The notes under the pieces: generated by a model | Databases searched by the model: none | What the model was told of the DNA's origin: nothing | The model's input: the letters and a program-made list of their open reading frames with translations, nothing else | Translations under genes and position numbers: made by a program | Assembly (NCBI RefSeq): GCF_003991155.1 | Contig: NZ_CP031293.1 | Origin: Escherichia coli | Lineage (GTDB): Bacteria; Pseudomonadota; Gammaproteobacteria; Enterobacterales; Enterobacteriaceae | Direction: 5' to 3' (one strand) | Length of the DNA: 64,000 nucleotides | Shown: one piece after another, positions 1 to 64,000 of the stretch | How positions within the stretch are numbered: the stretch's first letter is position 1 | Layout of the letters: the number at the start of each line of letters is the position of its first letter

Positions 1-150
1 CCGGCGTCGATGAACTCACGCTGTTTGCTGTATGGCGTAAATTCATATAGCAGGTGTGTGTTCCGGTAGTTCTCTTCTTCTTCGAGTAGCTCGAGCAATT
101 CGATTTGCTCTTCGTCGCTCAGGTTATCAAGAATCGCGTCCAGTTCCACG
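1..150 (-). CDS. Terminase large subunit, N-terminal fragment (gene runs off window start)
   Basis: Minus-strand frame from GTG at 150 reads [50 protein letters not shown], overlapping the 3' end of the small-subunit gene. Confidence 0.45.
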
Positions 151-621
151 GTTGAATAGCTCCTTGATACGAGAGCGTCGCTTATCGCGATCTCCCTTAT
201 CAGGTGTCACGTCTTCAACTTGCGACTGCTCTTTGAGGCCCAAATCACGGGCGATGATGTTAGCGTTGAGAAGGTCAGCGGCTGCGCCAGAGAATTTCTG
301 GTCGTAGATGACCTGCTCTGCTCGCGTAACGACTTCAGATAAATCTTCTCGCAGGCGATATGTGCGCCATGTTTCAAGCGTCACATCAATGAACAGAGTG
401 AGTCCGGTAATAGTCATCGCTCGCATCTTGGCGATAGGCTCTTGTATCACTTCACCCTGATACGAGAACGCCTTCATCTCCCATAGCGGGTTAGCTTCTA
501 CCCACTCGAAGTATTCACAACAAGCAGCCCACAGCGCCTCAGGCGATTCGAATTTCGGGTTTCGCCCATGACTACTGCGGGCCTCCCAAAATCGGTTGCC
601 CTTTGGTGCCGCCATATTCAT
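127..621 (-). CDS. Putative terminase small subunit
   Basis: 164 aa ORF directly upstream of the large-terminase start, downstream of the lysis cassette; recalled similarity to lambdoid small terminase. Confidence 0.5.
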
Positions 622-819
622 CTCACTTATTTGTTATTTCAGGCTGATGACTCTTTCGCGCTTTCAATCAGTGACTGCTTCAGCAGTTCGAGTGTGCCAA
701 TCGCCTCGCATAAACTGATTTCACCATCGTAATCATGGATGACGCTTTCAAGCCGCTCGTATAGCTCTTGAGTAATTGGGAATTTCTTCTCCTTGCCCAA
801 ATTGATTACGCGGCTCACA

Positions 820-1062
820 TCATGCTCCGGTAGTGAACAGGTCTAACGCTTCCTTCGATTTACGCACCGCTTCGATAGTGCGGGTCGTGATATCTGAATT
901 AGCGCCACCTGACTGGAAGTGAATTTTGAATAGCTCAAGCTTCAGTTCGTCAGTGCCAATGAACTGAAATGCTTCCTCTGCGGCTGCGTTCTGGTTCATG
1001 ACCAGTTTGTAAATCTCTAACTGGAATTTCTGTTCTTCAGTCATGGGAATAATCTCTGCCAT
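820..1062 (-). CDS. Hypothetical phage protein (80 aa)
   Basis: ORF with upstream GGAG RBS, same strand as late operon. Confidence 0.45.
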   Translation of the reverse strand: MAEIIPMTEEQKFQLEIYKLVMNQNAAAEEAFQFIGTDELKLELFKIHFQSGGANSDITTRTIEAVRKSKEALDLFTTGA

Positions 1063-1365
1063 TGTTGGCTCCGTTTATCCGTTAAAAGGGATATCAGTTA
1101 AGTTATCCCGTGTAGGGTATAAGCCATTGTCGAGACCACTCATTGAATGGCCTCTGCAATAACCGATGTCTTTCCATCAGTCCGCCACCACAAAGAATCT
1201 TTTTTGCCATAAGGCTGGAGGTTCATCTTTCAGTGGCTGCCAGTGTTATTTCCCCACTTACTGGCTTGGGTTGTTTCGCTGTACTGCCGTTAATTGGTGA
1301 CCAGAAATTAACTCCGGTTTCATTATCAAGCCCACCCGTAGATGGGCTTTGTAATGACTACATGG

Positions 1366-1968
1366 TTAAATGATTTGCCAGTCTTCAGCCATCAGGTCGC
1401 CAATGGATGGAACCCATGTAGCAAGGCGGTTCTGTGAGTTTTTCAATACAAGCGTGTCATTGAAAGTTGGCTCGCCAACATATTCGCCAAAGCCATAACC
1501 CAACGCAGACGCTAATTTTTCCCCTTTCACGAGATAAACAAACTGGTCTTTCCCATTCCATCCTGCCCGCTGCAAACTTTTGCCCTGTTTTAACGCTTCC
1601 ATGGCAAGGCCGAAACTTAGCCCTGATACCGGACGATAAGCCTTCTCGAATACTTCTTTTGGACTCCAGCTAACGTAGCCATCAAAGCGATCGGTGTTAG
1701 GTTTTCCGCCATCCAGATATTCAACCAGATAGCCTTCGTCCTCGCCGTTTTCTCCGGCAGGAAGCTGCCAGCCACGAAAATCGTTATATGCCTGTCTCGT
1801 CATCGGAAAGGCGTTAATCAGTTTTACGCCAATATGCTGGGTCATAAAATTACCTATGCAGTTGGGAATAAAAAGCCCCGCAAATGCGAGGCTAAATCCT
1901 GGTATTTGTAATGAACTGGCTCTTATCTCAACGCAGCCCCTTGCCGCGCGCCATATGCTTAACTTCAA
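1366..1968 (-). CDS. Hypothetical phage protein (start uncertain, internal Met candidates)
   Basis: 200 aa ORF in late operon between lysis cassette and terminase; N-terminal 55 aa hydrophobic and possibly not translated. Confidence 0.4.
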   Translation of the reverse strand: MKLSIWRAARGCVEIRASSLQIPGFSLAFAGLFIPNCIGNFMTQHIGVKLINAFPMTRQAYNDFRGWQLPAGENGEDEGYLVEYLDGGKPNTDRFDGYVSWSPKEVFEKAYRPVSGLSFGLAMEALKQGKSLQRAGWNGKDQFVYLVKGEKLASALGYGFGEYVGEPTFNDTLVLKNSQNRLATWVPSIGDLMAEDWQII

Positions 1969-2067
1969 GCATCAGCAATGAGATGTTTAATCTGGATTCA
2001 CTCCAGAAGTGATCACCACCCTGCCTACAGAGCCAGATGTGAAGGATGATGAGTAGAATTATCGCTA

Positions 2068-2535
2068 TCATCGAAGGCATTGCGTCCTGATGTATTCCTG
2101 AAGCGTTCTCAGTGCTGTTTGGTCGCGGATAATTCCGTCCCGGATACCGAGAACGTTTCGTCCAGCAACTGGAGAGAGTTCGACGGTGGCATCATTGCCC
2201 ATGCCGGAGGCGCTGGAGGTTTCGGCTGAGGATGGCACAGGGCATTTTCCTTTGACGAGCACCCTGCCACCATTATCAAGCTTGCGCCGAAGAGCATCAT
2301 TTTCAGCTTTCGCATCAGCTAACTCCTTCGTGTATTTAGCATCAAGTGCATCAGCAGTACGCTGGCGCTGCTGCATGTCAGTAATGGTGGCAGTCGCCTG
2401 CTTCAGCTCACTGACTTTTTTATCACGCTGTTCTTTGTAGGCGATGGCGTTATCACGGTAATGATTAACAGCCCATGACAGGCAAACGATGATGCAGATA
2501 ACCAGAGCGGAGATAATCGCGGTTACTTTGCTCAT
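2068..2535 (-). CDS. Rz: Rz i-spanin
   Basis: [30 protein letters not shown]..., N-terminal TM anchor, lambda Rz-like, immediately after endolysin. Confidence 0.85.
2109..2315 (-). CDS. Rz1: Rz1 o-spanin lipoprotein, embedded in Rz in +1 frame
   Basis: [22 protein letters not shown]... lipobox plus proline-rich PPAPPAW segment, lambda Rz1-like, wholly inside Rz. Confidence 0.7.
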
Positions 2536-3008
2536 ACCTCAATCTCTCTGACCGTTCCGCCTGCTTCTTTGAATTTTGCAATCAGGCTGTCAGCCTTATG
2601 CTCGAACTGACCATAGCCAGCGCCCGGCAGTGAAGCCCAGATATTGCTGCAACGGTCAATTGCCTGACGAATATCACCGCGATCAATCATCGGTAAAGCG
2701 CCACGTTCTTTAATCTGTTGCAATGCCACAGCGTCCTGGCTTTTCGGAGAGAAGTCTTTCAGGCCAAGCTGCTTACGATAGGCATCCCACCAACGGGAAA
2801 GAAGCTGGTAACGTCCGGCTGCTGTTGATTTGAGTTTTGGGTTTAGCGTGACAAGTTTGCGAGGGTGATCGGAGTAATCAGTAAATAGCTCTCCGCCAAC
2901 AATGACGTCATAACCATGATTCCTGGTTTTCTGTCGTCCGTTATCAGTTCCCTCTGACCACGCCAGCATATCGAGGAACGCCTTACGTTGATTATTGATT
3001 TCCACCAT
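2532..3008 (-). CDS. R: Endolysin R (lambda-type lytic transglycosylase)
   Basis: 158 aa, [24 protein letters not shown]..., same length and N-terminus as lambda R. Confidence 0.9.
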
Positions 3009-3315
3009 CTTCTACTCCGGCTTTTTTAGCAGCGAAGCGTTTGATAAGCGAACCAATCGAGTCAGTACCGATGTAGCCGATGAACACGCTCGTTATATAA
3101 GCGAGATTGCTACTTAGTCCGGCGAAGTCGAGAAGGTCACGAATGAACCAGGCGATAATGGCGCACATCGTTGCGTCGATTACTGTTTTTGTAAACGCAC
3201 CGCCATTATATCTGCCGCGAAGGTACGCCATTGCAAACGCAAGGATTGCCCCGATGCCTTGTTCCTTTGCCGCGAGAATGGCAGCTAACAGGTCATGTTT
3301 TTCTGGCATCTTCAT
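2992..3315 (-). CDS. S: Holin S
   Basis: 107 aa, [39 protein letters not shown]..., lambda S-like with dual-start motif. Confidence 0.9.
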
Positions 3316-3615
3316 GTCTTACCCCCAATAAGGGGATTTGCTCTATTTAATTAGGAATAAGGTCGATTTCTGATAGAACAAATCCAGGCTACTGTGTTTA
3401 GTAATCAGATTTGTTCGTGACCGATATGCACGGGCAAAACGGCAGGAGGTTGTTAGCGCAGCCTCTTGCCACCCGCTTTCACGAAGCCAGCCATTGCGCT
3501 GGTTTTCTTTTATGCAAAGCACACCGCACCGTAGCCACAGCGGATAAGGTGATTATTTTGGTCTGTCTGGTATTTGGTTTGATGCGCTTTCAGAAAGGTC
3601 GTGCTTAAAACGCAA

Positions 3616-3650
3616 AAAGCCCCGAGCTATTAACTCAGGGCTTTATTTAA
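3616..3650 (-). terminator. tR'-like intrinsic terminator about 55 nt downstream of PR'
   Basis: Minus-strand RNA AAGCCCUGAG-UUAAUAG-CUCGGGGCUU followed by UUUUUG. Confidence 0.5.
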
Positions 3651-3677
3651 CGAGTGCATTTATCCATCGTTGAGTCA

Positions 3678-3706
3678 AATTTACCCAACTTTATTCAAAA
3701 AGTCAA
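3678..3706 (-). promoter_or_regulatory. Late promoter PR' (Q-utilisation region)
   Basis: Minus strand TTGACT-17 nt-TAAATT then TTGACTCAACGATGG, near-identical to the lambda PR' region as recalled. Confidence 0.6.
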
Positions 3707-3748
3707 TATTATGCCGTTAATATGTTGCCATCCGTGGCAATCATGCTG

Positions 3749-4372
3749 CTAACGTGTGACCGCATTCAAGATATTGTCTGCGATTGACTCTTCCTTGTGG
3801 CATTGCACCACCAGAGCGTCATACAGCGGCTTAACAGTGCGTGACCAGGTGGGTTGAGTAAGGTTTGGGATTAGCATCGTTACAGCGCGATATGCGGCGC
3901 TTGCTGGCATTCTTGAATAGCCGACACCTTTGCATCTTCCGCATTCTTTCTCAACAACTCTCCCCCACAACTCTGTTTTGGCAATATCAACCGCACGGCC
4001 TGTACCGTGGCAATCTCTGCATCTTGCGCCCGGCGTCGCGGCACTACGGCAATAATCCGCATAAGCGAATGTTGCGAGCACTTGCAGTACCTTTGCCTTA
4101 GTATTTCCTTCGAGCTTTGCCACACCACGGTATTTCCCCGATACCTTGTGTGCAAATTGCATCAGATAGTTGATAGCCTTTTGTTTGTCGTTCTGGCTGA
4201 GTTCGTGCTTACCGCAGAATGCAGCCATACCGAATCCGGCTTGTGATTGCGCCATCCCCATAGCAGCCATCACATCAGTACCGGAAAGGGAGTCAGAAGC
4301 CGTGGCCCGTGGTGAGTCGCTCATCATCGGGCTTTTTGGCGAATGAAATTTAGCTACGCTTTCGAGTCTCAT
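3749..4372 (-). CDS. Q: Late-gene antiterminator Q
   Basis: 207 aa with Cys-rich zinc-binding motif (CRDCHGTG...CGRCKG), positioned between nin region and PR'. Confidence 0.85.
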
Positions 4373-5034
4373 GCGCCTTCTCCCTGTACCTTAATCAATG
4401 TGAGGTTTCCGCAGAACACTGCTCCGGTATCGATATACATTTGGTTGGCAAACTTGAGTGGTTTCACTGCTGGCGTATGACCAAAGATGAACGTGTCCGC
4501 TCCCTTGATTTCTTTTACGATCCCGTCTTGTGAGTTGCTGATTCGTTCGCGGTTCCAGATTACCTGCTGATGAACAACTGGCTTTCCAAACTCGTATTCG
4601 TCACAAGGATAATCGGCGTGGCAGATAACATATTTTTTACCTTTGCTCACCAGTTCAATGATTAACGAAAGTTCATCTGCTTTATGGGCAAGAGCTTTAG
4701 CCAGAATTTCTTTGTCGTAATCGAGATTAAAGAACCAGCCACCGCCATTAAACAGCCAGTGATTGACGTTTCCACGCTCTGATAAGCCATCAATCATCAT
4801 TTGCTCATGGTTTCCACGTACAGCTCTGAACCAGGGGAATGTGATTAATTCCAGGCATTCGACGTTCTCTGTACCGCGATCGACCAAATCGCCAACCGAG
4901 ATAAGCAGGTCTTTTTTGATGTCGAATCCTATCGTCTCCAGTTTTTTCATCAGGTTCGTGTAGCATCCGTGCAGATCGCCAACTACCCAAATATTCCGGT
5001 ATTTGCTGCCATCAATTCTTTCGTAATAGCGCAT
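4369..5034 (-). CDS. ninI: Ser/Thr protein phosphatase (NinI)
   Basis: [25 protein letters not shown]... GDLVDRG, GNHE metallophosphatase motifs; start taken at internal Met matching lambda PPase. Confidence 0.85.
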
Positions 5035-5218
5035 CTCTTTCACTCCATCCGCGATGAACCATGAGAACGTCGTTGACGATGGCGTGCATTTTCCCGTCTT
5101 TATCATCAACGTATTTTCTTACCGTGCCGCGACTACATTTCAGTCTGCGTGCCACTTCTGTCTGGTTTCCGTATGCTTCAACGAGCATGTCTGGAATGGT
5201 TTTTACTGAGAACGTCAT
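5012..5218 (-). CDS. ninH: NinH
   Basis: 68 aa [37 protein letters not shown]..., lambda NinH-like. Confidence 0.8.
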
Positions 5219-5826
5219 GCGGCCTCACTTCTGCTATTTCGCAGGTCTTTGAGTTTCTGTTGGTACTCTGCCTTGATCGCCTTGCACTCTTCGACAGTCC
5301 AGCGATGGCGGTTATGGTTTGATTCGATTTCGTCTACTGCTTCCTGCCCGATGCGATTAATCAGTTCGACGCGATACGGAACGAGATTTCCGCTTTTGTG
5401 CTGGTTGCACACCACGCATTGCTTGTGAATATTGCGTTCATCAAATCGGAGTTGAGGTGCCGCAGCAGTTGTCCGGTAATGTCCGGCATCCCACTGAGCA
5501 GACGTGAGCGTTCCGCACGAGATACATGGTAAGTCGCGGTCTCTTTCTCTGATGAAGGCGTTTACGGCTTGTTGGGCTTGTTTAATCCAGTAACTGCGGG
5601 GCTTTAAGGCGAGTTTTCGAATCTTCAGTTTATCTTTCTGTTTCTGCTCCTCTCGTCGTCGTTTCTTCTCTGCTGCTTTTTCCGCTTTTTCGCGTTCTTT
5701 ACTTCGTCGTTCGAGTGCTATCTTGGTTCCACACTCTGGAGAGCACCACCACTGATTAGCGAATGCAGGGTGAAACCATTCCCGACATTCATCGTTTTTA
5801 CATCGTCTTCGCGCTGGTTTAGCCAT
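5215..5826 (-). CDS. ninG: NinG (Rap) recombination-associated protein
   Basis: 203 aa [22 protein letters not shown]..., Cys-rich, lambda NinG-like. Confidence 0.85.
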
Positions 5827-5995
5827 CGTCTTCTTCCTCGTACATTGAGCTATTCGGATCGCTCATCAGTTCTGCGCAGCAGTGCTCACACACGTGAACT
5901 TCCAGCACATGCAGCTTCTGACCGCAGTTAGCGCACGTTAAAGCTCGCTCGACGCTTTCTTTCTGGTATTGAAGAGATTGGGATGGACTAAGCAT
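5819..5995 (-). CDS. ninF: NinF
   Basis: 58 aa [50 protein letters not shown]..., start overlaps upstream stop (TAATG); below the ORF-track cutoff. Confidence 0.7.
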
Positions 5996-6360
5996 TATTG
6001 GATTCTCTGCATCATGAGAAAGACAATCATGGCGGCGCGAAGGGGATTTTCATGTATAGCTCGCTTAGATTTACAGTAGGCCACACCGCGTGCACCCCAC
6101 TCGTCTTCATCGAGATTGATAATGCTAATCCTGTATTTTTCAATAATCGGCCATGAGTCTGCTGGGTTTGCGCATGGGTTAAAGGATCCGCGCTCAACTT
6201 CTACTTCAACTGCGTCTCCGTTTACAATGTCTCCCTCAAATGAGACAAACACCATATCGCCATTCTCACCTTCTTTGTAATCCGGTGATCCGTTATGAAT
6301 GGCTTCGAATACCGCCACGTTAATTTCAAAATCACTTAACTGTGAATAATCCATTGTCAT
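5995..6360 (-). CDS. Hypothetical protein inserted between ninE and ninF
   Basis: ORF with ATGA start/stop overlap to ninE; start taken at MTMDYSQ... Confidence 0.5.
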
Positions 6361-6533
6361 TTCCTCGCACGATGTCTTAGCCACCGGATATCCCACAGGT
6401 GAGCCGTGTAGTTGAAGGTTTTTACGTCAGATTCTTTTGGGATTGGCTTGCGTTTATTTCTGGAGCGTTTCGTTGGAAGGTATTTGCAGTTTTCGCAGAT
6501 GATGTCGGTGATGCTTCGTCGCTGTCGTCTCAT
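6357..6533 (-). CDS. ninE: NinE
   Basis: [58 protein letters not shown], lambda NinE-like; start at internal Met. Confidence 0.7.
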
Positions 6534-7057
6534 GCCGCCCTCCTGACGCCCTGCCCGATCGCCATCAATGCCGCTTTGGATACGGTAGTAAACATCCGTC
6601 GAGGATTGATGAACGGTCGCCAAATCAGCAGCATGGAACCTTTGCTGTTTCCCTTCTTCTCCAGCCCTGTCGATGGTTCGATAAAATTAATCCGTCCATC
6701 AGTGATGATGCGAACTTCGTCAATACTCTCCAGAGCCTTGCTGAACCATCCGACAGACATATCCTCTGGCACAAGCATCACTACCGTCTGTCGCTGTTGT
6801 ATGCACTGCTCAGCGGCTTTTTCCACCCACGGCCTGATATTGCTGTACGGTGGGTTATTCCAGATTGCACCGTGGCTTACCCACTCAGAATTGAGCGCGT
6901 CGTCGGCCTCAGTTAGCCAGTGAGCACACAGAGCATTTTTGTCGCTCGCTGCCGAATCCAGCCAGAATCCAAACTCAATATCCAGTGCATCAAAAAGCCA
7001 AAGCGGCGTTTGCCAGCAGTCCTTGTCGTGTGCTGGCGTATTTGATTTGATAGTCAT
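6530..7057 (-). CDS. Phage DNA N6-adenine methyltransferase (Dam-like)
   Basis: NPPYS catalytic motif; [25 protein letters not shown]...; ATGA overlap with ninB stop. Confidence 0.7.
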
Positions 7058-7497
7058 GCAGCCCGATCTCCCCATCTCGCTTTCCACTCCAGAGCCAGTC
7101 TCGCTTCGTCTGACCACTTAACGCCACGCTCTGTACCGAATGCCTGTATAAGCTCTAATAGCTCCGCAAATTCGCCTACACGCATCCTGCTGGTTGACTG
7201 GCCTATTACCACAAAGCCATTCCCGGCAAGGTTAGGAACAACATCCTGCTGCTTTAATGCTGCGGTAAACACACACTTCCAGCTTTCTGCATCCAGCCAA
7301 CGCCCATGCCATTCAACCTGACGAGAGACGTCACCTAAGCAGGCCCATAGCTTCCTGTTTTGGTCTAAGCTGCGGTTGCGTTCCTGAATGGTTACTACGA
7401 TTGGTTTGGTTGGGTCTGGAAGAATTTTCTGGATAGCTTGAATGGCGTTCTGCTGATGGATGGGGCTTCTTAGTTCAAACGTTAGTTTCCTCACCAT
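7054..7497 (-). CDS. ninB: NinB recombination protein
   Basis: 147 aa, near-identical to lambda NinB over most of its length as recalled. Confidence 0.85.
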   Translation of the reverse strand: MVRKLTFELRSPIHQQNAIQAIQKILPDPTKPIVVTIQERNRSLDQNRKLWACLGDVSRQVEWHGRWLDAESWKCVFTAALKQQDVVPNLAGNGFVVIGQSTSRMRVGEFAELLELIQAFGTERGVKWSDEARLALEWKARWGDRAA

Positions 7498-7641
7498 TTA
7501 CGCTCCTGTAATCGTCAAGTGCAGCTGCAATAGTCCCTATCGGGTCATGGTCTTGCCCGATAATCTCATTTACGTTTTCATCTTCTTCCACACCGAAAAA
7601 GAATCGCAGGGCTAACATGATTTCTTCGTATGCGCTCATAC

Positions 7642-7956
7642 TCACTCCTTCACTTTGACTCCAGCAGTGCGGATGGCCTCTACATCGCTTTCGTATTGTG
7701 ATTCTGCACCTGAGTCATAGCCAATGTGATAATCACCGGGAAGTGGGCCTTTCTTTGGCTTTTGCAGCTCAATTTCAATAGCTGCTCTCGATGCCTGCCA
7801 CGTTTGCCAGTGGCCTTGAACATCGTCCATCACGTATTGACCACCAATATTACCGCTGCCAATTTCATGGTGATTTTCAGGGTAACGGATAAGGTCTGAA
7901 GATTCGCCCCCACGTCGCAACCAACTTTCTTCAAACTGCTTTCTTGATTCGTCCAT
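7642..7956 (-). CDS. Hypothetical phage protein (104 aa)
   Basis: ORF in early-right operon between helicase terminator and ninB. Confidence 0.45.
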   Translation of the reverse strand: MDESRKQFEESWLRRGGESSDLIRYPENHHEIGSGNIGGQYVMDDVQGHWQTWQASRAAIEIELQKPKKGPLPGDYHIGYDSGAESQYESDVEAIRTAGVKVKE

Positions 7957-7973
7957 TGATACTTACCCTCAGT

Positions 7974-8180
7974 TCAACTCACAAAACGCCACGCCATTTT
8001 TGCTACGACAACAGGCATAACACCGATAATCACCCAGACAAATGCAGCGCCAAACAACGTATACCATGGGTCTTTACCGTCATTCACAAGACGAATGTAG
8101 CTATGCAGAACAATAAAAAACGTCAGAAGAATCCATCCAACGCCAACGCATTTGAATGCGACGAGCATAAACTCAGCCAC
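7974..8180 (-). CDS. Hypothetical small membrane protein (68 aa)
   Basis: Two predicted hydrophobic helices; ORF only. Confidence 0.35.
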   Translation of the reverse strand: MAEFMLVAFKCVGVGWILLTFFIVLHSYIRLVNDGKDPWYTLFGAAFVWVIIGVMPVVVAKMAWRFVS

Positions 8181-8193
8181 GATTTACCCTCCC

Positions 8194-8227
8194 CCAAATA
8201 AAAAGGCCTGCGATTACCAGCAGGCCT
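8194..8227 (-). terminator. Intrinsic terminator downstream of helicase gene (tR2-like)
   Basis: Perfect 8-bp stem AGGCCTGC/GCAGGCCT with 8-nt loop, followed on minus strand by TTTTTATTT. Confidence 0.55.
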
Positions 8228-8252
8228 GTTATTAGCTCAGTGATGTAGATGG

Positions 8253-9629
8253 TCATACGTCCGCCCCTTGTGCATATCGTCTGCCACGCGCAGCAGGCGC
8301 ATTTGATGCTGTGCAAATCTGTCTGGCTTCATCCTGGTCACATGCAACAAAGTGTCCGTTACAGAACCGCTGGTAAACCGTACCAAGTGAGCCAAAACGG
8401 TTTTTCGTCACGATGATTTCAGCAAATGGCGCGGCGCTACTGTTCTCGTCATATACCGCTTCCCGATAGAGCATGATGATTGAGTCTGCGTCCTGCTCAA
8501 TGCTTCCTGAATCACGCAAATCTGCGTTTGTCGGGCGTTTGTTTGGTCGCTTCTCAACATCGCGCGAAAGCTGACTCAGGGAGATAACAGGCGTTTTCAG
8601 GTCTTTCGCCATCGCCTTCAGGCTTCCGGAGATGTGAGCAATTGCGAGGTCGTTGCGGTCTGCTTTCGGCTTCTCAATCAGGCCAAGATAATCCGCCATG
8701 ATTAGAGACAGGTTTGGATTTTCCTGTTTATGCCGTTCTGCGATTGAGCGTATTTCTTCGACCGATAACCGCGAGGCATCGACTACCCATACATCCAAAT
8801 CTGCAAGCTGACTCATGCCGTTAGCAACACGCGCCCAGCCTTCGTCATCCATCGATGCAGGATTTCGCAGTACGCTAACCGACATCCTCCCGGCGTTGGC
8901 AATGCTTCGCTCTGCAATCTGCAATGCGCTCATTTCCATCGAGAAAATCAACACTCCGCGCCGGACGTCAGAACCGGGAATAACGCGGCTTGCAACGCCT
9001 TCAGCAATCTTCAGCGCCAGCTCGGTTTTCCCCATACCAGGACGAGCGGCGATAATCACCAGGTCTTCCGCGTTCATCCCTCCGGTGATGGCGTCAAGTT
9101 CTTCGATTCCGGTCTTCAGGGTATCTGACTCTTCTCCGTTCCTCAGACGCCTGTCAAGCGTGTCAGTGTAGTCAGTGATGATTTCCCCTAACCGTACAGG
9201 TTTAACCTCGTCACGGGGCTTTCTGATGGCTGAAAGACGCTTTACAAGCTCGTCCATCGCCTGACTCGATGTATCGATGGTTCCGCTCTGAATTGGTTCA
9301 CGCATTTCATCCATGATTTCCAGCACCAGACGGCGGTGATAGTTATCCGCGACCATTCCGGCATATCCTTTCAGGTTTGCGGCACTCGGGCAGTTTTTGC
9401 TGGTCATCAGGATTGACGTGAAATGCTCCTCTCCGCACGCCTCGGCAACCATCAGCGCGTCGATTAGGTTTCTGTTTCTCGCCTGCTTGCGGATAACCTC
9501 GAAGGCTTTCCGGTAGAGCGGAATTGAAAACGCTTCCGGCTCCAGTGTTGCCAGAACGTCGCTGGCGGTTGGAGTTAATCCACCAATCAGCAGACCGCCG
9601 ATAACGCTCGCTTCGATATCCTGTCTCAT
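8253..9629 (-). CDS. Replicative DNA helicase, DnaB family (phage P-gene position)
   Basis: Walker A GMGKTE, DnaB C-terminal motifs ([23 protein letters not shown]). Confidence 0.85.
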
Positions 9630-10573
9630 GCAATCCCCCTGTCTGCAAACTTCCCTTCCCGTACTCCCGTTAACGAATCTTCCCTCAGCAGGTAATCAAA
9701 ATCTGCCGTCCATCCCGTGTCGTTGTCTCCGAAGTAAAACGGCTTGGCCTGATGCACAAACGCCCTGACATACGCTCTGAAACCGTCCACGTTTGGCGTT
9801 TTCAGTTGCGGGATGATTTTCTTCAGGCGGCGTTTGCGTTTCTCGTTGACCGCAACAGCGTGTGGCAGTCTGTCACCGACTTCGGTGTTGTAAGCGTTCA
9901 GGAAGGATTCGTAGTCGATTCGTTCTGCCTTGCGACGTTCAGGTTTAACCTGCCCATCGCCTCCCCCATTGGGGGGTAGGGGGGTATTATTTATATTCTT
10001 GTTAATACCTTCTTGTTCATGATGTGCGGTTGTTTGTGCGGCTTCATGTGCGCTTTCATGTGCGGCATGTACGCTGAATGCCGCGCCATTACTGGCTTCA
10101 TCATGTGCGGCATCATGTGCGGTTGTTTGTGCGGCTTCATGTGCGGGTGAACTGTCCATTTTTTGAGCATATTCATGGTAATTTGTGATGGTTATCACAC
10201 GACCTTTTTGCTTCTCCCCATCAATGGAGATCATCCCCTCTTTCACAAAAACCTGAAGCATCCGCTCAACCTGATCACGGCTTGCCGGCTTGCCATGCCT
10301 GTCGCATAACTGAAGACCTAAATCAGCTGCTGTCACAACCAGTTGACCGGGTTGCAGATGCCATTCATGACCTTTGAAATTCGCTTTGTATGGCTTTCTG
10401 GCGGCATTCAGGAGAAGGTTTTCCCACAGGGTGCGAAGATAAACATCTTTCGCCCATGACTGTTTCAGAATGCTCCGGTACAACGGAATGTAACCAGTTT
10501 TCTGGTTCTCCATCCTGTTGCTCCTGCGCTCGTGTGCGGCGCTGAAATCGTAGATTTTTGCTGTATTGCTCAT
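9626..10573 (-). CDS. Replication initiator (O-like replisome organiser)
   Basis: Position between cII-side genes and helicase; contains internal nucleotide iterons; start overlaps helicase-side gene boundary. Confidence 0.65.
10022..10145. repeat. Iteron cluster (putative phage origin) inside the O-like gene
   Basis: 31-bp perfect direct repeat ATGTGCGGTTGTTTGTGCGGCTTCATGTGCG at 10022-10052 and 10115-10145 plus several TCATGTGCGG units; adjacent AT-rich tract at 9985-10010. Confidence 0.5.
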
Positions 10574-10575
10574 AA

Positions 10576-10848
10576 CTACCTGCCTTGACGAAAGACCTTA
10601 AGAACATCGTTAAACTGACTTACGGATATGTCTTCTTTGAGAAGCTTTTCCAGAAATGCGTTTGGAATGAACGTATATCCCTCCTCTTTTGGTAGAGACG
10701 AGAGCAACGCCCTCGCCTCAGCCTTCAGAAGCTCAGTTCTGGCAACTTTCACAAAAGAGATTTGAGTTCTTTCATCAATGGAACGAAGGAAGCGCAAACG
10801 CTTAGCTTCTTTGTGTGTATCAGGTGGATTAAAGCCTTTGTTTCGCAT
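10576..10848 (-). CDS. Hypothetical protein between cII and O (90 aa)
   Basis: MRNKGFNPPDTHKEAKRLRFLRSIDERTQ...; GAGG RBS; stop abuts O start. Confidence 0.5.
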   Translation of the reverse strand: MRNKGFNPPDTHKEAKRLRFLRSIDERTQISFVKVARTELLKAEARALLSSLPKEEGYTFIPNAFLEKLLKEDISVSQFNDVLKVFRQGR

Positions 10849-10870
10849 ATAATTACCTCGCTGGATGTTG

Positions 10871-11164
10871 TTAAAATTCCATTTGTATTTGATCAGAACG
10901 CTCGGTTGCCGCCGGGCGTTTTTTATTGGTGAGAATCGAAGCAACTTGTCGTGCCAATCGAGCCATATCGTCGTCAACGACGCCCCATTCAAGAACAGCA
11001 AGCAGCATTGAGAACTTTGGAATCCAGTCCCTCTTCCACCTGCTGATCTGCGACTTATCAACTCCCACAGCTTCCGCTGTCTTCTCAGTTCCAAGCATTG
11101 CGATTTTGTTAAGCAACGCACTCTCGATTCGTAGAGCCTCGTTGCGTTTGTTTGCACGAACCAT
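10871..11164 (-). CDS. cII: Transcriptional activator CII
   Basis: MVRANKRNEALRIESALLNKIAMLGTEKTAEAVGVDKSQISRWKRDWIPKFSMLLAVLEWGVVDDDMARLARQVA..., near-identical to lambda CII as recalled. Confidence 0.9.
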   Translation of the reverse strand: MVRANKRNEALRIESALLNKIAMLGTEKTAEAVGVDKSQISRWKRDWIPKFSMLLAVLEWGVVDDDMARLARQVASILTNKKRPAATERSDQIQMEF

Positions 11165-11221
11165 ATGTAAGTATTTCCTTAACAAATAAGAAGTTATGCG
11201 CATCAACTTATGCGCGTTGTA

Positions 11222-11266
11222 TTCCCGCATTTCGGCGGGAATGAGGACCATGACTGTTAAAGAGCA
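11222..11266 (-). promoter_or_regulatory. nutR (boxA GCTCTTTAAC + boxB hairpin)
   Basis: On minus strand boxA at 11256-11265 then boxB TCCCGC-CGAAAT-GCGGGA at 11222-11241, between cro and cII. Confidence 0.55.
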
Positions 11267-11272
11267 ATTTGC

Positions 11273-11458
11273 TTATGCCGCTTTGCGGTAAGCGCTTTCT
11301 TGATACTTCAGGGCGCCAGCTGTAACGACTTCCAGTCGATAGGCGTCTTTCTCTGGGATGACTTCCTTCCACTGAGAGACTGCTGCGTCGCTAATGCCTA
11401 ACGCTTTAGCTACAGCACGCTGGGTTCCGAAGTGGTCGATAACATCTTTCTTGTACAT
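11273..11458 (-). CDS. cro: Cro-like repressor
   Basis: 61 aa HTH protein (QRAVAKALGISDAAVSQW) transcribed divergently from cI. Confidence 0.75.
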   Translation of the reverse strand: MYKKDVIDHFGTQRAVAKALGISDAAVSQWKEVIPEKDAYRLEVVTAGALKYQESAYRKAA

Positions 11459-11538
11459 AGACTCGCTCCGAAATTAAAGAACACTTAAATTATCCACTAA
11501 AGGAATCTTAAGTCAAGTTTATTTAAGATGTCTTAACT
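11459..11538. promoter_or_regulatory. OR operator region between cro and cI
   Basis: Inverted repeats with TCTTAA/TTAAGA half-sites (ATCTTAAGTCAAGTTTATTTAAGAT, TTAAGATGTCTTAA). Confidence 0.45.
11488..11516 (-). promoter_or_regulatory. PR promoter
   Basis: Minus strand TTGACT-17 nt-ATAATT upstream of cro. Confidence 0.55.
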
Positions 11539-12189
11539 ATGAAAACTCAATTGATGGGAGAGCGCATTCGCGCTCGGAGAAAAGAACTCAAGATCAGGCA
11601 GGCCGCACTTGGAAAGATGGTCGGCGTGTCTAATGTTGCCATATCTCAGTGGGAACGCTCTGAGACAGAGCCAAATGGAGAGAATCTTCTCGCCCTGGCT
11701 AATGCGTTGAAGTGTTCCCCTGACTATCTGATGAAAGGAGAGGAAAGTCTTTCAAACATTGCCTATCACAGTAGGCATGATCCAAGAGGGTCATACCCTC
11801 TGATTAGCTGGGTGAGCGCAGGATGCTGGATGGAAGCTGTAGAACCATATCATAAGCGTGCAATAGATAACTGGTACGATACAACCGTAGACTGTTCAGA
11901 AGATTCGTTTTGGTTGGATGTGAAGGGAGACTCAATGACGGCTCCGGCCGGTCTCAGTATCCCTGAAGGAATGATAATACTCGTCGATCCTGAAGTAGAG
12001 CCGCGTAACGGGAAACTGGTAGTTGCAAAGCTCGAAGGAGAAAACGAGGCAACTTTCAAGAAGTTAGTTATTGATGCAGGCAGGAAGTTTCTAAAACCAC
12101 TTAACCCACAATATCCGATGATCGAGATCAACGGAAACTGCAAAATCATCGGCGTAGTTGTCGATGCAAAACTAGCAAACCTTCCATAA
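11539..12189 (+). CDS. cI: CI repressor (HTH + S24 LexA-like peptidase domain)
   Basis: N-terminal HTH (VGVSNVAISQWERSE), C-terminal S24 motifs (GDSM, K in VVAKLEGE). Confidence 0.9.
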   Translation: MKTQLMGERIRARRKELKIRQAALGKMVGVSNVAISQWERSETEPNGENLLALANALKCSPDYLMKGEESLSNIAYHSRHDPRGSYPLISWVSAGCWMEAVEPYHKRAIDNWYDTTVDCSEDSFWLDVKGDSMTAPAGLSIPEGMIILVDPEVEPRNGKLVVAKLEGENEATFKKLVIDAGRKFLKPLNPQYPMIEINGNCKIIGVVVDAKLANLP

Positions 12190-12190
12190 G

Positions 12191-12212
12191 GGGGCATTCG
12201 CCCCTTTTTTTT
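12191..12212 (+). terminator. Intrinsic terminator after cI
   Basis: GGGGC-ATTC-GCCCC followed by TTTTTTTTATTT. Confidence 0.7.
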
Positions 12213-12280
12213 ATTTCCTTTAAAAATCAAAGCCAAACTTAAGTTACGAAAGAAAATTTAAGTTTTCTTCAAAAATACTC

Positions 12281-12309
12281 TTGACCATTAATTAAAGAGA
12301 TCTTAAATT
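12281..12309 (+). promoter_or_regulatory. PL promoter with flanking OL operator half-sites
   Basis: TTGACC-17 nt-TAAATT; flanking palindromes CTTAAATTTAAG and TTAAGT repeats. Confidence 0.5.
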
Positions 12310-12355
12310 TAAGCCATCAGCAGGACGCTGGAAGCCAAACGGAACAGATTGGCAG

Positions 12356-12396
12356 GCTCTTTAACATTGATGGGATTGTCCCGCCGAAATGCGGGA
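12356..12396 (+). promoter_or_regulatory. nutL (boxA GCTCTTTAAC + boxB hairpin)
   Basis: boxA 12356-12365; boxB TCCCGCCGAAATGCGGGA 12379-12396, identical to nutR boxB. Confidence 0.55.
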
Positions 12397-12795
12397 ACCA
12401 AAGAGTAGTTGGCTTTGGGATTGGATGAATGAGCAGGCTGATGCTCGACCAATGTATAAACAGCGCTCATGGCAAGCAGTAACCAATCTGCGCCTCAAGA
12501 CAGCGTCACTGGTAGTGCGGGCGCTCTAACCAGTAAGCCGGAGTTCAGCACCGGCCATCCAATCGCCAAAGTCAATTCCATAGGCGTTATGCAGCCGCCA
12601 CCTATTCAAGAAAGCTGCACAAGAGGTAGGAGGATTTATGTGAATACTTACATTCAATTGAGAGATTAATTAAATAGAACTGATCGAGCAGAGTCCATAA
12701 AGGCTCATAAATGCTCTTCCATCCCCGTCTAATTGGCGGGGAAGGAAACCACTTTGTAATAAAAAAATTCCAAAGTTGTTTCATCGGAGGTCAAC

Positions 12796-13095
12796 ATGAC
12801 AGTAGTCATTACATATCTAGCTGACGATAACGCCAGAAATCGCCGCAGAGCACGCAGGCAGGCTCAACGTGAACAGGCAATGCAAGAACAGCGACTGGCG
12901 CGAAAGATTGCGCTAAAGCTCTCTGGTTGCGTCAGAGCAGACAAAGCAGCATCACTCGGAAGCCTTCGCTGCAAGAAGGCAGAAGAAGTCGAGAGTAAAC
13001 AGAACCGTATTTACTACCGCAAGCCACGCAGTGAAATGGGTGTGACTTGTGTTGGTCGCCAGAAAATGAAATTAGGCAGCAAACCACTTATTTGA
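12796..13095 (+). CDS. N: Antitermination protein N
   Basis: Arg-rich motif NARNRRRARRQAQ; C-terminus RIYYRKPRSEMGVTCVGRQKMKLGSKPLI resembles lambda N. Confidence 0.8.
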   Translation: MTVVITYLADDNARNRRRARRQAQREQAMQEQRLARKIALKLSGCVRADKAASLGSLRCKKAEEVESKQNRIYYRKPRSEMGVTCVGRQKMKLGSKPLI

Positions 13096-13106
13096 GAGGA
13101 ATTAAT

Positions 13107-13730
13107 ATGTCATCAATCCGCTTAACTACGAGAATGAAAGAGAAAATCGCTCGTAACGCTTTAATTAAGTCTGGGGTTTTCACTGAACTTGAAGAAGTAA
13201 CAAAGTTAAAGAACCAGCTTGCACTTGACGCCAGAGTTATTGCGTTTGGCGGTAAAAAGAAAACTGAGGAAGTGGATCAGTTATCATCCAGGTTAGTAGC
13301 TATAAGTGAAGAACTTGAAAAGATGGGATGTTCATTTTACTCATACGATGTTCGTTCTACTTCAATTTATCTGACTGTATCTGGCAGAAGGGTTGGATGG
13401 CATTCATATGGGAAAGACGGCAACGGCGAAGATATATTGCTCCCTACTCCAACCAAAGATAAATGCATGTTTGATGCAGAACACGAAATAACAAAAAGGT
13501 TTGATGAAATCTGCGCATTGCAACAAAAACTTGAAGCCAAGAAAAAGGATATCGAATCAAATGTATGGGCTGCTTTGAACTCAGTCACAACAGTTAAGCG
13601 ACTTATTGAAGTTTGGCCTGAAAGCAAAGAATTGCTACCAAAAGAAGCAGACAAAGCAAGTACAGCACTTCCTGCTTTACGGGTAGAAGATTTGAATAAG
13701 ATGATTGGACTTCCTTCCGAGTCCGCATAG
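13107..13730 (+). CDS. Hypothetical phage protein (207 aa) in the ral/sieB-equivalent position
   Basis: ORF with GAGGA RBS directly after N; no family recognised. Confidence 0.5.
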   Translation: MSSIRLTTRMKEKIARNALIKSGVFTELEEVTKLKNQLALDARVIAFGGKKKTEEVDQLSSRLVAISEELEKMGCSFYSYDVRSTSIYLTVSGRRVGWHSYGKDGNGEDILLPTPTKDKCMFDAEHEITKRFDEICALQQKLEAKKKDIESNVWAALNSVTTVKRLIEVWPESKELLPKEADKASTALPALRVEDLNKMIGLPSESA

Positions 13731-13864
13731 TCGGCCTTTATTTTTGGCACTAACAACAGAATAAACACTGCACTGTGTATTCATTCCAACGAGTGAATAC
13801 ACGGAGCAATGTCGCTCTTAACTAAACAGGAGCCGACTTGTTCTGATTATTGGAAATCTTCTTT

Positions 13865-13891
13865 GCCCTCCAGTGTGAGGGCGATTTTTTT
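13865..13891 (+). terminator. tL-like intrinsic terminator
   Basis: GCCCTC-CAGTGT-GAGGGC followed by GATTTTTTT, 12 nt upstream of next start codon. Confidence 0.5.
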
Positions 13892-13903
13892 GATGGAGGA
13901 TAT

Positions 13904-14872
13904 ATGAGTGAAGTAACAGATTTAGTTGTTATTGAAAAAGCAAATGCAATGACTGTATTTCAGTCTGCCGACCAGATTGAAGAAATCCTTCAAAGGGTTG
14001 AACGTGAAGTTATGTCCTTTGTGCCTGATATCACAACGGCAAAGGGCAGAAAGGAGATCGCTTCTCTGGCGTATAAAGTTGCGCAGACGAAAACATATCT
14101 CGATGGTCTTGGCAAAGACCTTGTTGCTGAACTGAAGGAAATTCCAAAGCTAATTGATGCCAACCGCAAGACAGTGCGCGATCGCCTTGATGAGCTGAAA
14201 GCCAAGGCACGCCAGCCTCTTACTGATTATGAGGAAGAACAGGCGCGGATTAAAGCCGAAGAAGAAGCTAAGGCAGCAGCTGAAGCTCTCGCAAAGCAAA
14301 TTGAGTCTGACCATGAAATAGCTATTTTGATGGATCGCGAATTTGACCGCCAAAGAGAAGAGGCAAGACTCAAAGCGGAGCAGGAAAAGCGAGAGCATGA
14401 AGAACGCTTAAAAAGAGAAGCTGAAGAGAAAGCCAGAGCAGAAGCCGAAGCAAAGGCAAAAGCCGAAATTGAAGCAGCAGCAAGGCGAGAAGCAGAAGCT
14501 AAGGCCGCAGCGGAACGTGCAGAGCGTGAACGCATTGAAGCCGAGCAACGAGCACAGCGCGAAGCAAAAGAGGCAGCAGAACGAGCTGAAAGAGAAAAGC
14601 AGGCGGCAATTGAAGCAGAACGCCGAAAAGCACAGGAGGAGGCTGAACGAATCCGGCGCGAGGCTGAAGCAAAAGAGCAAGCCAGAATAGCAGAAGAAAA
14701 AAGAATCAAGGACGAAGAAGAGCGTAGAGCAAAGGATAAAGCTCACCGGAAAGAAGTAAATAACAAAATACTTGCTGACCTTATCAAGGTTGGCGCATCA
14801 GAAGATGTTGCTAAAAATATCATAACAGCCATCGTAAAAGGCGAAGTATTCGCAACAAAAATAACCTACTAA
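13904..14872 (+). CDS. Hypothetical protein with long charged E/R/K/A-rich single alpha-helix segment
   Basis: N-terminal about 110 aa domain, about 170 aa low-complexity AEAK/ERAE repeats, short C-terminal domain; GGAGG RBS. Confidence 0.5.
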   Translation: MSEVTDLVVIEKANAMTVFQSADQIEEILQRVEREVMSFVPDITTAKGRKEIASLAYKVAQTKTYLDGLGKDLVAELKEIPKLIDANRKTVRDRLDELKAKARQPLTDYEEEQARIKAEEEAKAAAEALAKQIESDHEIAILMDREFDRQREEARLKAEQEKREHEERLKREAEEKARAEAEAKAKAEIEAAARREAEAKAAAERAERERIEAEQRAQREAKEAAERAEREKQAAIEAERRKAQEEAERIRREAEAKEQARIAEEKRIKDEEERRAKDKAHRKEVNNKILADLIKVGASEDVAKNIITAIVKGEVFATKITY

Positions 14873-14895
14873 TAAACCAACATAAGGAACCACCC

Positions 14896-15027
14896 ATGAT
14901 TTACGCAATCGCGGGAGGCGCTCGCATGGGTGCCTTCCAACTAAATGAATCTTTACTTGAACGAATCACCCGTAAATTACGTGACGGATGGAAAAGAGTT
15001 GAGGTCTTATTATGCGCAATGAAATAG
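14896..15027 (+). CDS. cIII: CIII (FtsH inhibitor)
   Basis: 43 aa MIYAIAGG...ESLLERITRKLRDGWKR, lambda CIII core motif; below ORF-track cutoff. Confidence 0.65.
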   Translation: MIYAIAGGARMGAFQLNESLLERITRKLRDGWKRVEVLLCAMK

Positions 15028-15164
15028 CCATCAATCACCAGATGCTTCGTGCTGCACAGAACAAAGCAGTAATAGCCAGATTTATTGGTGATTCAAAAAT
15101 GTGGCTTGAAGCAAATAAAGCAATGAAATCAGCTATCAACCTTCCGTGGTATCGCAGGAAATGA
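15012..15164 (+). CDS. kil: Kil-like protein
   Basis: 50 aa MRNEIAINHQMLRAAQNKAVIARFIGDSKMWLEANKAMK; FIGD motif resembles lambda Kil as recalled; overlaps cIII 3' end. Confidence 0.5.
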   Translation: MRNEIAINHQMLRAAQNKAVIARFIGDSKMWLEANKAMKSAINLPWYRRK

Positions 15165-15418
15165 GTTTTACAGATAACTGGTCAGACGAAGAATTCATTC
15201 GTCAGATGAAAGAATTAGTCGGTAACGAAGGAGATATGCATGTCACTTGCAACCACAGTGAAGGAGAGCAAGTTACAGAGACGCATGTACACGCAGCAGG
15301 CGTTAATGTATCGCCAGAAGGGAGATCGTGAAGGTGTTCGCGTATTTTTAAATGCGGCAAAGACTGAAGTATTAAATCAGCGTTATTTCCTTGGGCCGTG
15401 TCCATTCTGAGGTGAATT

Positions 15419-16126
15419 ATGGATTTGAACAAATTCGATGAACCATTCAGCCCTGAAGATATCGAATGGCGAATACAGCAAAGCGGTAAAACACGCGATG
15501 GCAAGGTGTGGGCTATGGTGCTGGCTTATGTCACGAACCGGGCAATCATGAAACGCCTGGACGATGTTTGCGGCAAAGCAGGATGGCGCAATGAATACCG
15601 CGATATTCCCAACAACGGCGGAGTTGAATGCGGCATATCAATCAAGATTGATTCCGAATGGGTAACCAAATGGGATGCTGCTGAAAACACGCAGGTAGAA
15701 GCCGTCAAAGGTGGTCGTTCCGGTGCAATGAAGCGTGCTGCCGTTCAATGGGGAATCGGTCGGTATCTGTATAACCTTGAGGAAGGTTTCGCACAAACAT
15801 CTCTCGATAAAAAGCAGGGATGGCACAGGGCAAAACTGAAGGATGGAACAGGATTTTACTGGCTCCCTCCATCGCTGCCGGGATGGGCAATCCCAGCATC
15901 AGATAACAAACCATCACCAGAAAATACCAACCAGAAATCTCCATCGGTTGACTGCGAACAAATCCTGAAAGACTTCAGCGATTATGCATCAACAGAAACT
16001 GACAAGAAAAAACTCATCGAGCGTTATCAGCGTGACTGGCAATTAATGGCTGGCAACGAGGAGGCGCAGGCTAAATGCGTTCAGGTAATGAACATCAGAG
16101 TTAACGAACTAAAACAGGCGGCATAA
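15419..16126 (+). CDS. Putative single-strand annealing protein (Rad52/Sak-like)
   Basis: 235 aa immediately upstream of ssb in the recombination module; family assignment from memory. Confidence 0.45.
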   Translation: MDLNKFDEPFSPEDIEWRIQQSGKTRDGKVWAMVLAYVTNRAIMKRLDDVCGKAGWRNEYRDIPNNGGVECGISIKIDSEWVTKWDAAENTQVEAVKGGRSGAMKRAAVQWGIGRYLYNLEEGFAQTSLDKKQGWHRAKLKDGTGFYWLPPSLPGWAIPASDNKPSPENTNQKSPSVDCEQILKDFSDYASTETDKKKLIERYQRDWQLMAGNEEAQAKCVQVMNIRVNELKQAA

Positions 16127-16633
16127 ATGGCAAGCAGAGGCGTAAATAAGGTGATTATCCTTGGTCGGGTAGGACAAGACCCGGAAGTTCGATACTCACC
16201 ATCAGGAACAGCGTTCGCTAACCTGACAATAGCCACGTCAGAACAATGGCGAGATAAAAATACTGGCGAGCAAAAGGAATTAACTGAATGGCATCGTGTT
16301 GCTGTATCCGGGAAACTGGCTGAGGTCGTGGGGCAGTATGTGAAAAAAGGTGATCAGATTTATTTCGAGGGAATGCTGAGAACCAGAAAGTGGAAAGACC
16401 AGTCAGGGCAAGACCGTTACACAACCGAGGTTCATGTCGGAATTAATGGCGTGATGCAAATGCTTGGCGGCATTGGCGACAGCAAACAACAAGCAGCCAG
16501 CAGGCAATCACAGAAGCCACAGCAGCAATCATCACCAGCACAACACAACGAACCTCCGATGGATTTTGACGACGATATACCCTTTGCACCAGTAACTCTC
16601 CCCTTCCCTCGTCACGCTATTCACGCAATTTAA
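16127..16633 (+). CDS. ssb: Single-stranded DNA-binding protein
   Basis: OB-fold N-terminus [34 protein letters not shown]..., Gly/Gln-rich linker, DFDDDIPF acidic tip followed by extra 15 aa. Confidence 0.9.
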
Positions 16634-16646
16634 TCAGGAGAAAATC

Positions 16647-16940
16647 ATGCCAGCGCCTCTGTATGGTGCGGATGACCCGCGCCGCTGTTCCGGCAATTCC
16701 GTATCGGAGGTGCTGGATAAATTCAGGAAAAACTACGACCTGATAATGTCGCTACCGCAGGAAACGAAAGAGGAAAAGGAATTTCGCCATTGTATATGGC
16801 TTGCAGAGAAAGAAGAACGCGAGCGAATTTACCAGACATCAATCCGACCATTCCGCAAAGCCACATATACCCACTTCCCTGAAATTGACCCGCGCCTGCG
16901 TAATTACCGCTCACGCTATGGCGCTATCAGTAATGACTGA
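16647..16940 (+). CDS. Hypothetical phage protein (97 aa)
   Basis: ORF with AGGAG RBS. Confidence 0.45.
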
Positions 16941-17114
16941 GGAATTTACCATGAGAGGACTTGCATACAATCCCGGCATTCTTCCGGCAGAAATGATTAT
17001 TCGCCAACGTGTAAAGCCAATGCCATCGAGAGAGGAATTGCTTAAGAGAAATTCTTTTCCATCAGTAAATCAAAACAAATATCTGAATGCGATGTGGCGT
17101 AAAGGAGGTAAGCA

Positions 17115-17741
17115 GTGAGCAAGATTGATTATCAAAAGCTTCGTGAAATCGCTGAAAAAACAAAAATTGCTGGTGAAACACCCGTAATGCCTTTCGATCA
17201 GCGAATTAATGCGCTTAACGATTTTATGAAGCACTTTTCGCCAGATATCGCGCTGGCATTGTTGGATGAACGGGAAAGAAACCTGCAATACATCAAACGC
17301 CGCGACCAGGAGAACGAGGAAATTGCGCTAACGGTAGGGAAGCTGAGAGTTGAGCTGGAAGGCAAAGACAGCAAAATAGCCAATCTTACCGCCGAACGCG
17401 ATGCTCTTCGTGAAGGTGAGATGGGCGACGCTAGGCATAGCAACACACGGGCCGCAGCTGATATCTACTTCCAACTGGTCGAGGAGTGCGAAATTCCTGC
17501 TGGCGGATCTCTGGTCGAGTACGTTGACGATATGCGCGAGAAGCTGGAAGCCGCAGAGAAGCGCATTGCTGAGCTGGAGTTGCTGGAGGTTGTGCTTCCG
17601 CAATGCTATAGCATGTTGCATCGCGTCGATTTTGACGAGCCTTACCACACTGAAATGGTTTACAGGCAGCATCAGGTTCTTGAGGCACTGCACAACGCTG
17701 GAATAAACGTCACCGAAGCAGGTAAAGGAGAGGCATCATGA
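17115..17741 (+). CDS. Hypothetical phage protein, possibly Ea22-like
   Basis: 208 aa coiled-coil-rich protein in the lambda ea22 map position. Confidence 0.4.
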
Positions 17742-18241
17742 GCACTATCACAAGAGAATGGCTGCAGCAGGCTATCAACGATTATGAAAGCGTTCGTGAT
17801 GAGCTTCCTTTCGGGCTTGATGATTACCAGGGGAATATCCTGGCTGCCCTGCGTATCGCACTGGCATCGCTGGAAGCAGAGCCGGTGGCGTGGAAGGTAA
17901 CATTCACGCAAATTGACCGTGAATATAACACGTTCACTGGTATGTATTCTGACAAAGCAGAAGTCGAACGGTGGGTGCGGCTGCATAAAGCATGTAATTT
18001 TCGGGCAGATATAACACCGCTTTATACCGCCAAGCCAGTGCCGGTAACTCCGGATGGTTGGATAAGCTGTAGTGAGCGAATGCCGAACGACGCGCAGTGG
18101 TGCGTAGTGAACACAGAATACGGGTATTACGTGCAATGCTGGTCTGAAGGTCAAGGGTGGCTTGGTGATGATATCAGCATCCCTGAATGCGATGTAATCA
18201 ATTGGATGCCGCTACCAGAACCACCGCAGGAGATGAAGTAA
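17738..18241 (+). CDS. Hypothetical protein, DUF551-like C-terminus
   Basis: C-terminal WISCSERMP...WMPLPEPP resembles DUF551 as recalled. Confidence 0.45.
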   Translation: MSTITREWLQQAINDYESVRDELPFGLDDYQGNILAALRIALASLEAEPVAWKVTFTQIDREYNTFTGMYSDKAEVERWVRLHKACNFRADITPLYTAKPVPVTPDGWISCSERMPNDAQWCVVNTEYGYYVQCWSEGQGWLGDDISIPECDVINWMPLPEPPQEMK

Positions 18242-18525
18242 TGGACTCCTTCGCGAAATATACGATTATTGACTGGATTGCCTTCCTTCAGGTTTTGCTC
18301 ATCTGGTTTTATATGGCTTACAGGAGTGGACAGTGGATTGTCAGTGTAGCCTGTAGCAGGGGATGGCGTTGGTGGAACCGAAAGAATAAAAAAGCACTGG
18401 CCTTGGATTCGTTTTACGAAGCATTCAATCTTAACAGCCTTCAGCCTGGTTCTGTCATTGTAGTCACCACTCAAAGCGGCATGACGATACAAATTCACAA
18501 GCCAAAGGAGGAAGGTCGTGGCTAA
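18241..18525 (+). CDS. Hypothetical membrane protein
   Basis: Hydrophobic segment IIDWIAFLQVLLIWFYMAY; start chosen at MDSFAKY. Confidence 0.35.
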   Translation: MDSFAKYTIIDWIAFLQVLLIWFYMAYRSGQWIVSVACSRGWRWWNRKNKKALALDSFYEAFNLNSLQPGSVIVVTTQSGMTIQIHKPKEEGRG

Positions 18526-18799
18526 CCTGCAACTTGCCGTCAAAGGTGAATACTTCGACGCCATGATTCGCGGGGAGAAAACGGAAGAGTATCGCCTGTG
18601 CAATGACTACTGGAATAAACGCCTCGTTAATCGTAAGTATGACCGCCTGATTATCACAAAGGGATATCCGAAGCGCGACGATTCCAGCCGCAGAATTGAC
18701 GTCCCGTATGACGGATATGAAATCAAGACAATCACACATCCGCACTTCGGCGATAAACCGGTAACGGTATTCGCGATAAAGGTGAATATCAATTGCTAA
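18518..18799 (+). CDS. Hypothetical protein (ASCH-like?)
   Basis: 93 aa ORF, AGGAGG RBS. Confidence 0.4.
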   Translation: MANLQLAVKGEYFDAMIRGEKTEEYRLCNDYWNKRLVNRKYDRLIITKGYPKRDDSSRRIDVPYDGYEIKTITHPHFGDKPVTVFAIKVNINC

Positions 18800-18912
18800 A
18801 TTAGTAGCATAGCATAAAGATGCTTGCATTAATGAAGTGTGTATAATAATGCCTCATCAATAGTAAACTACTGAAATAGCAAAAAAAATGCATATTAAAG
18901 AGGATTCGAAAA

Positions 18913-19104
18913 TTGAAAATGTTCATGCAAATAGACAGACGCATAGATATTAATGGCAATTCATACTTAGTTAGATGCGAAGAGAGGCCTAACGGTGAGT
19001 GGCGTGTATATGATATTGACCGTAAGATCAATATCAGCACCATGAACAAAGACACTGCCTTTGATGAATGGAAAGCTGAAGCTAAAAAACAACATAATTC
19101 GTAA
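18913..19104 (+). CDS. Hypothetical protein in AT-rich moron-like segment
   Basis: ORF preceded by AT-rich promoter-like sequence and GAGG RBS. Confidence 0.35.
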   Translation: MKMFMQIDRRIDINGNSYLVRCEERPNGEWRVYDIDRKINISTMNKDTAFDEWKAEAKKQHNS

Positions 19105-19184
19105 AATTACAAAAACCCTAACCAATTGATGGATTTCTTTTATCTGAACTCGCTACGGCGAGTTTTGTTTTATGGAGATGATAA

Positions 19185-19352
19185 ATGCACTTCCGAGTCA
19201 CAGGAGAATGGAATGGAGAGCCATTCAACAGAGTTATCGAAGCGGAGAACATCAACGACTGCTACGACCACTGGATGATATGGGCGCAGATAGCACATGC
19301 AGACGTAACCAATATTCGAATTGAAGAACTGAAAGAACACCAAGCCGCCTGA
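19185..19352 (+). CDS. Hypothetical small protein (55 aa)
   Basis: MHFRVTGEWNGEPFNRVIEAENINDCYDHW...; stop lies inside terminator hairpin. Confidence 0.3.
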   Translation: MHFRVTGEWNGEPFNRVIEAENINDCYDHWMIWAQIAHADVTNIRIEELKEHQAA

Positions 19353-19366
19353 TGGCGGTTTTTTGG
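19343..19366 (+). terminator. Intrinsic terminator
   Basis: AGCCGCC-TGAT-GGCGGTT followed by TTTTTTGG. Confidence 0.5.
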
Positions 19367-19375
19367 GGGTAGTAG

Positions 19376-19567
19376 ATGGCTGCAATTCACATTGTATCAA
19401 TAACATGCAATGCAATTCAGATAGTTGCTTGCATTATCTTTGTTTTCTCAATCATTCGCTCCAGACGATATTCTCCAGCAATTAACCGACATCCTGCACA
19501 AGTTGAAGCCGTCAGGATGGCTATAGAGTTACGAAATGAGATGAATAAGGCATTAATGGAGATGTAG
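19376..19567 (+). CDS. Hypothetical small hydrophobic protein (63 aa)
   Basis: IVSITCNAIQIVACIIFVFSII putative TM segment. Confidence 0.3.
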   Translation: MAAIHIVSITCNAIQIVACIIFVFSIIRSRRYSPAINRHPAQVEAVRMAIELRNEMNKALMEM

Positions 19568-19691
19568 AAACCATTCACTGACAAACATTAAGAGTGGAAA
19601 TAAAGAAATCACACCGCCTCACACTCGATGAGGCCTGTTCATATCTGATAGAGCCGCTATATGGCGGTTTCTTTTTGCCTGGAGAATTAAG

Positions 19692-19883
19692 ATGACCGAT
19701 ACCAGCCTGATTCCTGAGAAAGAAGTGATGAACAAGCTCGGTGTTTCATCACGTCAGACAATCTGGAACTATACCAAACGGCACGGATTTCCGAAGCCAG
19801 TCAGAACCCACCCCAAATCATACCTTCGTGAAGCTGTTGAAGGGTGGATTCTTAACGGTGGCGTTAATCAGAAATGCTCCTGA
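19692..19883 (+). CDS. xis: Excisionase / AlpA-family DNA-binding protein
   Basis: 63 aa small HTH protein overlapping the 3' end of int on the opposite strand. Confidence 0.7.
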   Translation: MTDTSLIPEKEVMNKLGVSSRQTIWNYTKRHGFPKPVRTHPKSYLREAVEGWILNGGVNQKCS

Positions 19884-21042
19884 TGTGCCAGAACAATTTA
19901 TCAGCGTGAAGCTCATACGCTTTGCGCTGAGCCTCTATCCAGTCGTGTTTATTGTATACGGACATTATCCCGCCAAGTTCATGACCGAGCATTCGCTCAG
20001 TAACATGAGGCTCGACATTCATCTCGGACAGACGTGTAACAAGCGTTCTTCTGAAATCGTGTGTTCGCCAGTAACCTAGATCCATCCCTCCCCTTATTCT
20101 ATTTACGAATCGGTTGGCTGCAGCGATGCTGATCGGTTTGTTTATGTCTTCTCCAGGGAAAAGAACATCATTGTACGTTGTCATGGCCTTTTCGAGGAAA
20201 GGCTTAATTTGTTCGAAGATTGGACGGCGGATAGCATTACCCATCTTGCTATGCTCTTTCGGTACGGTCCATACGTTTTCCAGCAGGTCAAATTCTGTCT
20301 TTTTTGCCAGCCTAAGCTCTGAGAGCCTCGCCCCCCACAGCATAAGCATCTGATGAAGTAGCTTATTTGACGTAGACGCACGGCTTCTTTCAATAGCAAG
20401 CCAAATCTTAGCCAGTTCGTGATACGACAGTACACGATCCCCTACCTCAGCGCGGGAGCCGAAGTCCCTTGGTTGGATGCTCATAATTGCGCAACTATCT
20501 ATCAACTGACGCCGCATGCACCAACTTATTGCTGATCTTAGTTGACTTAGCACCTGCCTTGCTCGGCGTGGATTATCTCTTTCTTCTTCGGTAAGCAGGT
20601 CAACCCATTGCTTAACCGTGATAGAAGATGCCGGACGATTAGGGAAGGCGTCATGCATGCGCTTCATAACCGTTGATCGGTAAAGTGCCTGGGTCTTTTC
20701 TCTGAGAGTTGTAGAGACGTAGTTGTCGAACCAGTAGTCGAGACACTGGGCGACCGTCATGGAGTTCTCCACCTTCTCTTCAAAATAAGTGCGTGGATCC
20801 GTTCCTGAGAAATAGAGCTTTCGCAAGTCAGCAGTGATCTGTCTGGCATCCTTCAAAGACATGGATGGGTATCGACCAAGCCCAAGTCGATTAGGCTTGC
20901 CATGCCAGCGATAGCGGTACTGGAACTGGATGACCCCCTTCGGTGAAATTCGTACGCTGAGGCCATCGGCATCAGCCACTTCTTGTGGGCCCGAATATGG
21001 TTTACCATAAATAGTACGAAGTTTTGTGTCGCTTATAGCCAT
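19864..21042 (-). CDS. int: Tyrosine integrase
   Basis: 392 aa; C-terminal catalytic region HDFRRT...LGHELGG...YNKH. Confidence 0.9.
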   Translation of the reverse strand: MAISDTKLRTIYGKPYSGPQEVADADGLSVRISPKGVIQFQYRYRWHGKPNRLGLGRYPSMSLKDARQITADLRKLYFSGTDPRTYFEEKVENSMTVAQCLDYWFDNYVSTTLREKTQALYRSTVMKRMHDAFPNRPASSITVKQWVDLLTEEERDNPRRARQVLSQLRSAISWCMRRQLIDSCAIMSIQPRDFGSRAEVGDRVLSYHELAKIWLAIERSRASTSNKLLHQMLMLWGARLSELRLAKKTEFDLLENVWTVPKEHSKMGNAIRRPIFEQIKPFLEKAMTTYNDVLFPGEDINKPISIAAANRFVNRIRGGMDLGYWRTHDFRRTLVTRLSEMNVEPHVTERMLGHELGGIMSVYNKHDWIEAQRKAYELHADKLFWHIRSISD

Positions 21043-21223
21043 AAATAATATTTGGTACGCTCAGAAATAATGGTTTGGTACACATCTGGTACACAATATC
21101 ACATGGACAACAGCGCACAGTAAACAACTATATTTGACGTTCGTAGACATACTCAGGTGAAAAAATGGTTGTTTTTCGAGTTATAACAGACAGTTAATTA
21201 ACTACAGTGGACAATGCTAGACA
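21043..21223. promoter_or_regulatory. Prophage attachment-site region (arm-type repeats; core not resolved)
   Basis: TGGTAC(G/A)C repeats at 21053, 21076, 21087 and GACAATG repeats near 21205-21225, between int and sbcB. Confidence 0.35.
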
Positions 21224-22648
21224 ATGACAGACACAGATAAACAACCTACCTTCCTCTTTCACGATTACGAAACCTTTGGAACGCACCCCGCGTTAGATCG
21301 CCCTGCACAGTTCGCAGCCATTCGCACTGATAACGAATTCAATGTCATCGGCGAACCCGAAGTCTTTTACTGCAAGCCCGCGGATGACTATTTACCCCAG
21401 CCTGGAGCAGTATTAATTACCGGTATTACCCCGCAGGAGGCACGGGCGAAAGGAGAAAACGAAGCCGCGTTTGCCGCCCGTATTCACTCGCTTTTTACCG
21501 TACCGAAGACCTGTATTCTGGGCTACAACAATGTGCGTTTCGACGACGAAGTCACACGCAACGTTTTTTATCGTAATTTCTACGATCCTTACGCCTGGAG
21601 CTGGCAGCATGATAACTCGCGCTGGGATTTACTGGATGTTATGCGTGCCTGTTATGCCCTGCGCCCGGAAGGAATAAACTGGCCTGAAAATGATGACGGT
21701 CTACCGAGCTTTCGCCTTGAGCATTTAACCAAAGCGAATGGTATTGAACATAGCAACGCCCACGATGCGATGGCTGATGTGTACGCCACTATTGCGATGG
21801 CGAAACTGGTAAAAACGCGTCAGCCACGCCTGTTTGATTATCTCTTTACCCATCGTAATAAACACAAACTGATGGCGTTGATTGATGTTCCGCAGATGAA
21901 ACCCCTGGTTCACGTTTCCGGAATGTTTGGGGCATGGCGTGGCAATACCAGCTGGGTGGCACCGCTGGCGTGGCATCCTGAAAATCGCAATGCCGTAATT
22001 ATGGTGGATTTGGCAGGAGACATTTCGCCATTACTGGAGCTGGATAGCGACACATTGCGCGAGCGTTTATATACCGCAAAAGCCGATCTTGGCGATAACG
22101 CCGCCGTTCCGGTTAAGCTGGTGCATATCAATAAATGTCCGGTACTGGCCCAGGCGAATACGCTACGCCCGGAAGATGCCGACCGACTGGGAATTAATCG
22201 TCAGCATTGCCTCGATAACCTAAAAATTCTGCGTGAAAATCCGCAAGTGCGTGAAAAAGTGGTGGCGATATTCGCGGAAGCCGAACCGTTTACGCCTTCA
22301 GATAACGTGGATGCACAGCTTTATAATGGCTTTTTCAGTGACGCCGATCGTGCAGCAATGAAAATTGTGCTGGAAACCGAGCCGCGTAATTTACCGGCAC
22401 TGGATATCACTTTTGTTGATAAACGAATTGAAAAACTGTTGTTCAATTATCGAGCGCGCAACTTCCCGGGGACGCTGGATTATGCCGAGCAGCAACGCTG
22501 GCTTGAGCACCGCCGCCAGGTCTTCACGCCAGAGTTTTTGCAGGGCTACGCTGATGAATTGCAGATGCTGGCACAACAGTATGCCGATGACAAAGAGAAA
22601 GTGGCGCTGTTAAAAGCGCTTTGGCAGTACGCGGAAGAGATTGTCTAA
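21224..22648 (+). CDS. sbcB: Exodeoxyribonuclease I
   Basis: 474 aa, matches E. coli SbcB throughout except first about 9 residues (MTDTDKQP here). Confidence 0.9.
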   Translation: MTDTDKQPTFLFHDYETFGTHPALDRPAQFAAIRTDNEFNVIGEPEVFYCKPADDYLPQPGAVLITGITPQEARAKGENEAAFAARIHSLFTVPKTCILGYNNVRFDDEVTRNVFYRNFYDPYAWSWQHDNSRWDLLDVMRACYALRPEGINWPENDDGLPSFRLEHLTKANGIEHSNAHDAMADVYATIAMAKLVKTRQPRLFDYLFTHRNKHKLMALIDVPQMKPLVHVSGMFGAWRGNTSWVAPLAWHPENRNAVIMVDLAGDISPLLELDSDTLRERLYTAKADLGDNAAVPVKLVHINKCPVLAQANTLRPEDADRLGINRQHCLDNLKILRENPQVREKVVAIFAEAEPFTPSDNVDAQLYNGFFSDADRAAMKIVLETEPRNLPALDITFVDKRIEKLLFNYRARNFPGTLDYAEQQRWLEHRRQVFTPEFLQGYADELQMLAQQYADDKEKVALLKALWQYAEEIV

Positions 22649-22655
22649 TGTGAAG

Positions 22656-22679
22656 CCTCCGCCGCTGGTACGGCGGAGG
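22656..22679. terminator. Hairpin between convergent sbcB and yeeD
   Basis: CCTCCGCCG-CTGGTA-CGGCGGAGG. Confidence 0.4.
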
Positions 22680-22690
22680 ACAATTTTGAG

Positions 22691-22918
22691 TCAGGCTTTT
22701 TGAACGGTGATGCTCCACGTAGCATCACCAATCTGCTGATAATCGGTGATGGCATGTCCTTCTTCTGCCGCCCACTGTGGGATTGCTTCAGTTGCCTGGG
22801 TGCAATCAAACTCAATTACCAACTCATCGCCGCTGGCCATTTCTGCCAGTGCTGCTTTTGCTTCTATGAGTGGAAACGGACAGACCTGCGTCACCACATC
22901 CAGCTTTTTAATCGCCAT
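22691..22918 (-). CDS. yeeD: TusA-like sulfur carrier protein
   Basis: 75 aa with CPFP motif. Confidence 0.85.
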   Translation of the reverse strand: MAIKKLDVVTQVCPFPLIEAKAALAEMASGDELVIEFDCTQATEAIPQWAAEEGHAITDYQQIGDATWSITVQKA

Positions 22919-22931
22919 CTTTACACCTTAC

Positions 22932-23990
22932 TTAATTTGCCGCAGCAGTTGCCAGTCGCGCCTTACGCTGCGGTCGAACATACACAAGCCAGGACGCAGT
23001 CCAGACTCCGAGAATCATAAATACAAGGCCAATCCAGCCCTGCCAGGTCATCATTGCAGTCATTACCAGTCCATTACCGATAGAGCAACCACCTGCAATG
23101 CTGGCACCGAAGCCCATCAGTACACCACCTAACCCGCTACGTAATGTTGTTTGTGCATCAGCAGCGCGAACGCGGAACTCACGGCTCGCTTTGGCGGCAA
23201 TAAATGACCCCACGAAGATCCCTAACACCAGGAAAACGCCCCAGTTAATGTATTTCACGTCACCCGCGACCAGAAATTGCAGAATATTGGCCGTTGGGGA
23301 AGTGATGCCTAACCCAAACATACGTCCGGTTGCTTCACTCAGGGGCCAGGCTAAAAGCGCAATCAAACCGATGAGTACAGCTGTGACAAAGGGATGCCAG
23401 CGTTTTTCAAACATAATATGAGCGATCCCAGTTCGGCGCGGCGGTAAGGTCGCGACTTTGAGTTTTGGCTTCTTCAACTCTTTCATCACCACCCAGAGCG
23501 TTATCACCAGCAAAACGGCAACCAACGGCCACACAGACAAATTAAAAGTCTCAGCAATAGAGTTATGTTCAGTACTGTAGTGCTGCAAGGTTTGATTTAA
23601 ACCACTGGCATGTGGAGAACGCATCACCGCACTCATCACCATATAAGTGAAAAGCGCGATCCAACTGCCGATCAATCCCTCACCCGCGCGATACCAGGTC
23701 CCGGTAGCACATCCACCCGCCAGAACAATTCCCAGCCCGAAGATATACCCACCGATAACAGTGCCAAGCCACGGGAACGCCCCGGCTTCGTAAGTCAGTA
23801 GACCCGCCTGAATTAACGCAAAAACCCCCACGCTTTGTACCGAAATTGCAATCAGCAGGGCGTAAAACATGCGATTATTTTTCGCGATATACATATCGCG
23901 AAAACCACCTGTCAGGCAAAAACGCCCACGCTGCATGACAAATCCCAGCAGAGCACCACAAATTAGCCCGCTTAATATCATTGAAAACAT
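22932..23990 (-). CDS. yeeE: Thiosulfate transporter family membrane protein
   Basis: 352 aa polytopic membrane protein, E. coli YeeE. Confidence 0.85.
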   Translation of the reverse strand: MFSMILSGLICGALLGFVMQRGRFCLTGGFRDMYIAKNNRMFYALLIAISVQSVGVFALIQAGLLTYEAGAFPWLGTVIGGYIFGLGIVLAGGCATGTWYRAGEGLIGSWIALFTYMVMSAVMRSPHASGLNQTLQHYSTEHNSIAETFNLSVWPLVAVLLVITLWVVMKELKKPKLKVATLPPRRTGIAHIMFEKRWHPFVTAVLIGLIALLAWPLSEATGRMFGLGITSPTANILQFLVAGDVKYINWGVFLVLGIFVGSFIAAKASREFRVRAADAQTTLRSGLGGVLMGFGASIAGGCSIGNGLVMTAMMTWQGWIGLVFMILGVWTASWLVYVRPQRKARLATAAAN

Positions 23991-24168
23991 AAATTAATTA
24001 ACCAGATGAATGTTAATGAGGAAATTATTCATGACTGGTGGAATGCAGACCAATAACCAAATTCTCTAAATTAGAACAAATGGTTATTAATGAGGATTTC
24101 GATAAAAAAGAATAAAAAAACCGGAGCCAAATATTCATTCGACTCCGGTTGATTATTAGAAAAGATGA

Positions 24169-25533
24169 TTATGCTACGTCTTCGTACTGCGGAACCGGGT
24201 TACGGAAGCTCTTGGTGACGCAAGCCAGGTAAATCAGACCGATAGCAGCCCAGATCAGACCCAGAACCATTGAGCTTTCTTCCAGGTTAACCCACAGCGC
24301 ACCAACGGTCAGCGCACCACACATCGGCAGGAACAGATACTGGAAGTGATCTTTCAGCGTCTTGTTACGCTTCTCACGGATCCAGAACTGCGAGATAACC
24401 GACAGGTTAACGAAGGTGAACGCCACCAACGCACCAAAGTTAATCAGCGCCGTAGCCATTACCAGGTCGAAGTTGATTGCCAGCAGGGCAATCGCGCCAA
24501 CCAGGATGATGTTCATCGCCGGAGTACGCCATTTCGGGTGTACATAACCGAAGAAGCTTTTCGGGAATACGCCGTCACGACCCATTACGTACATCAGACG
24601 CGCTACGCCTGCGTGCGCCGCCATACCGGACGCCAGTACGGTAATGGTGGAGAAGATCAGCGCGCCAACCTGGAACGCTTTACCCGCAACGTACAGCATG
24701 ATTTCAGGCTGTGACGCATCCGGATCTTTAAAACGAGAGATATCCGGGAAGTACAGCTGCAGGAAGTAAGTTGCAAAGATGAAGATCATGCCGCCGATCA
24801 GCGCGGTCAGGAAAATCGCACGCGGGATCACGCGCTCTGCATCTTTGGTTTCTTCCGACAGGTTGCTGATGCCGTCAAAGCCGGTAAAGGAGAAGCACAG
24901 GATTGTCGCCCCGGTAATCATCGGGATAACATGCGCATCGCCAGACCAGAACGGACGAGTGCTCGCCAGCGTACCCGCGCCTTCACCTTCAAATACGCCA
25001 TAAACAACCATGCCCAGGATCACCGCGATCAGCACTACCTGCAACACGACGATTACAGTGTTGAAGTTCGCTACGGATTTCAGACTACGCAGGTTAAAGG
25101 CGGTCATAAAGGCCACCAGCGCCACCACAAACATCCACGATGGAATGGAAGGCACCAGAGCTTCAAAATAGATTTTCGCCAGCAGAATGTTGATCATCGG
25201 CGCGAACAGATAGTCGAGCAGAGAAGACCAACCCACCATAAAGCCGACGGTCGGGCTAATGGATTTCTGGGCGTAAGTGTATGCAGAGCCAGCAGAAGGA
25301 TAGCGGCGGACCAGCTTCCCGTAGCTCAGAGCCGTAAACAGGATCGCAATCAATGCGAACGCATAGGCTGTCGGCACATGACCATCCGTGAGGCCTGAAA
25401 CGATACCAAATGTATCAAACAGCGTCATCGGCTGCATATAGGCAAGACCCATCATTACAACCGGAACTAACGTAAGCGTTTTACGCAATTCCACGCGAGA
25501 GGTGTTTGGAGTAACGTTATGCGACATGGTCAT
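24169..25533 (-). CDS. plaP: Putrescine importer (APC family)
   Basis: 454 aa, E. coli PlaP/YeeF; MTMSHNV start ambiguity. Confidence 0.85.
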
Positions 25534-25793
25534 TCTCCTTTACGGTGATAACCGTCGCGTAAGCAAAAAATTGCCCCATTTTTTTGGATTCCTCAGCGAC
25601 AACAACTGTCGATTTTTAGTAAATATCTATCCGGTACGAAGCCCGGCCTCTTGGTATGAATGATTGGTTTGAAGCAAAAAATAACCGACGCTAATTAAAC
25701 GTCGGTTTTTAGTCATTTTTTGACAGCGGCGCATTGTGCCTAAATGGGGGGGAAATGACAAGAGAATGAGAGGCTTGTCATAATAATTTTTCT

Positions 25794-26723
25794 TTAAATG
25801 GCTGATTTTCCGTCATCAGATTTTGCATAAACACCGGCGATCGCACTATTTGCTAAAATCTCGTCTCGCCACCAGGCGCTGGCAAGTCCTGCGGTCTGTT
25901 CGTTCCAGCCAATCCAGACAGGTTCAAAGAGAGTTTGGGCGACCACTTTCTTCTCGATTAACGCGCCACTATCGAGAAAACGTTGCGCCAGATAACGGGG
26001 TAAATAGCCGCAGCCGAGGCCGCTAATTTGCAGCTCCAGCTTGGTTTTAAAATCGAAAACGGTAATGGCTTCTTGTTCGTCGAGAAGTTGCGAGGCCGTA
26101 GAAGCGCCGGCCTGCGCAGTATCCCCTACCACAATCGCCCTATATTGCTTAATGATACGACGGTTTAACGGTTCTTCTTCCTGGGCTAACGGATGATGGG
26201 GCGCGACCGCAAAGACTTGTTCAAGATCGCCCAACCGCGAGAAACCAAACTCACTGGAAGATGGTGGCTCATGCATCGCGCCAACAATAATATCCGCTCG
26301 TCCCTGAGTCAGGGCATCCCAGGAACCACCGAGCACGCCATTGATAAACTTCAGGCGCGTCACACTATGATGTTGATAAAAAGCTTCAATAAGTGGCGCG
26401 AGAAGAGAAAAAGGGAAGGTATCGTCCACGCCAATCACCAGCTCGTTTTCCCAGCCTTCATGCAGTTTGATCGCCTGCTTTTCCAGTTCTCGCACGGTAT
26501 GCAGAACTTCCCTCCCTTTCTCTAATAACATTTTTCCGGTGCGGGTGAATTTAGCGCGGTGTCCGCTACGATCAAGCAATTGAATATTAAGGTCGCTTTC
26601 CAGCTTGTGAACGGTGTAACTCAGAGCGGACGGCGTCTTGTAGAGTTTGGCCGACGCCGCCGCAAAACTGCCCTCTTTTTCTAAGGCATCGAGGATCATC
26701 AACACATCCAGCAGTGGTTTCAT
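25794..26723 (-). CDS. yeeY: LysR-family transcriptional regulator
   Basis: N-terminal HTH, start at MKPLLDVLMILDALEKEGSFAAASAKLYKT. Confidence 0.8.
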   Translation of the reverse strand: MKPLLDVLMILDALEKEGSFAAASAKLYKTPSALSYTVHKLESDLNIQLLDRSGHRAKFTRTGKMLLEKGREVLHTVRELEKQAIKLHEGWENELVIGVDDTFPFSLLAPLIEAFYQHHSVTRLKFINGVLGGSWDALTQGRADIIVGAMHEPPSSSEFGFSRLGDLEQVFAVAPHHPLAQEEEPLNRRIIKQYRAIVVGDTAQAGASTASQLLDEQEAITVFDFKTKLELQISGLGCGYLPRYLAQRFLDSGALIEKKVVAQTLFEPVWIGWNEQTAGLASAWWRDEILANSAIAGVYAKSDDGKSAI

Positions 26724-26768
26724 ACACGCCCCCTTGCAGTGCATGCGGCGTCCTGCTGGCGTGATCGT

Positions 26769-27593
26769 TTACTCCAGCGGCATTACCAGCGGATCGGGAT
26801 ACTGGTATTCAAATCCCAGTTCATTACAAATCCGACTGCCATCAATAATCTTACCTTTTCCGCTGTCCAGACTATTTCTGAACTGCGGAGGCTCCAGCCC
26901 CAGTAAACGGGCCATCTGCGGATAGAAAACATTACGCGCAGGGTGAGCTGGCGCACATATATTATAGATGTGTCCGCCTTTAGGTGCCTGTAACAACAGG
27001 GTGATAGCGCCAATAACATCTTCTAAATGGACTAAATTGACACCATGTTCACCATCAGGGGCGGTTTTTCCGGCAAAGAAGCGTCCCGGATGACGTCCCG
27101 GTCCGACCAGGCCCGCAAGACGCAGAATATCGACCGAAGTACCGGGTAAATTGTGCAGCCAGTCTTCGAGTTCTTCTAATACTCGTCCACTGTTGGTTAC
27201 CGGATTACGCGGGGTGGTTTCTTTCACCGTGCCTTGCGCGTCGCCATAGACAGATGTTGAGCTGGTAAAAATAATGCGGGGAATACGATGGGCCAGCGCG
27301 CTATCTACTAACTCTTGTACCGCTTGTAAATAGAACTCATCGCCGGGGCCGCTACGACGTGCCGGAAGCGTAATGACCAGCGCATCGGCATCCATCAGGG
27401 CATCCAGATCGTCAGAATCGCAAACTAACTCAGGCTCCATGCGAAGCAGATAGCTATCAATCCCACTCATTCGGGCCGCTTCGACACCATCTTGTGTGGT
27501 TTTACTCCCGGTGACTTGCCAGCCTCGCGCTGAAAGTGACATCGCCAGCGGCATGCCTAACCACCCTAACCCGACAATTGCGACCTTTTTCAT
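26769..27593 (-). CDS. yeeZ: NAD-dependent epimerase/dehydratase family protein
   Basis: N-terminal GLGWLG Rossmann motif. Confidence 0.85.
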   Translation of the reverse strand: MKKVAIVGLGWLGMPLAMSLSARGWQVTGSKTTQDGVEAARMSGIDSYLLRMEPELVCDSDDLDALMDADALVITLPARRSGPGDEFYLQAVQELVDSALAHRIPRIIFTSSTSVYGDAQGTVKETTPRNPVTNSGRVLEELEDWLHNLPGTSVDILRLAGLVGPGRHPGRFFAGKTAPDGEHGVNLVHLEDVIGAITLLLQAPKGGHIYNICAPAHPARNVFYPQMARLLGLEPPQFRNSLDSGKGKIIDGSRICNELGFEYQYPDPLVMPLE

Positions 27594-28019
27594 CCGTTAT
27601 CTCCTGATACACCTTAGATCTATAAGGCTACGCTAGCGTATCAAAACTGACAATTCATTCTATGAATGAAATCGAAACTGTTAGCAAATATACAATTGCC
27701 TGATGTGCTCCGCTTATCAGTCCTACAAAAACATCAATACATTGAATTTAGGCAATATTTGTAGACCTGATAAGGCATTCACGCCGCATCCGGCAGGAAC
27801 AAAGCCCACTTTAGTTACAGAACACAATGTTCTTGAGGGTTTTAAAGACATATTTTCACGATTACTTTTTTAACGTAGCCACTCCTGGCCCCCTCCTTTC
27901 CCCGCTCATTCATTAAACAAATCCATCGCCATAAAATATATAAAAAAGCCCTTGCTTTCTAACGTGAAAGTGGGTTAGGTTAAAAGACATCAGTTGAATA
28001 AACATTCACAGAGACTTTT

Positions 28020-28070
28020 ATGACACGCGTTCAATTTAAACACCACCATCATCACCATCATCCTGACTAG
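28020..28070 (+). CDS. hisL: his operon leader peptide
   Basis: MTRVQFKHHHHHHHPD, seven consecutive His codons. Confidence 0.85.
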   Translation: MTRVQFKHHHHHHHPD

Positions 28071-28134
28071 TCTTTCAGGCGATGTGTGCTGGAAGACATT
28101 CAGATCTTCCAGTGGTGCATGAACGCATGAAAAA

Positions 28135-28170
28135 GCCCCCGGAAGATCACCTTCCGGGGGCTTTTTTATT
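28135..28170 (+). terminator. his attenuator terminator
   Basis: GCCCCCGGAAG-ATCAC-CTTCCGGGGGC followed by TTTTTTATT. Confidence 0.8.
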
Positions 28171-28215
28171 GCGCGGTTGATAACGGTTCAGACAGGTTTA
28201 AAGAGGAATAAGAAA

Positions 28216-29115
28216 ATGACAGACAACTCTCGTTTACGCATAGCTATGCAGAAATCCGGCCGTTTAAGTGATGACTCACGCGAATTACTGGCGCGCTGCG
28301 GCATTAAAATTAATCTTCACACCCAGCGCCTGATCGCGATGGCAGAAAACATGCCGATTGATATTCTGCGCGTGCGTGACGACGACATTCCCGGTCTGGT
28401 AATGGACGGCGTGGTTGACCTTGGGATTATCGGCGAAAACGTGCTGGAAGAAGAGCTGCTTAACCGCCGCGCCCAGGGTGAAGATCCGCGCTACTTTACC
28501 CTGCGTCGTCTGGATTTCGGCGGCTGCCGCCTTTCGCTGGCAACGCCGGTTGATGAAGCCTGGGACGGCCCGCTCTCCTTAAACGGTAAACGTATCGCCA
28601 CCTCTTATCCTCACCTGCTCAAGCGTTATCTCGACCAGAAAGGCATCTCTTTTAAATCCTGCTTACTGAACGGTTCTGTTGAAGTCGCCCCGCGTGCCGG
28701 ACTGGCGGATGCGATTTGCGATCTGGTTTCCACCGGTGCCACGCTTGAAGCTAACGGCCTGCGCGAAGTCGAAGTTATCTACCGCTCGAAAGCCTGCCTG
28801 ATCCAACGCGATGGCGAAATGGAAGAATCCAAACAGCAACTGATCGACAAACTGCTGACGCGTATTCAGGGCGTGATCCAGGCGCGCGAATCAAAATACA
28901 TCATGATGCACGCACCGACCGAACGTCTGGATGAAGTCATCGCCCTGCTGCCAGGTGCCGAACGCCCAACCATTCTACCGCTGGCAGGTGACCAACAGCG
29001 CGTAGCGATGCACATGGTCAGCAGCGAAACCCTGTTCTGGGAAACGATGGAAAAACTGAAAGCGCTGGGTGCCAGTTCAATTCTGGTCCTGCCGATTGAG
29101 AAGATGATGGAGTGA
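28216..29115 (+). CDS. hisG: ATP phosphoribosyltransferase
   Basis: E. coli HisG, start [17 protein letters not shown]. Confidence 0.9.
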
Positions 29116-29120
29116 TCGCC

Positions 29121-34637
<5,517 letters not shown>

Positions 34638-34644
<7 letters not shown>

Positions 34645-35249
34645 CAGAACAACAACGTCGCGAACTGGACTGGGAAAAAACCGACGGACTTATGCCGGTG
34701 ATTGTGCAACACGCGGTATCCGGCGAAGTGCTAATGCTGGGCTATATGAACCCGGAAGCTTTAGACAAAACCATCGAAAGCGGCAAAGTCACCTTCTTCT
34801 CGCGCACTAAACAACGGCTGTGGACCAAAGGCGAAACGTCGGGCAATTTTCTCAATGTGGTGAGTATTGCCCCGGACTGCGACAACGACACGTTACTGGT
34901 GCTGGCGAATCCCATCGGGCCAACCTGCCACAAAGGCACCAGCAGCTGCTTCGGCGACACCGCTCACCAGTGGCTGTTCCTGTATCAACTGGAACAACTG
35001 CTCGCCGAACGTAAATCTGCCGACCCGGAAACCTCCTACACTGCCAAACTGTATGCCAGCGGCACCAAACGCATTGCGCAGAAAGTAGGCGAAGAAGGCG
35101 TGGAAACCGCGCTGGCCGCGACGGTACATGACCGCTTTGAGCTGACCAACGAGGCATCTGATTTGATGTATCACCTGCTGGTGCTGTTGCAGGATCAGGA
35201 TCTGGATTTAACAACGGTAATTGAGAACCTGCGTAAACGGCATCAGTGA
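34638..35249 (+). CDS. hisI: Bifunctional phosphoribosyl-AMP cyclohydrolase / phosphoribosyl-ATP pyrophosphatase
   Basis: E. coli HisIE. Confidence 0.9.
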
Positions 35250-35342
35250 GTGGCGTGCTGAGCAGGTGTGATGTTGTTGTCACACCCGGAGCCATTACCC
35301 GATGCGCAAGCTTATCGTGCCTACACATTATCTCAACACACG

Positions 35343-35378
35343 TAGGCCGGATAAGATGCGCCAGCATCGCATCCGGCA
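35343..35378. repeat. REP element
   Basis: TAGGCCGGATAAGATGCGCCAGCATCGCATCCGGC. Confidence 0.6.
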
Positions 35379-35384
35379 AAAAAA

Positions 35385-35420
35385 ACGGGCATGGTGTCAC
35401 CACCCTGCCCGTTTCTCTTA
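35385..35420 (+). terminator. his operon terminator hairpin (between convergent hisI and wzzB)
   Basis: ACGGGCATGGTG...CACCCTGCCCGT followed by TTCTCTT. Confidence 0.6.
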
Positions 35421-35434
35421 AATGCACAATAATA

Positions 35435-36415
35435 TTATTTCGCGTTGTAATTACGCAGCGCGTTACGCCCAAGCACAATCCCCGCGCCAACCATGCCGCC
35501 CAGCAGCACTGCCAGAATCAAGGTAATTGCCTTTTTCGGACTATCGCGACGAATAGGTAACGTCGGTTTCATCACATAACGGTAAGCATGAATATCAAGA
35601 TCATCAACCTTTAAGCTTTCGATATCAAGCAGGTTTTGACGAGTCTGATAGTAGTTTGGTGAGAACACCAACGGACGGGTCGCCTCATGCTTAATCATCG
35701 ACTCCAGCGCTTCGCTCCCCAAAAGGAACAACGTATCTTGTGTGATATCTTCGCCAGTCTGTTGAATCTGCGGTTTTGTCACCTGCGCCTGATTCGCATA
35801 CTGCAACGCTTCCTGAATCTGACGGATACGCAGATCTTTCTGCTCCTGCGCAACCACTTCCTGCGTTCTTAAAGAGTCCTGCAAGTTTTTCCGTCCCAGA
35901 GCAATGTTGTCCTTGAGATCCTTTTCTAACTCTTGATTCACTTTATCGTCAACTTGCTGAATGTATTGGGCCAACTTCATTTGTGCGCCCTCTGCAGTTT
36001 GCCCAACATAAGAAACAGTCAATGGTAATTGCTGGTTCTTAACAGAAGGTTCGATGGTAAGTTTTTCTGGTTCTTCCTGATTATCCAGCGTTTCTGCTAA
36101 TGCAGAGAAGGCAGAACTGAAGCGACCAATTAACGTCTCCTGCAAATCCGATACTTTCGGTGCAGCCTGACCATAGATAACATTCATGGCATTGTTATAG
36201 CCAGCAATTTGCCCCACATCGGGCTGAGTGATAATTGCTGTTGACGTCCATTTCTCCTTCGCTACTGCCAAATATCCAATAGCCAGGGCAATAGCCACAA
36301 TGACGGAAATGATGATTGTCATCTTGCCACGCCACAACTGCACTAGTAAATCAATCAAATCAATCTGTTCCGGGTCATGGTTTTGCCCAGAAACATTATT
36401 ATTTTCTACTCTCAT
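35435..36415 (-). CDS. wzzB: O-antigen chain length determinant
   Basis: E. coli WzzB, start MRVENNNVSGQ. Confidence 0.85.
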   Translation of the reverse strand: MRVENNNVSGQNHDPEQIDLIDLLVQLWRGKMTIIISVIVAIALAIGYLAVAKEKWTSTAIITQPDVGQIAGYNNAMNVIYGQAAPKVSDLQETLIGRFSSAFSALAETLDNQEEPEKLTIEPSVKNQQLPLTVSYVGQTAEGAQMKLAQYIQQVDDKVNQELEKDLKDNIALGRKNLQDSLRTQEVVAQEQKDLRIRQIQEALQYANQAQVTKPQIQQTGEDITQDTLFLLGSEALESMIKHEATRPLVFSPNYYQTRQNLLDIESLKVDDLDIHAYRYVMKPTLPIRRDSPKKAITLILAVLLGGMVGAGIVLGRNALRNYNAK

Positions 36416-36560
36416 CATTACCCTAACTGACGGAAATTTCCAAGTCCGCATAGTTTAGCGATAATCCTCATGAATGCTATAGGATAATTGATAAAAATAA
36501 TGAATTGTTACGCAAGTAACAAAAGACAATCAGGGCGTAAATAGCCCTGATAACAGGATG

Positions 36561-37736
<1,176 letters not shown>

Positions 37737-37974
37737 TCAGAATTAACTTAACTGTGAATCATGATGTTTTTAGCATCCTGATAAGAGTTAAAAGTTTTAA
37801 CGCTACGTTGTAAGATGGTCAACGCAACGAAAAACAATTCAGAATTTCTTTATAAGAATAGCTGATATTTATTAAGTTAATATTAAGCAGTGAAATTTAG
37901 TCTATAAGATAATTGGTAAAAAAAACCCGGCATAATATACGCCGGGCCTCAATTTTATTGTTGATTAAATCAGA

Positions 37975-39381
37975 TTAATCCAGCCATTCGGTATGGAACA
38001 CACCTTCTTTATCAATACGCTTATAAGTATGCGCACCAAAATAGTCACGCTGTGCCTGGATCAGGTTCGCAGGCAGAACAGCAGCACGGTAGCTGTCGTA
38101 ATAGGCAACCGCTGCGGAGAAGGTCGGAACCGGAATACCGTTCTGTACTGCATAAGCAACGACATCACGCAGCGCCTGCTGGTAGTCATCGGCAATTTGC
38201 TTGAAGTACGGAGCCAGCAGCAGGTTAGCGATCTGCGGATTTTCGGCATAAGCATCGGTGATTTTCTGCAGGAACTGCGCACGGATGATGCAGCCAGCAC
38301 GGAAAATCTTCGCGATTTCGCCGTAGTTCAGATCCCAGTTGTACTCTTCAGACGCAGCACGCAGCTGAGAGAAGCCCTGGGCGTAAGAAACGATTTTGCC
38401 CAGATACAGCGCACGACGAACTTTTTCGATGAACTCAGCCTTGTCGCCTGCTGGCTGTGCTTGCGGACCAGAGAGAACTTTAGATGCGGCAACACGCTGA
38501 TCTTTCAGAGAAGAGATATAACGTGCAAACACAGACTCGGTAATCAGCGACAGCGGTTCGCCGAGATCCAGCGCGCTCTGGCTGGTCCATTTACCGGTAC
38601 CTTTGTTAGCCGCTTCATCCAGGATCACATCAACCAGGTAGTTACCGTCTTCATCTTTTTTGGTGAAGATATCTTTGGTGATGTCGATCAGGTAACTGCT
38701 CAGTTCACCGTTATTCCACTCGGTAAAGGTCTGCGCCAGTTCTTCGTTGGTGAGGTTCAGGCCACCTTTAAGCAGAGAATAGGCTTCAGCAATCAGTTGC
38801 ATATCACCGTATTCGATACCGTTGTGAACCATCTTCACATAATGGCCTGCGCCATCGGCACCAATATAGGTAACGCATGGCTCCCCGTCTTCAGCTACTG
38901 CGGCGATTTTGGTCAGGATTGGTGCAACCAGTTCATAGGCTTCTTTCTGCCCACCAGGCATAATAGAAGGACCTTTCAGCGCGCCTTCTTCACCACCGGA
39001 GACACCGGTACCAATGAAGTTAAAGCCTTCGGCAGAAAGTTCACGGTTACGACGAATGGTGTCCTGGAAGAAGGTATTGCCACCATCAATGATGATGTCA
39101 CCTTTATCGAGATATGGTTTGAGGGAATCAATAGCAGCATCCGTGCCTGCACCTGCTTTCACCATTAACAGGATGCGACGAGGCGTTTCCAGAGATTCAA
39201 CAAACTCTTTCACCGTATAGTAAGGAACCAGTTTCTTGCCTGGATTTTCGGCAATCACTTCTTCCGTCTTTTCACGGGAACGGTTGAAAATAGAGACGGT
39301 ATAACCACGGCTTTCGATGTTGAGCGCAAGGTTGCGCCCCATCACTGCCATACCGACGACGCCGATCTGTTGCTTTGACAT
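37975..39381 (-). CDS. gnd: 6-phosphogluconate dehydrogenase (decarboxylating)
   Basis: E. coli Gnd, 468 aa. Confidence 0.9.
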
Positions 39382-39544
39382 TGTATACTCCTGTCAGGGG
39401 GTGTTCACCGCCGAGTGTGCGGCTTAAATGTGGTATAGATGTTAACTCACTCATAGAGATGGTGAATAGCAGTACCTTTGCTATACCACACTGAATATCT
39501 CATCTTTTCCGTCTTTTAAAACTTATTTATATGAAATTACTGAA

Positions 39545-40915
39545 TTACTTGTTCAATAACGCAAGGATAAGTTTTGTCTTTTCTTCCATCAGCGGCACAT
39601 CACCGCGCGATTCCACATTCAGGCGCACCACCGGTTCGGTGTTGGAGGAGCGCAGGTTAAAGCGCCAGTCGGCAAAGGTCATGCTGATGCCATCGGTGCG
39701 ATCCACCGCCAGCGCCTCACGGCTAAAATGCTGTTCGACGCGATTAATCGCCTCAGCGGGTTGCGCCAGTTTGCTGTTGATCTCACCGCTTGCCGGAAAC
39801 GCTGCCATCCGGTCGCGCACCAGTTCGCCCAGCGTTTTTCCTTTCAGACACACCAGTTCGGCGACCAGCAGCCACGGGATCATGCCGCTGTCGCAGTAAG
39901 CGAAATCACGGAAATAGTGGTGGGCGCTCATTTCGCCACCGTAGATGGCGTCTTCCTTGCGCATACGTTCTTTAATAAAGGCGTGTCCGGTTTTCGACAT
40001 CACCGGTGTGCCGCCCGCGGCGGTCACCACATCAACGGTATTCCAAGAGAGACGTGGATCGTGGATGATCTTCGCGCCGGGATTTTTTTCGAGGAACGCT
40101 TCTGCCAGCAGGCCGACAATGTAGTAGCCCTCGATAAACTGCCCTTTTTCGTCAAACAGGAAACAGCGGTCAAAATCGCCATCAAAGGCAATGCCCATAT
40201 CCGCGCCGTGTTTAATGACCGCATTGCGGGTGTCGTCGCGACATTCCGGCAGCAGCGGGTTAGGAATACCGTTGGGGAAATTGCCGTCCGGCGTGTTGTG
40301 CACTTTGATCAATTCCACAGGTGCGCCGAGGGCTTTAAAGCGGGCTTCGATAGCGTCCACCACCGGACCCGCTGCGCCGTTCCCGGAGTTGATCACCAGC
40401 TTGAGCGGCGTGAGGTTTTTGACATTGATATAACCGAACAGGTGATCAACGTAAGCGTCACGCAGGTTGATTTGCTGATAGCGACCGCATTTGGTTTCAT
40501 CGACGGGAGGAAAGTCGTTGGCTTCAGCCAGACGCTGGACGTCGCGCAGTCCGGTATCTCCGCTGATCGGGCGAGCCCCCTCGCGAACCAGCTTCATGCC
40601 ATTATAATCCATCGGATTATGGCTGGCGGTAACTTCGATGCCGCCATCCACGCCGAGATGGAACGTGGCGAAATAGATCTCTTCGGTGCCGGACATGCCG
40701 ATATCCAGCACATCGACGCCCGCATCCTGTAAACCTCTCGCCAGCGCCAGTTTTAAGGTTTCGCTGGTGAGGCGGACGTCACCGCCTAACACAATGGTTT
40801 TCGGTTTGAGAAATTCGCCATAGGCGCGACCAATGCGCCACGCAATATCTTCATTCAGTTCTTCGCCTAATTTCCCGCGAATATCATAGGCTTTAAAGCA
40901 GGTTAATTTTTTCAT
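39545..40915 (-). CDS. manB: Phosphomannomutase (O-antigen cluster copy)
   Basis: 456 aa; near-identical in nucleotide sequence to cpsG at 62266-63636 except the 3' about 45 nt. Confidence 0.85.
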
Positions 40916-40939
40916 ATAAAAACCTTACCAATAATAAAA

Positions 40940-41698
40940 TTATTTATGCGCAAACAATTGCATTAGTTTTGAGATTTTTCTGATAATGATAGCAATTTTC
41001 CAATTTACATTATGGTTTTTCATAACTTCTACAATTTCCTTTGTACTTGATATCGCGTTATCAATTCTGGTACTTTCCCCACCCAATCTCATCTTTACAA
41101 ATACTTGAGGAACATAAATAACTTTAATATCATCACGTTTCAAAATCCTGACCATCTGATCATAGTCTGCAGCAATCCTATAGGATAAATCAAAATATCC
41201 ATCGTCTTTATATAATTCCCTCCTCATATAGAAAGATGGATGCGGTGGTGCCCAGCCTAATGATAGCTTAGAACGTTTAAAAGGACCACTACGCCAGTAT
41301 CGTTTGATTATATCAGTTTGGTTTTTTTCGAAAAAAACCAAATCACCGTATACAACATCCGCTTTTGTCTCATGGAAACGGCTTACAATAGTTTCAATAA
41401 TATCAGGTCTTGCTAAAAGGTCATCAGAATGAACGAATCCAATAATATCTCCCGTAGATAAATTTATACCTTTATTTAAAGCATCATAGATACCGTTATC
41501 GCTTTCTGATAGACATTTGGTTACTCTTGTTGATACTTCGTTAATTAGTTTTAACGTATTATCTGTAGAACCACCATCAATAATTATATACTCTATATCT
41601 TTATAGGTTTGCAACTCTATTGACTCTAAAGTATCCCTTAAAGTCTTTTCACTATTATAAGTCACTGTAATAATACTGACTTTCATTTTAACATCCAA
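40940..41698 (-). CDS. Glycosyltransferase family 2
   Basis: VSIITVTYNSEKTL...IIIDGGSTDNT GT2 signature. Confidence 0.75.
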   Translation of the reverse strand: MDVKMKVSIITVTYNSEKTLRDTLESIELQTYKDIEYIIIDGGSTDNTLKLINEVSTRVTKCLSESDNGIYDALNKGINLSTGDIIGFVHSDDLLARPDIIETIVSRFHETKADVVYGDLVFFEKNQTDIIKRYWRSGPFKRSKLSLGWAPPHPSFYMRRELYKDDGYFDLSYRIAADYDQMVRILKRDDIKVIYVPQVFVKMRLGGESTRIDNAISSTKEIVEVMKNHNVNWKIAIIIRKISKLMQLFAHK

Positions 41699-41769
41699 TA
41701 ATAATCATAATTAAATAACGTCAGTACAGCATTACGAATAATAATGTTGCATTAGTATCCAGCATCATT

Positions 41770-43170
41770 TTAGATTCTAACAACATCATCTTCATCCAAG
41801 TAGACACCTGAACGTACCTCAATAATCTCCAAAGGGATCTTTCCTGGATTCTCAATAAAATGAGGTACACCTATTGGTATATAAGTTGATTCATTTTCAG
41901 AAACAAGAAATATTTCATCTTCATAATGGACTTTTGCTGTTCCAGAAACAACAATCCAATGCTCAGTACGATGGTAATGAATCTGTTTAGCAGTTTTATG
42001 TCCAGGATGAATAACGACATGTTTAACCTCAAATCGAGATCCTTCCGCTATAGAGTCATGACTGCCCCATGGCCTAAATATTTCACGATGCTGCAGATAT
42101 TCCGTACGGTTATTAACCTTAAGTTTTTCTACAATATTTTTTACCTGTTGAACTTTATCTTTATGCGCAACGAGAATAGCATCTTTAGTTTCAACAACTA
42201 CTAAATCTTTAACTCCTACTACACCAATTAATCTATGTTGTGAGTAAAGATAACTGTCAGAAGAATCATGAATTAATACATCTCCTCTAATTGCATTTCC
42301 ACTTTTATCTTTTCTGCTAATTTCCCATAATGCAGACCAAGAACCAACATCGCTCCAGTGGGCATTTAATGGAACTACCACAGCCTCTGTTGTTTTCTCC
42401 ATAACAGCGTAATCAATGGATTCTTCAGGGCAACAACTAAATGAGTCATTATCTATACGGATAAAATCAAGATCTTGTGTAGAGGACTTCAATGCTTGTT
42501 GGCATATTTTTAGTATGTCTGGTCTAAATTTATTCAACTCATCAATAAACACAGAAGCCCTAAACATGAATATTCCACTATTCCAAAGATAATCTCCATC
42601 TTCAAGATATTTTTTGGCCACATCTAGCTCAGGCTTTTCAACAAAAGCAGAAACTTTAAAACCATATTCATTTAAATTTTCTCCGGTTTTTATGTAGCCA
42701 TATCCAGTTTCGGGTTTGGTTGGCACAATACCAAAAGTTACCAGCTTACCTTCCTCTGCAAATTCTTTTGCAGCCAATATTGACGATATAAAGCGCTTTT
42801 GGTCTTGTATTTCATGATCGGCTGCTAGTACAAGCAGTATTGGATCCTCACCTGATGAAATCGCTTTAAGAGCAGCAAGCGCAACTGCGGGGGCTGTATT
42901 ACGACCTATCGGCTCTAGTAAAATGCCACTATTCGCTAAATTTACATTACGCATTTGTTCTGCAACGATAAAACGATGAACTTCATTACAAATAACCAGA
43001 GCAGGACGATGTTCAACCCCTTCAAGCCTTCTTAAGGTCTCTTGTAGCATAGTCAAACGACTAGTTAACGATAGGAATTGCTTCGGATATAGTGTTCGAG
43101 AAAGTGGCCACAATCTAGTTCCAGAACCACCGGCCATTACAACAGGAAGTAGCATATAAATAACCTTCAC
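41770..43170 (-). CDS. manC: Mannose-1-phosphate guanylyltransferase / mannose-6-phosphate isomerase
   Basis: AGGSGTRLWPLSR motif, C-terminal cupin; start codon ambiguous. Confidence 0.85.
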   Translation of the reverse strand: MKVIYMLLPVVMAGGSGTRLWPLSRTLYPKQFLSLTSRLTMLQETLRRLEGVEHRPALVICNEVHRFIVAEQMRNVNLANSGILLEPIGRNTAPAVALAALKAISSGEDPILLVLAADHEIQDQKRFISSILAAKEFAEEGKLVTFGIVPTKPETGYGYIKTGENLNEYGFKVSAFVEKPELDVAKKYLEDGDYLWNSGIFMFRASVFIDELNKFRPDILKICQQALKSSTQDLDFIRIDNDSFSCCPEESIDYAVMEKTTEAVVVPLNAHWSDVGSWSALWEISRKDKSGNAIRGDVLIHDSSDSYLYSQHRLIGVVGVKDLVVVETKDAILVAHKDKVQQVKNIVEKLKVNNRTEYLQHREIFRPWGSHDSIAEGSRFEVKHVVIHPGHKTAKQIHYHRTEHWIVVSGTAKVHYEDEIFLVSENESTYIPIGVPHFIENPGKIPLEIIEVRSGVYLDEDDVVRI

Positions 43171-43622
43171 TTAAAATAATTTTTTGTGTACTGATGAACT
43201 GAGGAATTAGCTAACAATTCGGCTATATCGAACCAATTGTAAGTACTATGTTGTAGTGTTGGATAGTTAATTTGATGTGGCATCAAACTAATCTCATATC
43301 CGTGTACGACATAATGAGTTGAAAAACAAGTCCCAGAAAAATTGTCGCTGTAGAAATGTTCATAAATCCCAAGAAATTTTGCTTCATTAATGCTAATTTG
43401 AACACCCAATTCTTCTAAAGTAACTCTTTTGAATGCGTTCTCGAAAGACTCATCTTTAAGAATCCGTCCCCCCGGCACAAACCAATAATTTTGTGCTGGA
43501 CGATTAAGGCGCTGACCAAGCAGCGCCTTACCATCTTCGTTTCTTATAATAAGGTCTATCGAGATTAGTGGAGTATGTTCAACTATTGATTTAAATAACT
43601 CTGTTTCTAATCTCTTGTTCAA
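43167..43622 (-). CDS. gmm: GDP-mannose mannosyl hydrolase (Nudix)
   Basis: Homolog of E. coli Gmm/NudD (RPAQNYWFVPGGR). Confidence 0.8.
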   Translation of the reverse strand: MNKRLETELFKSIVEHTPLISIDLIIRNEDGKALLGQRLNRPAQNYWFVPGGRILKDESFENAFKRVTLEELGVQISINEAKFLGIYEHFYSDNFSGTCFSTHYVVHGYEISLMPHQINYPTLQHSTYNWFDIAELLANSSVHQYTKNYFK

Positions 43623-43624
43623 TA

Positions 43625-44590
43625 TTAACTCCTAAATGAGTCAAGATTATTTATAAACCATTTATATGTTAATTCTAGTCCTTGTTTTAAATTATAACGA
43701 TATTTCCAACCCAAATTCTCAAGGCGTGTAACATCCATAAGTTTACGAGGCGAACCATCTGGTTTTGTTATATCAAAAACAATTTTTCCATCATAGCCAA
43801 CAACTAAAGCCATTGTTTCTGCCATTTCACGTATGGAACAATCAACACCAGTACCTACGTTAATATGAGATAACATTGGTTGAGTATTTTTTTTATAAAT
43901 TTCATCATCAAGCTCCATCACATATACTGATGCAGCGGCCATATCATCAACATATAAAAACTCGCGTTTTGGAGTTCCCGTTCCCCAGACAACCACTTCA
44001 TTTAAACCAAGTTCCTTTGCTTCATGAAAACGCCGCATAAGCGCTGGAATTACATGTGAGTTATTGGGATGAAAATTATCATTCATACCATATAAGTTAG
44101 TAGGCATTACACTGCGATAATCACATCCATATTGGCGATTATAAGATTCACATAGCTTTATACCTGCTATTTTGGAAATAGCATAAGGCTCATTAGTAGG
44201 CTCAAGAGTTCCCGTCAAAAGTGCAGATTCTTTCATTGGCTGTTCTGCAAACTTTGGATAGATACAACTTGACCCTAAGAATAATAGTTTCTTTATGCCC
44301 GCTTTGTAAGATGAGTGAATAATATTGCTTTCAATAAGAAGGTTCTGATAAATAAATTCAGCTGGAAAAGTGTTATTAGCATGAATTCCTCCTACTTTTG
44401 CTGCTGCAAGGTAAACCTGATCTATTCTCTCTTGCTCAAAAAAACATTCAACATCCTTTTGAACTGTCAAATCGAGTTCTTTGTGAGTTTTGACAATTAA
44501 CTCAACATCATTACGTGCTAATAATTGACGACAAATAGCAGAACCAACCATCCCACGATGTCCAGCCACAAAAATTCGCTTCTTGGTCAT
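43625..44590 (-). CDS. fcl: GDP-L-fucose synthase
   Basis: 321 aa SDR, Fcl-like. Confidence 0.9.
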
Positions 44591-44593
44591 ACT

Positions 44594-45715
44594 TTAACGC
44601 TCCAAAGAGACTGCCACGTCAAAACCATGGCTTTTAAGAAGTGCATGCTGTTTAGCTTTTTCTAAATCACTAGCCACCATTTCTGCACACATTTCTTCAA
44701 CTGTAATCTCTGGCTCCCAACCCAAGACATTTTTTGCTTTTGTTGGATCACCAAGAAGAGTTTCAACTTCTGCTGGTCGAAAATAACGAGGGTCAACGCG
44801 AACAATAACATCACCAATATTAACACCAACGGCGCAATCTGATGTTTTATTTACAACAAATGCAATCTCATCAACACCAGTACCGGAAAACTCAAGTTCA
44901 AGTCCAACTTCTTTAGCAGACATACGGACAAATTCACGTACAGATATTTGTTTGCCGGTGGCAATAACAAAGTCTTCTGGCTGGTCTTGTTGAAGCATCA
45001 TCCATTGCATACGAACATAATCTTTCGCATGCCCCCAATCGCGTAAAGAATCCATGTTGCCAAGATATAAGCATTTTTCTATTCCCTGCGATATATTAGC
45101 TATAGCACGTGTGATTTTACGTGTTACAAACGTTTCCCCACGACGTGGGGATTCATGATTGAACAAAATACCGTTACATGCATACATTCCATAAGACTCA
45201 CGATAGTTTACAGTGATCCAATATGCATACAGTTTAGCTACGGCATAAGGTGAACGAGGATAGAACGGCGTTGTCTCTTTTTGTGGAACTTCCTGAACTA
45301 ATCCATACAATTCAGAGGTTGACGCCTGATAAAATCGGGTTTTTTTTTCTAATCCCAAAAAACGAATAGCTTCCAATAATCGTAAAGTACCTATAGCATC
45401 AACATCAGCTGTATATTCTGGGGATTCGAAGGAAACAGCTACGTGACTCATTGCGCCAAGATTATAAACTTCATCAGGTTGAACTTCAGATAATATCCGA
45501 GTCAAATTAGAAGTATCTGTTAAATCACCATAATGAAGTTGTAATTTTAAATTACGATGGTGTGGGTCTTGATATATATGATCAATACGGTCAGTATTAA
45601 ACAAGGAAGATCGACGTTTTATTCCATGAACCTCATAGCCTTTTTTAAGCAGAAATTCTGCCAAGTAGGAACCATCTTGCCCGGTAATTCCTGTAATTAA
45701 AGCTTTCTTACACAT
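44594..45715 (-). CDS. gmd: GDP-mannose 4,6-dehydratase
   Basis: 373 aa, [15 protein letters not shown] motif. Confidence 0.9.
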
Positions 45716-45725
45716 AAATAACCTC

Positions 45726-46733
45726 TCAAAACTTAGATAGTGATTTATATAGATTATATGTTTCGGAGAAACACTTCCCCCATGAAAATTTATTAGATTG
45801 CGCTAATCCTTTATTTTTTAATTCATTAGCGTTAGCTTCTACACTTAATAAAGCTGAGAATAAACTTTCAATTGATACTTCTTCGACTAAAATCGCACTA
45901 TCCCCCACAACCTCGGGTATTGATGATCTATTTACGGCTATCACAGGACAGCCAGTTCGCATAGCCTCAAGCAAGGGAATTCCAAACCCTTCATATTCTG
46001 AAGGATAGATTAAGCAATAAGCCGAATTATATAATATATTTAGTTTTTCATTTGATACCTTCCCTAAGTACTGGAATCTTTCTGGAAGATATTCAGATAG
46101 TAACTTCATTTCTGCTTTATTTAAACCACCTCCGCCGACTATTTTAAGATTAGTATCAAAAAGTTTAGAAATGGCTTTAACTGCAAGCTCAAAATTTTTA
46201 TATCCTGAACGAGCACCGACAAAAAGCACAAAATTTTCTTTTTCTAGATTTAAGTGTCTATAATCTTCCGATACACCATTATGAATAACATGTATCTTTT
46301 TTTCATCAACCTTAAAGAAATTAATTAAATCCTTGGCTGTATTATTAGAGACACAAATGATTGCATCGCTATGTTTCACAGCCCATCTTTTTTGTAAGCT
46401 ATGAACATTGCGCCGAAGTCCTTTCATATACAATTCATATGTGAAATCGTGGACCGTGGTCACAACCGCATATTCCCCATCTTTCGGAACCCGATAATAT
46501 GTAGAATGAAATATACTGTAATCTGAATCACTTTTTAATGCTTCAAAACATCTATATCGTTCTAAAAACCGGCATGGCCGATGGAGATCATCATTGTGAT
46601 TTTCATTTTTATCATTAAATTGAATGAACTTGTATTCGTCATTTTTTAATCTCTTAATGATTTCTTCAAAGTATACAGTGATACCACCATATGATTGTAA
46701 ACTTTTCACAATCCCATCATATAATATTTTCAT
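45726..46733 (-). CDS. Glycosyltransferase family 1 (GT4-like)
   Basis: [19 protein letters not shown] motif. Confidence 0.75.
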
Positions 46734-46801
46734 TTTTTGTTTTCATATATATAGATAACAATACAGTAAGCAATGAAATGGATGATTATAATTGTTTCAA
46801 T

Positions 46802-47818
46802 TTACTCTTTATATCCATTTGGATTCATTGTTTGCCATCTCCATGCATCTTCCACCATATTATTAAGAGTCCTTTTAGCAACCCAACTTAGCTGCTCGTT
46901 TGCTAAGGAAGGATCGGACCAACATTCAGCCACATCTCCATTTCGCTCAGAAACGATACGGAAAGGTATATCGCGTCCTGTTTCCAGTTTAAAAGCGTCG
47001 ATGATATCTAACACACTATAACCTTGACCAGTGCCTAAATTAAAAACTTTAAGCCCCTGGTTTCTATTGAGATTTTTTAAAGCGGCAAGATGCCCCTCAA
47101 CTAAATCGACTACATGGATATAATCTCTTACACCTGTTCCATCTTTTGTCATATATTTATTACCAAAAACATTTAGATAGGGTAATTTTCCAATTGCGAC
47201 TTGCGCAACATAGGGAAACAGGTTATTAGGAGTTCCTAAAGGATCTTCTCCAATTAATCCAGTCTCATGAGCACCTACAGGATTAAAATATCTTAGTATT
47301 GTGATATTTGCGTCGCTATTCGCGTTACAAAAATCACGCAATATATGTTCCACCATAAACTTTGAACGACCGTACGGATTGATCACCTCACCGACAGGGT
47401 GTTTTTCAGATATTGGAACATAATGAGGATTGCCATAGACAGTAGCAGACGAACTAAAAATTAGATTAGAAATATTCGCTTTCTGCATTTCATCAAGTAA
47501 TATTAGAGTCCCCAAAAGATTTGTGTCGTAATATTCTAATGGTTTTTTAATGGACTCGTTAACAGATTTTAAACCCGCAAAATGCATTACAGTAGAAACA
47601 TTATATTTTGAAAAGATATTTTTTAATATATGTCTATCTCTAATATCACCACGTAATTTTTTTATCTTAGATAAGCAAATTTCCTCTACTCGTTCTAGAG
47701 ATTTTGGAGAGGAATTGCAATAATTATCTAGCGATATAACATCATATCCATTTTGCAATAAAGTTAATATAGCATGTGAGCCAATATAGCCAGCCCCACC
47801 AGTCACAAGTATGCTCAT
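46802..47818 (-). CDS. gne: UDP-sugar 4-epimerase (GalE/Gne family)
   Basis: TGGAGYIGSH Rossmann motif, YGRSK catalytic motif. Confidence 0.8.
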   Translation of the reverse strand: MSILVTGGAGYIGSHAILTLLQNGYDVISLDNYCNSSPKSLERVEEICLSKIKKLRGDIRDRHILKNIFSKYNVSTVMHFAGLKSVNESIKKPLEYYDTNLLGTLILLDEMQKANISNLIFSSSATVYGNPHYVPISEKHPVGEVINPYGRSKFMVEHILRDFCNANSDANITILRYFNPVGAHETGLIGEDPLGTPNNLFPYVAQVAIGKLPYLNVFGNKYMTKDGTGVRDYIHVVDLVEGHLAALKNLNRNQGLKVFNLGTGQGYSVLDIIDAFKLETGRDIPFRIVSERNGDVAECWSDPSLANEQLSWVAKRTLNNMVEDAWRWQTMNPNGYKE

Positions 47819-47838
47819 ACTTTAATAGCTCCAATACC

Positions 47839-48906
47839 TTAATTTTCTTGACTATTGGCTCGATTGATCAAACTCATCCACTGAGCACTAACTATTTCTT
47901 CTGTATAATGTCTATTCACGAATAGGAATCCTGCATTTCCGTGTTCGGTTCGTTTAACATTATCTTCAAAGTAAGTTAGTTTTTCCTGAAATTCAATTTG
48001 AGATTGACACACAAATCCGCCACCCGATGAAGAAATCACGCTACTTGTCCCTCCAGATATATCCATTGAAATTACAGGTAATCCGTAGGACATAGCTTCA
48101 AGTATTGTAACAGGAAAACATTCAAAGTATGAACCGGATACAAAAACATCACTTTTTGCCAAAAAAACATCTGTGTTTAAACTCGGTCCATGAAAGTGTA
48201 TTTGGTTGTTATTCTTATATTTAGATTTGAGATACTCCAGCTCTTGACCACCTCCTACAATGTGTAAAACATACTTTTTTGTAGACGGGTGATTTATTAC
48301 TGCATTAATTAACCTTTCAACTCCTTTATCTTTAACAATCCGACCAATATAAATCAAATCAAGAGTTTCTTTTCCTTGATGTATGCGCTTATATTTTTGC
48401 GTTTTGATTGAATTTGGTATAATTACAACCCTTTTACAAAAAGTAAACTTATCTTTTTCCTTGTGAGAATTACAAACTACTACAGCTTTTTTATTAAGAG
48501 ACAAAAGAAATTTAAATACTTTTCTCCAAAAAATACTATTCTTGTCAAATGGATAATGTTCCCAGCAAATAATTTTATTCTTATTATACCGAAAAAAACC
48601 AATCAATAACAATAATGATGATGTAGCTATATCCGTGGAAATTATTAATTCAAGGTCTTTACTTTTGGCACTCAAAAAAAACAAATATTTAATGTAAAAC
48701 CTTAATTTGCTTTCTTCATATGCAGTATTGTCTTGGAATAAGTAGGTTTTCCGATTATCTTCTCTAACTTGTATCTCTTGTGCGTTTATTGCTGAAAAAC
48801 ATCTCACTTGTAGGCTGTTTTTAGTTAATATATCAATTAGATTTTCAACTGCTTTCTCAGTGCCACCTATTTTATTTTCATACAGCTTAAAGACTCCAAT
48901 GGACAT
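47839..48906 (-). CDS. Glycosyltransferase family 1
   Basis: EAMSYGLPVIS motif. Confidence 0.7.
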   Translation of the reverse strand: MSIGVFKLYENKIGGTEKAVENLIDILTKNSLQVRCFSAINAQEIQVREDNRKTYLFQDNTAYEESKLRFYIKYLFFLSAKSKDLELIISTDIATSSLLLLIGFFRYNKNKIICWEHYPFDKNSIFWRKVFKFLLSLNKKAVVVCNSHKEKDKFTFCKRVVIIPNSIKTQKYKRIHQGKETLDLIYIGRIVKDKGVERLINAVINHPSTKKYVLHIVGGGQELEYLKSKYKNNNQIHFHGPSLNTDVFLAKSDVFVSGSYFECFPVTILEAMSYGLPVISMDISGGTSSVISSSGGGFVCQSQIEFQEKLTYFEDNVKRTEHGNAGFLFVNRHYTEEIVSAQWMSLINRANSQEN

Positions 48907-48907
48907 T

Positions 48908-50143
48908 TTATTGACTCACTCTTATATATTCTGCTGATTTAACTTCTTTATTGAATAGGAATAATGAGGGCTTATACAATATATCGCACCAAGACACATA
49001 AATAATATCTTTACCCATATTTGCCTGTGCCAAATTTATGATTGAACATGCGGTAATGAGTATTAAGAAGATCAGATGCTTACATAGTTTGCTAATTTTA
49101 TTAATATCGTAGGAGAAAAATATATAACTATATAATAACACCCAGAAAATGGAAAATCGATAAAATAAATCAGGCGATAACGATAAAAGGCATATCAGCA
49201 AAAGAAGTAAACTGCAAAAATTTTTGATTTGTGACTCTTGCCTCGTCATTTTTTTATTAAATAAAATTAAATAGATAAAAGTAAAAATAAAAAACACTGA
49301 CGGTAATATGATCTTATTCAAGATATATTCATTAGTGCTCAGCAAGCTATTGCTTATGCCTATGGTTACAGAGTCCATATATTCGGGAAAGTAAAAACCT
49401 AAGCTTTCCAATAATGGCCTAATCAATTGAAATAGCAAAGAAGATATTAACCCATCATGGTTAAGGATTAGAACTAATATTATTAAATACAATATTGTTT
49501 TGTTAAGTCTTATTAATTTGCTAACAAAAAAAACACCTAGCAATAGTATTGCGCTGGGATGAATACAACATGAAATAATTGCAGAGAATATAATTTTTTG
49601 TGACTTATACCTATTATTTTCACTGGTGAAATACTGTATAATCATATAAAGCATAATACTAAATGCAAGATATTGCCGCAATGAACTAGCTATAGCAAAA
49701 AATGGGATTACGCTTATTAGAATATATAAATATATACATCTATGAGATAATTCCGGATTGTATTTTTTAATGTAATTAACATATATATTAAAATAAAAAA
49801 TATATGATAAAAATGTTGAAAAAAAAGGTAAAAATTCTTTTTTTATTCCTAAAGATTTAAATAAATAAATAACAGTATTTATTGTAATATATCTATTGTC
49901 ACTATTTTCAAAAACTTTGTTTAGTGATGTTTGACTAACATATAAATATGTTTCATAATGCCTAGTCAAATCCCAATTTTCATAAGGTATTAACAAAAAT
50001 GCTAGTACCCCTAGCATAAATGAACATACATAAACACTCCATCTGGCCCCATTAATCATTTCAATCATTGCTAATAATAAAGCAAGAGGCAAATAAATTA
50101 TTGAAATAAATGAAGCACTAATTTTTATGTTTCTATTAATCAT
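48908..50143 (-). CDS. wzy: O-antigen polymerase
   Basis: 411 aa polytopic membrane protein, very AT-rich. Confidence 0.65.
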   Translation of the reverse strand: MINRNIKISASFISIIYLPLALLLAMIEMINGARWSVYVCSFMLGVLAFLLIPYENWDLTRHYETYLYVSQTSLNKVFENSDNRYITINTVIYLFKSLGIKKEFLPFFSTFLSYIFYFNIYVNYIKKYNPELSHRCIYLYILISVIPFFAIASSLRQYLAFSIMLYMIIQYFTSENNRYKSQKIIFSAIISCCIHPSAILLLGVFFVSKLIRLNKTILYLIILVLILNHDGLISSLLFQLIRPLLESLGFYFPEYMDSVTIGISNSLLSTNEYILNKIILPSVFFIFTFIYLILFNKKMTRQESQIKNFCSLLLLLICLLSLSPDLFYRFSIFWVLLYSYIFFSYDINKISKLCKHLIFLILITACSIINLAQANMGKDIIYVSWCDILYKPSLFLFNKEVKSAEYIRVSQ

Positions 50144-50865
50144 CTTTTTATAACTTTTCTCATAAATAGGTAAATATCTGCTAACGCCGCATATAATTTC
50201 CCGTTTCTTTTCTTTCGGATTTGTCTCGCTTCCTCCAATGCTAATTTTACATTTTTAGCGCTAAGGCCGGCATTTCTCATCGAAGAGATATTTTTATCAA
50301 TATAATGAAAGATATAACCTTGTTTCTTCAATTTTAGCAAAAGATCATAATCAGAAGCAATTTTATAGCTAGTATTAAATAAATTTTCTCTGTGGATATC
50401 TTTTCTAATAAATGTGGCCGGATGGCTTAAATTCATATCTATATGTAGTTTCCAGTCTTTAGGCCTCCGGACCTGAATAACATCCAAGCTATCAGCCTCT
50501 ACCAAAGACATATTTCCATAAATAACATCATATTTATTTTCTTTCATTACTTTTATTACTTGACATAATACATCTTTATTATAAAAATCATCAGCGTTTA
50601 TAAATCCTATATAATTTCCAGATGCTTTTAACACACCTTTATTCATTGCATCATATATACCATTATCATTTTCAGAAATGATATATGAAATTTCATTTTT
50701 GTAAGAATTAACAATATTTAGAGTATTATCCGTTGATGCACCATCAATTATAATATATTCAATGTCATCATTGCAGTTTTGTGATAAGACACTTTTTATA
50801 GTATCTTCGATATACATTTCGCCATTGTACACAACGGTAACTATTGTTAAAGTTGGTTTATTCAT
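50140..50865 (-). CDS. Glycosyltransferase family 2
   Basis: LTIVTVVYNGE...IIIDGASTDNT. Confidence 0.75.
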   Translation of the reverse strand: MNKPTLTIVTVVYNGEMYIEDTIKSVLSQNCNDDIEYIIIDGASTDNTLNIVNSYKNEISYIISENDNGIYDAMNKGVLKASGNYIGFINADDFYNKDVLCQVIKVMKENKYDVIYGNMSLVEADSLDVIQVRRPKDWKLHIDMNLSHPATFIRKDIHRENLFNTSYKIASDYDLLLKLKKQGYIFHYIDKNISSMRNAGLSAKNVKLALEEARQIRKKRNGKLYAALADIYLFMRKVIKR

Positions 50866-50873
50866 TGTTAGCC

Positions 50874-52109
50874 CTACAATAAATTTAAATTATTTAATTT
50901 ATTTGTTTTCTTAATCAAAAAGTAAAATCTCGCCATTATTATAAACTCAGTTGAAATAACTCCTATTGCTGTACCAACTCCTGAGTATTCATTAGTCAAA
51001 TAAGTAATTATCAGTAGGCCTATTAATCCACTGGTAGTAATAATTTTTGTAAATTCTTTTTTCATACCAATAGGGATCATTACTAAAATTGCAATATAAT
51101 TACTTACCGTAACTATTGCTGGAGTAAAAGCTAAAACTTTGAGTATTTCTAAAGATTCATGATACGTTTTTCCATACATGATTAAAATTATATCGTCTGC
51201 AAAAAAGTAAAGAAATATGGAAAGTACGAACATCAGTGAAAATTGCCATCGAAACACTTTCCTGGCTAATAATAGTCCATCGTCATGATTATCCTTCATT
51301 ATATAAGTTACTCTAGGAAAAACAGCTTGGGTTATAGGACCAATAACGCCTTGTAGTGCAAGCCTAATTTTATCTGCAGCGATAAAATATCCCACTGCAG
51401 TTGTTCCTGATAATGCACCTAATATTATTGTTGAACTAGTAGTATAAAGGCTTATTGCTGCAGAGGAAATGAAGTAATGCCATCCATCATAAATTAACTC
51501 TTTCATTTTGGATAAGGATGGTGGTACCCATATTATTTTTTTAAGAGAAAATAAAAAATATGTAGATATTATACCTGCAATAACTGTTATTGATGATTGT
51601 ATTGTTATCGCTATACCAAGATCCTTTTCACTTTTAACCAATAAAAATGTTAAACATAGTGTAAGTAAGCGTGCGGAAAACATACTTATCGCTATTCCTA
51701 ACATTTTTTCCAGCCCTTGAAAAAACCATACTGGATATATTAAATTTCCTACGACAGATATGTATGCAAGAATGATAAATTTAATTTGGTAATCAATGAT
51801 ATTCAATTCCGAAATTAAATAAATAATTAACAAACCAAGAGATGCTGCAATTATTTTGATAAACGTTACATTCCAAAAAACTTTACTTATGGAATCAGTA
51901 TTTTCCCTTGATATTGATATGATTTTGGGCGCTGAGTAGTTAAATCCGTAATCAATAAATAATATAAAATATTGGACCACAGCAAAACTATACCCATATA
52001 TCCCGTATCCTGTAGGTTCAAGGATCCTGACAAGATAAGGCAGTGTGACCAATGGAAATATATAATTGCCACCTTGAACGCTTAATAAATAGATGATGTT
52101 TTTTAACAT
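50874..52109 (-). CDS. wzx: O-antigen flippase
   Basis: 411 aa polytopic membrane protein, first gene after JUMPstart. Confidence 0.75.
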   Translation of the reverse strand: MLKNIIYLLSVQGGNYIFPLVTLPYLVRILEPTGYGIYGYSFAVVQYFILFIDYGFNYSAPKIISISRENTDSISKVFWNVTFIKIIAASLGLLIIYLISELNIIDYQIKFIILAYISVVGNLIYPVWFFQGLEKMLGIAISMFSARLLTLCLTFLLVKSEKDLGIAITIQSSITVIAGIISTYFLFSLKKIIWVPPSLSKMKELIYDGWHYFISSAAISLYTTSSTIILGALSGTTAVGYFIAADKIRLALQGVIGPITQAVFPRVTYIMKDNHDDGLLLARKVFRWQFSLMFVLSIFLYFFADDIILIMYGKTYHESLEILKVLAFTPAIVTVSNYIAILVMIPIGMKKEFTKIITTSGLIGLLIITYLTNEYSGVGTAIGVISTEFIIMARFYFLIKKTNKLNNLNLL

Positions 52110-52189
52110 AACGAGCCTACGTACTTAACAAGTCTTATTTTGCACGATAGTTTACAATTTGTTAAGTAATATGGGATAAACATTTAATT

Positions 52190-52228
52190 CACGCTACCGC
52201 CCCTGGCTCAACAGCTACCAGCGTACTG
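52190..52228 (-). promoter_or_regulatory. JUMPstart element with ops (GGCGGTAGCGTG)
   Basis: Minus strand CAGTACGCTGGTAGCTGTTGAGCCAGGGGCGGTAGCGTG upstream of wzx. Confidence 0.6.
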
Positions 52229-52481
52229 CATGCATGTCCTAGTTGTACCTAGCATTAACCGTTATGGTTAGTTCGAAAAGCTTAACTCTGAACGTTTTAC
52301 CAAATCGCTTCAGAGATGGAGAAAATCTCAGCCTCCCACAATAAATGCCTATTGAAAAGTTATTGTTACTCATATTTAGAACGGTATAAAGAAAGAATGA
52401 GGCAATGAGTACAATTAGCCCCACGAATCCTCACCGCCGTTATAATTTTCTTATCAACCGTTACATCCGGTCAGATTTTCA

Positions 52482-53375
52482 TTATTCGCTTAACAGCTTT
52501 TCAATACCTTTACGGAACTTCGCCCCTTCTTTCAGGTTGCGCAGTCCATACTTCACAAACGCCTGCATATAGCCCATTTTCTTGCCACAATCGTAACTGT
52601 CACCGGTCATCAGCATTGCATCAACGGACTGTTTTTTCGCCAGTTCAGCAATGGCATCAGTCAGCTGAATACGCCCCCATGCACCAGGTTGAGTGCGTTC
52701 AAGTTCCGGCCAAATATCGGCAGAAAGCACATAGCGACCAACGGCCATGATGTCTGAGTCCAGCGTCTGCGGCTGATCCGGTTTTTCGATAAATTCAACA
52801 ATGCGGCTGACTTTGCCTTCACGATCCAGCGGCTCTTTGGTCTGAATAACGGAGTATTCAGAAAGGTCACCCGGCATACGTTTTGCCAGCACCAGGCTAC
52901 GGCCCGTTTCATTGAAGCGCGCAATCATGGCAGCAAGGTTGTAGCGCAGCGGGTCGGCGCTGGCGTCGTCGATCACTACGTCTGGCAGTACCACGACAAA
53001 TGGGTTGTCGCCAATGGCGGGTCGTGCACATAAAATGGAGTGGCCTAAACCTAAAGGTTCGCCCTGACGCACGTTCATAATGGTCACGCCAGGCGGACAG
53101 ATAGACTGCACTTCCGCCAGCAGTTGACGCTTCACGCGCTGTTCAAGGAGAGATTCTAATTCATAAGAGGTGTCGAAGTGGTTTTCGACCGCGTTCTTGG
53201 ACGCGTGAGTTACCAGGAGGATTTCTTTGATCCCTGCAGCCACAATCTCGTCAACAATGTACTGAATCATTGGCTTGTCGACGATCGGTAGCATCTCTTT
53301 GGGTATCGCCTTAGTGGCAGGCAACATATGCATCCCAAGACCCGCTACCGGTATAACTGCTTTTAAATTCGTCAT
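52482..53375 (-). CDS. galF: UTP-glucose-1-phosphate uridylyltransferase
   Basis: E. coli GalF, 297 aa. Confidence 0.9.
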
Positions 53376-53617
53376 TATTTTCCTACCTCTAAGTGACTGA
53401 TAGTGCGTAAATTATTGCCATAGATTAGCCAAACGGTATGGCTATATACCAAAGCTTAGTTCCGCATAACTTTGATTAAACCTTGCGATAACACTACACA
53501 CCATCAGCATCTGGGTTACTCGGATTACTCGGAATTCCGCATACTGATAATTTAATCAGTACCTCTTTCCGAATAATCGTAGTCCAACCTGGTCCTTTTT
53601 TCTCTGACTCGTCTGCA

Positions 53618-54613
53618 TTACTCAGAAACAAACGTTATGTCGTCTTTTTTGGCATGGACGAATTCATACTGCAGAGTTCGATCCAGACCTTGCGACAGCG
53701 TATACGGTGCCACAAAACCTGAAGAATGCACTTTCGTTGCGTCAAACTGTGTTGTTGCGCAGAATTTTTTCACGCGCACTGAGCTGACAGCGTATTTTTT
53801 GCCCGTAATTTTGCTCAGGATATCAAAACAATATCCCCCCAGCATTCCTAGTGGGTAAGGCAAGTGCATAGAAGGGATCTTTTTGTTCAGGCTTTGTTCA
53901 ACTTCAGCAACCAACTGGTTCATGTTCAGGTCTGGCTTATCAACGTAGTTATAAACCTCATAACCTGCGGCAACATTCTTCAGTTTGTACTTGATAAACT
54001 CAACAATGTTTCCAACATAAGCCATGGACTTATAGTTAGTCCCTGCGCCCACCATCATAAACTTGCCGCCAGCGATCTGTTTCAGCAAGTTATAGACGTT
54101 ACCGCGGTTGCGTTCACCGAAGATAACGGTAGGACGGATGATGGTTAATGAACGTTCTGTTGGTGCTTTGTTATACCATTCACGCAGCACTTCCTCTGCC
54201 TGCCACTTACTTTTGCCGTAGTGGTTGAAAGGGTCGTGTGGATGGTTTTCGTCAGGGTTGTGTTTGTTCAAACCATAAACAGCAACGGAACTGGTAAAGA
54301 TGATATTTTTAACGCCATTTTTTTCCATGGCAGCCAACACATTGCGGGTACCCTGAACGTTGACATCATAATAGAGAGAAGTAGGGCTGACGTCATCGCG
54401 GTGTTCCGCTGCCAGTAGCACAACAGTGTCAAAACCGGCTAACGCCTGGTCGAGTGCCTGTTGATCACGAACATCGCCAATCTGTGTGATTTCTGGATAA
54501 AAGTGGCTCTGCTGTTTGTCCAGGTTCTTGATATTAAAGTCAGCAATTGCCGTTTCAAGTAGTCGGGTTCCTACGAATCCGGAAGCTCCTATGAGCAAAA
54601 CGTTATCGTTCAT
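53618..54613 (-). CDS. gne: NAD-dependent sugar epimerase (gne-like) between galF and wcaM
   Basis: LLIGASGFVGTRLL Rossmann motif; position matches the gne locus recalled for some O serogroups. Confidence 0.7.
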   Translation of the reverse strand: MNDNVLLIGASGFVGTRLLETAIADFNIKNLDKQQSHFYPEITQIGDVRDQQALDQALAGFDTVVLLAAEHRDDVSPTSLYYDVNVQGTRNVLAAMEKNGVKNIIFTSSVAVYGLNKHNPDENHPHDPFNHYGKSKWQAEEVLREWYNKAPTERSLTIIRPTVIFGERNRGNVYNLLKQIAGGKFMMVGAGTNYKSMAYVGNIVEFIKYKLKNVAAGYEVYNYVDKPDLNMNQLVAEVEQSLNKKIPSMHLPYPLGMLGGYCFDILSKITGKKYAVSSVRVKKFCATTQFDATKVHSSGFVAPYTLSQGLDRTLQYEFVHAKKDDITFVSE

Positions 54614-54770
54614 AAATCACTTTAGTCTGGTTGTTACGTAAGAAACACAAGATAAAGATGAGTACCTTCTCTGAGTAGTCAATGCTGCCCAGCCCCAGCT
54701 TTAACAGTTAGTGTGAGGATTATAATCTTTTAGAACATTATATCCAGTAAGTTTATGAATGGTCGCAAAT

Positions 54771-56165
54771 CTACTCCCTCCGTTCCGGCAATCTAAAGTT
54801 AATCTTCTCCACATTAACAATATGGTGATTAATCCTGTCGATATCGACGGAGCTTTGCCCTTTTTCATTCACTGCATGAATATTCGTGAGTGAAAGCAGC
54901 GTTTTACGCTTTGCCATAAAAACGCCTCGAACGTCTTTGCGCATGTCAAAGTTCATGCTCAATGCGGGTCCAACTGAGGATTCCTGCATCACATTGATAT
55001 TTCGCATAAAAAGATGTTGCGGTTTGTTGTGTAACTCCAGCGACGCACGCTTCATCTCAATGTTAGTCAGCGCCACAAAGGAGACAGCATTCCCGGCGGA
55101 GATTTGAATGCCGCGCAATTTATAAGCAAGATGAGTATTATCCAGTTGAATATCATTCACTCGGAAATTCTGCGGTATCGAGAGATATTTGCCTTTAATT
55201 ACCCCATAGCCGATTAACATCCCGGCACTATTAATCATTTCAATATTATCAATCACAAAGTTGTCACAACCATAAATAGCAACTGTGGCGTTATCAATAC
55301 CTGCTTTCTTACTGAAATCCGGCGTGATATTACGAGCTTTGATATTACGGATAACAAAATGTTTACCATTTTCAACATGGATCAGTTGCCGACAATCCGA
55401 TCCCGTGATATTCGCCACGACAAAGTTTTTCACTGCCTGGTTTTCCGGATAATTATTATCGTAGGTACTTCCCGCAAGGCCTATGCCGATGCCCCAGTTG
55501 ATTTTGCCGTTGGTACAGTTAATGCGCTCAATGAGATGGTCGGATATCAAAATATCACTGTCGTTAATCGCCACGTTCCATTCAATAGCGTCGCCCTGTA
55601 AGTCGCTGAACTTACAGTTGGTGATGTTGGCACCGATTATCTGGTTATGAAATCCCTGGCGTAAGATGGCGTAATTAGCGTGGCTAACGGTCAGGTTATC
55701 GATGGTCAGGTTGTGCATGACCCGTTTGTTTTTGCCGCCGATATAAATCTGCGTTACCGGACCAAAGCCGCTCATCGCCAGCCCTTTGATGGTGCAGTCA
55801 GAACCACGCACATCCAGGGTGATGTTATGCATACTGCCGCCCTCCTCCCCTGTCACCTGGCTGCCGTCCTGTAAGACAAATCGCCCTCTGCCGTTGCCGC
55901 GCAGGCTTCCAAGGATGTGTAACGTTTTACCTGCAGGAATGAAGATGCCGGTGTTGATATTGTCACAAACCAATCCGGCAGGCACGACGACCGTTTGCCC
56001 TTCGCTGAAGGCTTGTTTAAATGAGGCGATCCAGTCGTGAGGGTTGTAGTCGTTAATGTTAACGCTTTGTTGAGCGGGAAGTGCGCGGGCGAAAGGCGTA
56101 TGGAGGAAGGCAAGCACAGAGCTTGCCGTCAGGAAGGTGCGTCGGGAGAGTTTTTTAAATGGCAT
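54771..56165 (-). CDS. wcaM: Colanic acid biosynthesis protein WcaM
   Basis: 464 aa with signal peptide, parallel beta-helix-like. Confidence 0.85.
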
Positions 56166-56175
56166 GCGTTCTCCT

Positions 56176-57396
56176 CTATAAAGCCTGCAGCAAGCTGGCG
56201 AGTTCTCGATTGATCACCTGCTGGTTAAAATCGTGTTCGACTTTTTCGCGAGCACGTTTGATAACCGGAGCCAGTTCGTCGGTGTCCAGTTGGCTAAACG
56301 CCGCCAGTCGTTGCGCCAGTGCGCGAGCATCGTTCTCAGGCACCAACCAGCCGGATTTATCGGCCTCCACCAGTTCAGGAATTCCGCTATGCAGAGTAGA
56401 AACCACCGGAATGCCGACCGCCATCGCTTCCATTAGCGCCACCGGAATGCCTTCCATATCGCCGTCCGCACCCGTTACCGAAGGCAGCAGGAAAACATCC
56501 GCGTCGTCTAGCATCGCTTTCACTTCGTGGCTCGGTTTAAAGCCCGGCATCTCTACCACATCTTCCAGTTGATATTGTTCGATGAGGGTGCGCAGGCGTC
56601 GTTCCCACGGGCCAATGCCGAGGATGCGATAGCGAAATGCCACGCCCTGCTCTTTCAACTGACGGCAGGCTTCGATCGCCACATGCAGGCCTTTTTTCTC
56701 GGTTAAGCGTGCGACGGAAATGATTTCCAGCGGTGTTGCGGGCGCTTTCACCGGACGCGGGCTAAAGCGCGTCATGTCCACGCCCATGCGCGATACGGCG
56801 ATTTTTTCCCTCGGGCATCCCATTTTTTGCAGCCTTCCGGCCCACAGATCGCTGATCGGTAGCATCAGGTCGCCACGGCGGAACAGTTGCTGATATTCGG
56901 GAGTGTAGTGGTTGAGCACTTCCCGACTGGAGATATCAATGCCGTGGAAGATAGTAGCGATTTTGCCGCGAATGATACCCAGTTCCCGTAGTTTTGCTGC
57001 GATTACCCCCGCAGGGCCAAAATGAGCGATAAAGACATCGGCATAAAATGGTGTTGCGACCTGGCCGCAAATGGCAGACAAAATCAGGTTCCGCGACTCA
57101 GCACCATAGCGTTTGAGGTTGAGCGCCTGCCAGGTATTTTTACGATGAATGCCGCGTAAGGTCTGGCTGGCGCGGTGGCGCAGTTTCGCCACTTTGCCCG
57201 TAGGTTCGTCCTGTAACCAGCGGGTTCTGGCGGCAAGGTTATATTTTGTCCATGCCGCGTGGGTGTTTTGTGTGTCGCCTTTTTGCAGCGCGACAATCTC
57301 CACCTCAAAGCCCATATCAATAAACGCGGTAATTTGATTGAGGACGAAGGTTTCCGACGACAGTGGAAATTTCAGTAAAAAGAAGCCGACCTTCAT
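56176..57396 (-). CDS. wcaL: Colanic acid glycosyltransferase WcaL
   Basis: 406 aa GT1. Confidence 0.85.
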
Positions 57397-58673
57397 TTCG
57401 CCTCCCCGATGCGTTCAAGCACAGATTTCACCATCTGCATTCCCGTCTGACGTTCGCGACTGACGGCTTCGTTAAGTCGCGTGTTCAGTGCCGGAAGCTG
57501 GCCTAAGGTATCCGCAACCATCGCTTGCAGGCTGCCGTCTAATAAATGACGGATATCAATTGCCATCTCTGGTAGCCCCAGTTGTTGCATAATCCCGGCG
57601 GATTTATGTTCATAGTTGATGGCAATCGCCGGAGTGGCAAAGTTCATCGAGATAATGGCAGAGTGCAGGCGCGTACCGACGGTGAGTTCACAGGCCCCCA
57701 GAATTTTGCCCATTTCCAGATCGTTGAGTTCATCCATCACCACGTGGTAACGGGCAGGATCGCTGATGTGCTGGCGAAGATTGAGCGCCACCATGCGGTC
57801 GTCTTTGTTATAGCTGTCGATGCCCGTACAGGTGGAAAGCGCAATCACCTGATACCCTTCGTCGAGAATGCGATTGACCACCCCGGCAAAGGCTTTTTCA
57901 TACGCTTGCTGAGTGGTGCCGAGACGTTTGTCGAACGGTGCCAGTTCGCGCAGGGTAATTGCTACCGTTTTCTGTTGTGCGGCAACGTCCAGCCAGTGTT
58001 GAACGGCATAGCTGGCGGTGAAGTCTTCTGTGTGGTGATCGACCAGCCACGCAGTATCGACGCCATGTTCGACTTTTGCGGTGGTGATATTGCTGCGTTT
58101 CATCAGTTCAAGGCTGACCGATTCGCGCAGGATCAGCGCGTCGCAGTGACCAAAAACGTAGTTCGCCAGTTGGTTAAATTGCTCATCCTGGAATGGACCA
58201 ACGCTGTGACCAATCATAAATAGCGGCTTTTTCGCCATGAAAGTGCAAAGCGCGTGTTCAAACTGCGGCACGCCGTAGAGATCGACAAAAAACGATCCGC
58301 CGACCTGAATAATGGCGTCGTAACCTGACAGCAGGCGCACGAAGTCAGTGAATCCCTGAGCGATGGCGATATTACGCAGCTTGCCAGTGTCGGTGACGCG
58401 TGAGAGCAATACCTGATGCTGATAGCGGCGACGGAGGACTTTTTTAACGCGCCCGACAACGCCCGCCGCGCTGTTGTGTTTTTTCATTTGCAGGAACAGC
58501 GGATCGCCCATTACCGGGCGGTTGAGCAGCCAGGAAGAACTGACCGGATAGCGGCTCATCACGTCCACTTCGGCATGTGGATTGAGGATATTGATGGCAT
58601 CAAGTAAGCCACGCAGGATGGCGCTATCGCCACGATTGCCGCAAGTGTGGTTGCCCAGAATAAGTAATTTCAT
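57393..58673 (-). CDS. wcaK: Colanic acid pyruvyl transferase WcaK
   Basis: 426 aa. Confidence 0.85.
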   Translation of the reverse strand: MKLLILGNHTCGNRGDSAILRGLLDAINILNPHAEVDVMSRYPVSSSWLLNRPVMGDPLFLQMKKHNSAAGVVGRVKKVLRRRYQHQVLLSRVTDTGKLRNIAIAQGFTDFVRLLSGYDAIIQVGGSFFVDLYGVPQFEHALCTFMAKKPLFMIGHSVGPFQDEQFNQLANYVFGHCDALILRESVSLELMKRSNITTAKVEHGVDTAWLVDHHTEDFTASYAVQHWLDVAAQQKTVAITLRELAPFDKRLGTTQQAYEKAFAGVVNRILDEGYQVIALSTCTGIDSYNKDDRMVALNLRQHISDPARYHVVMDELNDLEMGKILGACELTVGTRLHSAIISMNFATPAIAINYEHKSAGIMQQLGLPEMAIDIRHLLDGSLQAMVADTLGQLPALNTRLNEAVSRERQTGMQMVKSVLERIGEAK

Positions 58674-58724
58674 TTTTTCCTCATAAATTTGATGCCAGGT
58701 GAGGCTGTGTTTGTTGTGTTCGTT

Positions 58725-59325
58725 GCCGTTTTTTGCCTGATGCGACGCTAACGCGTCTTATCAGACCTACAAGATCCGAGCACAGAACCGTAGGACGGAT
58801 AAGGCGTTCACGCCGCATCCGGCATTCAGTGCCTGATGCGACGCTGACGCGTCTTATCAGGCCTACAAGACCCGAGCACAGAGCCGTAGGACGGATAAGG
58901 CGTTTTACGCCGCATCCGGCATTCAGTGCCTGATGCGACGCTGACGCGTCTTATCAGGCCTACAAGATCCGAGCACAGAACCGTAGGCCGGATAAGGCGT
59001 TTTACGCCGCATCCGGCATTCAGTGCCTGATGCGACGCTGGCGCGTCTTATCAGGCCTACAAGACCCGAGCACAGCCCCCCAGGACGGATAAGGCGTTTT
59101 ACGCCGCATCCGGCATTCAGTGCCTGATGCGACGCTGACGCGTCTTATCAAGCCTACAAGATCCGAGCACAGAACCGTAGGCCGGATAAGGCGTTTTACG
59201 CCGCATCCGGCATTCAGTGCCTGATGCGACGCTGGCGCGTCTTATCAGGCCTACAAGACCCGAGCACAGCCCCCCAGGACGGATAAGGCGTTTTACGCCG
59301 CATCCGGCAACCGTTGCCGGAACCG
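58725..59325. repeat. Tandem REP/BIME array (about six units of about 98 bp)
   Basis: Repeated GCCTGATGCGACGCTGACGCGTCTTATCAGGCCTACAAG...GGATAAGGCGTTTACGCCGCATCCGGCA units. Confidence 0.8.
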
Positions 59326-59336
59326 AAAACAGCCAT

Positions 59337-60815
59337 TCACCCCGCCCGTAAAAGCATTTTCATTTTTTCGCTGCGACAAAACTGACGCTTCACTTCCACT
59401 ACCAGCGGATGGCGTGACAGCACAATCATCACCACAAACGCCAGCACGCCCGCGGCTATTTGCACCGCCAGCAGCATGCCCAGAGCCATTTGCCCTTTCA
59501 GTACAATGCCCAGCGCATAACTGACCACCAGCGTCGGCAGCGAGAGATAAAACGGCAGCCATAAACTGAGGATGTACTGGCGATAACTGGAACCAAGAAC
59601 CGGTTTAATCATCACGAAGTAACTCAGAATGGTGTTGATAATCTGCACCAGCAGGAAACCGAGCGTGACGCCGATTGCGCCCGCCATCTGCCCACCAATA
59701 ACAATCGCCGGAATAAACAGAAAGGTTTTGAATACGTTGAATTTAAAGCTGATATCGACCCGCGCTTTCGCCATCAGCAGCGAACCAATCGGGTTCCCTA
59801 CTGAGCGCAGCAGCCCCACCACACACAGCAATTGCAGCACCGGAATAATGCTGCTCCACTTCTCACCAAAGACCAGCGGTACAAAGTTATTCGACACCAC
59901 CATCAGCCCCAGCAGCGCCGGAAAGTTGATAATCCCCACCACCGACAGCAGCTTGTAGAAGTTGATGCGCAGCTTTTCGGTGTCGTCCTGAATTTTGGCA
60001 AATGCCGGAAACAACACGCGGGTGATGATCGGATTCAGCTTCATCGGCGGCACAACGGCCACGTTGTACGCCAGGTTGTATCCCCCTGCCACGCCCGCAC
60101 CGAGAATACGCGCCAGCACCAGCGTTGAAAGGTTGGTGTTGAGATAGTTGATGATGCTGTCCGCCGTCAGCCAGGCACCAAAGCGTAAGTTCGGTGCCAC
60201 CGACGCCAGCGAGAAGTGCAGACCGGGGCGATAAATTTTGCGGCCAAAGTAGCCAAACAGCAGCGTTCTTACCGCACTATTGACCAGATAACCGAGGATC
60301 GCGGTCATCGCCAGTGGCCAGAAATGGGCGCTAACCACCGTAAAAGTGAAGCCCGCCAGCACCGCGCTGGTTTCGATCATGCCGATTTTGTTGAACTCCA
60401 GCTCTTTTTGCATCAACGCGCGGAACTGCTGCCCGTGGGGGATCACCACAAACGCCAGCGACAATGTTTTAATCAACGGTGCCAGGTCTGGGTTGTTCAG
60501 CACGTCACCAATGAGATCACTCAACAAAAACACCGCCACGCACACCACAAGCCCCAGCCCGACGTTCAGCCAGTACAACGTGGTAAGTTCCAGGTGACTG
60601 ATTTCTTTTCGCTGAATAATCGAGTTAGCGATACCGAAGTCAGAAAGCGTATCTGCCAGCGCGATGATCACCAGCGACACGGTAAGCAAACCGAACTGGT
60701 GGTTGTCGATAATCCGCGCCAGCACGGTCATCTGCACCAGCCCGAGGCCGATGATGATCACCGTGGCAATCGCCGACCACTTCGCGCCGCTGATGGTTTT
60801 TTCACGTAAGCTCAT
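59337..60815 (-). CDS. wzxC: Colanic acid flippase
   Basis: 492 aa polytopic membrane protein. Confidence 0.85.
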   Translation of the reverse strand: MSLREKTISGAKWSAIATVIIIGLGLVQMTVLARIIDNHQFGLLTVSLVIIALADTLSDFGIANSIIQRKEISHLELTTLYWLNVGLGLVVCVAVFLLSDLIGDVLNNPDLAPLIKTLSLAFVVIPHGQQFRALMQKELEFNKIGMIETSAVLAGFTFTVVSAHFWPLAMTAILGYLVNSAVRTLLFGYFGRKIYRPGLHFSLASVAPNLRFGAWLTADSIINYLNTNLSTLVLARILGAGVAGGYNLAYNVAVVPPMKLNPIITRVLFPAFAKIQDDTEKLRINFYKLLSVVGIINFPALLGLMVVSNNFVPLVFGEKWSSIIPVLQLLCVVGLLRSVGNPIGSLLMAKARVDISFKFNVFKTFLFIPAIVIGGQMAGAIGVTLGFLLVQIINTILSYFVMIKPVLGSSYRQYILSLWLPFYLSLPTLVVSYALGIVLKGQMALGMLLAVQIAAGVLAFVVMIVLSRHPLVVEVKRQFCRSEKMKMLLRAG

Positions 60816-60816
60816 A

Positions 60817-62211
60817 TCAATATGCCGCTTTGTTAACGAAGCCCTTGAATACCGTCAGGAAAACGATTTTGATATCGAACCAGACGCTCCATTCGCGGAT
60901 GTACTCAAGGTCGAACTCGACGCGTTTTTCCATTTTCTCCAGCGTGTCGGTTTCGCCGCGCCAGCCGTTAATCTGCGCCCAACCGGTAATGCCCGGTTTC
61001 ACTTTATGGCGCAGCATGTAGCCTTCAATGAGCTGGCGATACTGTTCGTTATGCGCCACCGCGTGCGGACGTGGACCGACAATCGACATCCCCCCGGTCA
61101 GCACATTGATAAACTGCGGCAATTCATCCAGCGAGGTGCGGCGCAGAAAGTTCCCCACTTTGGTGACGCGCGGATCGTTCTGCGTCGCCTGGGTCACCAC
61201 TTTGTCGTTCTCCATCACTTTCATGGAACGGAACTTCCACACTTTGATCGGCTTGCCATCCATGCCGTAGCGAGTCTGGCGAAAAATAACCGGCCCTGGT
61301 GAACTGAGTTTTACCGCCAGCGCAATACAGCACAGCACCGGGGAGATCAGCAGCAGAATAAGCGTTGCCAGCACAATATCTTCCGCACGTTTGAGCAGGC
61401 GGTTTACCCCGGAAAGTGGCGTGTCATACAGCGGCACCACCGGAACGCCGTTCATCTCTTCGAGACGTGAATGGAGAATGTTGAAGGTAAAGACATCGGG
61501 GATCAGCAGCACCGAACAGGTGGTGTCCGCCAGTTGATGGACCAGTTTTTTTACTCGTGCGCCGTCGCACATCTGCATCGCGATATAGACGTTATGAATC
61601 TTGCCCGCTTTCGCATCCTCGACCAGCTGTTGCAGATTGCCCGCCCAGTCGTTAGAAACGCCGCCCGGTTTTGGGTCGTGGTAAACGCCCACCACTTCAA
61701 ACCCTAACCACGGCTGATTACGGAAGCTCTCAAGCAGCATTTGTCCGGCGGCTAAATCCCCCGCCACCGCGACCATGCGCTTGTTATAGCCATGATTACG
61801 CAGCCAGCCCGCCCCAATGCGAATACATGAACGGCAAACCACCAGTCCGATACTGGTCAGCCCATACCACGCCAGCCAGATTTTCAGTTGCGTGTCGAAA
61901 TCATTGTTGAACGCCACCAGTCCAGCGCTGAAAATCACGCTTAAGGTCCAGTTTTGTAGCAACAGGGCAAATTCTGTCGCTGCCCGAACACCGCGCCATG
62001 AGCGATAAAAATCGGTGATGCCGCCCAGCATCTGGAACACCACCAGCGTAATCAGTGCCACCAACAGGTGCATGTAGAGGAATGACAGTCCGCTGACTTC
62101 GCAAACCAGCCATAGTCCGGCAAACATGATGGTGATATCTGAAAAGCGTTGCACCATAGAGATTAACGATGCATTGGTTTTCGCTCGCTCGCGCTTTTTT
62201 AGATTTGTCAT
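60817..62211 (-). CDS. wcaJ: Undecaprenyl-phosphate glucose phosphotransferase
   Basis: 464 aa, C-terminal sugar transferase domain. Confidence 0.85.
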   Translation of the reverse strand: MTNLKKRERAKTNASLISMVQRFSDITIMFAGLWLVCEVSGLSFLYMHLLVALITLVVFQMLGGITDFYRSWRGVRAATEFALLLQNWTLSVIFSAGLVAFNNDFDTQLKIWLAWYGLTSIGLVVCRSCIRIGAGWLRNHGYNKRMVAVAGDLAAGQMLLESFRNQPWLGFEVVGVYHDPKPGGVSNDWAGNLQQLVEDAKAGKIHNVYIAMQMCDGARVKKLVHQLADTTCSVLLIPDVFTFNILHSRLEEMNGVPVVPLYDTPLSGVNRLLKRAEDIVLATLILLLISPVLCCIALAVKLSSPGPVIFRQTRYGMDGKPIKVWKFRSMKVMENDKVVTQATQNDPRVTKVGNFLRRTSLDELPQFINVLTGGMSIVGPRPHAVAHNEQYRQLIEGYMLRHKVKPGITGWAQINGWRGETDTLEKMEKRVEFDLEYIREWSVWFDIKIVFLTVFKGFVNKAAY

Positions 62212-62265
62212 CGTTGTTCCTGTTATTAGCCCCTTACCCGCAGTGTGGTAAGGGAAGATCCGACA

Positions 62266-63636
62266 TTACTCGTTCAGCAACGTCAGCAGAGTTCGCGTTC
62301 GCGCTTCCATCAGCGGCACATCACCGCGCGATTCCACATTCAACCGCACCACCGGTTCGGTGTTGGAGGAGCGCAGGTTAAAGCGCCAGTCGGCAAAGGT
62401 CATGCTGATGCCATCGGTGCGATCCACCGCCAGCGCCTCACGGCTAAAATGCTGTTCCACGCGGTTAATCGCCTCAACGGGTTGCGCCAGTTTGCTGTTG
62501 ATCTCACCGCTTGCCGGAAACGCGGCCATCCGGTCGCGCACCAGTTCGCCCAGCGTTTTTCCTTTCAGGCACACCAGTTCGGCGACCAGCAGCCACGGGA
62601 TCATGCCGCTGTCGCAGTAAGCGAAATCACGGAAATAGTGGTGGGCGCTCATTTCGCCACCGTAGATGGCGTCTTCCTTGCGCATCCGTTCTTTAATAAA
62701 GGCGTGTCCGGTTTTCGACATTACCGGCGTACCGCCTGCGGCAGTCACCACATCAACGGTGTTCCAGGAGAGACGTGGATCGTGGATGATCTTCGCGCCG
62801 GGATTTTTTTCGAGGAACGCTTCTGCCAGCAAACCGACAATGTAGTAACCCTCGATAAACTGCCCTTTTTCGTCAAACAGGAAACAGCGGTCAAAATCGC
62901 CATCAAAGGCAATGCCCATATCCGCGCCGTGTTTGATGACCGCATTGCGGGTGTCGTCGCGACATTCTGGCAGCAGCGGGTTAGGAATACCGTTGGGGAA
63001 ATTGCCGTCCGGCGTGTTGTGCACTTTGATCAATTCCACAGGTGCGCCGAGGGCGTTAAAGCGGGCTTCGATGGCGTCCACCACCGGACCCGCCGCTCCG
63101 TTCCCGGAGTTAATCACCAGCTTGAGCGGCGTGAGGTTTTTGACGTTGATATAACCGAACAGGTGATCAACGTAAGCGTCACGCAGATTGATTTGCTGAT
63201 AGCGACCGCGTTTGGTTTCATCGACGGGAGGGAAGTCGTTGGCTTCTGCCAGACGCTGGACATCGCGCAGTCCGGTATCACCGCTGATCGGGCGGGCCCC
63301 CTCGCGCACCAGCTTCATGCCGTTATAATCCATCGGGTTATGGCTGGCAGTAACTTCAATGCCACCATCCACACCAAGATGGAACGTGGCGAAATAGATC
63401 TCTTCGGTGCCGGACATACCAATATCCAGCACGTCGACGCCCGCATCCTGTAAACCTTTCGCCAGCGCCAGTTTTAAGGTTTCGCTGGTGAGGCGGACAT
63501 CACCGCCTAACACAATGGTTTTCGGTTTGAGAAATTCGCCATAAGCGCGACCAATGCGCCAGGCAATATCCTCATTCAGTTCTTCGCCTAATTTCCCGCG
63601 AATATCATAGGCTTTAAAGCAGGTTAATTTTTTCAT
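62266..63636 (-). CDS. cpsG: Phosphomannomutase (colanic acid copy)
   Basis: 456 aa from [15 protein letters not shown]. Confidence 0.85.
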
Positions 63637-63699
63637 ATCGTTACCCTTTTTCAGGCAATAGTTGGCCCTGACCGAAACGGCCAATTTTGTTTTTGTCGT

Positions 63700-63828
<129 letters not shown>

Positions 63829-63835
<7 letters not shown>

Positions 63836-64000
63836 CGTCCGTAGCGATCCGCGAAGCGCACCACATCATCCTCTTCGAGATAAGAGCCGGAGCGCACTTC
63901 AATTAAATCGAGCGGAATTTTCCCCGGGTTTTCCAGGCAGTGCGTCGCCCCCAGCGGAATATAAATGGACTCGTTTTCACCAAGCAGCTTGATATCACCG
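63829..64000 (-). CDS. cpsB: Mannose-1-phosphate guanylyltransferase, C-terminal fragment (runs off window end)
   Basis: Minus-strand translation ends ...[16 protein letters not shown]. Confidence 0.8.

Follow-up and report, generated by a model that had tools for sequence, protein, structure and literature searches.

Recombination (Rec) modules of lambdoid phages have been catalogued recently, and those of 325 phages were sorted into 13 functional types (Zheng, Casjens et al., 2025, PMC12315714). One of them, the HK75 type, has an anti-RecBCD function, an SSB and a single-strand annealing protein and no nuclease, and occurs in 27 of the 325 phages; the ES18 type is the HK75 type with a nuclease (PMC12315714). 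Nuclease-less modules with Abc2 have been known since the work on phage P22 and have been structurally characterised, and they are included in the 2025 catalogue. The Abc2-RecC structure places Abc2 on RecC, beside the elements that recognise Chi (Wilkinson et al., 2022, PMC9836394). Helicase and nuclease of the Abc2-bound RecBCD are active, but the enzyme is unresponsive to Chi and its nuclease activity on the 5' strand is up-regulated; it resembles a constitutively Chi-activated enzyme, and phages encoding Abc2 are characteristically devoid of an exonuclease (PMC9836394). According to Murphy's model, Abc2 makes RecBCD carry out resection for the phage annealing protein and possibly also load that protein, although the hijack and the loading step are a model even for P22 that "remains to be tested" (PMC9836394). 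The module of HK620 (hkaM, sak4, ssb, abc2), which has been studied by experiment, likewise holds an annealing protein, an SSB and Abc2 without an exonuclease, and its annealing protein is stimulated by the cognate SSB via the last six residues of the latter (Hutinet et al., 2018, PMC5928155). For phage epsilon34, the genome paper of 2008 listed Abc2, a possible nuclease, an SSB and an "Erf" (PMC2629481).

The stretch of 64,000 nucleotides analysed here (the window) contains the right-hand part of an Escherichia coli lambdoid prophage inserted at sbcB; homology with prophage-free E. coli chromosomes starts at about 21240, within the start of sbcB. The early-left operon of the prophage lies on the plus strand and starts at a cI-type repressor gene (11539-12189), after which come a terminator and a PL-like promoter (12188-12309). 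The gene order is then an N-like gene (12796-13095, plus strand), an Nmad5 gene (13107-13730, plus strand), a gene for a 322 aa coiled-coil protein, cIII (14896-15027, plus strand; PF02061, E-value = 4e-15), kil (15012-15164, plus strand; PF06301, E-value = 1.7e-20), two small ORFs, the annealing protein, SSB, Abc2 and DUF2737 genes, several small genes and an AlpA-like xis (19692-19883, plus strand). The integrase gene (19864-21042) is on the minus strand, opposite to the operon. The early-right operon, also on the minus strand, encodes O-like and DnaB-like proteins, the recombination mediator NinB/Orf (7054-7497, minus strand; phrog_72, E-value = 2.2e-57), a methyltransferase, the junction-specific endonuclease NinG/Rap (5215-5826, minus strand; phrog_171, E-value = 1e-127), NinI and Q. 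NinG/Rap is a resolvase and not a resection exonuclease. Chi sites are absent from the prophage part of the window, but with an expectation of only 0.25 per strand their absence carries no information.

Contiguous genes for an annealing protein, an SSB and an anti-RecBCD protein in the early-left operon, with no nuclease gene among them, are the features by which the HK75 type is recognised, and all of them were found here. It is therefore very probable that this region, in an N-antiterminated early-left operon, holds a complete recombination module that is P22-like, depends on Abc2 and belongs to the HK75 type. At the nucleotide level the viable phage HK75 matches 97% of the cassette (2231-nt query) with 98.1% identity. 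The phages mEp235, mEpX2, N7, Sf6 and IME10 are nearly as similar, and identity with the Salmonella phages epsilon34 and g341c is about 89%. Of 5426 complete E. coli genomes, 295 carry at least 80% of the cassette. The module type has thus already been described and the prophage family is common.

Concerning the annealing protein (235 aa; 15419-16126, plus strand), whose gene comes after the N-like gene, cIII and kil and before xis, the match with PF04098 (Rad52_Rad22) covers residues 4-136 with 91.9 bits against a cut-off of 20.3 (E-value = 5e-26), and a further match was obtained with phrog_1097 (E-value = 3.5e-130). An AF2 model based on 32 homologues reached a pLDDT of 85.7. When it was compared with the PDB by Foldseek, the best 16 matches were all yeast Mgm101 or human RAD52 (E-values from 3e-4, probability 0.97-1.0). 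Profile and model agree that the protein is a member of the Rad52/Sak family, predicted to anneal single strands and to form a ring. The first-pass annotation had read this ORF as a putative Rad52/Sak-like annealing protein and had placed cIII and kil just upstream of it, and both readings hold.

The protein is built of a Rad52/Sak-type N-terminal domain (residues ~1-160) and a C-terminal domain of three helices (179-234), joined by a disordered linker (163-175). The C-terminal domain is of the P22 Erf type, as it matches residues 148-205 of Erf with an hhalign probability of 99.7 and 72% identity over 58 residues. The N-terminal domain showed no similarity to P22 Erf (hhalign probability 0.07) and the Pfam scan found no match with PF04404 (ERF) in the protein. 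An assignment to the Erf type of P22 was consequently rejected, since the ERF domain is absent and homology is confined to the C-terminal 58 residues. The "Erf" of epsilon34 also resembles P22 Erf in its C-terminal 56 residues only, which was called a known domain swap (PMC2629481), and the swap of the Erf C-terminal domain is confirmed in the annealing protein studied here. A link between this domain and Red-beta is not claimed, the hhalign comparison with lambda Bet being negative (probability 0.4). Residues 129-164 gave a weak match with the PRP40 WW domain (E-value = 0.1).

The ssb gene (16127-16633, plus strand) starts immediately after the end of the annealing-protein gene at 16126 and encodes a bacterial-type SSB of 168 aa, in accordance with the earlier reading of this ORF. 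It carries the OB-fold ssDNA-binding domain PF00436 (125 bits against a cut-off of 26, E-value = 1.6e-36) and scores 166.9 bits with TIGR00621, where the cut-off is 53.95. The end of the protein has an unusual layout: an 11-residue motif identical to that of the host, with the canonical DDDIPF tip, is followed by 15 further residues. The tip is accordingly internal and does not form the free C-terminus. Binding of the SSB tip by host partners needs a free terminal carboxylate, as seen in the structure of ExoI with the SSB C-terminus. The SSBs of HK75, mEp235 and epsilon34 have the identical 15-residue extension. The SSB of Sf6 ends at IPF, and there the last part of an inserted HNH gene is this same DNA, coding for the same 14 residues.

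After the 11-residue motif, the extension follows the pattern AP(V/I)(G/T)L(Q/P)(Y/F)....H.(I/F/L). Unrelated proteins that have an OB fold or are larger also bear this bipartite tail, in Vibrio phages, in mEp554 and in myophages of Klebsiella, Serratia, E. coli and Pseudomonas; because the tail recurs on unrelated phage proteins, it is a conserved feature and not a deletion scar. The DNA of the tail is present in 405 of the 5426 E. coli genomes. A search of representative sequences with the 39 aa tail gave 16 matches, mostly fragments, the query being too short to gauge how far the tail has spread. A literature search on the extended SSB tail found nothing. Tentatively, the tail may either hide or retarget the tip by which host enzymes, exonuclease I among them, are normally recruited, which would make this a phage-private SSB.

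The next gene is separated from the ssb stop by a 13-nt spacer, has its own AGGAG ribosome-binding site and encodes Abc2, anti-RecBCD protein 2 (97 aa; 16647-16940, plus strand; PF11043 and phrog_656). The match with PF11043 (Anti-RecBCD_p2) is full length, with 215.9 bits against a cut-off of 25 (E-value = 6.2e-65). Identity with P22 Abc2 is 94.8% over all 97 residues, and the Abc2 chain of PDB entry 8b1t is matched with an E-value of 2.8e-59. Like the matches of the annealing protein and the SSB, these greatly exceed what chance would give. The two proteins differ at residues 65, 76, 78, 86 and 97 only, so that residues 1-64 are identical and P68 is kept. In cryoEM structures of the P22 protein, residues 3-52 are ordered on RecC, the model extends to residue 66 in the PpiB-bound complex and Pro68 engages PpiB (PMC9836394). 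As all five differences fall outside residues 1-64 and P68, the RecC-ordered residues and Pro68 are unchanged.

By this homology, Abc2 is the functional counterpart of Gam. The first-pass annotation had noted that no Gam was recognisable and had left the ORFs after the SSB unassigned. The former statement is correct as far as homology is concerned (tblastn), but in function it fails because the very next gene is abc2, and the latter no longer stands for 16647-16940. The recombination module therefore reaches at least position 16940, and not 16633. Directly after abc2 lies a gene for a small DUF2737 protein (55 aa; 16951-17118, plus strand; PF10930, E-value = 1.1e-30), a homologue of P22 orf56 with 77% identity. 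It is a constant neighbour downstream of abc2, which it follows directly in P22, HK75, mEp235 and epsilon34; in Sf6 one gene (gene 24) lies between them.

On these grounds a mechanism can be proposed. Abc2 would bind RecC of the host RecBCD and render the enzyme blind to Chi. RecBCD would then resect DNA ends for the phage, and the annealing protein of the phage, rather than RecA, would receive the resulting 3' single strand. The phage SSB may coat this strand, the Rad52-like ring of the annealing protein may anneal it to its complement, and annealing would lead to genome circularisation, concatemers and repair. The Erf-type C-terminal domain of the annealing protein would be a candidate partner-docking domain. 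If resection is supplied by an Abc2-redirected RecBCD, the phage needs neither its own exonuclease nor an inhibitor of the Gam type. The suggestion of the first-pass annotation that the module may rely on host nucleases was thus essentially right, and the reason is Abc2, the proposed hijacker of RecBCD (PMC9836394).

Some observations speak against this model. Clear homologues of Abc1 and Arf are absent here (tblastn), though P22 uses both for full activity, and the internal position of the DDDIPF tip means that the partner contacts of the SSB may differ from known cases. It could also be argued that Abc2 is only a protective antagonist of RecBCD, acting like Gam, and that resection is carried out by other host enzymes, for instance RecJ with RecQ. 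The effects of Abc2 on RecBCD in vitro are moderate and the loading of the phage recombinase is a model (PMC9836394), in the catalogue of Zheng et al. Abc2 is simply an anti-RecBCD function (PMC12315714), and co-expression of Abc2 with the Sak4 annealing protein of HK620 produced no rise in oligonucleotide recombineering (PMC5928155). That assay, however, needs no resection. Moreover, the Abc2-RecBCD complex retains its helicase and nuclease activities and is similar to an enzyme constitutively activated by Chi, the phages that encode Abc2 are characteristically without an exonuclease (PMC9836394), and Hutinet et al. cite Murphy (2000) for the conversion of RecBCD into a 5'-3' exonuclease (PMC5928155). 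A purely antagonistic Abc2 is therefore considered unlikely, and redirection of RecBCD by Abc2 is preferred.

Neither lambda Exo, Bet and Gam nor P22 Abc1, Arf or the DnaQ-like exonuclease of mEp235 had a tblastn match in the 64-kb window, and Pfam and PHROG scans of the window detected no nuclease of the RecE/YqaJ type. The pairing of a 5'-3' exonuclease with an annealing protein, which defines Lambda Red and RecET, is accordingly missing from the window (tblastn, Pfam, PHROGs). Between kil and the DUF2737 gene there is no Exo, RecE/YqaJ, DnaQ-like or HNH gene, and there is no room for one because the intergenic gaps measure only 0 and 13 nt. The ORFs downstream of Abc2 encode the DUF2737 protein, an Ead/Ea22-like protein, a DUF551 protein, an ASCH-like protein of 93 aa (18518-18799) and two small ORFs. 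Scans of every ORF from 16647 to xis against Pfam and PHROGs found no nuclease family, and this includes the ORFs at 16647-18799. The earlier statement that no 5'-3' exonuclease is recognisable up to xis is hence confirmed.

An unrecognised phage nuclease could nevertheless be concealed among the early-left genes, the candidates being the ASCH-like 93 aa protein, the DUF551 protein, the Ea22-like protein and the 322 aa protein upstream of cIII; a nuclease partner among the downstream ORFs had been put forward in the first-pass annotation. Several early-left ORFs have no known function. The ASCH assignment itself comes from a weak Pfam match (E-value = 0.046) and the NCBI names of relatives, and a single-sequence AlphaFold model of this 93 aa ORF gave a pLDDT of 46, below the usable range. 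The 322 aa protein, for its part, adjoins recombination genes in very distant phages. However, none of the candidates matched a nuclease family in Pfam, PHROGs, NCBIfam or the PDB sequences; specifically, a 25-sequence profile of the 93 aa ORF retrieved nothing from the PDB sequences, and the DUF551 and 322 aa proteins retrieved only coiled-coil noise. The comparative evidence is stronger: the genes after DUF2737 differ among HK75, epsilon34 and Sf6, in mEp235 the DUF2737 gene is followed directly by xis, and no gene of this stretch travels with the core module. As the genes downstream of abc2 vary and mEp235 has DUF2737 alone, an obligatory nuclease hidden there is unlikely, and the proposal of a downstream nuclease partner is not supported. 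The 322 aa protein, as described below, is missing from HK75, mEp235 and epsilon34 and coexists with YqaJ, Exo or RecE in D3, phiLM21, phi80 and a Yersinia phage, so it is no substitute for a nuclease. Taken over all candidates, a hidden phage nuclease is very improbable.

A different reason for the lack of an exonuclease would be decay, with the module being a non-functional remnant that has lost a gene such as the DnaQ-like one of mEp235 and epsilon34. Exactly between ssb and abc2, mEp235, mEpX2, epsilon34 and g341c carry a gene for a DnaQ-like 3'-5' exonuclease of the Rv2179c family (182 aa; PF16473, E-value = 1.3e-73), and Sf6 has an HNH endonuclease in the same slot. These close relatives show that a nuclease is sometimes added, which is also a point against a model in which none is needed. 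Yet all ORFs of the module studied here are intact and the ssb-abc2 junction, with its spacer and ribosome-binding site, is clean. The plaque-forming phage HK75 has the same arrangement, and 262 E. coli genomes have ssb joined directly to abc2. Furthermore, the extra gene encodes a 3'-5' DnaQ-type enzyme and not a resection nuclease, and the nuclease-less form is a separate functional type in the catalogue of Zheng et al. (PMC12315714). Decay is hardly credible in view of these data, and a complete module that uses the host RecBCD is retained as the most probable explanation.

Two small ORFs, both on the plus strand and each encoding 56 aa, separate kil from the annealing-protein gene. The first (ORF A; 15161-15331) encodes an acidic protein (phrog_2123, E-value = 4.3e-39), its ATG overlaps the kil stop and it is 96% identical in HK75 and mEp235. 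It was considered as a homologue of P22 Arf and rejected, the likeness being limited to a 7-residue motif (WSDEEFI, as compared with FSDEEFI in Arf; pairwise E-value = 0.012). The second (ORF B; 15240-15410; phrog_1723, E-value = 4.5e-34) overlaps ORF A but is read in a different frame, and it immediately precedes the annealing-protein gene, the place held by arf in P22. It is 34% identical to gp37 of epsilon34 (E-value = 4e-6), which is found in the equivalent place.

Further upstream, the 322 aa coiled-coil protein (13904-14872, plus strand; phrog_1376) is a full-length homologue of phi80 Agt/Mog, with 51% identity from end to end (E-value = 2e-64). In the phi80 GenBank record, agt is annotated as an antitoxin or modifier of GamL, a toxic anti-RecBCD protein, and it lies directly upstream of gamL-rec-exo. 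Synteny with recombination genes extends to other phages: a homologue with 48% identity directly follows Erf-SSB in Vibrio phage BT-1011, others immediately precede the genes of Erf and a YqaJ exonuclease in Pseudomonas phage D3 and Sinorhizobium phage phiLM21, another is upstream of cIII and RecE-RecT in the Yersinia phage, and that of mEp234 precedes cIII, kil and an Erf-like gene. This position parallels that of DUF1351 beside annealing-protein genes in Firmicutes phages, but a sequence link was not found, since Pfam scans of five Agt/Mog-like members with E-values up to 1 revealed neither a family nor a connection to DUF1351. In Sf6 it is gene 33, but HK75, mEp235 and epsilon34 lack the gene, which is therefore not obligatory. 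The main text of the 2025 catalogue of Rec modules makes no mention of the protein (PMC12315714). Its recurrent neighbourhood suggests that it is possibly an accessory of the recombination module, and if so it could modulate the anti-RecBCD step or the processing of DNA ends. The family, which stands beside Erf, RecT and Rad52-type genes in phages of five bacterial genera, would then be a fifth general component of Rec modules. We only tentatively suggest that the extended SSB tail and the Agt/Mog-like protein are both conserved features that lie outside the current four-function description of such modules.

The practical value of the analysis is a correct annotation, that of a complete and probably functional module predicted to depend on the host RecBCD. 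Zheng et al. explicitly left as a question how an annealing protein, an SSB and a RecBCD modifier come to fit each other as partners (PMC12315714). Four features seen here could help to explain such matching when modules are shuffled, namely the extension of the SSB tail, the shared C-terminal domain of the Erf type, the conserved C-terminal tail of Abc2 (residues 67-97) and the Agt/Mog-like neighbour.

Compared with known systems, the module shares with Lambda Red (gam, bet, exo) the operon position after cIII and kil and the combination of single-strand annealing with neutralisation of RecBCD. It differs in that homologues of Exo, Bet and Gam are absent and that, in the published model of Abc2, RecBCD is modified and used and not blocked at its DNA-binding site (PMC9836394). 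HK620 has the same combination of an annealing protein, a cognate SSB and Abc2 without an exonuclease, but its annealing protein is the RecA-like Sak4 and its SSB is distant and non-canonical, ending in NDYPPF, while here a Rad52-like annealing protein is accompanied by a bacterial-type SSB with an extended tail. Concerning P22 (arf, erf, abc1, abc2), the position after c3 and kil, the orf56/DUF2737 gene after abc2 and the lack of a phage exonuclease are common to both, as are the nearly identical Abc2 and the shared C-terminal 58 residues of the annealing proteins noted above. The annealing domain, however, is of the Rad52/Sak type (PF04098) and not ERF (PF04404), an SSB is present, and Abc1 and Arf are missing. 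The type represented by ES18, epsilon34 and mEp235 has the same annealing protein, SSB and Abc2, which are 87-100% identical at the protein level, and is distinguished by the extra gene between ssb and abc2, a slot that is empty both here and in HK75. In HK75, the class C prototype, a Nun-like gene replaces the N, Nmad5 and Agt/Mog-like genes upstream, the set of "ea" genes downstream is another one, and the integrase differs. Between these flanks the two phages have the same order of cIII, kil, small ORF, Rad52-type annealing protein, SSB, Abc2 and DUF2737, again with no nuclease, and their SSBs are 100%, their Abc2 proteins 97% and the N-terminal domains of their annealing proteins 99% identical.

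The anti-RecBCD protein Abc2 (abc2, 16647-16940) probably has a counterpart in phage mEp554, where Erf is followed by an SSB with an extended tail, a gene annotated as endonuclease VII and then a 93-aa protein (2070-2351 of the mEp554 sequence). The latter has no match in Pfam. Residues 62-97 of Abc2 align with its last 37 residues at 43% identity (E-value = 8e-10), and the mEp554 protein is probably a divergent Abc2. The part that is conserved corresponds to the Abc2 tail, which is disordered in the cryoEM structure.

Upstream, a 322-aa coiled-coil protein is encoded on the plus strand at 13904-14872. It belongs to phrog_1376, is without a Pfam family and presents 51% identity with Agt/Mog of phi80, which is annotated as an 'anti-toxin for Gam'. 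This Agt/Mog-like protein could be a Rec-module accessory that has so far gone unlisted. Homologues adjoining Erf or RecT, exonuclease or SSB genes were observed in D3, phiLM21, a Yersinia phage, Vibrio BT-1011 and mEp234. Immediately 3' of the N-like gene, and upstream of a strong terminator-like hairpin at 13863-13884, lies a plus-strand gene (13107-13730) for a protein with the 'nucleotide modification associated domain 5' (Nmad5; PF18757, E-value = 3.7e-72).

Two small plus-strand ORFs, each predicted to encode 56 aa and each assigned to its own PHROG family, are located between kil and the annealing-protein gene: ORF A at 15161-15331 and ORF B at 15240-15410, with 92 nt shared by the two and read in different frames. 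Both are kept in HK75, mEp235 and Sf6, and gp37 of epsilon34 is homologous to ORF B (E-value = 4e-6), while the likeness of ORF A to P22 Arf is limited to the motif WSDEEFI. In the Rad52-family annealing protein itself (15419-16126), residues 129-164, which follow the Rad52 core and precede the linker, form a strongly conserved, strand-rich segment (GW..AK.KD..FYW.PP.LP.WA.P) across which model confidence is high; its match with the PRP40 WW domain is weak (E-value = 0.1). Further downstream, the 93-aa ORF at 18518-18799 (plus strand, phrog_625) has relatives named by NCBI as 'ASCH domain-containing' or 'RNA-binding' proteins. Its Pfam ASCH match is weak (E-value = 0.046) and its single-sequence model was unusable.

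At the prophage end (19692-21240), the integrase gene (19864-21042, minus strand) is convergent with an AlpA-like xis, the two overlapping by 20 nt, and mEp234 has the same int/xis layout. The insertion point of the prophage falls within the opening codons of sbcB, the gene for exonuclease I, to which the prophage gives a new 5' end. The same int/xis was found at sbcB in 540 of the 5426 E. coli genomes, O157:H7 among them. In the host chromosome past sbcB, G+C content is very low between 42000 and 52000 (0.28-0.38, against about 0.5 elsewhere).

Beyond its canonical tip (11 residues), the SSB carries 15 more residues, corresponding to the last 15 codons of ssb (16589-16633). The DNA of this extension is contained in 405 of the 5426 E. 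coli genomes, and a literature search on the extended SSB tail found no report of it. The bipartite tail is also kept on otherwise unrelated proteins from Vibrio, Pseudomonas, Klebsiella, Serratia and E. coli phages. Directly after ssb, only 13 nt (16634-16646) separate it from abc2, a site that is variable among related phages (4133-4681, 3741-4289 and 3221-3700 in comparison sequences L002, L003 and L005, respectively). In mEp235, mEpX2, epsilon34 and g341c the slot is occupied by a gene for a DnaQ-like 3'-5' exonuclease of the Rv2179c family, whereas in Sf6 it holds an HNH endonuclease gene. The SSB extension (14 residues in this comparison) is the end of the Sf6 HNH ORF, with identical coding DNA, while the SSB of Sf6 itself terminates at IPF.

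What the first reader, a model, noticed from the sequence alone, without database searches (positions are those of the whole stretch)
16127..16633. Phage SSB carries a 15-residue extension beyond the conserved DDDIPF tip
The protein has the OB-fold N-terminus, the Gly/Gln-rich linker and the acidic DFDDDIPF motif, but then continues [15 protein letters not shown] before the stop. In bacterial SSBs the partner-binding tip is the free C-terminus. An internal tip suggests altered or blocked partner binding, perhaps a decoy that sequesters host SSB interactors, or a read-through variant.
Basis: seen in the sequence. Interest (0 to 1): 0.45.

Follow-up and report, generated by a model that had tools for sequence, protein, structure and literature searches.

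The report
Capped partner-binding tip on mobile-element SSBs
This prophage's single-stranded-DNA-binding protein buries its normally terminal host-docking motif under a conserved 15-residue cap that is shared by SSBs of many phages and conjugative plasmids, so it is a selected and apparently undescribed feature rather than a read-through accident, but what it binds is still unknown.

Summary
ORF 16127-16633 encodes a 168-aa bacterial-type SSB ending [23 protein letters not shown].

The read-through idea is wrong. The 15-residue extension is a conserved C-terminal module, [AS]P[IV][GT]L[PQ][FY]x[RK][HN]x[IL][HY]x[ILF]. It occurs in 111 of the 120 nearest protein clusters, 115 phage records, 103 plasmid records (72 conjugative, e.g. 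IncN) and about 300-400 of 5426 complete E. coli genomes. It sits on at least six unrelated SSB-like scaffolds.

Codon comparisons show purifying selection on the peptide: pN/pS is 0.07-0.2 at saturated synonymous divergence.

Close relatives that end at IPF do so because an HNH endonuclease cassette is inserted exactly at the IPF|AP junction (Sf6, Huey). In Vequintavirus the extension arrives together with such a cassette. Three natural with/without pairs show the cap is optional.

AF2 predicts the tail to be disordered. Published data show that a single extra residue abolishes chi binding.

Best reading: a short linear motif that blocks canonical docking, which needs the free C-terminal carboxylate, and re-targets the tail, probably to a host partner. 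The partner is unidentified. I found no description in the literature.

The parts
15419..16126 (+). Rad52/Erf-like single-strand annealing protein (235 aa). Its TAA stop abuts the ssb ATG.
   Evidence: phrog_1097, E=3.5e-130. RefSeq relatives are annotated 'Rad52/Rad22 family DNA repair protein'. Sequence.
16127..16633 (+). ssb gene, 168 aa plus stop: a bacterial-type SSB with an internal tip and a 15-aa cap.
   Evidence: (phrog_44, E=1.6e-66).
16142..16438 (+). OB-fold ssDNA-binding and oligomerisation domain (residues 6-104).
   Evidence: PF00436, E=2.1e-36. AF2 pLDDT is 72-85 over this part.
16439..16561 (+). Gln/Pro/Ser/Gly-rich disordered linker (residues 105-145). It is highly variable among relatives.
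   Evidence: AF2 pLDDT is below 50 from residue 111. Linker variability is seen.
16562..16585 (+). Acidic tip DFDDDIPF (residues 146-153), identical to the host SSB-Ct but internal.
   Evidence: In extension-bearing genes the tip has pN=0.00-0.03 at pS~1.
16586..16630 (+). 15-residue cap [15 protein letters not shown] (type A of the conserved extension). It contains a second hydrophobic-Pro-aromatic element (LPF), a basic R-H pair, and a new hydrophobic C-terminus.
16585..16586 (.). Empty insertion site of the phrog_2340 HNH endonuclease cassette, between TTT (F153) and GCA (A154).
   Evidence: Alignment of window against Huey: a 468-nt cassette sits exactly here, and 8 of the 9 ssb differences fall in the 28 nt 5' of it. 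Sf6 shows the same arrangement.
16647..16940 (+). abc2 anti-RecBCD gene (97 aa), 13 nt after the ssb stop, with its own AGGAG ribosome-binding site.
   Evidence: phrog_656, E=4.1e-55. Annotations.

Best explanation
The 15 residues are a genuine, selected and horizontally portable C-terminal module of SSB-like proteins encoded by mobile elements of gamma-proteobacteria: temperate and virulent phages and conjugative plasmids.

The module turns the promiscuous free tip (...DDDIPF-COO-) into an internal motif. That motif is followed by a disordered short linear motif, [AS]P[IV][GT]L[PQ][FY]x[RK][HN]x[IL][HY]x[ILF]-COO-.

Shown:
- the module is real;
- both the tip and the cap are conserved at the amino-acid level across saturated synonymous divergence;
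- the cap has a fixed length;
- it occurs on at least six unrelated SSB scaffolds and next to three different recombinase families, or next to none;
- it is optional in three natural with/without pairs;
- its coding DNA is a hot spot for HNH/EndoVII-type endonuclease cassettes.

Inferred mechanism: canonical SSB partners (chi, RecO, ExoI and others) clamp the terminal Phe carboxylate, so the cap blocks or weakens that docking. Tip and cap together then form a bipartite motif that folds on binding a different surface. That surface is most likely on a host protein, because phages and plasmids share nothing else. The element's ssDNA is therefore coated by an SSB with re-programmed partner choice. 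For example, it may no longer hand DNA to the ExoI or RecFOR/RecA-loading pathways.

Inferred spread: endonuclease cassettes home to the universally conserved tip-coding DNA. Through co-conversion they carry the cap-coding 45 nt between otherwise unrelated ssb-like genes.
For: Prevalence
- 111 of the best 120 90%-identity clusters carry the cap, although the linker in front of it is hypervariable.
- The 27-aa tail hits 115 phage records, including HK75, mEp235, epsilon34, ECP1, Vibrio phages, PVP-SE1, Seu621, phi92, mEp554 and Hafnia phage.
- It hits 103 plasmid records, 72 of them conjugative, with IncN pTR3 and an IncT plasmid verified.
- 405 of 5426 complete E. coli genomes carry it, 296 at full length.
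- 152 of the first 600 pattern hits in IMG/VR carry it.

Scaffolds: phrog_44, 2544, 4477, 32668, 3284 and 9002.

Selection
- PVP-SE1 vs phi92: pS 0.93, pN 0.07. V039C vs PVP-SE1: 1.04 and 0.17. BUCT618 vs morffagbaw: 0.98 and 0.12.
- Window vs IncN: 0.77 and 0.11.
- Across 47 distinct DNA sequences, pooled pN/pS is 0.22-0.42. Leu5 is kept in 46 of 47 using 7 codons, and Pro2 in 43 of 47.

Neighbours differ
- Rad52-like, Erf or Sak4/AAA_24 recombinases; abc2, an exonuclease, or nothing; plasmid leading regions.

Disorder: AF2 gives pLDDT 30-39 for residues 111-168, with no intramolecular docking.

Need for a free carboxylate: SSB+Gly loses chi binding (PMC3045619); RecO R132 anchors the carboxylate (PMC3152348).

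Endonuclease link and optional status
- Huey and Sf6 carry an insertion at IPF|AP.
- rV5_ev168 differs from Bas52 by a ~660-nt extension-plus-endoVII block.
- PVP-SE1 differs from GEC_vB_MG by presence or absence of the cap.
- The endonuclease start codon lies inside the cap codons in mEp554, morffagbaw and rV5_ev168.
- phrog_2340 and phrog_1035 assignments.
Against: - No partner was identified. The only docking attempt (ExoI fused to the tail) failed technically, because ExoI itself was modelled at pLDDT 52.
- The cap is dispensable. Sf6, Huey, Bas52 and GEC_vB_MG are viable without it on their SSB.
- A pure 'block' would not need a conserved sequence, and a pure 'new partner' would not need the tip to stay intact. 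The bipartite reading reconciles the two but is untested.
- E. coli phages carry three cap subtypes (A, B1, B2). One shared host partner would have to tolerate all of them.
- Part of the wide distribution could reflect endonuclease-driven spread rather than benefit.
Confidence: 0.5

Rival explanations
1. Selfish footprint. The cap has no function of its own. It is simply the 5' edge or flank of homing-endonuclease cassettes that read in frame from ssb, spread by homing, and persist after the endonuclease is lost.
For: In Vequintavirus the cap and the endoVII gene are one inserted block. In mEp554, morffagbaw and rV5_ev168 the endonuclease ATG lies inside the cap codons. The cap is optional. 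Among E. coli and Salmonella lambdoid phages its 45 nt are almost invariant, while the tip codons next to it vary.
Against: None of 75 IMG/VR cap-bearing loci has such an endonuclease next to ssb. IncN and IncT plasmids, PVP-SE1, phi92 and Vibrio phages have the cap without one. The length is fixed at 14-16 aa, and pN/pS is 0.07-0.2 at saturated pS in the ssb frame. A neutral remnant would not show either. Third-position changes in the ssb frame are non-synonymous in the endonuclease frame.
Confidence: 0.12
2. Degradation or remodelling tag. The new basic-then-hydrophobic C-terminus (e.g. [24 protein letters not shown]) is recognised by a host AAA+ protease or unfoldase, such as ClpXP, to limit or remodel the mobile element's SSB.
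For: The position is strictly C-terminal and the length is fixed. The last residue is hydrophobic (I, L, V, F or M) in all 47 variants, and a basic residue usually lies 6-7 positions upstream. From memory only, this resembles MuA-type ClpX signals (RRKKAI) and the bipartite ssrA tag.
Against: The most conserved part is the N-terminal half of the cap (A-P-[IV]-[GT]-L-x-aromatic) together with the tip, which a C-terminal degron would not need. No experimental or database evidence was found. It was not testable here.
Confidence: 0.12
3. Intramolecular cap. The extension folds back on the tip or on the OB fold to auto-inhibit partner or DNA binding until ssDNA is bound.
For: The basic R/K and H residues could neutralise the DDD, and the hydrophobic residues could cover IPF. 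The host tip is known to bind its own OB fold (cited in PMC5928155). AF2 draws a weak 154-156/165-167 strand pairing.
Against: AF2 confidence for the whole tail is 30-39, with no docking on the OB fold. The same cap sits on at least six unrelated scaffolds, which argues against a scaffold-specific contact.
Confidence: 0.1
4. Docking site for an element-encoded partner: the adjacent annealing protein, the Rv2179c-like exonuclease, Abc2, or the endonuclease.
For: Phage SSB tails can recruit cognate recombinases (HK620 SSB and Sak4, PMC5928155). Here ssb is translationally abutted to the annealing protein.
Against: The cap occurs with Rad52-like, Erf and Sak4 recombinases. It also occurs in virulent myoviruses and conjugative plasmids that lack all of these. 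The same 235-aa annealing protein works next to abc1 with no phage ssb at all in SPN9CC.
Confidence: 0.07
5. Recent read-through or lost stop codon, or an annotation or sequence artefact.
For: Some close relatives end at IPF (P0008-P0013).
Against: Those relatives carry an inserted endonuclease cassette that supplies the stop. The cap is present in hundreds of independent records with different codons.
Confidence: 0.01
6. A DNA- or RNA-level element (promoter, terminator, or coupling signal for abc2) is what is conserved, not the peptide.
For: The 45 nt are nearly invariant among E. coli and Salmonella lambdoid phages and are contiguous with a very conserved abc2 5' end.
Against: There is no promoter- or terminator-like site here. 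Downstream genes differ or are convergent. Outside the lambdoid group synonymous sites are saturated while the peptide is kept.
Confidence: 0.03

Closest known systems
E. coli chromosomal SSB and its C-terminal tip (SSB-Ct, ...[13 protein letters not shown]), the hub for about 17-20 partner proteins
   Same: It has the same OB fold (PF00436, TIGR00621), a disordered linker, and an identical [11 protein letters not shown] sequence.
   Different: The tip is not terminal here. 15 conserved residues follow it, and these lie outside every curated SSB profile. Published SSB+Gly data predict loss of canonical docking.
[quoted passage not shown]
   Same: These are mobile-element copies of bacterial SSB, expressed when the element is single-stranded (PMC8406263). 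IncN and IncT plasmid SSBs carry the same cap.
   Different: From my own knowledge, the studied F-type SSBs end with a canonical tip. No study of a capped plasmid SSB was found.
Bas52_0087, the two-OB SSB-like protein of Vequintavirus RudolfGeigy, trigger of the DRT10 defence and linked to ExoI/SbcB (bioRxiv 10.64898/2026.04.29.721553)
   Same: It is a phage SSB-like protein with an FDDDIPF tip. Its orthologues in rV5_ev168 and PVP-SE1 carry the cap.
   Different: Bas52_0087 itself ends at IPF with no cap. The scaffold is different (phrog_4477). The preprint does not mention the capped variants.
HK620 SSB with Sak4 (tail NDYPPF needed for recombinase recruitment), and the acidic tails of T7 gp2.5 and T4 gp32
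   Same: These are phage SSBs whose C-terminal tail is the protein-protein interaction element.
   Different: In those proteins the aromatic residue is the free C-terminus, and none has a conserved cap. Here the cap co-occurs with Sak4-type, Erf-type and Rad52-type recombinases alike.
Free-standing homing endonucleases of phages (e.g. T4 Seg/Mob; from my own knowledge)
   Same: These are endonuclease ORFs inserted at or next to a conserved gene, present or absent among near-identical genomes, with substitutions clustered beside the insertion point.
   Different: Cleavage and homing were not tested. These cassettes (phrog_2340 and phrog_1035) sit at the ssb tail and either split the tip from the cap or bring the cap along.

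Membership tests
Bacterial-type SSB (Pfam PF00436 / NCBIfam TIGR00621) | N-terminal OB-fold domain matching the family profile | tested here: met
   PF00436, residues 6-104, E=2.1e-36. phrog_44, E=1.6e-66.
Bacterial-type SSB (Pfam PF00436 / NCBIfam TIGR00621) | Whole-protein score above the curated cut-off | tested here: met
   TIGR00621 scores 166.9 bits against a cut-off of 53.95. Residues 4-153 align to profile positions 2-165 of 165.
Bacterial-type SSB (Pfam PF00436 / NCBIfam TIGR00621) | Disordered Gly/Gln/Pro-rich linker followed by the acidic tip D-D-D-I-P-F | tested here: met
   Sequence. AF2 pLDDT is below 50 from residue 111.
Bacterial-type SSB (Pfam PF00436 / NCBIfam TIGR00621) | The tip Phe is the free C-terminus (its carboxylate is read by partner proteins) | tested here: not met
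   15 residues follow F153. The relevance of the carboxylate is documented in PMC3045619 and PMC3152348.
Bacterial-type SSB (Pfam PF00436 / NCBIfam TIGR00621) | Homotetramer that binds ssDNA | not testable with these tools
   Only inferred from 60-90% identity to characterised-type SSBs.
Capped-tip SSB tail of mobile elements (class proposed here) | [DE]x[IV]PF followed by [AS]P[IV][GT]L[PQ][FYH]x[RKS][HN]x[ILV][HYN]x[ILVFM] and then the stop, 14-16 residues in all | tested here: met
   The window tail is the commonest type-A form. Compare.
ssb-tail endonuclease cassette (phrog_2340 / phrog_1035, HNH/EndoVII-like) | Endonuclease ORF inserted at IPF|AP or overlapping the end of the cap | tested here: not met
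   In the window only 13 nt separate the ssb stop from the abc2 ATG, and no such ORF is present. The window therefore has the empty-site allele.
P22-type early-left recombination module (annealing protein, then abc1 or ssb, then abc2) | Rad52/Erf-like annealing protein upstream and Abc2 downstream, in one operon orientation | tested here: met
   phrog_1097 and phrog_656. The same order is seen in HK75, epsilon34, Sf6 and SPN9CC.
Beta-clamp-binding motif (QL[SD]LF / QLxLxL; considered from memory for PVTLPF/PIGLQY) | Gln at position 1 and Leu/Phe at the hydrophobic positions; binding to the clamp pocket | tested here: not met
   Position 1 is Pro in 43 of 47 variants and is never Gln. Binding itself was not testable, so the idea was dropped.
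ClpX-type C-terminal degron | Recognition and degradation by ClpXP through the last residues | not testable with these tools
   There is only a resemblance recalled from memory: a basic residue followed by a hydrophobic C-terminus.

The most novel reading that the evidence does not exclude
The cap is a widespread counter-host device of mobile elements. It converts the universal SSB docking tip into a private bipartite motif. The element's ssDNA then becomes invisible to, or actively blocks, host tip-dependent enzymes such as ExoI and RecO/RecA loading, which would suppress degradation and SOS induction. Alternatively, it captures one specific host hub. The device is moved between unrelated SSB scaffolds by homing endonucleases that use the conserved tip-coding DNA as a universal landing site.
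Probability: 0.33. Interest if true: 0.8.

Novelty: new variant of a known kind. Interest (0 to 1): 0.6.

Why it matters
The SSB C-terminal tip is the central docking hub of bacterial genome maintenance, and it is thought to work only as a free C-terminus. This finding shows a large, selected class of phage and conjugative-plasmid SSBs in which the tip is kept intact but capped.

That raises a directly testable question: which host interactions do mobile elements keep, lose or gain on their ssDNA? The answer bears on several things:
- phage recombination and recombineering portability;
- SOS suppression during conjugation;
- defence systems that sense phage SSBs or ExoI activity, such as DRT10, Retron-Eco8 and DARNA.

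Nature already supplies isogenic-like pairs with and without the cap: Huey/HK75, Bas52/rV5_ev168 and GEC_vB_MG/PVP-SE1.

The finding also shows the ssb tail to be a recurrent target of endonuclease cassettes. That explains how one short peptide came to sit on unrelated proteins.

Tried and rejected
1. AF2 of the whole SSB. The tail has low confidence and does not dock, so nothing supports an intramolecular cap.
2. AF2 of ExoI, GS linker and tail as one chain. This failed. ExoI itself had mean pLDDT 52, because the alignment held only sequences 84-99% identical. The tail scored 23-26.
3. PDB sequence searches with the tail. No solved structure contains the cap. The cap-only query gave E. coli RecO (3q8d) residues 142-159, LGYGVNFTHC, against LQYGRNFIHC, at E=0.11 (domain E 1.9). 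It is a curious hit because RecO is an SSB partner. It is not significant, it is limited to subtype B1, and it lies away from the RecO tip pocket. I treat it as coincidence.
4. Beta-clamp motif idea. Dropped because there is no Gln at position 1.
5. Origin from the P22 abc1 gene that occupies the same slot. Abc1 ends ...SRLSRLRKK, with no similarity, and DNA homology starts only after the ssb stop.
6. Promoter and terminator scan. Nothing found at 16580-16650.
7. Pfam on the endonucleases. No significant hit. PHROGs did place them.
8. PADLOC on the three genes. Nothing found.
9. Literature. The peptide strings give zero papers. Searches on SSB C-terminal extensions, plasmid SSBs, homing endonucleases at ssb, and the epsilon34 genome paper do not mention the cap.

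Full report
**1. The observation**

The ORF at 16127-16633 (+) is exactly as described: 168 aa, ending ...[28 protein letters not shown]. Residues 6-104 are a Pfam SSB OB fold (E=2.1e-36). The curated NCBIfam SSB profile TIGR00621 is passed easily (166.9 bits against a cut-off of 53.95). It aligns from end to end up to F153 and no further. The 15 residues 154-168 (nt 16586-16630) therefore lie beyond the canonical end of the family.

The gene sits in a P22-type early-left recombination module of a mosaic lambdoid E. coli prophage. A Rad52/Erf-like annealing protein (15419-16126, phrog_1097) abuts the ssb ATG. The anti-RecBCD gene abc2 (16647-16940, phrog_656) follows 13 nt after the stop.

**2. 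Not a one-off and not a read-through**

Of the 120 best 90%-identity clusters, 111 carry a 15-residue extension of the same pattern after the tip. They come from E. coli, Salmonella, Klebsiella, Citrobacter, Enterobacter and other hosts, and the linker in front of the tip is hypervariable.

A tblastn search with the 27-aa tail finds 115 phage records. These are not only lambdoid or P22-like phages such as HK75, mEp235, epsilon34, g341c and ECP1. They also include:
- Vibrio phages;
- Hafnia phage Pocitis76;
- mEp554, morffagbaw and BUCT618;
- the large virulent myoviruses PVP-SE1 (gp39, 409 aa), Seu621 (406 aa) and phi92 (gp156, 315 aa).

The same search finds 103 plasmid records, 72 of them conjugative. 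The IncN pTR3 SSB ends ...[24 protein letters not shown]. An IncT SSB ends ...IDFNDDIPFAGLGASFGKHTIHAIC*.

The 90 nt encoding tip plus cap occur in 405 of 5426 complete E. coli genomes, 296 at full length.

A profile of the 30-aa tail against 1.84 billion cluster representatives recovers 48 proteins. Several are 250-480 aa long with other N-termini. PHROG assignment shows the tail on at least six families: 44, 2544, 4477, 32668, 3284 and 9002.

The consensus is ...[DE]x[IV]PF-[AS]P[IV][GT]L[PQ][FYH]x[RKS][HN]x[ILV][HYN]x[ILVFM]-COOH. There are three intergrading subtypes:
- A: [10 protein letters not shown][AT]I[HY][AV]I, the form in the window;
- B1: AP[IV]GLQYGRN[FL][IL]H[CV][IF];
- B2: xx[VI]GLQYGK[HS]R[IV][YH]AL.

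**3. Selection acts on the peptide**

Codon alignments show mostly third-position change. Nei-Gojobori counts within subtypes, at saturated synonymous divergence, are:

| Pair | pS | pN |
|---|---|---|
| PVP-SE1 vs phi92 | 0.93 | 0.07 |
| V039C vs PVP-SE1 | 1.04 | 0.17 |
| BUCT618 vs morffagbaw | 0.98 | 0.12 |
| window vs IncN plasmid | 0.77 | 0.11 |

Over 47 distinct cap-coding DNA sequences (32 peptides), pooled pN/pS is 0.22 for pairs with pS 0.25-0.5 and 0.42 for saturated pairs. Leu5 is kept in 46 of 47 sequences using 7 codons, and Pro2 in 43 of 47. The tip in front of the cap is even more constrained (pN 0.00-0.03). Both halves therefore matter as protein.

Among E. coli and Salmonella lambdoid phages the 45 nt are nearly invariant, while the tip codons vary silently. 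This fits recent shared ancestry of the cap and abc2 5' block plus endonuclease-associated polymorphism in the tip (section 4). A DNA-level function is less likely. No promoter- or terminator-like site is present, and outside this group synonymous sites are saturated.

**4. Endonuclease cassettes and natural with/without pairs**

In Huey the ssb is identical to the window over nt 1-431 except for one base. It then shows 8 changes in nt 432-456 and ends ...NFDDEIPF*. A 468-nt cassette (stop, ribosome-binding site, 155-aa endonuclease ORF) follows exactly between F153 and A154. The endonuclease reads in frame into [14 protein letters not shown], after which the sequence is again that of the window. 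Sf6 gp27/gp26 shows the same arrangement. The short, canonical-looking relatives P0008-P0013 (...DDSDIPF) are this allele. The stop after IPF is therefore gained with the cassette. It was not lost in the window.

The Huey, Sf6, mEp554 and morffagbaw enzymes are all phrog_2340, and the family profile ends before the borrowed tail. Sf6 gp26 and the mEp554 enzyme are 52% identical over the HNH part (E=1e-32).

In mEp554, morffagbaw and rV5_ev168 the endonuclease ATG lies inside the cap codons, in another frame.

In Vequintavirus, Bas52_0087 is the published DRT10 trigger described as having an FDDDIPF 'C-tip'. It ends at IPF. Its 99%-identical orthologue in rV5_ev168 carries a ~660-nt block, cap (APVGLQYGKSRIHAL) plus endoVII (phrog_1035), inserted right after the tip. 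Substitutions cluster in the 45 nt 5' of the junction.

In Seunavirus, GEC_vB_MG ends at IPF and PVP-SE1 has the cap, with no endonuclease in either.

The cap is thus optional in three lineages, and its coding DNA is a hot spot for these cassettes. I infer, but did not test, that the conserved tip-coding DNA serves as the landing site and left homology arm. That would explain how one peptide reached unrelated scaffolds.

The cap is nevertheless mostly found without an endonuclease. None of 75 IMG/VR loci has one. The next gene there is abc2 in 20, an Rv2179c-like exonuclease in 23, and other or no match in 32.

**5. How it most likely works**

Canonical partners read the free Phe carboxylate. 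EcoSSB with a single added Gly shows no detectable chi binding and is impaired in vivo (PMC3045619). RecO R132 anchors the carboxyl end, and R132A abolishes binding (PMC3152348). A 15-residue continuation should therefore block or weaken that docking mode.

Yet the tip stays intact and the cap sequence is conserved. This argues that the tip and cap together form a bipartite linear motif for some surface. AF2 predicts residues 111-168 to be disordered (pLDDT 30-39) with no docking on the OB fold, as expected for a motif that folds on binding.

The cap occurs next to Rad52-like, Erf and Sak4 recombinases, in virulent myoviruses, and in plasmid leading regions. An element-encoded partner is therefore unlikely and a host protein is favoured.

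Plasmid SSBs are known to dampen mating-induced SOS (PMC8406263). ExoI has been linked to a phage SSB-like trigger. Re-programmed access of RecO/RecA-loading or ExoI to the element's ssDNA is thus a reasonable functional guess, but it remains a guess.

**6. What did not work**

The ExoI-tail fusion model failed because ExoI itself was poorly modelled from a shallow alignment. No PDB entry contains the cap. A cap-only search gave a non-significant resemblance to RecO 142-159 (E=0.11), away from its tip pocket. The beta-clamp motif idea fails on the missing Gln. P22 Abc1 is unrelated. PADLOC finds nothing.

**7. Known or new**

The protein is a bona fide member of the bacterial SSB family by profile. 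It fails the one feature that defines how the family's tail works, a terminal tip. No curated profile covers the cap. No paper in the searchable library contains the peptide or describes a capped tip. The DRT10 preprint discusses only the uncapped Bas52 protein. The Sf6 GenBank note records a 14-residue identity between gp26 and 'E. coli SSB' without explaining it.

I rate this as a new variant of a known kind. Interest is moderate to high: it is surprising to specialists of the SSB interactome and immediately testable with natural with/without pairs, but its mechanism is unresolved.

Noticed in passing
window 16585|16586; L018 (Huey) 1060-1545; L016 (Sf6) 1975-2463: A phrog_2340 HNH-type endonuclease cassette is inserted exactly between the tip and the cap in Huey and Sf6. 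The SSB regains a free tip, and the endonuclease ORF ends with the former cap ([14 protein letters not shown]). 8 of the 9 ssb differences from the window lie in the 28 nt beside the junction.
   Followed up: yes
L019 (Bas52/RudolfGeigy) 3982-5208 vs L020 (rV5_ev168) 1201-3067: The published DRT10 trigger Bas52_0087 ends at ...FDDDIPF. Its 99%-identical orthologue in rV5_ev168 carries a cap plus an endonuclease VII gene as one ~660-nt insertion. This is a ready-made natural pair for testing the cap against DRT10.
   Followed up: yes
L004 (mEp554) 2523-2584; L009 (morffagbaw) 2047-2075; L020 2444-2472: The endonuclease start codon lies inside the last nine cap codons of ssb, in another reading frame (..TATGGAAAA..). 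This suggests translational coupling of the endonuclease to ssb.
   Followed up: partly
L017 (SPN9CC) 473-1804 vs window 15419-16940: P22-like phages carry the same 235-aa annealing protein and abc2, but have abc1 (94 aa) in the slot that ssb occupies here. DNA homology resumes right after the ssb stop. abc1 and ssb look like alternative cassettes.
   Followed up: partly
L011 (epsilon34) 2016-2564; L015 2013-2561; L027, L028: In many relatives a 182-aa DEDD-type 3'-5' exonuclease (phrog_255, Pfam Rv2179c-like) is inserted between the ssb stop and abc2. It is absent from the window. It was the next gene in 23 of 75 IMG/VR loci.
   Followed up: partly
PDB 3q8d (E. coli RecO) residues 142-159: The B1 cap LQYGRNFIHCI resembles RecO LGYGVNFTHCA (E=0.11, not significant). 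It is odd because RecO is an SSB-tip partner, but the segment is not part of its tip pocket.
   Followed up: partly
L021 (IncN pTR3) 2005-3353: On the IncN plasmid the capped ssb is followed by a convergent SprT-family zinc metalloprotease gene and then by antirestriction genes. Whether the protease relates to the SSB tail is unknown.
   Followed up: no
window 13850-14872: A 322-340-aa ORF upstream of the recombination genes has a long Glu/Lys/Ala/Arg-rich coiled-coil-like stretch (phrog_1376/21365, function unknown). RefSeq relatives are annotated 'TolA' or 'coiled-coil domain-containing protein'.
   Followed up: no
window 16562-16606: In the type-A tail, the tip IPF and the cap LPF form two hydrophobic-Pro-Phe elements seven residues apart ([13 protein letters not shown]). 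This may be a relic of a partial duplication of the tip.
   Followed up: no

Follow-up and report, generated by a model that had tools for sequence, protein, structure and literature searches.

The segment between positions 18791 and 19676 of the 64,000-nucleotide stretch of E. coli DNA that we have analysed (contig NZ_CP031293.1, hereafter the window) holds ordinary mosaic prophage cargo rather than a single moron cluster driven by a promoter. Three cassettes make it up, unrelated to one another and each pairing a small gene with a terminator; they have been gained, lost and swapped independently, with the cassette joints falling inside terminator hairpins. The best explanation, and one that we consider probable, is that the segment forms the variable tail, on the xis side, of the accessory exo-xis (ea) region within the pL (leftward early) operon, which lies on the + strand here, and that the three small genes depend on N for their expression.

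The host prophage is P22-like/lambdoid and is integrated beside sbcB. Along the + strand its genes run from the repressor (11539-12189) through an N-like gene, recombination genes, and ea22-like, DUF551 and ASCH genes into the variable region, and end with alpA-int-sbcB. Since an N-like antiterminator gene is present (12796-13095, + strand; phrog_271 'anti-termination protein N-like', E 1e-36; arginine-rich N-terminus), the + strand early operon, with its pL-like promoter at 12281-12309, can be read as an N-dependent pL operon, and all three small ORFs are co-directional within it. [quoted passage not shown] In the window the last widely shared gene ahead of the variable tail encodes an ASCH-domain protein (18518-18799, + strand; phrog_625, E 2e-50), labeled 'ASCH domain-containing protein' by PGAP in related genomes. 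On the other side lies the gene for an AlpA-family excisionase/regulator (19692-19883, + strand; phrog_66 'excisionase and transcriptional regulator', E 1.9e-8), referred to as xis in the first-pass annotation, whose counterparts in HK140 and Sf101 are annotated as AlpA family. A tyrosine integrase gene (19864-21042, - strand) converges on alpA with a 20-nt overlap, and sbcB starts beyond it at 21224.

Three + strand ORFs are indeed found where the first-pass annotation had placed an AT-rich, moron-like cluster: ORF1 (18913-19104, 63 aa, TTG start), ORF2 (19185-19352, 55 aa) and ORF3 (19376-19567, 63 aa). Taking the prophage part of the window as reference (47.4% GC), the AT-rich description fits the first 340 bp (18791-19130, 32.9% GC) and does not carry over to the orf55 module (44.9%) or to the ORF3 module (40.2%); the lower GC content expected of a moron is found for the ORF1 and ORF3 cassettes and not for orf55. 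Nor do the three genes form a single cluster. Across related loci ORF1, ORF2 and ORF3 are present or absent in all combinations, with breakpoints that recur at 18790/91, 19121/31, 19177-87, 19301-05, 19364, 19642/46 and 19652, and their frequencies among 5426 E. coli genomes differ widely, at 29 for ORF1, 2179 for orf55 and 68 for ORF3. Comparison with relatives that lack parts of the segment establishes that the ORF1 and ORF3 cassettes are separate inserts, the former being absent from HK022 and E. coli C4 and the latter from HK140.

The second gene, ORF2, is lambda orf55 (lambdap35), matching phrog_676 over residues 1-55 of 55 with an E value of 6.6e-40 and sharing 99.1% nucleotide identity with the lambda-like phage HK630; the corresponding HK140 gp31 record carries the note 'similar to lambdap35'. 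It occupies a cassette (19131-19364) in which it is bracketed by two intrinsic terminators, and it lies on the pL strand, toward the xis end of the exo-xis region. [quoted passage not shown] Unlike lambda, the phage here is P22-like and has, in place of lambda xis-int, an excisionase of the AlpA type and an integrase that converges on it, and its orf55 has an additional cassette on either side, those of ORF1 and ORF3, both absent from lambda. Across 34 loci the changes in ORF2 amount to 16 synonymous and 18 non-synonymous, with no real indels, and near-complete copies occur in 40% of the E. coli genomes. The first-pass annotation had named conservation of the segment as a known gene as an outcome that would speak against its reading; this is what we find for ORF2, that is, for part of the segment. 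Lambda orf55 has been described (PMC8614690, PMC3824215), and its product has been modelled in the literature, speculatively, as a T7 Gp2-like RNA polymerase binder; our Pfam, NCBIfam and PADLOC searches with ORF2 returned nothing.

ORF1 lies in a mosaic insert (18791-19130) whose left joint falls within the final 3 codons of the ASCH gene and whose right joint falls within an HK022-type tL4 hairpin, breakpoints (18790/18791 and 19121/19131) that recur among the 63 related loci. In HK022 and E. coli C4 the ASCH gene runs straight into tL4/orf55, so that the insert separates genes that are adjacent in relatives; among phages, it is found in 1 of 50,697 records. The reading frame begins with a TTG codon 8 nt past AAGAGGA and matches phrog_16329, a family of unknown function, over residues 1-63 of 63 (E 8.5e-49). 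Homologues at 66-67%, 48-49% and 35-36% identity, HK639_31 being among the divergent ones, are of equal length and keep the MxxFxQIDR N-terminus. Values of pN are 0.19-0.39 as compared with a (saturated) pS of ∼0.8, and there are 3.6 variable sites per 100 nt in the coding part versus 16.4 upstream. Judged by this pattern of conservation ORF1 genuinely encodes a protein, one whose family is rare. The RefSeq pipeline never calls it in E. coli. Three candidate relationships were discarded: a single exact-word hit to a Prevotellaceae MAG among 100,044 species-representative genomes proved to be a chance 20-mer in an unrelated gene; the Salmonella sequence P0007, at 72%, is a contig-edge fragment beside dinI with just the 3' two-thirds of the gene; and the GEW...DxW pattern present in both ORF1 and ORF2 might have marked them as diverged paralogues, but BLASTP gives no alignment.

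The predicted fold of ORF1 consists of four beta strands and a C-terminal helix (AF2 pLDDT 85.9, from a single sequence). Pfam, NCBIfam and PADLOC profile searches gave no match, and Foldseek searches with the model found no significant match in PDB or BFVD; in AFDB50 the sole match is the Salmonella ORF1 orthologue, together with sub-threshold HicB-like resemblances. The model superposes on several N-terminal domains of HicB-like antitoxins with query-normalised TM-scores of 0.67-0.72, whereas E values are 0.14-0.5, identities 10-19%, there is no Pfam match and no HicA is nearby, the neighbours being the ASCH gene and orf55. The predicted likeness to HicB is a lead and not a case of membership. 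More generally, PADLOC-DB defence and exclusion profiles matched none of ORF1-3 at E values up to 1, and PDB sequence searches gave nothing meaningful.

Each of the three ORFs is followed by a hairpin, T1 after ORF1, T2 after ORF2 and T3 after ORF3, and the region has an excess of terminator-like sites, 6 being observed versus 1.5 ± 1.3 in shuffles. T1 (19146-19171, + strand) is an intrinsic terminator with an 8-bp stem followed by UUUUGUUUU, a folding energy of -11.9 kcal/mol and a z score of -3.86, and it is invariant in HK022, HK140, TST3 and the window. T2 (19343-19364, + strand; -15.1 kcal/mol) is the hairpin and U-tract that the first-pass annotation had correctly noted after the second ORF, and the homologous site in HK140 is annotated as a rho-independent terminator. 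It overlaps the stop and the last two codons of orf55. A 22-nt direct repeat, D1, has T2 as its left copy and, as its right copy, T3 (19651-19676, + strand), a weak terminator-like hairpin (-10.5 kcal/mol, z only -1.25) just upstream of the alpA ribosome-binding site. T1 and T3 do not appear in the first-pass annotation. Immediately ahead of T1 are the 3' half and T-tract of HK022 tL4 (19131-19145, + strand), the 5' arm having been replaced by the ORF1 cassette. The 'tL4 terminator' of the HK022 record X51962 corresponds to positions 271-299 of locus L002, and its hairpin energy of -15.6 kcal/mol in HK022 compares with -3.0 kcal/mol (z -0.4) for the window equivalent, in which the hairpin is lost. 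HK140 has a single T2/T3 hybrid hairpin fused directly to alpA, and other phages carry fragments with T1 alone or T2 alone. The pL-operon terminators of HK022, which N- or put-modified RNA polymerase reads through, have counterparts here: the window retains the 3' half of tL4 and an N homologue, and shares conserved T1 and T2 hairpins with HK022, HK140 and lambda-like phages. It differs in that tL4 is disrupted by the ORF1 insertion and in that a third hairpin, T3, duplicates T2.

The moron reading would have at least one of these genes transcribed independently of pL. Morons of lambdoid phages such as HK97 and HK022, which Juhala and co-workers are said to have described in 2000, are reportedly promoter-gene-terminator inserts. 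Like these, the ORF1 and ORF3 cassettes each insert a single gene, have a GC content lower than that of their surroundings and are followed by a terminator. On this account at least one ORF, realistically ORF1, would be an autonomous unit active in the repressed prophage and of help to the lysogen, for example through exclusion or fitness. The ORF1 insert between otherwise adjacent neighbours and its 33% GC as against 47% for the prophage are as one would expect, and an intrinsic terminator lies 3' of the gene in all four members of the ORF1 family, including those of HK639 and of loci L060 and L061, although that following ORF1 in the window belongs to the neighbouring orf55 module. What is missing is the feature that defines a moron, its promoter. 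The promoter-like sequence reported upstream of ORF1 comes down to a lone, perfect TATAAT (18842-18847, + strand) in the 113-nt AT-rich spacer, for which the TTGCAT at 18824 lies at the wrong spacing (12 nt), leaving it with no usable -35. In a consensus scan no sigma-70 site precedes ORF1, and the region as a whole has 2 sites versus 4.5 in shuffles, i.e. fewer. The best position-weight score upstream of ORF1, 8.1 bits, is at the 99.75th percentile, a level reached by chance at ∼2-3 sites per kb per strand, while pL and pR of the prophage score 11.9 and 11.4 bits in the same scan. The hexamer is not conserved, 8 of 29 related copies having A in place of its first T; no part of the cassette varies more than the spacer, which also has indels; and in L060 there is no spacer at all, the ORF1 homologue and its upstream neighbour overlapping (ATGA). 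The HK639 homologue does have a 9/12 promoter-like site upstream. An 11-nt repeat, TGCTTGCATTA, at 18821 and 19426 is probably a chance occurrence. For the other two genes, ∼13 nt separate the U-tract of T1 from the orf55 start codon and 11 nt that of T2 from the start codon of ORF3, leaving no room for a promoter before ORF2 or ORF3, and ORF2 is in any case a conserved gene of the lambda pL operon. From these sequence comparisons we infer that a promoter of its own is not credible for any of the three ORFs, weak or non-sigma-70 promoters being possible. The moron layout is therefore borne out for ORF1 alone, and there as far as insertion, foreign GC content and terminator go; without a credible promoter, and with the cassettes lying within an antiterminated early operon and oriented along it, we regard an autonomous moron as unlikely.

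The ORF3 cassette (19365-19650) has near-identical terminator hairpins on both sides. That it is an insert is evident from HK140, in which alpA follows immediately on the orf55 terminator, and at one locus (L013) a different small hydrophobic ORF fills the slot. ORF3 belongs to a 71-aa family of unknown function, phrog_15342 (E 1.7e-43, positions 1-63 of the 71-position profile), that is found also in phages IME10 and Sf101; in the window a G-to-T change at 19565 creates a TAG codon, so that the allele has 63 aa instead of 71. The strongly hydrophobic segment of the first-pass annotation corresponds to a predicted N-terminal transmembrane helix (residues 3-31, pLDDT 80-95 along the helix), followed by an RSRRY motif and a predicted cytoplasmic amphipathic helix, and ORF3 is, by this model, a probable small single-pass inner-membrane protein. 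NCBIfam and PADLOC searches gave nothing, the lone Pfam match, Reticulon (E 0.034), is attributed to chance, and an exact-word scan of the 100,044 species-representative genomes gave 0 matches.

Such an architecture invites comparison with type I toxins of the Hok kind, which are similarly short, with one hydrophobic helix and then basic residues, and ORF3 might be a small membrane toxin or exclusion peptide, perhaps type I toxin-antitoxin-like, with an antisense RNA that starts from a minus-strand site, masks the start of ORF3 and ends at the reverse of T2. The site in question, CTGAAT-18-TACAAT (-35 at 19420, -10 at 19396), is the best in the region at 9.4 bits, and the occupation of the same slot by another small hydrophobic ORF would fit. 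However, chance would yield a site of 9.4 bits roughly once per kb, and the -10 is altered in 3 loci. The minus strand at ORF3 has no U-tract and no stable RNA structure, structured RNA in ORF3 finds no backing in z scores of +0.68 (sense) and -0.48 (putative antisense), and an Rfam search of 18000-21300 on both strands, at E up to 1, gave nothing. The toxin mRNA would be left with no promoter because T2 ends 11 nt before the ATG, and a 71-aa protein with a 40-residue soluble, helical cytoplasmic tail is longer than typical type I toxins, to which it shows no sequence or profile match. We consider this account very improbable. Somewhat less remote, if still quite improbable, is that ORF3 has no function here and is an open frame in recombination debris between terminator copies. 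Consistent with this, the 9 synonymous and 16 non-synonymous changes show no significant synonymous excess and are indistinguishable from neutral; homologues all have at least 94% identity, near-identical copies standing alone among 5.8 billion proteins; PGAP/RefSeq leaves ORF3 uncalled; and beside the premature stop of the window allele lies a demonstrable gene fragment, the 5' part of an HTH (xis-like) ORF (19594-19646, + strand; MEIKKSHRLTLDEAC..., with a hairpin GCCTCA-N7-TGAGGC), that moves together with ORF3. Against it, the frame reaches the equivalent of 19591, with 71 codons, in 28 of 29 complete related copies comprising 12 protein alleles, and the one indel, a 6-nt insertion in L042 that together with loss of the stop gives 77 aa, is in-frame. 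Substitutions in the transmembrane segment stay hydrophobic (V/I, T/I, A/V, I/L), the start has a good Shine-Dalgarno sequence and an ATG, and ORF3 has 15 variable sites per 100 nt as compared with 28 in the downstream fragment. The window allele may nonetheless be decaying, given its nonsense mutation. The slimmest likelihood of all we assign to the proposals that ORF3 is a type I toxin-antitoxin-like effector held between terminator copies by the excision genes, or that ORF1 is a new HicB-like-fold inhibitor of a host toxin or defence protein.

We return, then, to a variable pL-operon tail. With no credible promoter of their own, ORF1-3 would be transcribed only by N-modified RNA polymerase from pL reading through T1-T3, most likely after infection or induction and together with alpA/xis, and not in the repressed lysogen, where the tandem terminators would shield alpA from stray transcription. 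ORF1, Orf55 and ORF3 would be dispensable early accessory factors; ORF1 would most likely be a small factor that binds and modulates a protein of the host or the phage, and ORF3 most likely as a membrane-anchored effector made at induction.

The results suggest that nothing here points to a new kind of system, and their main value is one of annotation. ORF2 is identified as lambda orf55, ORF1 is, by its selective constraint, a genuine gene that the RefSeq pipeline leaves uncalled in E. coli, and ORF3, uncalled too, is flagged as probably encoding a small membrane protein. The region also shows neatly, at one locus, how terminator hairpins act as cassette-exchange joints at the end of a pL operon. 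Were ORF1 or ORF3 to have a phenotype in the lysogen, it would be added to the small prophage-encoded modulators.

The window begins within a P22-like/lambdoid prophage whose minus strand carries, in order, the terminase and lysis genes, Q, the nin region, the replication genes, cII and cro. On the plus strand lie the repressor gene (11539-12189) and the gene for an N-like antiterminator (12796-13095; phrog_271, E 1e-36), the latter followed by kil, recombinase, SSB, ea22-like, DUF551 and ASCH genes and then by the region studied here, directly after which come an AlpA-family excisionase gene (alpA, 19692-19883, +), the convergent integrase gene (19864-21042, minus strand) and sbcB. The gene order around the repressor, the N-like gene and alpA/int thus puts three small ORFs in the distal part of a pL-type operon that depends on N, at its end, which is the exo-xis position of lambda. 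The 3' ends of alpA and the integrase gene overlap by 20 nt (19864-19883), as they do in HK140, Sf101 and the E. coli C4 prophage, so that each gene, when transcribed, gives RNA antisense to the other's 3' end. The pL operon also contains a 340-aa ORF (13850-14872), extremely E/K/A/R-rich and with predicted coiled-coil character, that is named 'cell envelope biogenesis protein TolA' or 'coiled-coil domain-containing protein' in related genomes.

A first-pass annotation had described 18800-19570 as one AT-rich, moron-like cluster of three small ORFs with a promoter-like sequence and a terminator. The ORFs are indeed found at the coordinates it gave on the + strand of 18800-19700, ORF1 at 18913-19104 (63 aa, TTG start), ORF2 at 19185-19352 (55 aa) and ORF3 at 19376-19567 (63 aa in the window), each preceded at 8-9 nt by a plausible Shine-Dalgarno sequence. 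The terminator after ORF2 also holds up: T2 (19343-19364, +) is a hairpin followed by U6, at -15.1 kcal/mol, whose HK140 homologue is annotated as a rho-independent terminator. Two terminator-like elements had been missed, T1 (19146-19171, +) between ORF1 and ORF2, an 8-bp stem followed by UUUUGUUUU (-11.9 kcal/mol, z -3.9), and T3 (19651-19676, +) directly 5' of alpA (-10.5 kcal/mol, z only -1.25). Terminator-like sites are enriched in the region (6 vs 1.5 +/- 1.3 in shuffles), and promoter-like sites show no enrichment (2 vs 4.5 +/- 2.6). The low GC content is real but concentrated in 18791-19130 (32.9%) rather than uniform, with 44.9% at 19131-19364 and 40.2% at 19365-19650, against 47.4% for the prophage part of the window. 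The promoter-like sequence noted for ORF1 (TTGCAT, a 12-nt spacer, TATAAT) is not supported by its score. In a position-weight scan the best arrangement upstream of ORF1 scores 8.1 bits, the 99.75th percentile of all window positions and a level reached by chance at a few sites per kb; well above it, the prophage pL reaches 11.9 bits and the prophage pR 11.4. The first T of TATAAT is changed to A in 8 of 29 related copies, and the 122 nt 5' of ORF1 are the most variable portion of its cassette (indels, and 16.4 variable positions per 100 nt versus 3.6 in the ORF1 interior).

Nor is the region a single cluster. Set against 63 related loci, drawn from IMG/VR, phage records and E. coli genomes, it falls into cassettes carrying ORF1 (18791-19130), ORF2, which is orf55 (19131-19364), and ORF3 (19365-19650), with recurrent breakpoints at 18790/91, 19121/31, 19177-87, 19301-05, 19364, 19642/46 and 19652. 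Among 5426 complete E. coli genomes the ORF1 segment occurs in 29, the orf55 segment in 2179 (at least 80% coverage) and the ORF3 segment in 68. Across the related loci the segments are found in every combination: ORF1 and orf55 without ORF3, orf55 and ORF3 without ORF1, ORF3 with just the last 50 nt of orf55 (Sf101), and all three together (the related locus L027, TST3 and the window). At 19131, the right-hand joint of the ORF1 cassette lies inside a hairpin annotated "tL4 terminator" in HK022 record X51962; the stem is complete in HK022 (-15.6 kcal/mol), and the window retains only its 3' half and T-tract, which no longer form the hairpin (-3.0 kcal/mol, z -0.4). The ORF3 cassette lies between the two copies of a 22-nt direct repeat, AGCCGCCTGATGGCGGTTTTTT / AGCCGCTATATGGCGGTTTCTT, corresponding to T2 / T3, and HK140 has a single hairpin fused directly to alpA, a hybrid whose loop resembles T2 and whose tail resembles T3, the product that would be expected from recombination between the T2 and T3 copies. 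T1-only and T2-only fragments are found separately in other Escherichia and Salmonella phages.

Two further features of these cassettes were seen. At Salmonella and IMG/VR loci (L004 1-700, L010, L012, L014, L019, L020, L024, L030 and L032) the ORF1 cassette runs, at the position matching 19121, into dinI, which is an SOS-regulated moron adjoining ORF1 given the perfect LexA box TACTGTGTTTATATACAGT upstream of it. An 11-nt exact repeat, TGCTTGCATTA, occurs upstream of ORF1 (18821-18831) and inside ORF3 (19426-19436), with 19 nt matching at 84% identity; it is probably a coincidence, since chance alone would give ∼0.2 such matches in the stretch.

Sequence comparison establishes ORF1 as a genuine but rare gene. 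It matches phrog_16329 (E 8.5e-49), only 13 clusters among 5.8 billion proteins match the family profile, and HMMER, run exhaustively over 1.84 billion representatives, added only two divergent members (48-49% and 35-36% identity). A homologue of 66-67% identity lies inside HK639_31 of phage HK639, again directly before a xis-like gene and int. All homologues are 60-63 aa long and share the N-terminus MxxFxQIDR, which supports the TTG start at 18913, and between them pS is saturated (∼0.8) with pN of 0.19-0.39, so that the frame is under selection at the protein level. None of the 29 E. coli genomes carrying the segment has a RefSeq annotation over ORF1. A single-sequence AlphaFold2 model (mean pLDDT 85.9) has four beta strands and a C-terminal helix; Foldseek returned no significant match in PDB or BFVD and a sole significant match in AFDB50, the Salmonella orthologue. 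Sub-threshold AFDB50 matches are repeatedly to HicB-like antitoxin domains (query-normalised TM-scores 0.67-0.72, E-values 0.14-0.5), a resemblance of the predicted fold that we treat as a lead only. An exact 20-mer of ORF1, GGTGAGTGGCGTGTATATGA, at 11169-11188 of L064, a Prevotellaceae MAG, lies within an unrelated gene and is not a homologue; ∼0.5 such matches are expected in 298 Gb, so it is put down to chance.

ORF2 is, from its sequence, lambda orf55, with a full-length match to phrog_676 (E 6.6e-40), DNA 99.1% identical to lambda-like phage HK630 and an HK140 orthologue that carries the note "similar to lambdap35". Over 34 loci its variable sites favour third positions and divide into 16 synonymous and 18 non-synonymous; there is a sole indel, in the 1989 HK022 record. 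The pattern is consistent with purifying selection. Since T1 ends ∼13 nt before the start codon and T2 overlaps the stop, there is no space for an orf55 promoter. The gene is among seven lambda exo-xis ORFs (PMC3824215) and outside the set covered by the lambda CRISPRi essentiality screen (PMC10695390). Its modeled structure, three strands and one helix, is T7 Gp2-like, and RNA polymerase binding has been suggested, speculatively by the authors' own description (PMC8614690).

ORF3 is probably a small membrane protein, cut short in the window. Its profile, phrog_15342, is 71 positions long and 28 of 29 related copies read to the stop encode 71 aa (12 protein alleles), the exception, at locus L042, having gained 6 nt in frame and lost its stop codon to reach 77 aa; the 63-aa form is confined to the window allele, where G-to-T at 19565 creates TAG. 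The hydrophobic segment noted earlier is borne out as a predicted TM helix (residues 3-31), followed by RSRRY, a short loop and an amphipathic helix (40-69), and the positive-inside rule would put the tail in the cytoplasm. The only homologues found are at least 94% identical, and ORF3 has no annotation in phage records IME10 and Sf101 or in RefSeq. In every copy examined the start codon lies 11 nt past the T2 U-tract, so transcription must come through T2. ORF3 is always accompanied by a fragment, ∼50 nt long, of the 5' part of an HTH xis-like ORF (19594-19646), past which there are three different junctions, each into an excision-gene module and two with a terminator hairpin. This conserved fragment (MEIKKSHRLTLDEAC...) contains the hairpin GCCTCA-N7-TGAGGC; a ∼36-nt piece of it recurs at 100% identity in many E. 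coli genomes, O157 Stx prophages among them, and also lies upstream of xis in HK022. At L013, an IMG/VR locus, a 46-aa hydrophobic ORF (phrog_19252) takes the place of orf55 and ORF3 3' of the T1 equivalent, directly 5' of an HTH xis-like gene, which suggests that small membrane peptides have repeatedly come to occupy the slot just ahead of the excision genes.

The region thus has a cassette structure, terminators at T1-T3, no recognizable promoters and the same orientation as the pL operon that encodes the N homologue. We consider it likely that ORF1-3 are delayed-early accessory genes, made only when N-modified polymerase passes T1-T3 en route to alpA; in the lysogen the same terminators would shield alpA from stray transcription. 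The three proteins would be dispensable modulators, Orf55 possibly directed at RNA polymerase as in the published model, ORF1 a small binding module and ORF3 a membrane-anchored factor.

The alternatives, not all mutually exclusive, concern ORF1 and ORF3. Its AT-rich cassette might make ORF1 a true moron expressed in the lysogen, and an intrinsic terminator does lie 20-45 nt 3' of the family gene in 4 of 4 contexts; at locus L060 the homologue overlaps the preceding gene (ATGA), making a promoter of its own impossible there, and we regard this reading as unlikely. ORF3, shortened in the window, could be non-functional debris, which we think rather less probable. Its sequence gives weak evidence of selection: there are 9 synonymous and 16 non-synonymous variable sites, but the TM substitutions do remain hydrophobic, and variability is lower than in the downstream fragment (15 versus 28 variable sites per 100 nt). 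That ORF3 is a toxin or type I-like unit seems to us very improbable. Delayed-early expression from pL remains our preferred reading.

The region is a new instance of something well described, the variable tail that lambdoid phages carry in the exo-xis region, with mosaic exchange of cassettes where genes meet. ORF2 was known before, and PHROG already lists ORF1 and ORF3 as families, although genome pipelines miss them. Of modest use, possibly, are the observations that ORF1 is demonstrably selected, yet never annotated in E. coli RefSeq genomes, and that every cassette joint sits in a terminator hairpin.

Follow-up and report, generated by a model that had tools for sequence, protein, structure and literature searches.

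The attachment site of a phage 2851-type integration module carries a substitute 5' end of sbcB in Escherichia coli

Introduction

The integrase/attP module considered here, its insertion site and its core have already been described for phages of the 2851/1717 Stx2c type, and also for Sf101, HK140 and mEp234. The integration of Sf101 at the 5' end of sbcB was demonstrated by PCR, and the core was published as CGTAATCGTGAAA (= TTTCACGATTACG) for the integration of both 2851 and Sf101 at this 5' end (PMC4159516). The same 13 bp are annotated in the GenBank record of phage 1717 as "duplication due to insertion of stx2c phage" and in that of HK544 as "attP; prophage attachment site (type 2851)". 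Moreover, sbcB is a routine locus for the typing of Stx2c phages in O157:H7 (PMC3519850, PMC4645166). The literature consulted on the sbcB site, i.e., exclusive of the original description of phage 2851, describes the site and the core but does not spell out that the start of sbcB is rebuilt by the phage.

When phages integrate at icd or at tRNA-gene sites, they replace the 3' end of the gene, and the host promoter and start are kept. The Stx1 phage in yehV/mlrA and phi10403S in Listeria comK inactivate their target gene until excision. In the case of phage 21 and e14 in icd, the crossover takes place within the ORF and the phage arm contains a diverged duplicate of the gene end (Campbell's reviews). 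Replacement of a 5' end is a less common form than the usual replacement of a 3' end, the principle itself being textbook knowledge.

The present work deals with a 64-kb stretch of E. coli DNA (hereafter the window), in which a lambdoid prophage abuts sbcB. Its integration module is that of phage 2851/1717, with the same AlpA-type neighbour, the same 13-bp core and the same location at the sbcB 5' end, presumably also between dacD and sbcB, as in related carriers. On the contrary, the rest of the prophage is another mosaic, with P22/HK-like early and lysis genes, in which Q and the lysis genes are too close together to accommodate stx. The module is also that of Sf101, HK140, HK544 and mEp234 (GenBank attP "type 2851"), and the attP of the first three contains the same segment of an ATG plus 10 codons; these are free or inducible phages, whereas of the present prophage the window contains only the right-hand 21 kb, with the int-side junction. 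As in icd-type gene-restoring sites, the crossover occurs in the ORF, the phage provides an in-frame substitute end and few residues are altered. Unlike in icd and tRNA-gene sites, it is the 5' end that is swapped, so that leader, start codon and N-terminus, and presumably the promoter, are all phage DNA. The insertions in yehV/mlrA and comK are likewise site-specific and within a chromosomal protein-coding gene, but here a complete reading frame is rebuilt on integration. It is very probable that the junction in the window is the int side of a lambdoid prophage of the non-Stx type with a 2851-type module, the attP of which carries a surrogate sbcB 5' end and rebuilds the gene as a hybrid.

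The junction and its attachment core

The features of the junction are as follows.

21043-21223, no strand: int-proximal arm of attP, in attR, almost identical to the HK140/HK544 stretch
21224-22648, plus strand: sbcB, exodeoxyribonuclease I, hybrid, 474 aa, 1425 nt
21224-21256, plus strand: phage-supplied sbcB 5' end, MTDTDKQPTFL, replacing the native 12 codons MMNDGKQQSTFL
21257-21269: attachment core TTTCACGATTACG, 13 bp, the sole block identical in attB, attP, attL and attR (four-way alignment and junction listing)
21270-22648, plus strand: host-derived remainder of sbcB, with 95-98% identity to the gene in unoccupied E. coli loci

The gene int (minus strand) and sbcB (plus strand) are separated by 181 bp, i.e., 21043-21223, in agreement with the distance of about 180 bp between the two starts given in an earlier note on this DNA. 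That note had also reported the absence of tRNA, and ARAGORN indeed detects 0 tRNA/tmRNA in the 64-kb window. According to the note, the core probably lay at the sbcB 5' end, within it or a short distance upstream; comparison of attB, attP, attL and attR locates it inside the coding sequence, at 21257-21269, and the end coordinate given in the note, 21260, falls within the 13 bp. The int-side junction is named attR here, although attL designates the int side in some papers.

Four types of sites were aligned: (i) attB, from the unoccupied loci of CY708 and Rb-23; (ii) the window; (iii) attP, from HK140, HK544 and Sf101; (iv) the reciprocal junction, from EC195 and NCTC9038. The window consists of the left side of attP and the right side of attB. 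On the left of the core it reads, as does attP, ...GGACAATGCTAGACA ATG ACA GAC ACA GAT AAA CAA CCT ACC TTC CTC, and on the right the sequence is that of host sbcB. The phage DNA left of the core comprises the 181-bp int-proximal arm, the ATG and 10 codons; the insertion splits sbcB 33 bases inside the hybrid gene, counted from the phage-supplied ATG. The core corresponds to codons 12-16 of the hybrid sbcB and to codons 13-17 of the native one, 36 nt into the native coding sequence. It encodes F-H-D-Y-(E), i.e., the native residues F13-H14-D15-Y16-(E17). In exonuclease I, D15 and E17 are metal-binding residues of the DEDDh Exo I motif, F-H-D-Y-(E), which would account for the invariance of this stretch and make it a dependable target.

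The 60 bases that precede the core in the attP of HK140, HK544 and Sf101, the ATG and the 10 codons included, are identical to those of the window or differ by 1 base; the surrogate segment of Sf101 has a single change, D3G. In HK140 and HK544 the agreement with the window is almost exact over the entire arm, as far as the start of int. Beyond the core, the attP of the three phages continues into unrelated phage DNA, and the surrogate reading frame stops 4 codons past the core (peptide MTDTDKQPTFLFHDYAQYP*). The attribution of a substitute 5' end and ribosome-binding region to the phage, proposed in the earlier note, is thus borne out in that the segment is present in free-phage attP; that transcription and translation would start from the arm follows from the geometry of the junction.

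The reciprocal junction (attL) is known from the carriers EC195 and NCTC9038 only, that of the present prophage lying past the left end of the window. It adjoins dacD and retains the native ATGATGAATGACGGTAAGCAACAATCTACCTTTTTG together with the core. Its DNA reads ATG ATG AAT GAC GGT AAG CAA CAA TCT ACC TTT TTG, then the core, then phage DNA, and the frame reaches a stop after 20 codons.

A 618-bp query across the junction has matches in 5422 of the 5426 complete E. coli genomes. For about 4840, i.e., the unoccupied loci, the homology starts abruptly near position 21240 of the window. The hybrid junction is found in 580-581 genomes (11%), with 98-100% identity from int to sbcB. The genomes with a phage-type arm and those with at least 76 nt of int are equal in number (580-581). 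As the earlier note proposed, the junction would have to be placed upstream of the gene if the phage-type 5' end (ATGACAGACACAGATAAACAACCTACCTTCCTC) occurred in a strain free of the prophage; such a strain was looked for among the 5426 genomes, and none has this 5' end without the end of int.

The hybrid protein

The hybrid SbcB begins with MTDTDKQPTFLFHDYETFG, whereas the unoccupied loci (CY708, Rb-23) and the PDB chains of exonuclease I begin with MMNDGKQQSTFLFHDYETFG, i.e., (M)MNDGKQQSTFLFHDYETFG; the K-12 N-terminus had therefore been given correctly in the earlier note, which described it as different from the one found here. The hybrid aligns end to end with the PDB chains 1fxx and 4jrp, as expected of a complete exonuclease I (DEDDh family), which comprises exonuclease, SH3-like and C-terminal domains. 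Past the first 11 residues, it has 4 substitutions with respect to the crystallised K-12 protein (N37, V114, A287 and A450, hybrid numbering). The motif FHDYETFG is intact, its Asp/Glu pair being D14/E16 in the hybrid and D15/E17 in K-12 numbering. Close SbcB homologues carry the Pfam domains PF00929, PF08411 and PF26016.

All 6 of the carrier genomes sampled have an sbcB annotated as intact by RefSeq (1425 nt). In 3 of these 6, int is degraded (IS truncation or internal stop), and sbcB is still intact. Across Enterobacteriaceae, natural SbcB N-termini are hypervariable up to (P/S)(T/G/S)FLFHDYETFG, thus the swapped residues are naturally unconstrained. Most of the orthologues in this family are exactly as long as the hybrid (474 aa).

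The integrase and the phage arm

The integration module, together with the sites found in the arm, is composed of:

19864-21042, minus strand: tyrosine integrase, phage 2851 type, 392 aa, transcribed away from the attachment site
19692-19883, plus strand: AlpA-family excisionase/regulator, PHROG_66 "excisionase and transcriptional regulator", E 2e-8
21053-21060, 21076-21083 and 21087-21094, plus strand: three TGGTACRC repeats, putative arm-type Int sites (consensus search)
21095-21103, minus strand: candidate extended -10 for the int promoter, TGtGATATT (lenient hexamer scan)

Int belongs to PHROG_1 (integrase, E 9e-74) and contains the Pfam domains Arm-DNA-bind_3 (PF13356, E 1e-17) and Phage_integrase (PF00589, E 7e-17). 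The motifs GARLSE, HDFRR, LGH and VYNKH, read by eye from the translation, give R239, H328/R331, H354 and Y363. Judged from its domains, Int is an arm-binding tyrosine recombinase (lambda/P4-like), the catalytic and the N-terminal arm-binding domain both being present. Over 392 aa it is 98% identical to Int of the Stx2c phage 1717 and 99% identical to that of HK140. At the DNA level, the int region is 98.6% identical to the phage 2851 record and also matches Sf101, mEp234, HK544 and many records of Stx prophages. The AlpA-family gene is convergent with int, the 3' end of which it overlaps by 20 nt; the excisionase counterpart in Sf101, HK544 and the WGPS phages has the same AlpA-family label.

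Apart from a few short words in common, the arm (21043-21223) does not resemble the native DNA between dacD and sbcB. TGGTACRC has 3 matches in the entire 64-kb window, all inside 42 bp (21053-21094), and two further copies are located in the other attP arm of HK140 and HK544. The GTAC cores are at fixed positions in relatives of the integrase down to 59% identity. These repeats, arranged as one would expect of arm-type sites, may be considered as such, and Int would bind to them.

The arm is all the DNA upstream of the hybrid sbcB, so that the promoter and the ribosome-binding region of the gene must lie in it. Since int is transcribed away from attP, the int promoter must (or at least probably does) lie there as well. 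Its candidate -10, TGtGATATT, falls in CAATATYRCATGGAC, a block that is kept in 12 family members and is better conserved than any other non-coding part of the arm. The standard promoter scan gives no sigma-70 promoter above threshold in 21043-21223, this candidate included. On the sbcB side, the lenient scan gives weak candidates, e.g., TGGACA-19 nt-TATATT at 21104-21134 and TGaAAAAAT at 21158-21166. Promoter and terminator scans of the arm, of the wider region and of the native locus yielded nothing usable. No canonical Shine-Dalgarno sequence is found within 5-10 nt of the ATG of the hybrid sbcB, and the same holds for native sbcB. The native upstream region is also devoid of a strong consensus promoter near the gene; the promoter scan cannot discriminate, because the native locus scores no better.

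Conservation among related integrases

IMG/VR was scanned with the integrase, and relatives down to 59% Int identity were compared, together with two genomic scars (Pantoea anthophila and an Enterobacteriaceae MAG). In the IMG/VR relatives, the FHDY-coding core is 212-214 nt from the start of int. An in-frame ATG, TTG or GTG precedes the core by 10-11 codons in these relatives as well as in both scars. The surrogate N-termini of the relatives are MADTDKQPTFL, MNNSEQQPTFL, MKNESNQPTFL, MKNDCEQPTFL, MKNDLVQPTFL, MKNDREQLTFL and MSNEIQKTFL. The host sbcB located downstream is likewise not the same from one IMG/VR relative to another. When the arms are aligned, codons 2-6 are free to vary, and the codons of Q7, T9, F10 and L11 change at third positions only. 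This last pattern, beside the core, could partly reflect a constraint from the core-type binding sites of the integrase, and not translation. The family-wide surrogate start taken together with the third-position pattern argues that the phages have been selected to keep exonuclease I intact.

In relatives with 56% Int identity or less, the FHDY-coding motif is absent upstream of int; these integrases presumably target other sites.

Donors of the segment were sought among genome contigs. Natural N-termini are similar to that of the phage in length and pattern, but none is an exact match, the closest being MSDDERQPTFL. The two contig matches, from Pantoea anthophila LMG 2558 and the Enterobacteriaceae MAG, were considered as native-sbcB donors and rejected, both having a remnant of the int 5' end and a homologous arm upstream. 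The scar of Pantoea anthophila has a stop codon in the int remnant, and arm-type repeats are directly upstream.

Discussion

The following sequence of events would account for the junction. The arm-binding tyrosine integrase would recombine attP with the identical 13-bp core inside native sbcB. The int-proximal arm of attP thereby brings an in-frame ATG, 10 codons and 181 bp of upstream DNA. The product is a complete hybrid sbcB of 474 aa; phage DNA provides its first 11 residues, the region of translation initiation and, necessarily, the promoter. The native promoter and the first 12 codons would be left about one prophage length away, fused to phage DNA in a frame ending after 20 codons. From the sequence, we infer that the phage arm drives transcription of the hybrid gene and that an active exonuclease I results, so that the lysogen would not be sbcB-null.

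The difference in the N-terminus could be ascribed to allelic variation or gene conversion, with an intergenic prophage junction upstream of sbcB, the more so as SbcB N-termini differ greatly from one genus to another and that of the phage is similar to the pattern usual among the 474-aa forms, e.g., MSDDERQPTFL. This explanation is refuted by the four-way comparison of att sites and its likelihood is negligible: the exact 33-nt segment and the arm upstream are found in free phage genomes, the other junction of lysogens keeps the native 36 nt and the core, and the phage-type 5' end never occurs without the int end among the 5426 genomes. The likeness to natural orthologues (same length, pattern M-x-D-x-x-x-Q-P-T-F-L) is compatible also with the segment being a natural sbcB 5' end that the phage acquired recently, when it excised imprecisely from another enterobacterial host, and the 28-mer CAACCTACCTTCCTC followed by the core is indeed present in Pantoea anthophila and in the Enterobacteriaceae MAG. 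However, both matches are scars of related elements and not native sbcB starts, and the segment is co-linear in relatives of the integrase down to 59% identity, so it is old; a recent origin is therefore improbable. An ancient capture of the segment is compatible with its being part of attP, as proposed here.

A distinct question is whether the rebuilt gene is expressed. Integration might silence or strongly down-regulate sbcB, i.e., the frame would be restored on paper only, by an arm without adequate promoter or ribosome-binding site, and lysogens would be partial sbcB mutants. The 181-bp arm has weak candidates and no promoter above threshold, the ATG is not preceded by a canonical Shine-Dalgarno sequence, and the upstream neighbour, int, runs in the opposite direction, which makes read-through from the repressed prophage unlikely. 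The first two features are nevertheless shared with the native upstream region, which has neither a strong consensus promoter nor a canonical Shine-Dalgarno sequence. In addition, the start codon and the codons that change at third positions only have been kept over about 40% of integrase divergence and in several host genera, and the ORF is intact in carriers with a decayed prophage; neither would be expected if the segment were untranslated. Silencing thus appears quite unlikely, and an expressed hybrid gene is the preferred reading.

It is also conceivable, although rather unlikely, that the arm is an expression cassette evolved by the phage, which takes over the control of exonuclease I, so that exonuclease I levels would track the state of the prophage. 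The sbcB promoter would then lie amid the arm-type sites and be oriented divergently to that of int. Upon induction, antiterminated early-left transcripts running through xis, antisense to int, could reach sbcB. Such a control might, e.g., protect the 3' ssDNA substrates of the Erf/SSB recombination of the phage. If so, the conservation across Enterobacterales would reflect a regulatory role and not merely the avoidance of an sbcB-null phenotype.

Returning to the hybrid gene as such, the patching of its 5' end can be read directly from attP. A modest novelty is the conservation of the surrogate start throughout the integrase family and in different host genera, with its third-position pattern, and this is a tidy extra, not new biology. 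The consequences are mainly practical: (i) sbcB is among the standard Stx-phage insertion loci for O157:H7 typing, and with the junction present in about 11% of the complete E. coli genomes, those strains would make, from phage DNA, an exonuclease I with a phage N-terminus; (ii) for annotation, the 474-aa and 475-aa forms of SbcB are prophage footprints, not alleles; (iii) the status of sbcB counts in recombination genetics and in genome engineering, and the hybrid junction bears on both.

Regarding the prophage itself, the 21 kb left of the junction represent the right portion of a lambdoid prophage of the non-Stx type. This portion contains the genes for the terminase small subunit, spanin, endolysin, Q, NinI, NinG, an orphan methyltransferase, a DnaB-like helicase, an O-like replication protein, cII, cI, Erf, SSB and the AlpA-type excisionase. 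Among the early-left ORFs of unassigned function, PADLOC finds no defence match; its sole match is the orphan methyltransferase, located elsewhere in the prophage. The best match among E. coli genomes covers 67% of the 21-kb prophage part.

Footprints of related elements outside Escherichia

Immediately 5' of sbcB, both Pantoea anthophila LMG 2558 (L008 4480-4800) and an Enterobacteriaceae MAG (L009 3280-3560) contain a decayed remnant of the integrase 5' end together with sequence homologous to the attP arm. The arm-type repeats upstream of sbcB are also present in P. anthophila LMG 2558. In both loci the start codon at the phage position is TTG, and the hybrid sbcB reading frame is still open. 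Related elements that target sbcB have thus left fossil footprints at these two loci, beyond Escherichia.

Gene content of the prophage

A lambdoid prophage of non-Stx type occupies the segment 1-21042 of the window with its right-hand part, which has the following genes:

127-621, terS
2068-2535, spanin
2532-3008, endolysin
3749-4372, Q
4369-5109, NinI
5215-5826, NinG
8253-9629, DnaB-like helicase
9626-10573, O-like
10871-11251, cII
11539-12189, cI
15419-16126, Erf
16127-16633, SSB

The best match to this segment among the complete E. coli genomes covers at most 67% of it; this part of the prophage is a mosaic.

The AlpA-type excisionase gene (+ strand) and int (- strand) are convergent and have 20 nt in common (19864-19883), so that early-left transcription would cross int in antisense, heading to sbcB.

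The ORF at 6530-7117 (- strand) matched the PADLOC «orphan methyltransferase» models (E 1e-19) and is probably a phage DNA methyltransferase of the Nin region. The early-left region has two ORFs of 227 and 340 aa at 13047-14872 (+ strand), in a stretch of low GC (0.40). Both were assigned to PHROGs of unknown function and had no match in PADLOC; a role as morons or accessory genes is possible.

Surroundings of the attachment site

In the window, tsuB/tsuA (yeeD/yeeE) are localized immediately 3' of sbcB (22691-23990). They are missing in strains Rb-23 (unoccupied sbcB locus), NCTC9038 (related sbcB prophage) and 30345_1#186, the last having an IS200 where tsuB/tsuA would be. This pair is a presence/absence polymorphism adjoining the attachment site. 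Among the matches to the sbcB junction query in the complete E. coli genomes, two are located on plasmid records, not on chromosomes.

Further downstream, NCTC9038 has the toxin-antitoxin pair yefM-yoeB between yeeZ and the his leader. This pair is absent from the window at 27594-28176, a gap in which a search for ORFs gave none above 56 aa. A block of low GC (0.25-0.38), at about 41000-52100, is bounded by gnd (37975-39381) and by a gene that is probably galF, with the colanic-acid genes next. This block is the O-antigen gene cluster.

Follow-up and report, generated by a model that had tools for sequence, protein, structure and literature searches.

The DNA analyzed here, a 64,000-nucleotide stretch of Escherichia coli contig NZ_CP031293.1 referred to throughout as the window, contains a tyrosine integrase gene (int, 19,864-21,042, minus strand) and the exonuclease I gene sbcB (21,224-22,648, plus strand; PF00929 and PF08411), separated by a spacer of 181 bp. 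Convergent with int is a small gene (19,692-19,883, plus strand) for an AlpA/Vis-like helix-turn-helix protein, the probable excisionase; this RDF gene shares 20 bp with the 3' end of int, and the two are not co-transcribed. The match of the small protein to the Pfam AlpA family was below cut-off (17.8 versus 21 bits), its orthologues in HK140 and HK544 are named AlpA-family proteins in RefSeq, and its MAFFT alignment with P4 Vis gave 29% identity; no significant similarity to TorI was noted by BLASTP. The int ATG (21,042) is 215 nt from the attachment-site core, TTTCACGATTACG (21,257-21,269), and the 5' end of int faces this core. The core consists of 13 bp that are identical in attP and sbcB; they are annotated as a duplication in Stx2 phage 1717 and as attP in HK544, and are also given as core in the Sf101 paper.

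Phage homology stops at 21,269, and imperfect homology to the sbcB gene of non-lysogens starts at about 21,240. The first 11 codons of sbcB (21,224-21,256), including a new start codon, are supplied by the phage arm, so that MTDTDKQPTFLF replaces MMNDGKQQSTFLF, while the native 5' end of the gene is visible at the other prophage end, as seen in 1717. With the native sbcB promoter displaced to that end, the phage arm must also drive sbcB; no clear sbcB promoter was found in the phage arm. Relatives inserted in sbcB of other enterobacteria likewise supply a start codon and SbcB N-terminus (L024, L033, L035, L037, L038, L040, L042 and L044). Three IMG/VR loci with 61% identical Int (L058, L070 and L083) are inserted instead in the 5' end of a gene of the DJ-1/PfpI/YhbO family, about 230 nt upstream of int, and also rebuild the N-terminus of their target gene. 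The two target genes have a common core, TTTCGTAATC, because both encode D-Y-E-T there, and it seems to be this 10-bp core, with its incidental DYET coding, that guides the choice of target in this integrase family.

The integrase was 98-99% identical to those of phages 2851, 1717, HK140, mEp234 and Sf101, and from int to the core the sequence shared 98-99% identity with the int/attP modules of Stx2c phage 2851, Stx2 phage 1717, HK140, HK544, mEp234 and Sf101. The junction beside int was present in approximately 581 of 5426 complete E. coli genomes and the other junction in 569. This int/attP module is common to unrelated phage backbones (Stx phages, HK140, Sf101 and P22-like phages), and since it travels with int through these backbones, any protein that binds its sites should be encoded in the module or by the host. 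This leaves Int, the AlpA/Vis-like protein encoded next to it or a host factor as the reader of the repeats described below. Within the window, the prophage part (1-19,800) was closest to the P22-like and lambdoid phages IME10, CUS-3, Kapi1 and HK544 (50-60% coverage, 95-97% identity) and less like the Stx phages that have the same int module; no single phage record covered 80% of it, giving it a mosaic look.

Three copies of TGGTAC(G/A)C, in one orientation and beside the int start, had been claimed at 21,053, 21,076 and 21,087, and all were confirmed by direct reading and by a pattern search, in which they were the only matches in the whole 64-kb window. All lie on the plus strand, 11-52 nt upstream of the int start (21,042, minus strand). 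Candidate arm-type site 1, the farthest from int (TGGTACAC, 21,087-21,094; GTGTACCA on the int-sense strand), occupies positions -52 to -45 from the int ATG, candidate site 2 (TGGTACAC, 21,076-21,083; extended form TTTGGTACAC) positions -41 to -34, and candidate site 3 (TGGTACGC, 21,053-21,060; extended form TTTGGTACGC) positions -18 to -11, ending 10 nt from the ATG. Site 1 is spaced 11 bp from site 2 and site 2 is spaced 23 bp from site 3. All three copies agree with a longer form, T(T/C)TGGTACRC, or GYGTACCA on the int-sense strand. The number of matches in the window was not unusual (3 observed versus 2.4 expected), and dinucleotide shuffling of the 181-bp spacer between int and sbcB produced some triple of 8-mers with at most one mismatch pairwise in 458 of 5000 cases (p about 0.09). 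The window by itself is insufficient to establish the repeats as a feature, and the case for them rests on comparison with other sequences.

A search for the same motif at the other prophage end had been proposed beforehand, and two further copies were present there. Thus, in the intact attP of HK140 and HK544, TTTGGTACRC occurs twice beyond the core as TTTGGTACGC and TTTGGTACAC; the two are spaced 12 bp, share the orientation of the three proximal copies and lie approximately 55-77 bp past the 13-bp core (HK140, L001 4025-4047). The Stx2 phage 1717 prophage has an identical pair at its other end, beside the displaced native 5' end of sbcB. At least two copies of the motif, fixed in advance, occurred in the 150 nt past the HK140 core in only 8 of 200,000 shuffles (p about 4e-5). 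The distal arm was not found inside the 64-kb window with up to three mismatches, which places the other end of the prophage outside the window; the distal arm was accordingly read in modules 98-99% identical to this one (HK140, HK544 and 1717) rather than in the window's own prophage. In the free phage, attP would measure about 300 bp, with three sites 165-205 bp from the core on its int side and two tandem sites 55-77 bp from it on the far side. The core has no GTAC, and the repeats lie outside it, are unlike it in sequence and occur on both arms. The IHF consensus WATCAANNNNTTR, scanned over the whole attP, had a sole match at one mismatch or less, which overlaps site 2, and no good IHF consensus was noted between the arm sites and the core. 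In HK140, a umuD-like moron co-oriented with int (L001 4057-4446, minus strand) has its stop codon approximately 10 nt from the distal pair, and transcription from this moron could cross attP into int in the excised form, which is impossible in the prophage.

The conservation of the repeats was evident from relatives collected by tblastn and an IMG/VR scan (integrases 54-93% identical), many of which sit at the same place in sbcB of other enterobacteria. In an alignment of 16 upstream regions (Int identity 54-100%), three GTAC blocks were invariant at approximately -50, -39 and -16 from the start codon, with spacings of about 11 and 23-24 bp, and the sequence between blocks diverged, most of all between sites 2 and 3. 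Invariant among the 16 relatives were GTAC at site 1, GTAC and the following AA at site 2 and the pattern G.GTAC at site 3. On the distal arm of four attP lineages (HK140, SEN34, L034 and phi349), essentially just two GTAC blocks were conserved, at approximately -301 and -289. Among close relatives, 51 of 227 arm positions were variable; three of these were within the 8-mers, all three at the degenerate R/Y position. Site variants also matched across the arms, such that GTACCA occurs at all five sites of the window type and GTACA at nearly all sites of SEN34, L034 and phi349, the exception being the second distal site of phi349 (GGGTACT). Read on the int-sense strand, the sites of the family follow the consensus G-N-GTAC-(C/A)-A-R-A. 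The number and position of sites are therefore conserved among diverged relatives while their flanks drift.

Two Pfam domains were recognized in the protein encoded by int. PF13356, the P4-type N-terminal arm DNA-binding domain, was matched at residues 4-85 (4.4e-18) and PF00589 at 3.2e-17, and the N-terminal domain also matched PDB entries 3jtz, 3ju0 and 3rmp. Lambda Int entries (5j0n and 1z1b) were matched as well, and homology to lambda Int was detectable over residues 42-364, whereas the lambda-type N-domain, PF09003, was not matched, PF13356 and PF00589 being the only families reported by Pfam. The best-conserved part of Int among relatives was its N-terminal 60 residues. These findings bear on the original prediction that the repeats are arm-type sites of a lambda-type integrase: the assignment as arm-type sites was supported by the copies on both arms, by their conservation and by PF13356, but the integrase is of the P4 type rather than the lambda type, and the arrangement of its sites follows P4 and KplE1 attP instead of lambda attP. 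Considering the presence of the motif on both arms, its conservation footprint, the arm-binding domain of Int and a layout like those of P4 and KplE1, the GTAC sites are assigned to Int. It is thus highly probable, judging from sequence comparison, that the T(T/C)TGGTACRC repeats are arm-type sites for the N-domain of a P4-family Int, and that they represent the int-proximal arm of a phage-2851-type attachment site that is now the int-sbcB junction. Weighing against this assignment are the unremarkable statistics of the window alone, the failure of a consensus scan to find a sigma-70 promoter in the spacer, the weak -35 element, the lack of a good IHF consensus between arm sites and core, the 11-12 bp spacing, which would also suit an excisionase, and the single orientation of all five sites, which is unlike the arrangements in P4 and KplE1.

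A second family of repeats was noted in the same arm. The sequence GT[CT][CT][AG][CT] (GTYYRY, int-sense) occurred 95 times in sense as opposed to 6 times in antisense over 17 arms (shuffle mean 19, sd 4.3), with a modal spacing of 10 bp. A promoter-proximal block of candidate excisionase sites (21,103-21,148, minus strand), with units that start at -106, -83 and -66, overlaps the -35 region of int, and the corresponding units in relatives are at -105, -95, -85, -75 and -65, in 10-bp phasing. A core-proximal block (21,207-21,246, minus strand) consists of four units in 10-bp phase, which read on the plus strand as GTGGACAATG, CTAGACAATG, ACAGACACAG and ATAAACAACC. This block overlaps the phage-supplied start codon of sbcB and covers a GACAATG doublet that had been reported closer to sbcB and was located at 21,210 and 21,220, the second copy overlapping the sbcB ATG at 21,224. 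The doublet does not count as another arm-type site, being part of this different, 10-bp-phased family. Both blocks occur on the int-proximal arm only and at the same positions in L021-L044. In KplE1, TorI units (GTTCG, GTCCG and GATCG) also form two blocks in attL, and a 10-bp-phased block abuts the -35 element of PintS (PMC2951348). From the resemblance of this two-block layout to that of the TorI sites, the GTYYRY array is read as probable sites for the AlpA/Vis-like excisionase encoded at 19,692-19,883.

The position of the proximal repeats relative to a putative int promoter suggests a regulatory role in addition to one in recombination. Since int converges with the early-left genes, sharing 20 bp with the AlpA-like gene, it needs a promoter of its own in the arm. 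A consensus promoter and terminator scan of positions 20,900-21,350 found nothing. A conserved block, CATGTGATATT (int-sense; 21,095-21,105, minus strand), abuts site 1 and has the form of an extended -10 element (TG-n-GATATT); CATG-Y-RATATTG was conserved directly upstream of site 1 in 14 of 16 relatives. On the basis of this conservation and of analogy with PintS of KplE1, the block is a candidate for the -10 element of the int promoter. The -35 element is weak in the window sequence (TTACTG), and GTYYRY units overlap its expected position. An alternative promoter, TTGTGT and CATTAT separated by 18 nt, was rejected, as its -10 element falls in the unconserved spacer between sites 2 and 3. 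Transcription from the candidate promoter would start approximately 7 nt downstream of the -10-like block, inside site 1, and would place all three sites in the leader. Given that the three proximal sites lie between the -10-like element and the int start codon, Int bound to them would probably interfere with the int promoter. IntS of KplE1 was shown to repress its own gene, and P4 Int is reported to do so by binding near the transcription start (PMC2951348). With these precedents and the conserved CATG-Y-RATATTG block next to site 1, the odds that Int represses its own promoter appear about even. Read-through from the early-left genes would run antisense to int and sense into the phage-repaired sbcB, and transcriptional interference or antisense control of int is possible upon induction.

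Three other explanations of the GTAC repeats were considered. The first exchanges the roles of the two repeat families, so that the N-domain of Int would read the GTYYRY units and the GTAC repeats would be left to the AlpA/Vis-like excisionase or to an architectural protein of the host. A spacing of 11-12 bp is approximately one helical turn and is typical of RDF sites, according to PMC7498355, and GTYYRY repeats show strong enrichment and strand bias in the arm that also contains the proximal GTAC repeats. Further, Int and the RDF diverge in parallel among relatives (60/56% and 59/47% identity), so that covariation of protein and site cannot separate Int from the RDF as the reader of GTAC. 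The GTAC sites, however, form defined clusters on both arms at positions that correspond to the Int arm sites of P4 and KplE1, whereas GTYYRY units are confined to the int-proximal arm, in two 10-bp-phased blocks that resemble the experimentally defined TorI sites of KplE1. The arm consensus of the P4-family IntS of ICEMlSymR7A, TGKTGGTATC, is similar to TTTGGTACRC, with which it shares TGGTA, but the likeness may be coincidence. On balance, exchanged roles appear improbable.

The second explanation, under which the repeats would serve only to control int transcription or translation (as an operator or leader) and would take no part in recombination, draws on the need of int for its own promoter opposite the early-left operon and the AlpA-like gene, and on the fact that the repeats fill the stretch between the conserved -10-like block and the int start codon. 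Two more copies are nevertheless conserved 250 bp away, past the core, and after integration these lie 40-60 kb from int, which is senseless for a local operator but required of an attP arm; a purely regulatory role is therefore very unlikely. Chance repetition in an AT-rich intergenic spacer is favored by the triples that arise in 9% of spacer shuffles and by a window-wide count that equals expectation, but is effectively refuted by the invariance of the proximal blocks across 54-100% Int identity while the spacers vary, by conservation of the two distal blocks in four attP lineages, by polymorphism that avoids the sites and by recurrence of the motif on the other arm in the shuffle test.

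Assignment of the GTAC repeats to Int agrees with what is known of satellite phage P4, which likewise has a PF13356 integrase, an int gene with its 5' end towards the core, arm repeats immediately before the int ATG and a Vis/AlpA-type excisionase. In the P4 record (NC_001609, 'attP arm sequence repeat' features), a 12-bp tandem pair lies 16-39 bp upstream of int and an inverted copy covers the ATG; another 12-bp tandem pair is located 54-77 bp past the core, as in the window-type attP (55-77 bp). The two systems differ in that P4 Int is only 26% identical to the present integrase, its arm motif is TTGGGGGCAT as opposed to GYGTACCA, two upstream copies and an inverted copy take the place of three direct copies, and the core is in a tRNA-Leu gene rather than in the 5' coding end of sbcB.

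KplE1 (CPS-53), with HK620 and Sf6, is also similar in that IntS carries PF13356, the int promoter is inside attL and int is not co-transcribed with the RDF gene. The arm-type IntS sites of KplE1 (TTTACCC) cover the stretch of attL between the -10 box and the ATG (PMC2951348, Panis et al. 2010), and in its attR two tandem arm sites with 12-bp spacing lie about 55 bp from the core. In contrast with the present module, the integrase is approximately 22% identical (HK620), the arm motif (TTTACCC/GGGTAAAA) is found in both orientations, the target is the tRNA gene argW rather than sbcB, and autoregulation, which is proven in KplE1, is inferred here. Three distantly related PF13356 integrases (22-26% identity) thus each have a 12-bp tandem pair on the far side of the core from int, at a distance of approximately 55-77 bp; besides the HK140 pair, tandem pairs are at L088 3942-3965 and 4151-4174 in P4 and at about L090 1205-1228 in KplE1 attR.

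Similarities were also noted with ICEMlSymR7A, in which a P4-family IntS acts on a 283-bp attP with five arm-type sites, all required, and intS, which adjoins attL, is controlled by an RDF that binds upstream of an arm site (PMC11963761). This element, however, is an alphaproteobacterial conjugative element rather than a phage, and its RdfS activates intS. Lambda is comparable in its heterobivalent integrase, its five arm-type sites (P1, P2 and P'1-P'3) split two and three across the core and its attP of approximately 240-300 bp, but its N-domain is from another Pfam family, its int gene points at attP with the 3' end and is transcribed together with xis from pL, and its arm consensus bears no relation to the motif described here. 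The sbcB module can be classed as a P4-family attP whose arm motif is new and whose three and two sites are all direct; it should work as the known paradigm predicts.

Following the precedents of lambda, P4 and KplE1, the N-domain of Int would grip an arm site while its catalytic domains grip a core site, such that Int would bridge the bent arms to the core in an intasome for insertion into sbcB codons 12-16. The AlpA/Vis-like excisionase, bound to the 10-bp-phased GTYYRY array, would enable the same Int contacts to support excision, and Int on the three proximal sites could also repress the int promoter. More tentatively, the proximal arm may be a compact two-input switch conserved in the integrase family, in which Int on the GTAC sites shuts the promoter, the excisionase over the -35 region tunes the promoter and bends the arm, and induction transcripts run antisense through int.

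In searchable literature on the sbcB module, only the 13-bp core was found, and no arm-type sites for sbcB or Stx phages. The map of attP is therefore new, while the kind of feature is ordinary and expected, with nothing conceptually new. With its five arm sites, two probable excisionase-site blocks, core and probably autoregulated promoter, the full map indicates a minimal attP of approximately 300 bp for sbcB-targeting integration vectors. The shared P4-family layout, with a 12-bp pair 55-77 bp distal to the core and sites between the -10 element and the int ATG, could predict arm sites and attP boundaries for other PF13356 integrases. The phage-2851-type int/attP module is at sbcB in approximately 570-580 of 5426 complete E. 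coli genomes (about 10%) and is carried by Stx2c and Stx1a phages, by the serotype-converting phage Sf101 and by many lambdoid and P22-like phages, and the map offers concrete targets to study or block the excision of Stx prophages. If the two-input switch is true, Int would stay at a fixed low level and the excisionase alone would set the excision of prophages in sbcB, including those of Stx2c and Stx1a phages.

Follow-up and report, generated by a model that had tools for sequence, protein, structure and literature searches.

The window, a 64,000 nt stretch of E. coli DNA, covers the his-gnd / O-antigen / colanic-acid region of a serogroup O11 strain; in 65 of 5426 genomes matching at 99% identity or more, wzx and wzy bear the annotation 'O11 family'. 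The region has two phosphomannomutase genes, manB in the O-antigen cluster and cpsG in the colanic acid cluster, which together form a long direct repeat:

37975-39381, minus strand: gnd, an open reading frame that would adjoin the hybrid gene after a deletion, the same adjacency being present in the genomes with deletion architecture described below.
39545-40915, minus strand: O-antigen manB (phosphomannomutase), the last gene of the O11 cluster, adjoining gnd; assigned by its 456-aa open reading frame, its match to NF011943 and its position in O11 genomes.
39545-39582, minus strand: the 3′ tail of manB, 38 nt, a low-GC (29%) remnant of the original O-antigen manB; 17 of its 38 positions differ from cpsG.
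39583-40915, minus strand: the colanic-acid-like manB core (gene nt 1-1333), repeat arm 1; recognized by its 96.3% identity to cpsG in an ungapped alignment and by its GC content relative to its neighbours.
40916-62265, minus strand: the inter-repeat segment, which would be lost in one crossover; delineated by open reading frames and the annotation of a near-identical genome. Its O11 part has 11 genes (wzx, wzy, glycosyltransferases, galE, gmd, fcl, gmm and manC); its other genes are galF, a GlcNAc-PP-Und 4-epimerase gene, wcaM, wcaL, wcaK, wzxC and wcaJ.
62266-63636, minus strand: colanic acid cpsG (phosphomannomutase); assigned by NF011943 and by its place between cpsB and wcaJ, as in L002.
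62304-63636, minus strand: cpsG nt 1-1333, repeat arm 2, from its alignment to the manB core.
63829-64000, minus strand: the 3′ end of cpsB (the colanic acid manC), truncated where the window stops; it marks the upstream side of the repeat.

Both genes are 1371 nt long and have the same orientation, with a start-to-start spacing of 22,721 bp. The manB gene lies between galF and gnd, 163 nt upstream of gnd, while cpsB ends 192 nt upstream of cpsG; the stretch 62266-64000 shares 1734 of 1735 positions with L002. Both products exceed the curated cut-off of 801 bits for the NCBIfam phosphomannomutase CpsG/ManB model NF011943 (1049 bits for manB and 1056 bits for cpsG), covering residues 1-456 of 456. 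The two genes align without gaps and differ at 66 of 1371 positions, of which 49 fall within the 1333 nt core (96.3% identity, or 3.7% divergence). The preliminary description of this DNA had the coordinates, orientation and 22.7 kb spacing of the direct repeat right, but its wording of copies almost identical base for base overstates a 96.3% match whose perfectly identical runs reach 116, 113, 86, 86 and 65 nt. The likeness of the two genes far exceeds what chance would give. Similarity starts 2 nt upstream of the ATG and stops after gene nt 1333, 38 nt before the end of the stop codon and not about 45 nt as had been described. The flanking DNA has indeed diverged, with matches of 18-31% per 100 nt, the level expected at random. 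Within the core, 45 of the 49 differences are synonymous (Ks 0.16, Ka 0.004), and the resulting Ka/Ks of about 0.02 indicates strong purifying selection on both copies.

The composition of manB points to the colanic acid cluster as the source of its body. Its core has a GC content of 55-56%, similar to the colanic acid paralogues (54-56%), whereas gmd, fcl, gmm and manC of the O11 cluster have 35-39%. Moreover, the other four O-antigen/colanic-acid gene pairs have nucleotide identities of 57.0% (manC/cpsB), 69.7% (gmd), 64.4% (fcl) and 48.9% (gmm). Because a 55% GC gene body sits inside a 35-39% GC cluster, and because the four other paralogue pairs are only 49-70% identical, the manB body is assigned to the colanic acid cluster; the comparison with manC/cpsB had been proposed at the outset, and the expectation that manB and cpsG are closer than independently evolving paralogues is supported. 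Divergence is not spread evenly at a paralogue level along the genes; instead, the identity drops from 100% to about 55% at nt 1333/1334, abruptly ending the conserved core, and the reading frame runs on. The O11 manB is therefore a chimera of a cpsG-like body and a 38 nt remnant of the original O-antigen manB, and recombinational replacement is supported as the cause of its likeness to cpsG. In the proposed mechanism, gene nt 1-1333 of the O-antigen manB would have been replaced by cpsG sequence in a homologous recombination event, a gene conversion in the wide sense of the term, leaving the AT-rich 3′ tail as the sole survivor of the original low-GC gene; we infer that the transfer ran from colanic acid to O antigen.

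The same 3′ tail is found in the manB genes of the O125, O6 and O7 clusters, and the manB of REL606 also has this tail type. Across clusters, the 3′ breakpoint lies at about nt 1100 in O86, at nt 1333 in O11, O125, O6 and O7, and at about nt 1344 in O157. The differing breakpoints in O86 and O157 show that cpsG sequence was captured more than once.

A population comparison of 12 manB and 16 cpsG genes (28 sequences, a small sample of the roughly 5,700 copies in the collection) found no fixed differences between the loci and 90 shared polymorphisms among 210 polymorphic sites, and the two genes interleave in a neighbour-joining tree. Two mosaic tracts unite manB alleles with particular cpsG alleles: PCN033 manB with K-12 cpsG over nt 221-558 (60 polymorphic sites, p = 5e-5 per pair), and E. 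coli W manB with 23CRST024 cpsG over nt 459-819 (p = 1e-4 per pair); corrected for the 192 manB-cpsG pairs screened, these p values become about 0.01-0.02. In the sample compared, the sequences thus indicate that the manB core and cpsG are one recombining allele pool, where segments would move between manB and cpsG, and among the O-antigen clusters that end in manB (O11, O125, O6, O7 and O157). Homogenisation is nevertheless incomplete, because the nearest-neighbour statistic (Snn = 0.77, p = 0.013) detects some residual structure between the loci. Further, the shared polymorphisms could in part stem from several independent captures of the whole core and not from continuing short-tract exchange; both are conversion, differing in tempo.

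An alternative is that cpsG was captured once, long ago, and that the two copies have since evolved independently, the apparent pool being produced by allelic recombination within each locus. The common tail and breakpoint of the O11, O125, O6 and O7 manB genes would fit a single founding event for that group, and the weak separation of the loci (the Snn value above) points the same way. However, when the 10 manB genes with this same tail are compared to cpsG, there are still no fixed differences and 76 shared polymorphisms; the long tracts of identity with particular cpsG alleles also speak against it, as does the repeated capture shown by the differing breakpoints of O86 and O157. We regard a single ancient capture as unlikely.

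The age of the replacement was assessed by counting differences within a 1311 nt core. The resident pair in the window differs at 49 sites, compared to a mean of 46.8 for the own pairs of 12 genomes, 48.2 for manB versus the cpsG of other strains and 45.8 for cpsG versus cpsG; across the 12 manB and 16 cpsG genes, resident copies are not closer than non-resident ones. A run test found no conversion tract between the window copies, whose longest concordant run spans 18 polymorphic sites (permutation p = 0.29). With 3.7% divergence and a Ks of 0.16, the resident pair is about as diverged as any two E. coli cpsG alleles. Moreover, the O11 manB genes of the window and PCN033 differ at 4 sites or fewer, while the cpsG genes of these two strains differ at 46 sites. 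Outside its own type, the window manB comes closest to the manB in the O6 cluster of E. coli W (99.0% identity), and a search of RefSeq with manB matched cpsG in thousands of genomes, at 95.3%-97.4% identity in a spread sample of 40 rows. The replacement is an old one, and this genome is not alone in carrying it.

These counts do not support the preliminary description's reading of a recent gene conversion in this genome. On that reading, one of the two genes (cpsG or manB) was copied over the other in this strain or shortly before it in its ancestry, and the 49 differences would all have arisen since. That manB and cpsG are far more alike than the other O-antigen/colanic-acid pairs, with sharp boundaries, would fit such an event, and own-copy tracts do exist elsewhere (nt 1116-1323 in E. 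coli W, nominal p = 0.0026; nt 880-1119 in an O157:H7 genome, nominal p = 0.01). Because these tracts are nominally significant, in-situ conversion probably happens sometimes. For the window, however, a pair no closer than cross-strain pairs, lacking a detectable tract, with a Ks of 0.16, and sharing its manB allele with an O11 strain of different cpsG and, at 99.0%, with the O6 cluster of E. coli W, makes recent conversion very improbable. Finally, the two genes might be ordinary paralogues that never recombined with each other and were held alike by purifying selection, the enzyme being essential. This notion has next to no probability despite the strong constraint on both copies (Ka/Ks of about 0.02), as protein selection cannot keep synonymous sites 86% identical while the gmd, fcl, gmm and manC pairs stand at 49-70%. 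It is refuted by the colanic-acid GC of the body in a low-GC cluster and by the abrupt loss of identity 38 nt before the stop codon with the frame continuing; the 90 shared polymorphisms without fixed differences also speak against it.

Overall, the locus is very probably an old colanic-acid-derived manB chimera within a shared cpsG pool, and could act both as a direct-repeat substrate for deletion and as a crossover site for cluster swaps. Chimeric colanic-acid-like manB genes, conversion with cpsG and manB-cpsG deletion are already documented for O157, O14 and O7/REL606. In O157, replacement of manB by the colanic acid gene was attributed to a proposed gene conversion (Samuel et al. 2004, as cited in Iguchi et al. 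2011, PMC3158064). There, the O157 manB body has more than 95% identity to cpsG, in a cluster whose other genes, manC included, have diverged and are low in GC; manB also varies more than any other gene of this cluster, which is conserved otherwise. The same is seen in O11. The two clusters differ in their 3′ breakpoint (about 1344 versus nt 1333) and remnant tail, and in that an IS remnant and perB separate manB from gnd in O157, whereas manB adjoins gnd in O11. In Salmonella, concerted evolution across serogroups affects the genes at the ends of O-antigen clusters (manC, manB and wbaP; the rml genes), where recombination can still take place (Reeves et al. 2013, PMC3715488), a cluster-end exchange that fits the role of manB as a junction in the comparison of the window with Nord58 below; there, however, manBC has a GC content of 36-41%, and the exchange takes place between O-antigen clusters and not with the colanic acid copy (PMC3715488).

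The 1.33 kb direct repeat, with identical runs up to 116 nt, is a substrate for homologous crossover, presumably RecA-dependent. A single crossover would delete 22,721 bp, from wcaJ through the O11 cluster, and leave a cpsB-[cpsG 5′ part / manB 3′ tail]-gnd arrangement; a cell with this deletion is expected to make neither O antigen nor colanic acid. Efficient RecA-dependent recombination needs a minimum of roughly 25-30 bp of identity, and the identical runs between manB and cpsG are longer; a divergence of 3.7% should depress recombination when mismatch repair works, and may keep the deletion rate low here. The RecA dependence, the phenotype and a deletion by this strain itself are extrapolations from the repeat. 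The expectation that the repeat can delete the intervening segment is borne out in other strains. In particular, a search with a synthetic junction query located the cpsB-hybrid-gnd arrangement in six RefSeq complete genomes: VREC0864, isolate 127, TUM14697, FDAARGOS_1249, 7.1_Anguil (O157:H7) and CEC13002 (O157:H7), of which five were inspected and CEC13002 is known from the hit table only. Three crossovers could be mapped, at different places: nt 877-1122 in 7.1_Anguil, nt 14-71 in isolate 127 and somewhere before nt 81 in FDAARGOS_1249. In 7.1_Anguil and isolate 127, all informative sites ahead of the crossover follow cpsG and all those beyond it follow manB, as in clean single crossovers. 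In principle, the six arrangements could reflect assembly collapse of the 1.3 kb repeat instead of true deletion. The 7.1_Anguil record, labelled O157:H7, is without most of the O157 cluster.

Published cases agree with this arrangement. In REL606, from the long-term evolution experiment, manB and cpsG are 96% identical, and seven recombination events between them were reported, one of them a deletion of 23,293 bp (Raeside et al. 2014, PMC4173774). As in the window, the direct repeat has its copies about 23 kb apart, and deletion took the O-antigen genes and part of the colanic acid genes (PMC4173774); REL606, however, carries an IS1-disrupted O7 cluster in place of O11, and its deletions were seen experimentally, whereas the 22,721 bp deletion in the O11 window is a prediction. 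Similarly, recombination between the two manB genes cost the O14 type strain its cluster (2020, PMC7685785), a natural outcome of the same repeat whose architecture matches the six cpsB-hybrid-gnd genomes, while the window retains both copies and an intact cluster.

The manB core can also mark a junction of O-antigen cluster exchange. The window and Nord58, both O11, are 99.6-100% identical from gmd up to the last base ahead of the manB ATG, and 96.3% identical past the manB start, through manB, the intergenic region and gnd; only 42 of the 65 O11 genomes have the window-type manB. The conserved manB core extends the gnd-side flanking homology into the cluster, so that crossover can take place within it when strains exchange O-antigen clusters. 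A more speculative proposal, drawing on the absence of fixed differences across O11, O125, O6, O7 and O157, is that the core is a maintained 'portable homology arm', kept cpsG-like by continuing exchange, and a contingency locus retained by selection; we consider this improbable. If true, the core would define where swapped O-antigen clusters join on the gnd side, and one-step loss of O antigen and colanic acid would be recurrent, for example under phage or immune pressure.

These results carry little weight as a discovery; the small population comparison quantifies a published idea and corrects the 'recent conversion' reading. The manB query matched 5712 places in 4677 RefSeq genomes, implying roughly a thousand other two-copy genomes. 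Short-read assembly and manB-based typing can both be misled by a 1.3 kb repeat of 96% identity. Moreover, a single recombination step can strip O11 strains and other two-copy genomes of both O antigen and colanic acid, a point relevant to failed serotyping, to rough variants, and to selection by phage or serum.

The minus-strand gene order his, wzzB, ugd, gnd, O-antigen cluster, galF and colanic-acid (wca/cps) cluster spans the window; for the wzx and wzy genes of its O-antigen cluster, 65 of 5426 complete E. coli genomes hold 'O11 family' matches with at least 99% identity. Strain 2016C-3878 is identical to window positions 62266-64000 at 1734 of 1735 positions. Between wcaM and galF lies a 331-aa gene (53618-54613, minus strand), annotated in matching genomes as a GlcNAc-PP-undecaprenol 4-epimerase of the gnu type, implying that synthesis of the O11 O unit is initiated with GalNAc. 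Two genes encode a full-length phosphomannomutase CpsG (NF011943; 1049 and 1056 bits for manB and cpsG, cut-off 801), exactly where the preliminary description had placed them:

39545-40915, minus strand: O-antigen manB, 1371 nt
62266-63636, minus strand: colanic-acid cpsG, 1371 nt

Together, these genes form a direct repeat with a start-to-start spacing of 22,721 bp. Of the 66 mismatches in their ungapped alignment, 17 fall in the final 38 nt and the other 49 in the cpsG-like core (gene nt 1-1333), which is 96.3% identical. The similarity is sharply limited, from 2 nt upstream of the ATG to nt 1333/1334, and the flanking DNA matches only at a random level; the repeat and its breakpoints are therefore real, but calling the copies near-identical, 'almost identical base for base', overstates the likeness of sequences that diverge by 3.7%. 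Within the core, 45 of the 49 substitutions leave the protein unchanged (Ks 0.16, Ka 0.004), and the five longest stretches without a mismatch measure 116, 113, 86, 86 and 65 nt. A repeat search of the window reported only this pair and the REP arrays, with no other long repeat linking the O-antigen and colanic-acid clusters. Between wcaK and wzxC (58710-59423), REP-like palindromes make up six tandem units of ~97 nt each, with a related copy between cpsB and cpsG (63718-63832); Iguchi et al. 2011 (PMC3158064) describe the REP elements in both of these intergenic regions as hot spots for indels and junctions. Both genes also contain long antisense ORFs (334 aa in manB, 39728-40732, and 402 aa in cpsG, 62245-63453, both plus strand), which most likely are not genes but arise from the GC richness of third codon positions.

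The four other genes present in both the O11 and the colanic-acid cluster served to set the ordinary level of paralogue divergence. Their nucleotide identities are 69.7% for gmd, 64.4% for fcl, 48.9% for gmm and 57.0% for manC/cpsB, as compared to 95.2% for the whole manB/cpsG pair. The O11 copies of these four genes have a GC content of 35-39% and the colanic-acid copies 54-56%. Inside this low-GC cluster, the manB core has a GC content of 56% and its 38-nt 3' tail one of 29%, which indicates that the body of manB came from the colanic-acid cluster; a transfer in the reverse direction, from O-antigen manB to the colanic-acid cluster, was rejected on composition. These comparisons support the proposed origin of the likeness by gene conversion, and manB appears to be a chimera, in which a colanic-acid body has been joined to the 3' end of the original low-GC gene.

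The 3' breakpoint of the cpsG-like sequence differs among clusters, located at ~nt 1100 in O86, at nt 1333 in O11, O125, O6 and O7, and at ~nt 1344 in O157, so the capture of cpsG occurred more than once. The O11, O125, O6 and O7 genes have a common 3' tail, while the O6, O7 and O157 genes have short, cluster-specific 5' ends. The O86 manB of strain BE2-5 (locus L009, 20267-21655) is cpsG-like, at 91-100% identity per 100 nt, only to ~nt 1100, beyond which identity is 59-69%, and its product (462 aa) has a C-terminus that is longer and unlike the others; this gene marks an independent capture with its own breakpoint. In O75 clusters (hits H182-H205 of the junction search described below), manC and manB match colanic-acid cpsB and cpsG at ~95% and are followed by wzx(O75) and gnd, such that the captured segment seems to include manC as well.

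The timing of the conversion was examined across a 1311-nt core in a small sample of 12 O-antigen manB and 16 cpsG genes from 16 genomes. The calculations do not support a recent conversion in the window genome, which had been suggested. In particular, the window's own pair has 49 core differences, as compared to means of 46.8 for the own pairs of 12 genomes, 48.2 for manB versus the cpsG of other strains and 45.8 for cpsG versus cpsG. A GENECONV-style test, which permutes site order and scores the longest run of concordant polymorphic sites, detected no conversion tract between the window's manB and cpsG (longest run 18 sites, p=0.29), and the longest identical runs of the pair (116 and 113 nt) are about those expected from 49 random differences in 1333 nt. 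Moreover, the O11 manB genes of the window and PCN033 differ at no more than 4 sites, whereas the cpsG genes of the same two strains differ at 46. Searched with manB, thousands of genomes gave a cpsG match, and in a 40-row spread sample these matches were 95.3%-97.4% identical; no cpsG donor at least 99% identical to the O11 manB core was found among the 5426 genomes, the best cpsG match seen being ~97.4%. Matches at that level were O11 manB itself (42 genomes) and 14 records of E. coli W and its derivatives, which are taken to be O6-cluster manB on the basis of the W record, the others being assumed to be alike.

Of the 210 sites that vary among the sampled genes, 90 are polymorphic at both loci and none is a fixed difference between manB and cpsG; comparing only the 10 manB with one common tail to cpsG leaves 0 fixed differences and 76 shared polymorphisms. 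The neighbour-joining tree is star-like, with manB and cpsG interleaved, and the nearest-neighbour signal between loci is weak (Snn 0.77, p=0.013). Mosaic tracts join PCN033 manB to K-12 cpsG (nt 221-558, p=5e-5 per pair) and E. coli W manB to 23CRST024 cpsG (nt 459-819, p=1e-4 per pair), p values that become ~0.01-0.02 once corrected for the 192 manB-cpsG pairs screened. Nominal tracts between a genome's own copies occur in two genomes, E. coli W (p=0.0026) and O157:H7 (p=0.01). Judged from these sequences, the two loci appear to behave as one recombining allele pool in the small sample studied.

The manB gene can also serve as a site of exchange between clusters. Only 42 of the 65 O11 genomes have the window-type manB. 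The window and Nord58, another O11 strain, are 99.6-100% identical from gmd to the last base preceding the manB ATG, and 96.3% identical past it, across manB, the intergenic region and gnd. Conversion of the Nord58 manB by its own cpsG was rejected, as the two differ at 51 sites. The drop in identity does not end with manB but reaches gnd, suggesting a cluster-transfer junction; its position at the ATG indicates that the transferred O11 block ends at the manB start in at least one of these lineages. Nord58 (L007) additionally has an IS1 inserted in its O-antigen gmd and a frameshifted wzxC (5601-7499, 20619-22096). The nearest other allele to O11 manB is the O6-cluster manB of E. coli W (L015, 24110-25480), at 99.0% identity to the core; the O6-cluster manB of VE-F10 (L016, 19989-21359) has 98.0% and that of O6 strain FDAARGOS_1256 only 96.3%, so that manB alleles evidently pass from one O-antigen cluster to another, unrelated one. 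A 3' module, gmd-fcl-gmm-manC-GT2-manB, is common to O11 (window 39545-45715) and O125ac (L005, 29749-35919), with the GT2 and manB stretch ~97.7% identical and the same Fcl accession (WP_000163129.1).

The potential of the repeat for deletion was supported by genomes of other strains. A synthetic junction query, composed of the 3' part of cpsB, cpsG nt 1-700, manB nt 701-1371 and the 5' part of gnd, can be covered by a single place only when the intervening DNA is missing; O75 clusters, which cover 84-95% of it with their own colanic-acid-like manC and manB, were set aside. The arrangement cpsB-hybrid-gnd was found in VREC0864, isolate 127, TUM14697 and FDAARGOS_1249, and cpsB-hybrid-(IS remnant)-perB-gnd in O157:H7 strain 7.1_Anguil; CEC13002 has the same features as the latter, as read from the hit table only. 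All five hybrids inspected combine a cpsG 5' flank with a manB-type tail, and three crossovers could be placed:

7.1_Anguil, versus O157:H7 E32511: crossover at nt 877-1122, where that pair has its longest run of identity
Isolate 127, versus O6 strain FDAARGOS_1256: crossover at nt 14-71, with cpsB (1437/1437) and gnd (395/395) identical
FDAARGOS_1249, versus O11 strain Nord58: crossover before nt 81

In 7.1_Anguil and isolate 127, all informative sites are cpsG-type 5' of the crossover and manB-type 3' of it. FDAARGOS_1249 and Nord58 have the same ManB and Gnd protein accessions and an identical gnd 5' part (388/388 nt); Nord58 is not the exact parent, because nt 1248 does not follow the pattern and cpsB differs. 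From the records alone, such arrangements could also reflect collapse of the repeat during assembly. The 7.1_Anguil record (hybrid at L019, 5393-6763) is labelled O157:H7, yet from cpsG to the manB tail it is missing the O157 genes, wzx, wzy and rfbE among them; either the repeat collapsed in assembly or the deletion followed serotyping. Up to 6 manB-like places occur in one or more genomes, for which fragmentation, additional capsule clusters and tandem amplification through unequal crossover of manB and cpsG are possible causes. A manB-cpsG crossover in the window is predicted to delete 22,721 bp, which would remove wcaJ, wzxC, wcaK, wcaL, wcaM, the 4-epimerase gene, galF and the O11 genes.

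Overall, the preliminary observation is partly confirmed and its interpretation partly supported, in that the conversion origin and the deletion potential hold and 'recent' does not. For O157, replacement of manB by the colanic-acid gene has been described (Samuel et al. 2004, as cited in PMC3158064), with gene conversion proposed as the source of manB variability (PMC3158064). The manB and cpsG genes of REL606 have 96% sequence identity, and in the long-term evolution experiment seven rearrangements took place between them, the manB-cpsG region being lost in 10 of 12 populations (PMC4173774). The O11 manB/cpsG pair is a further instance of this documented phenomenon.
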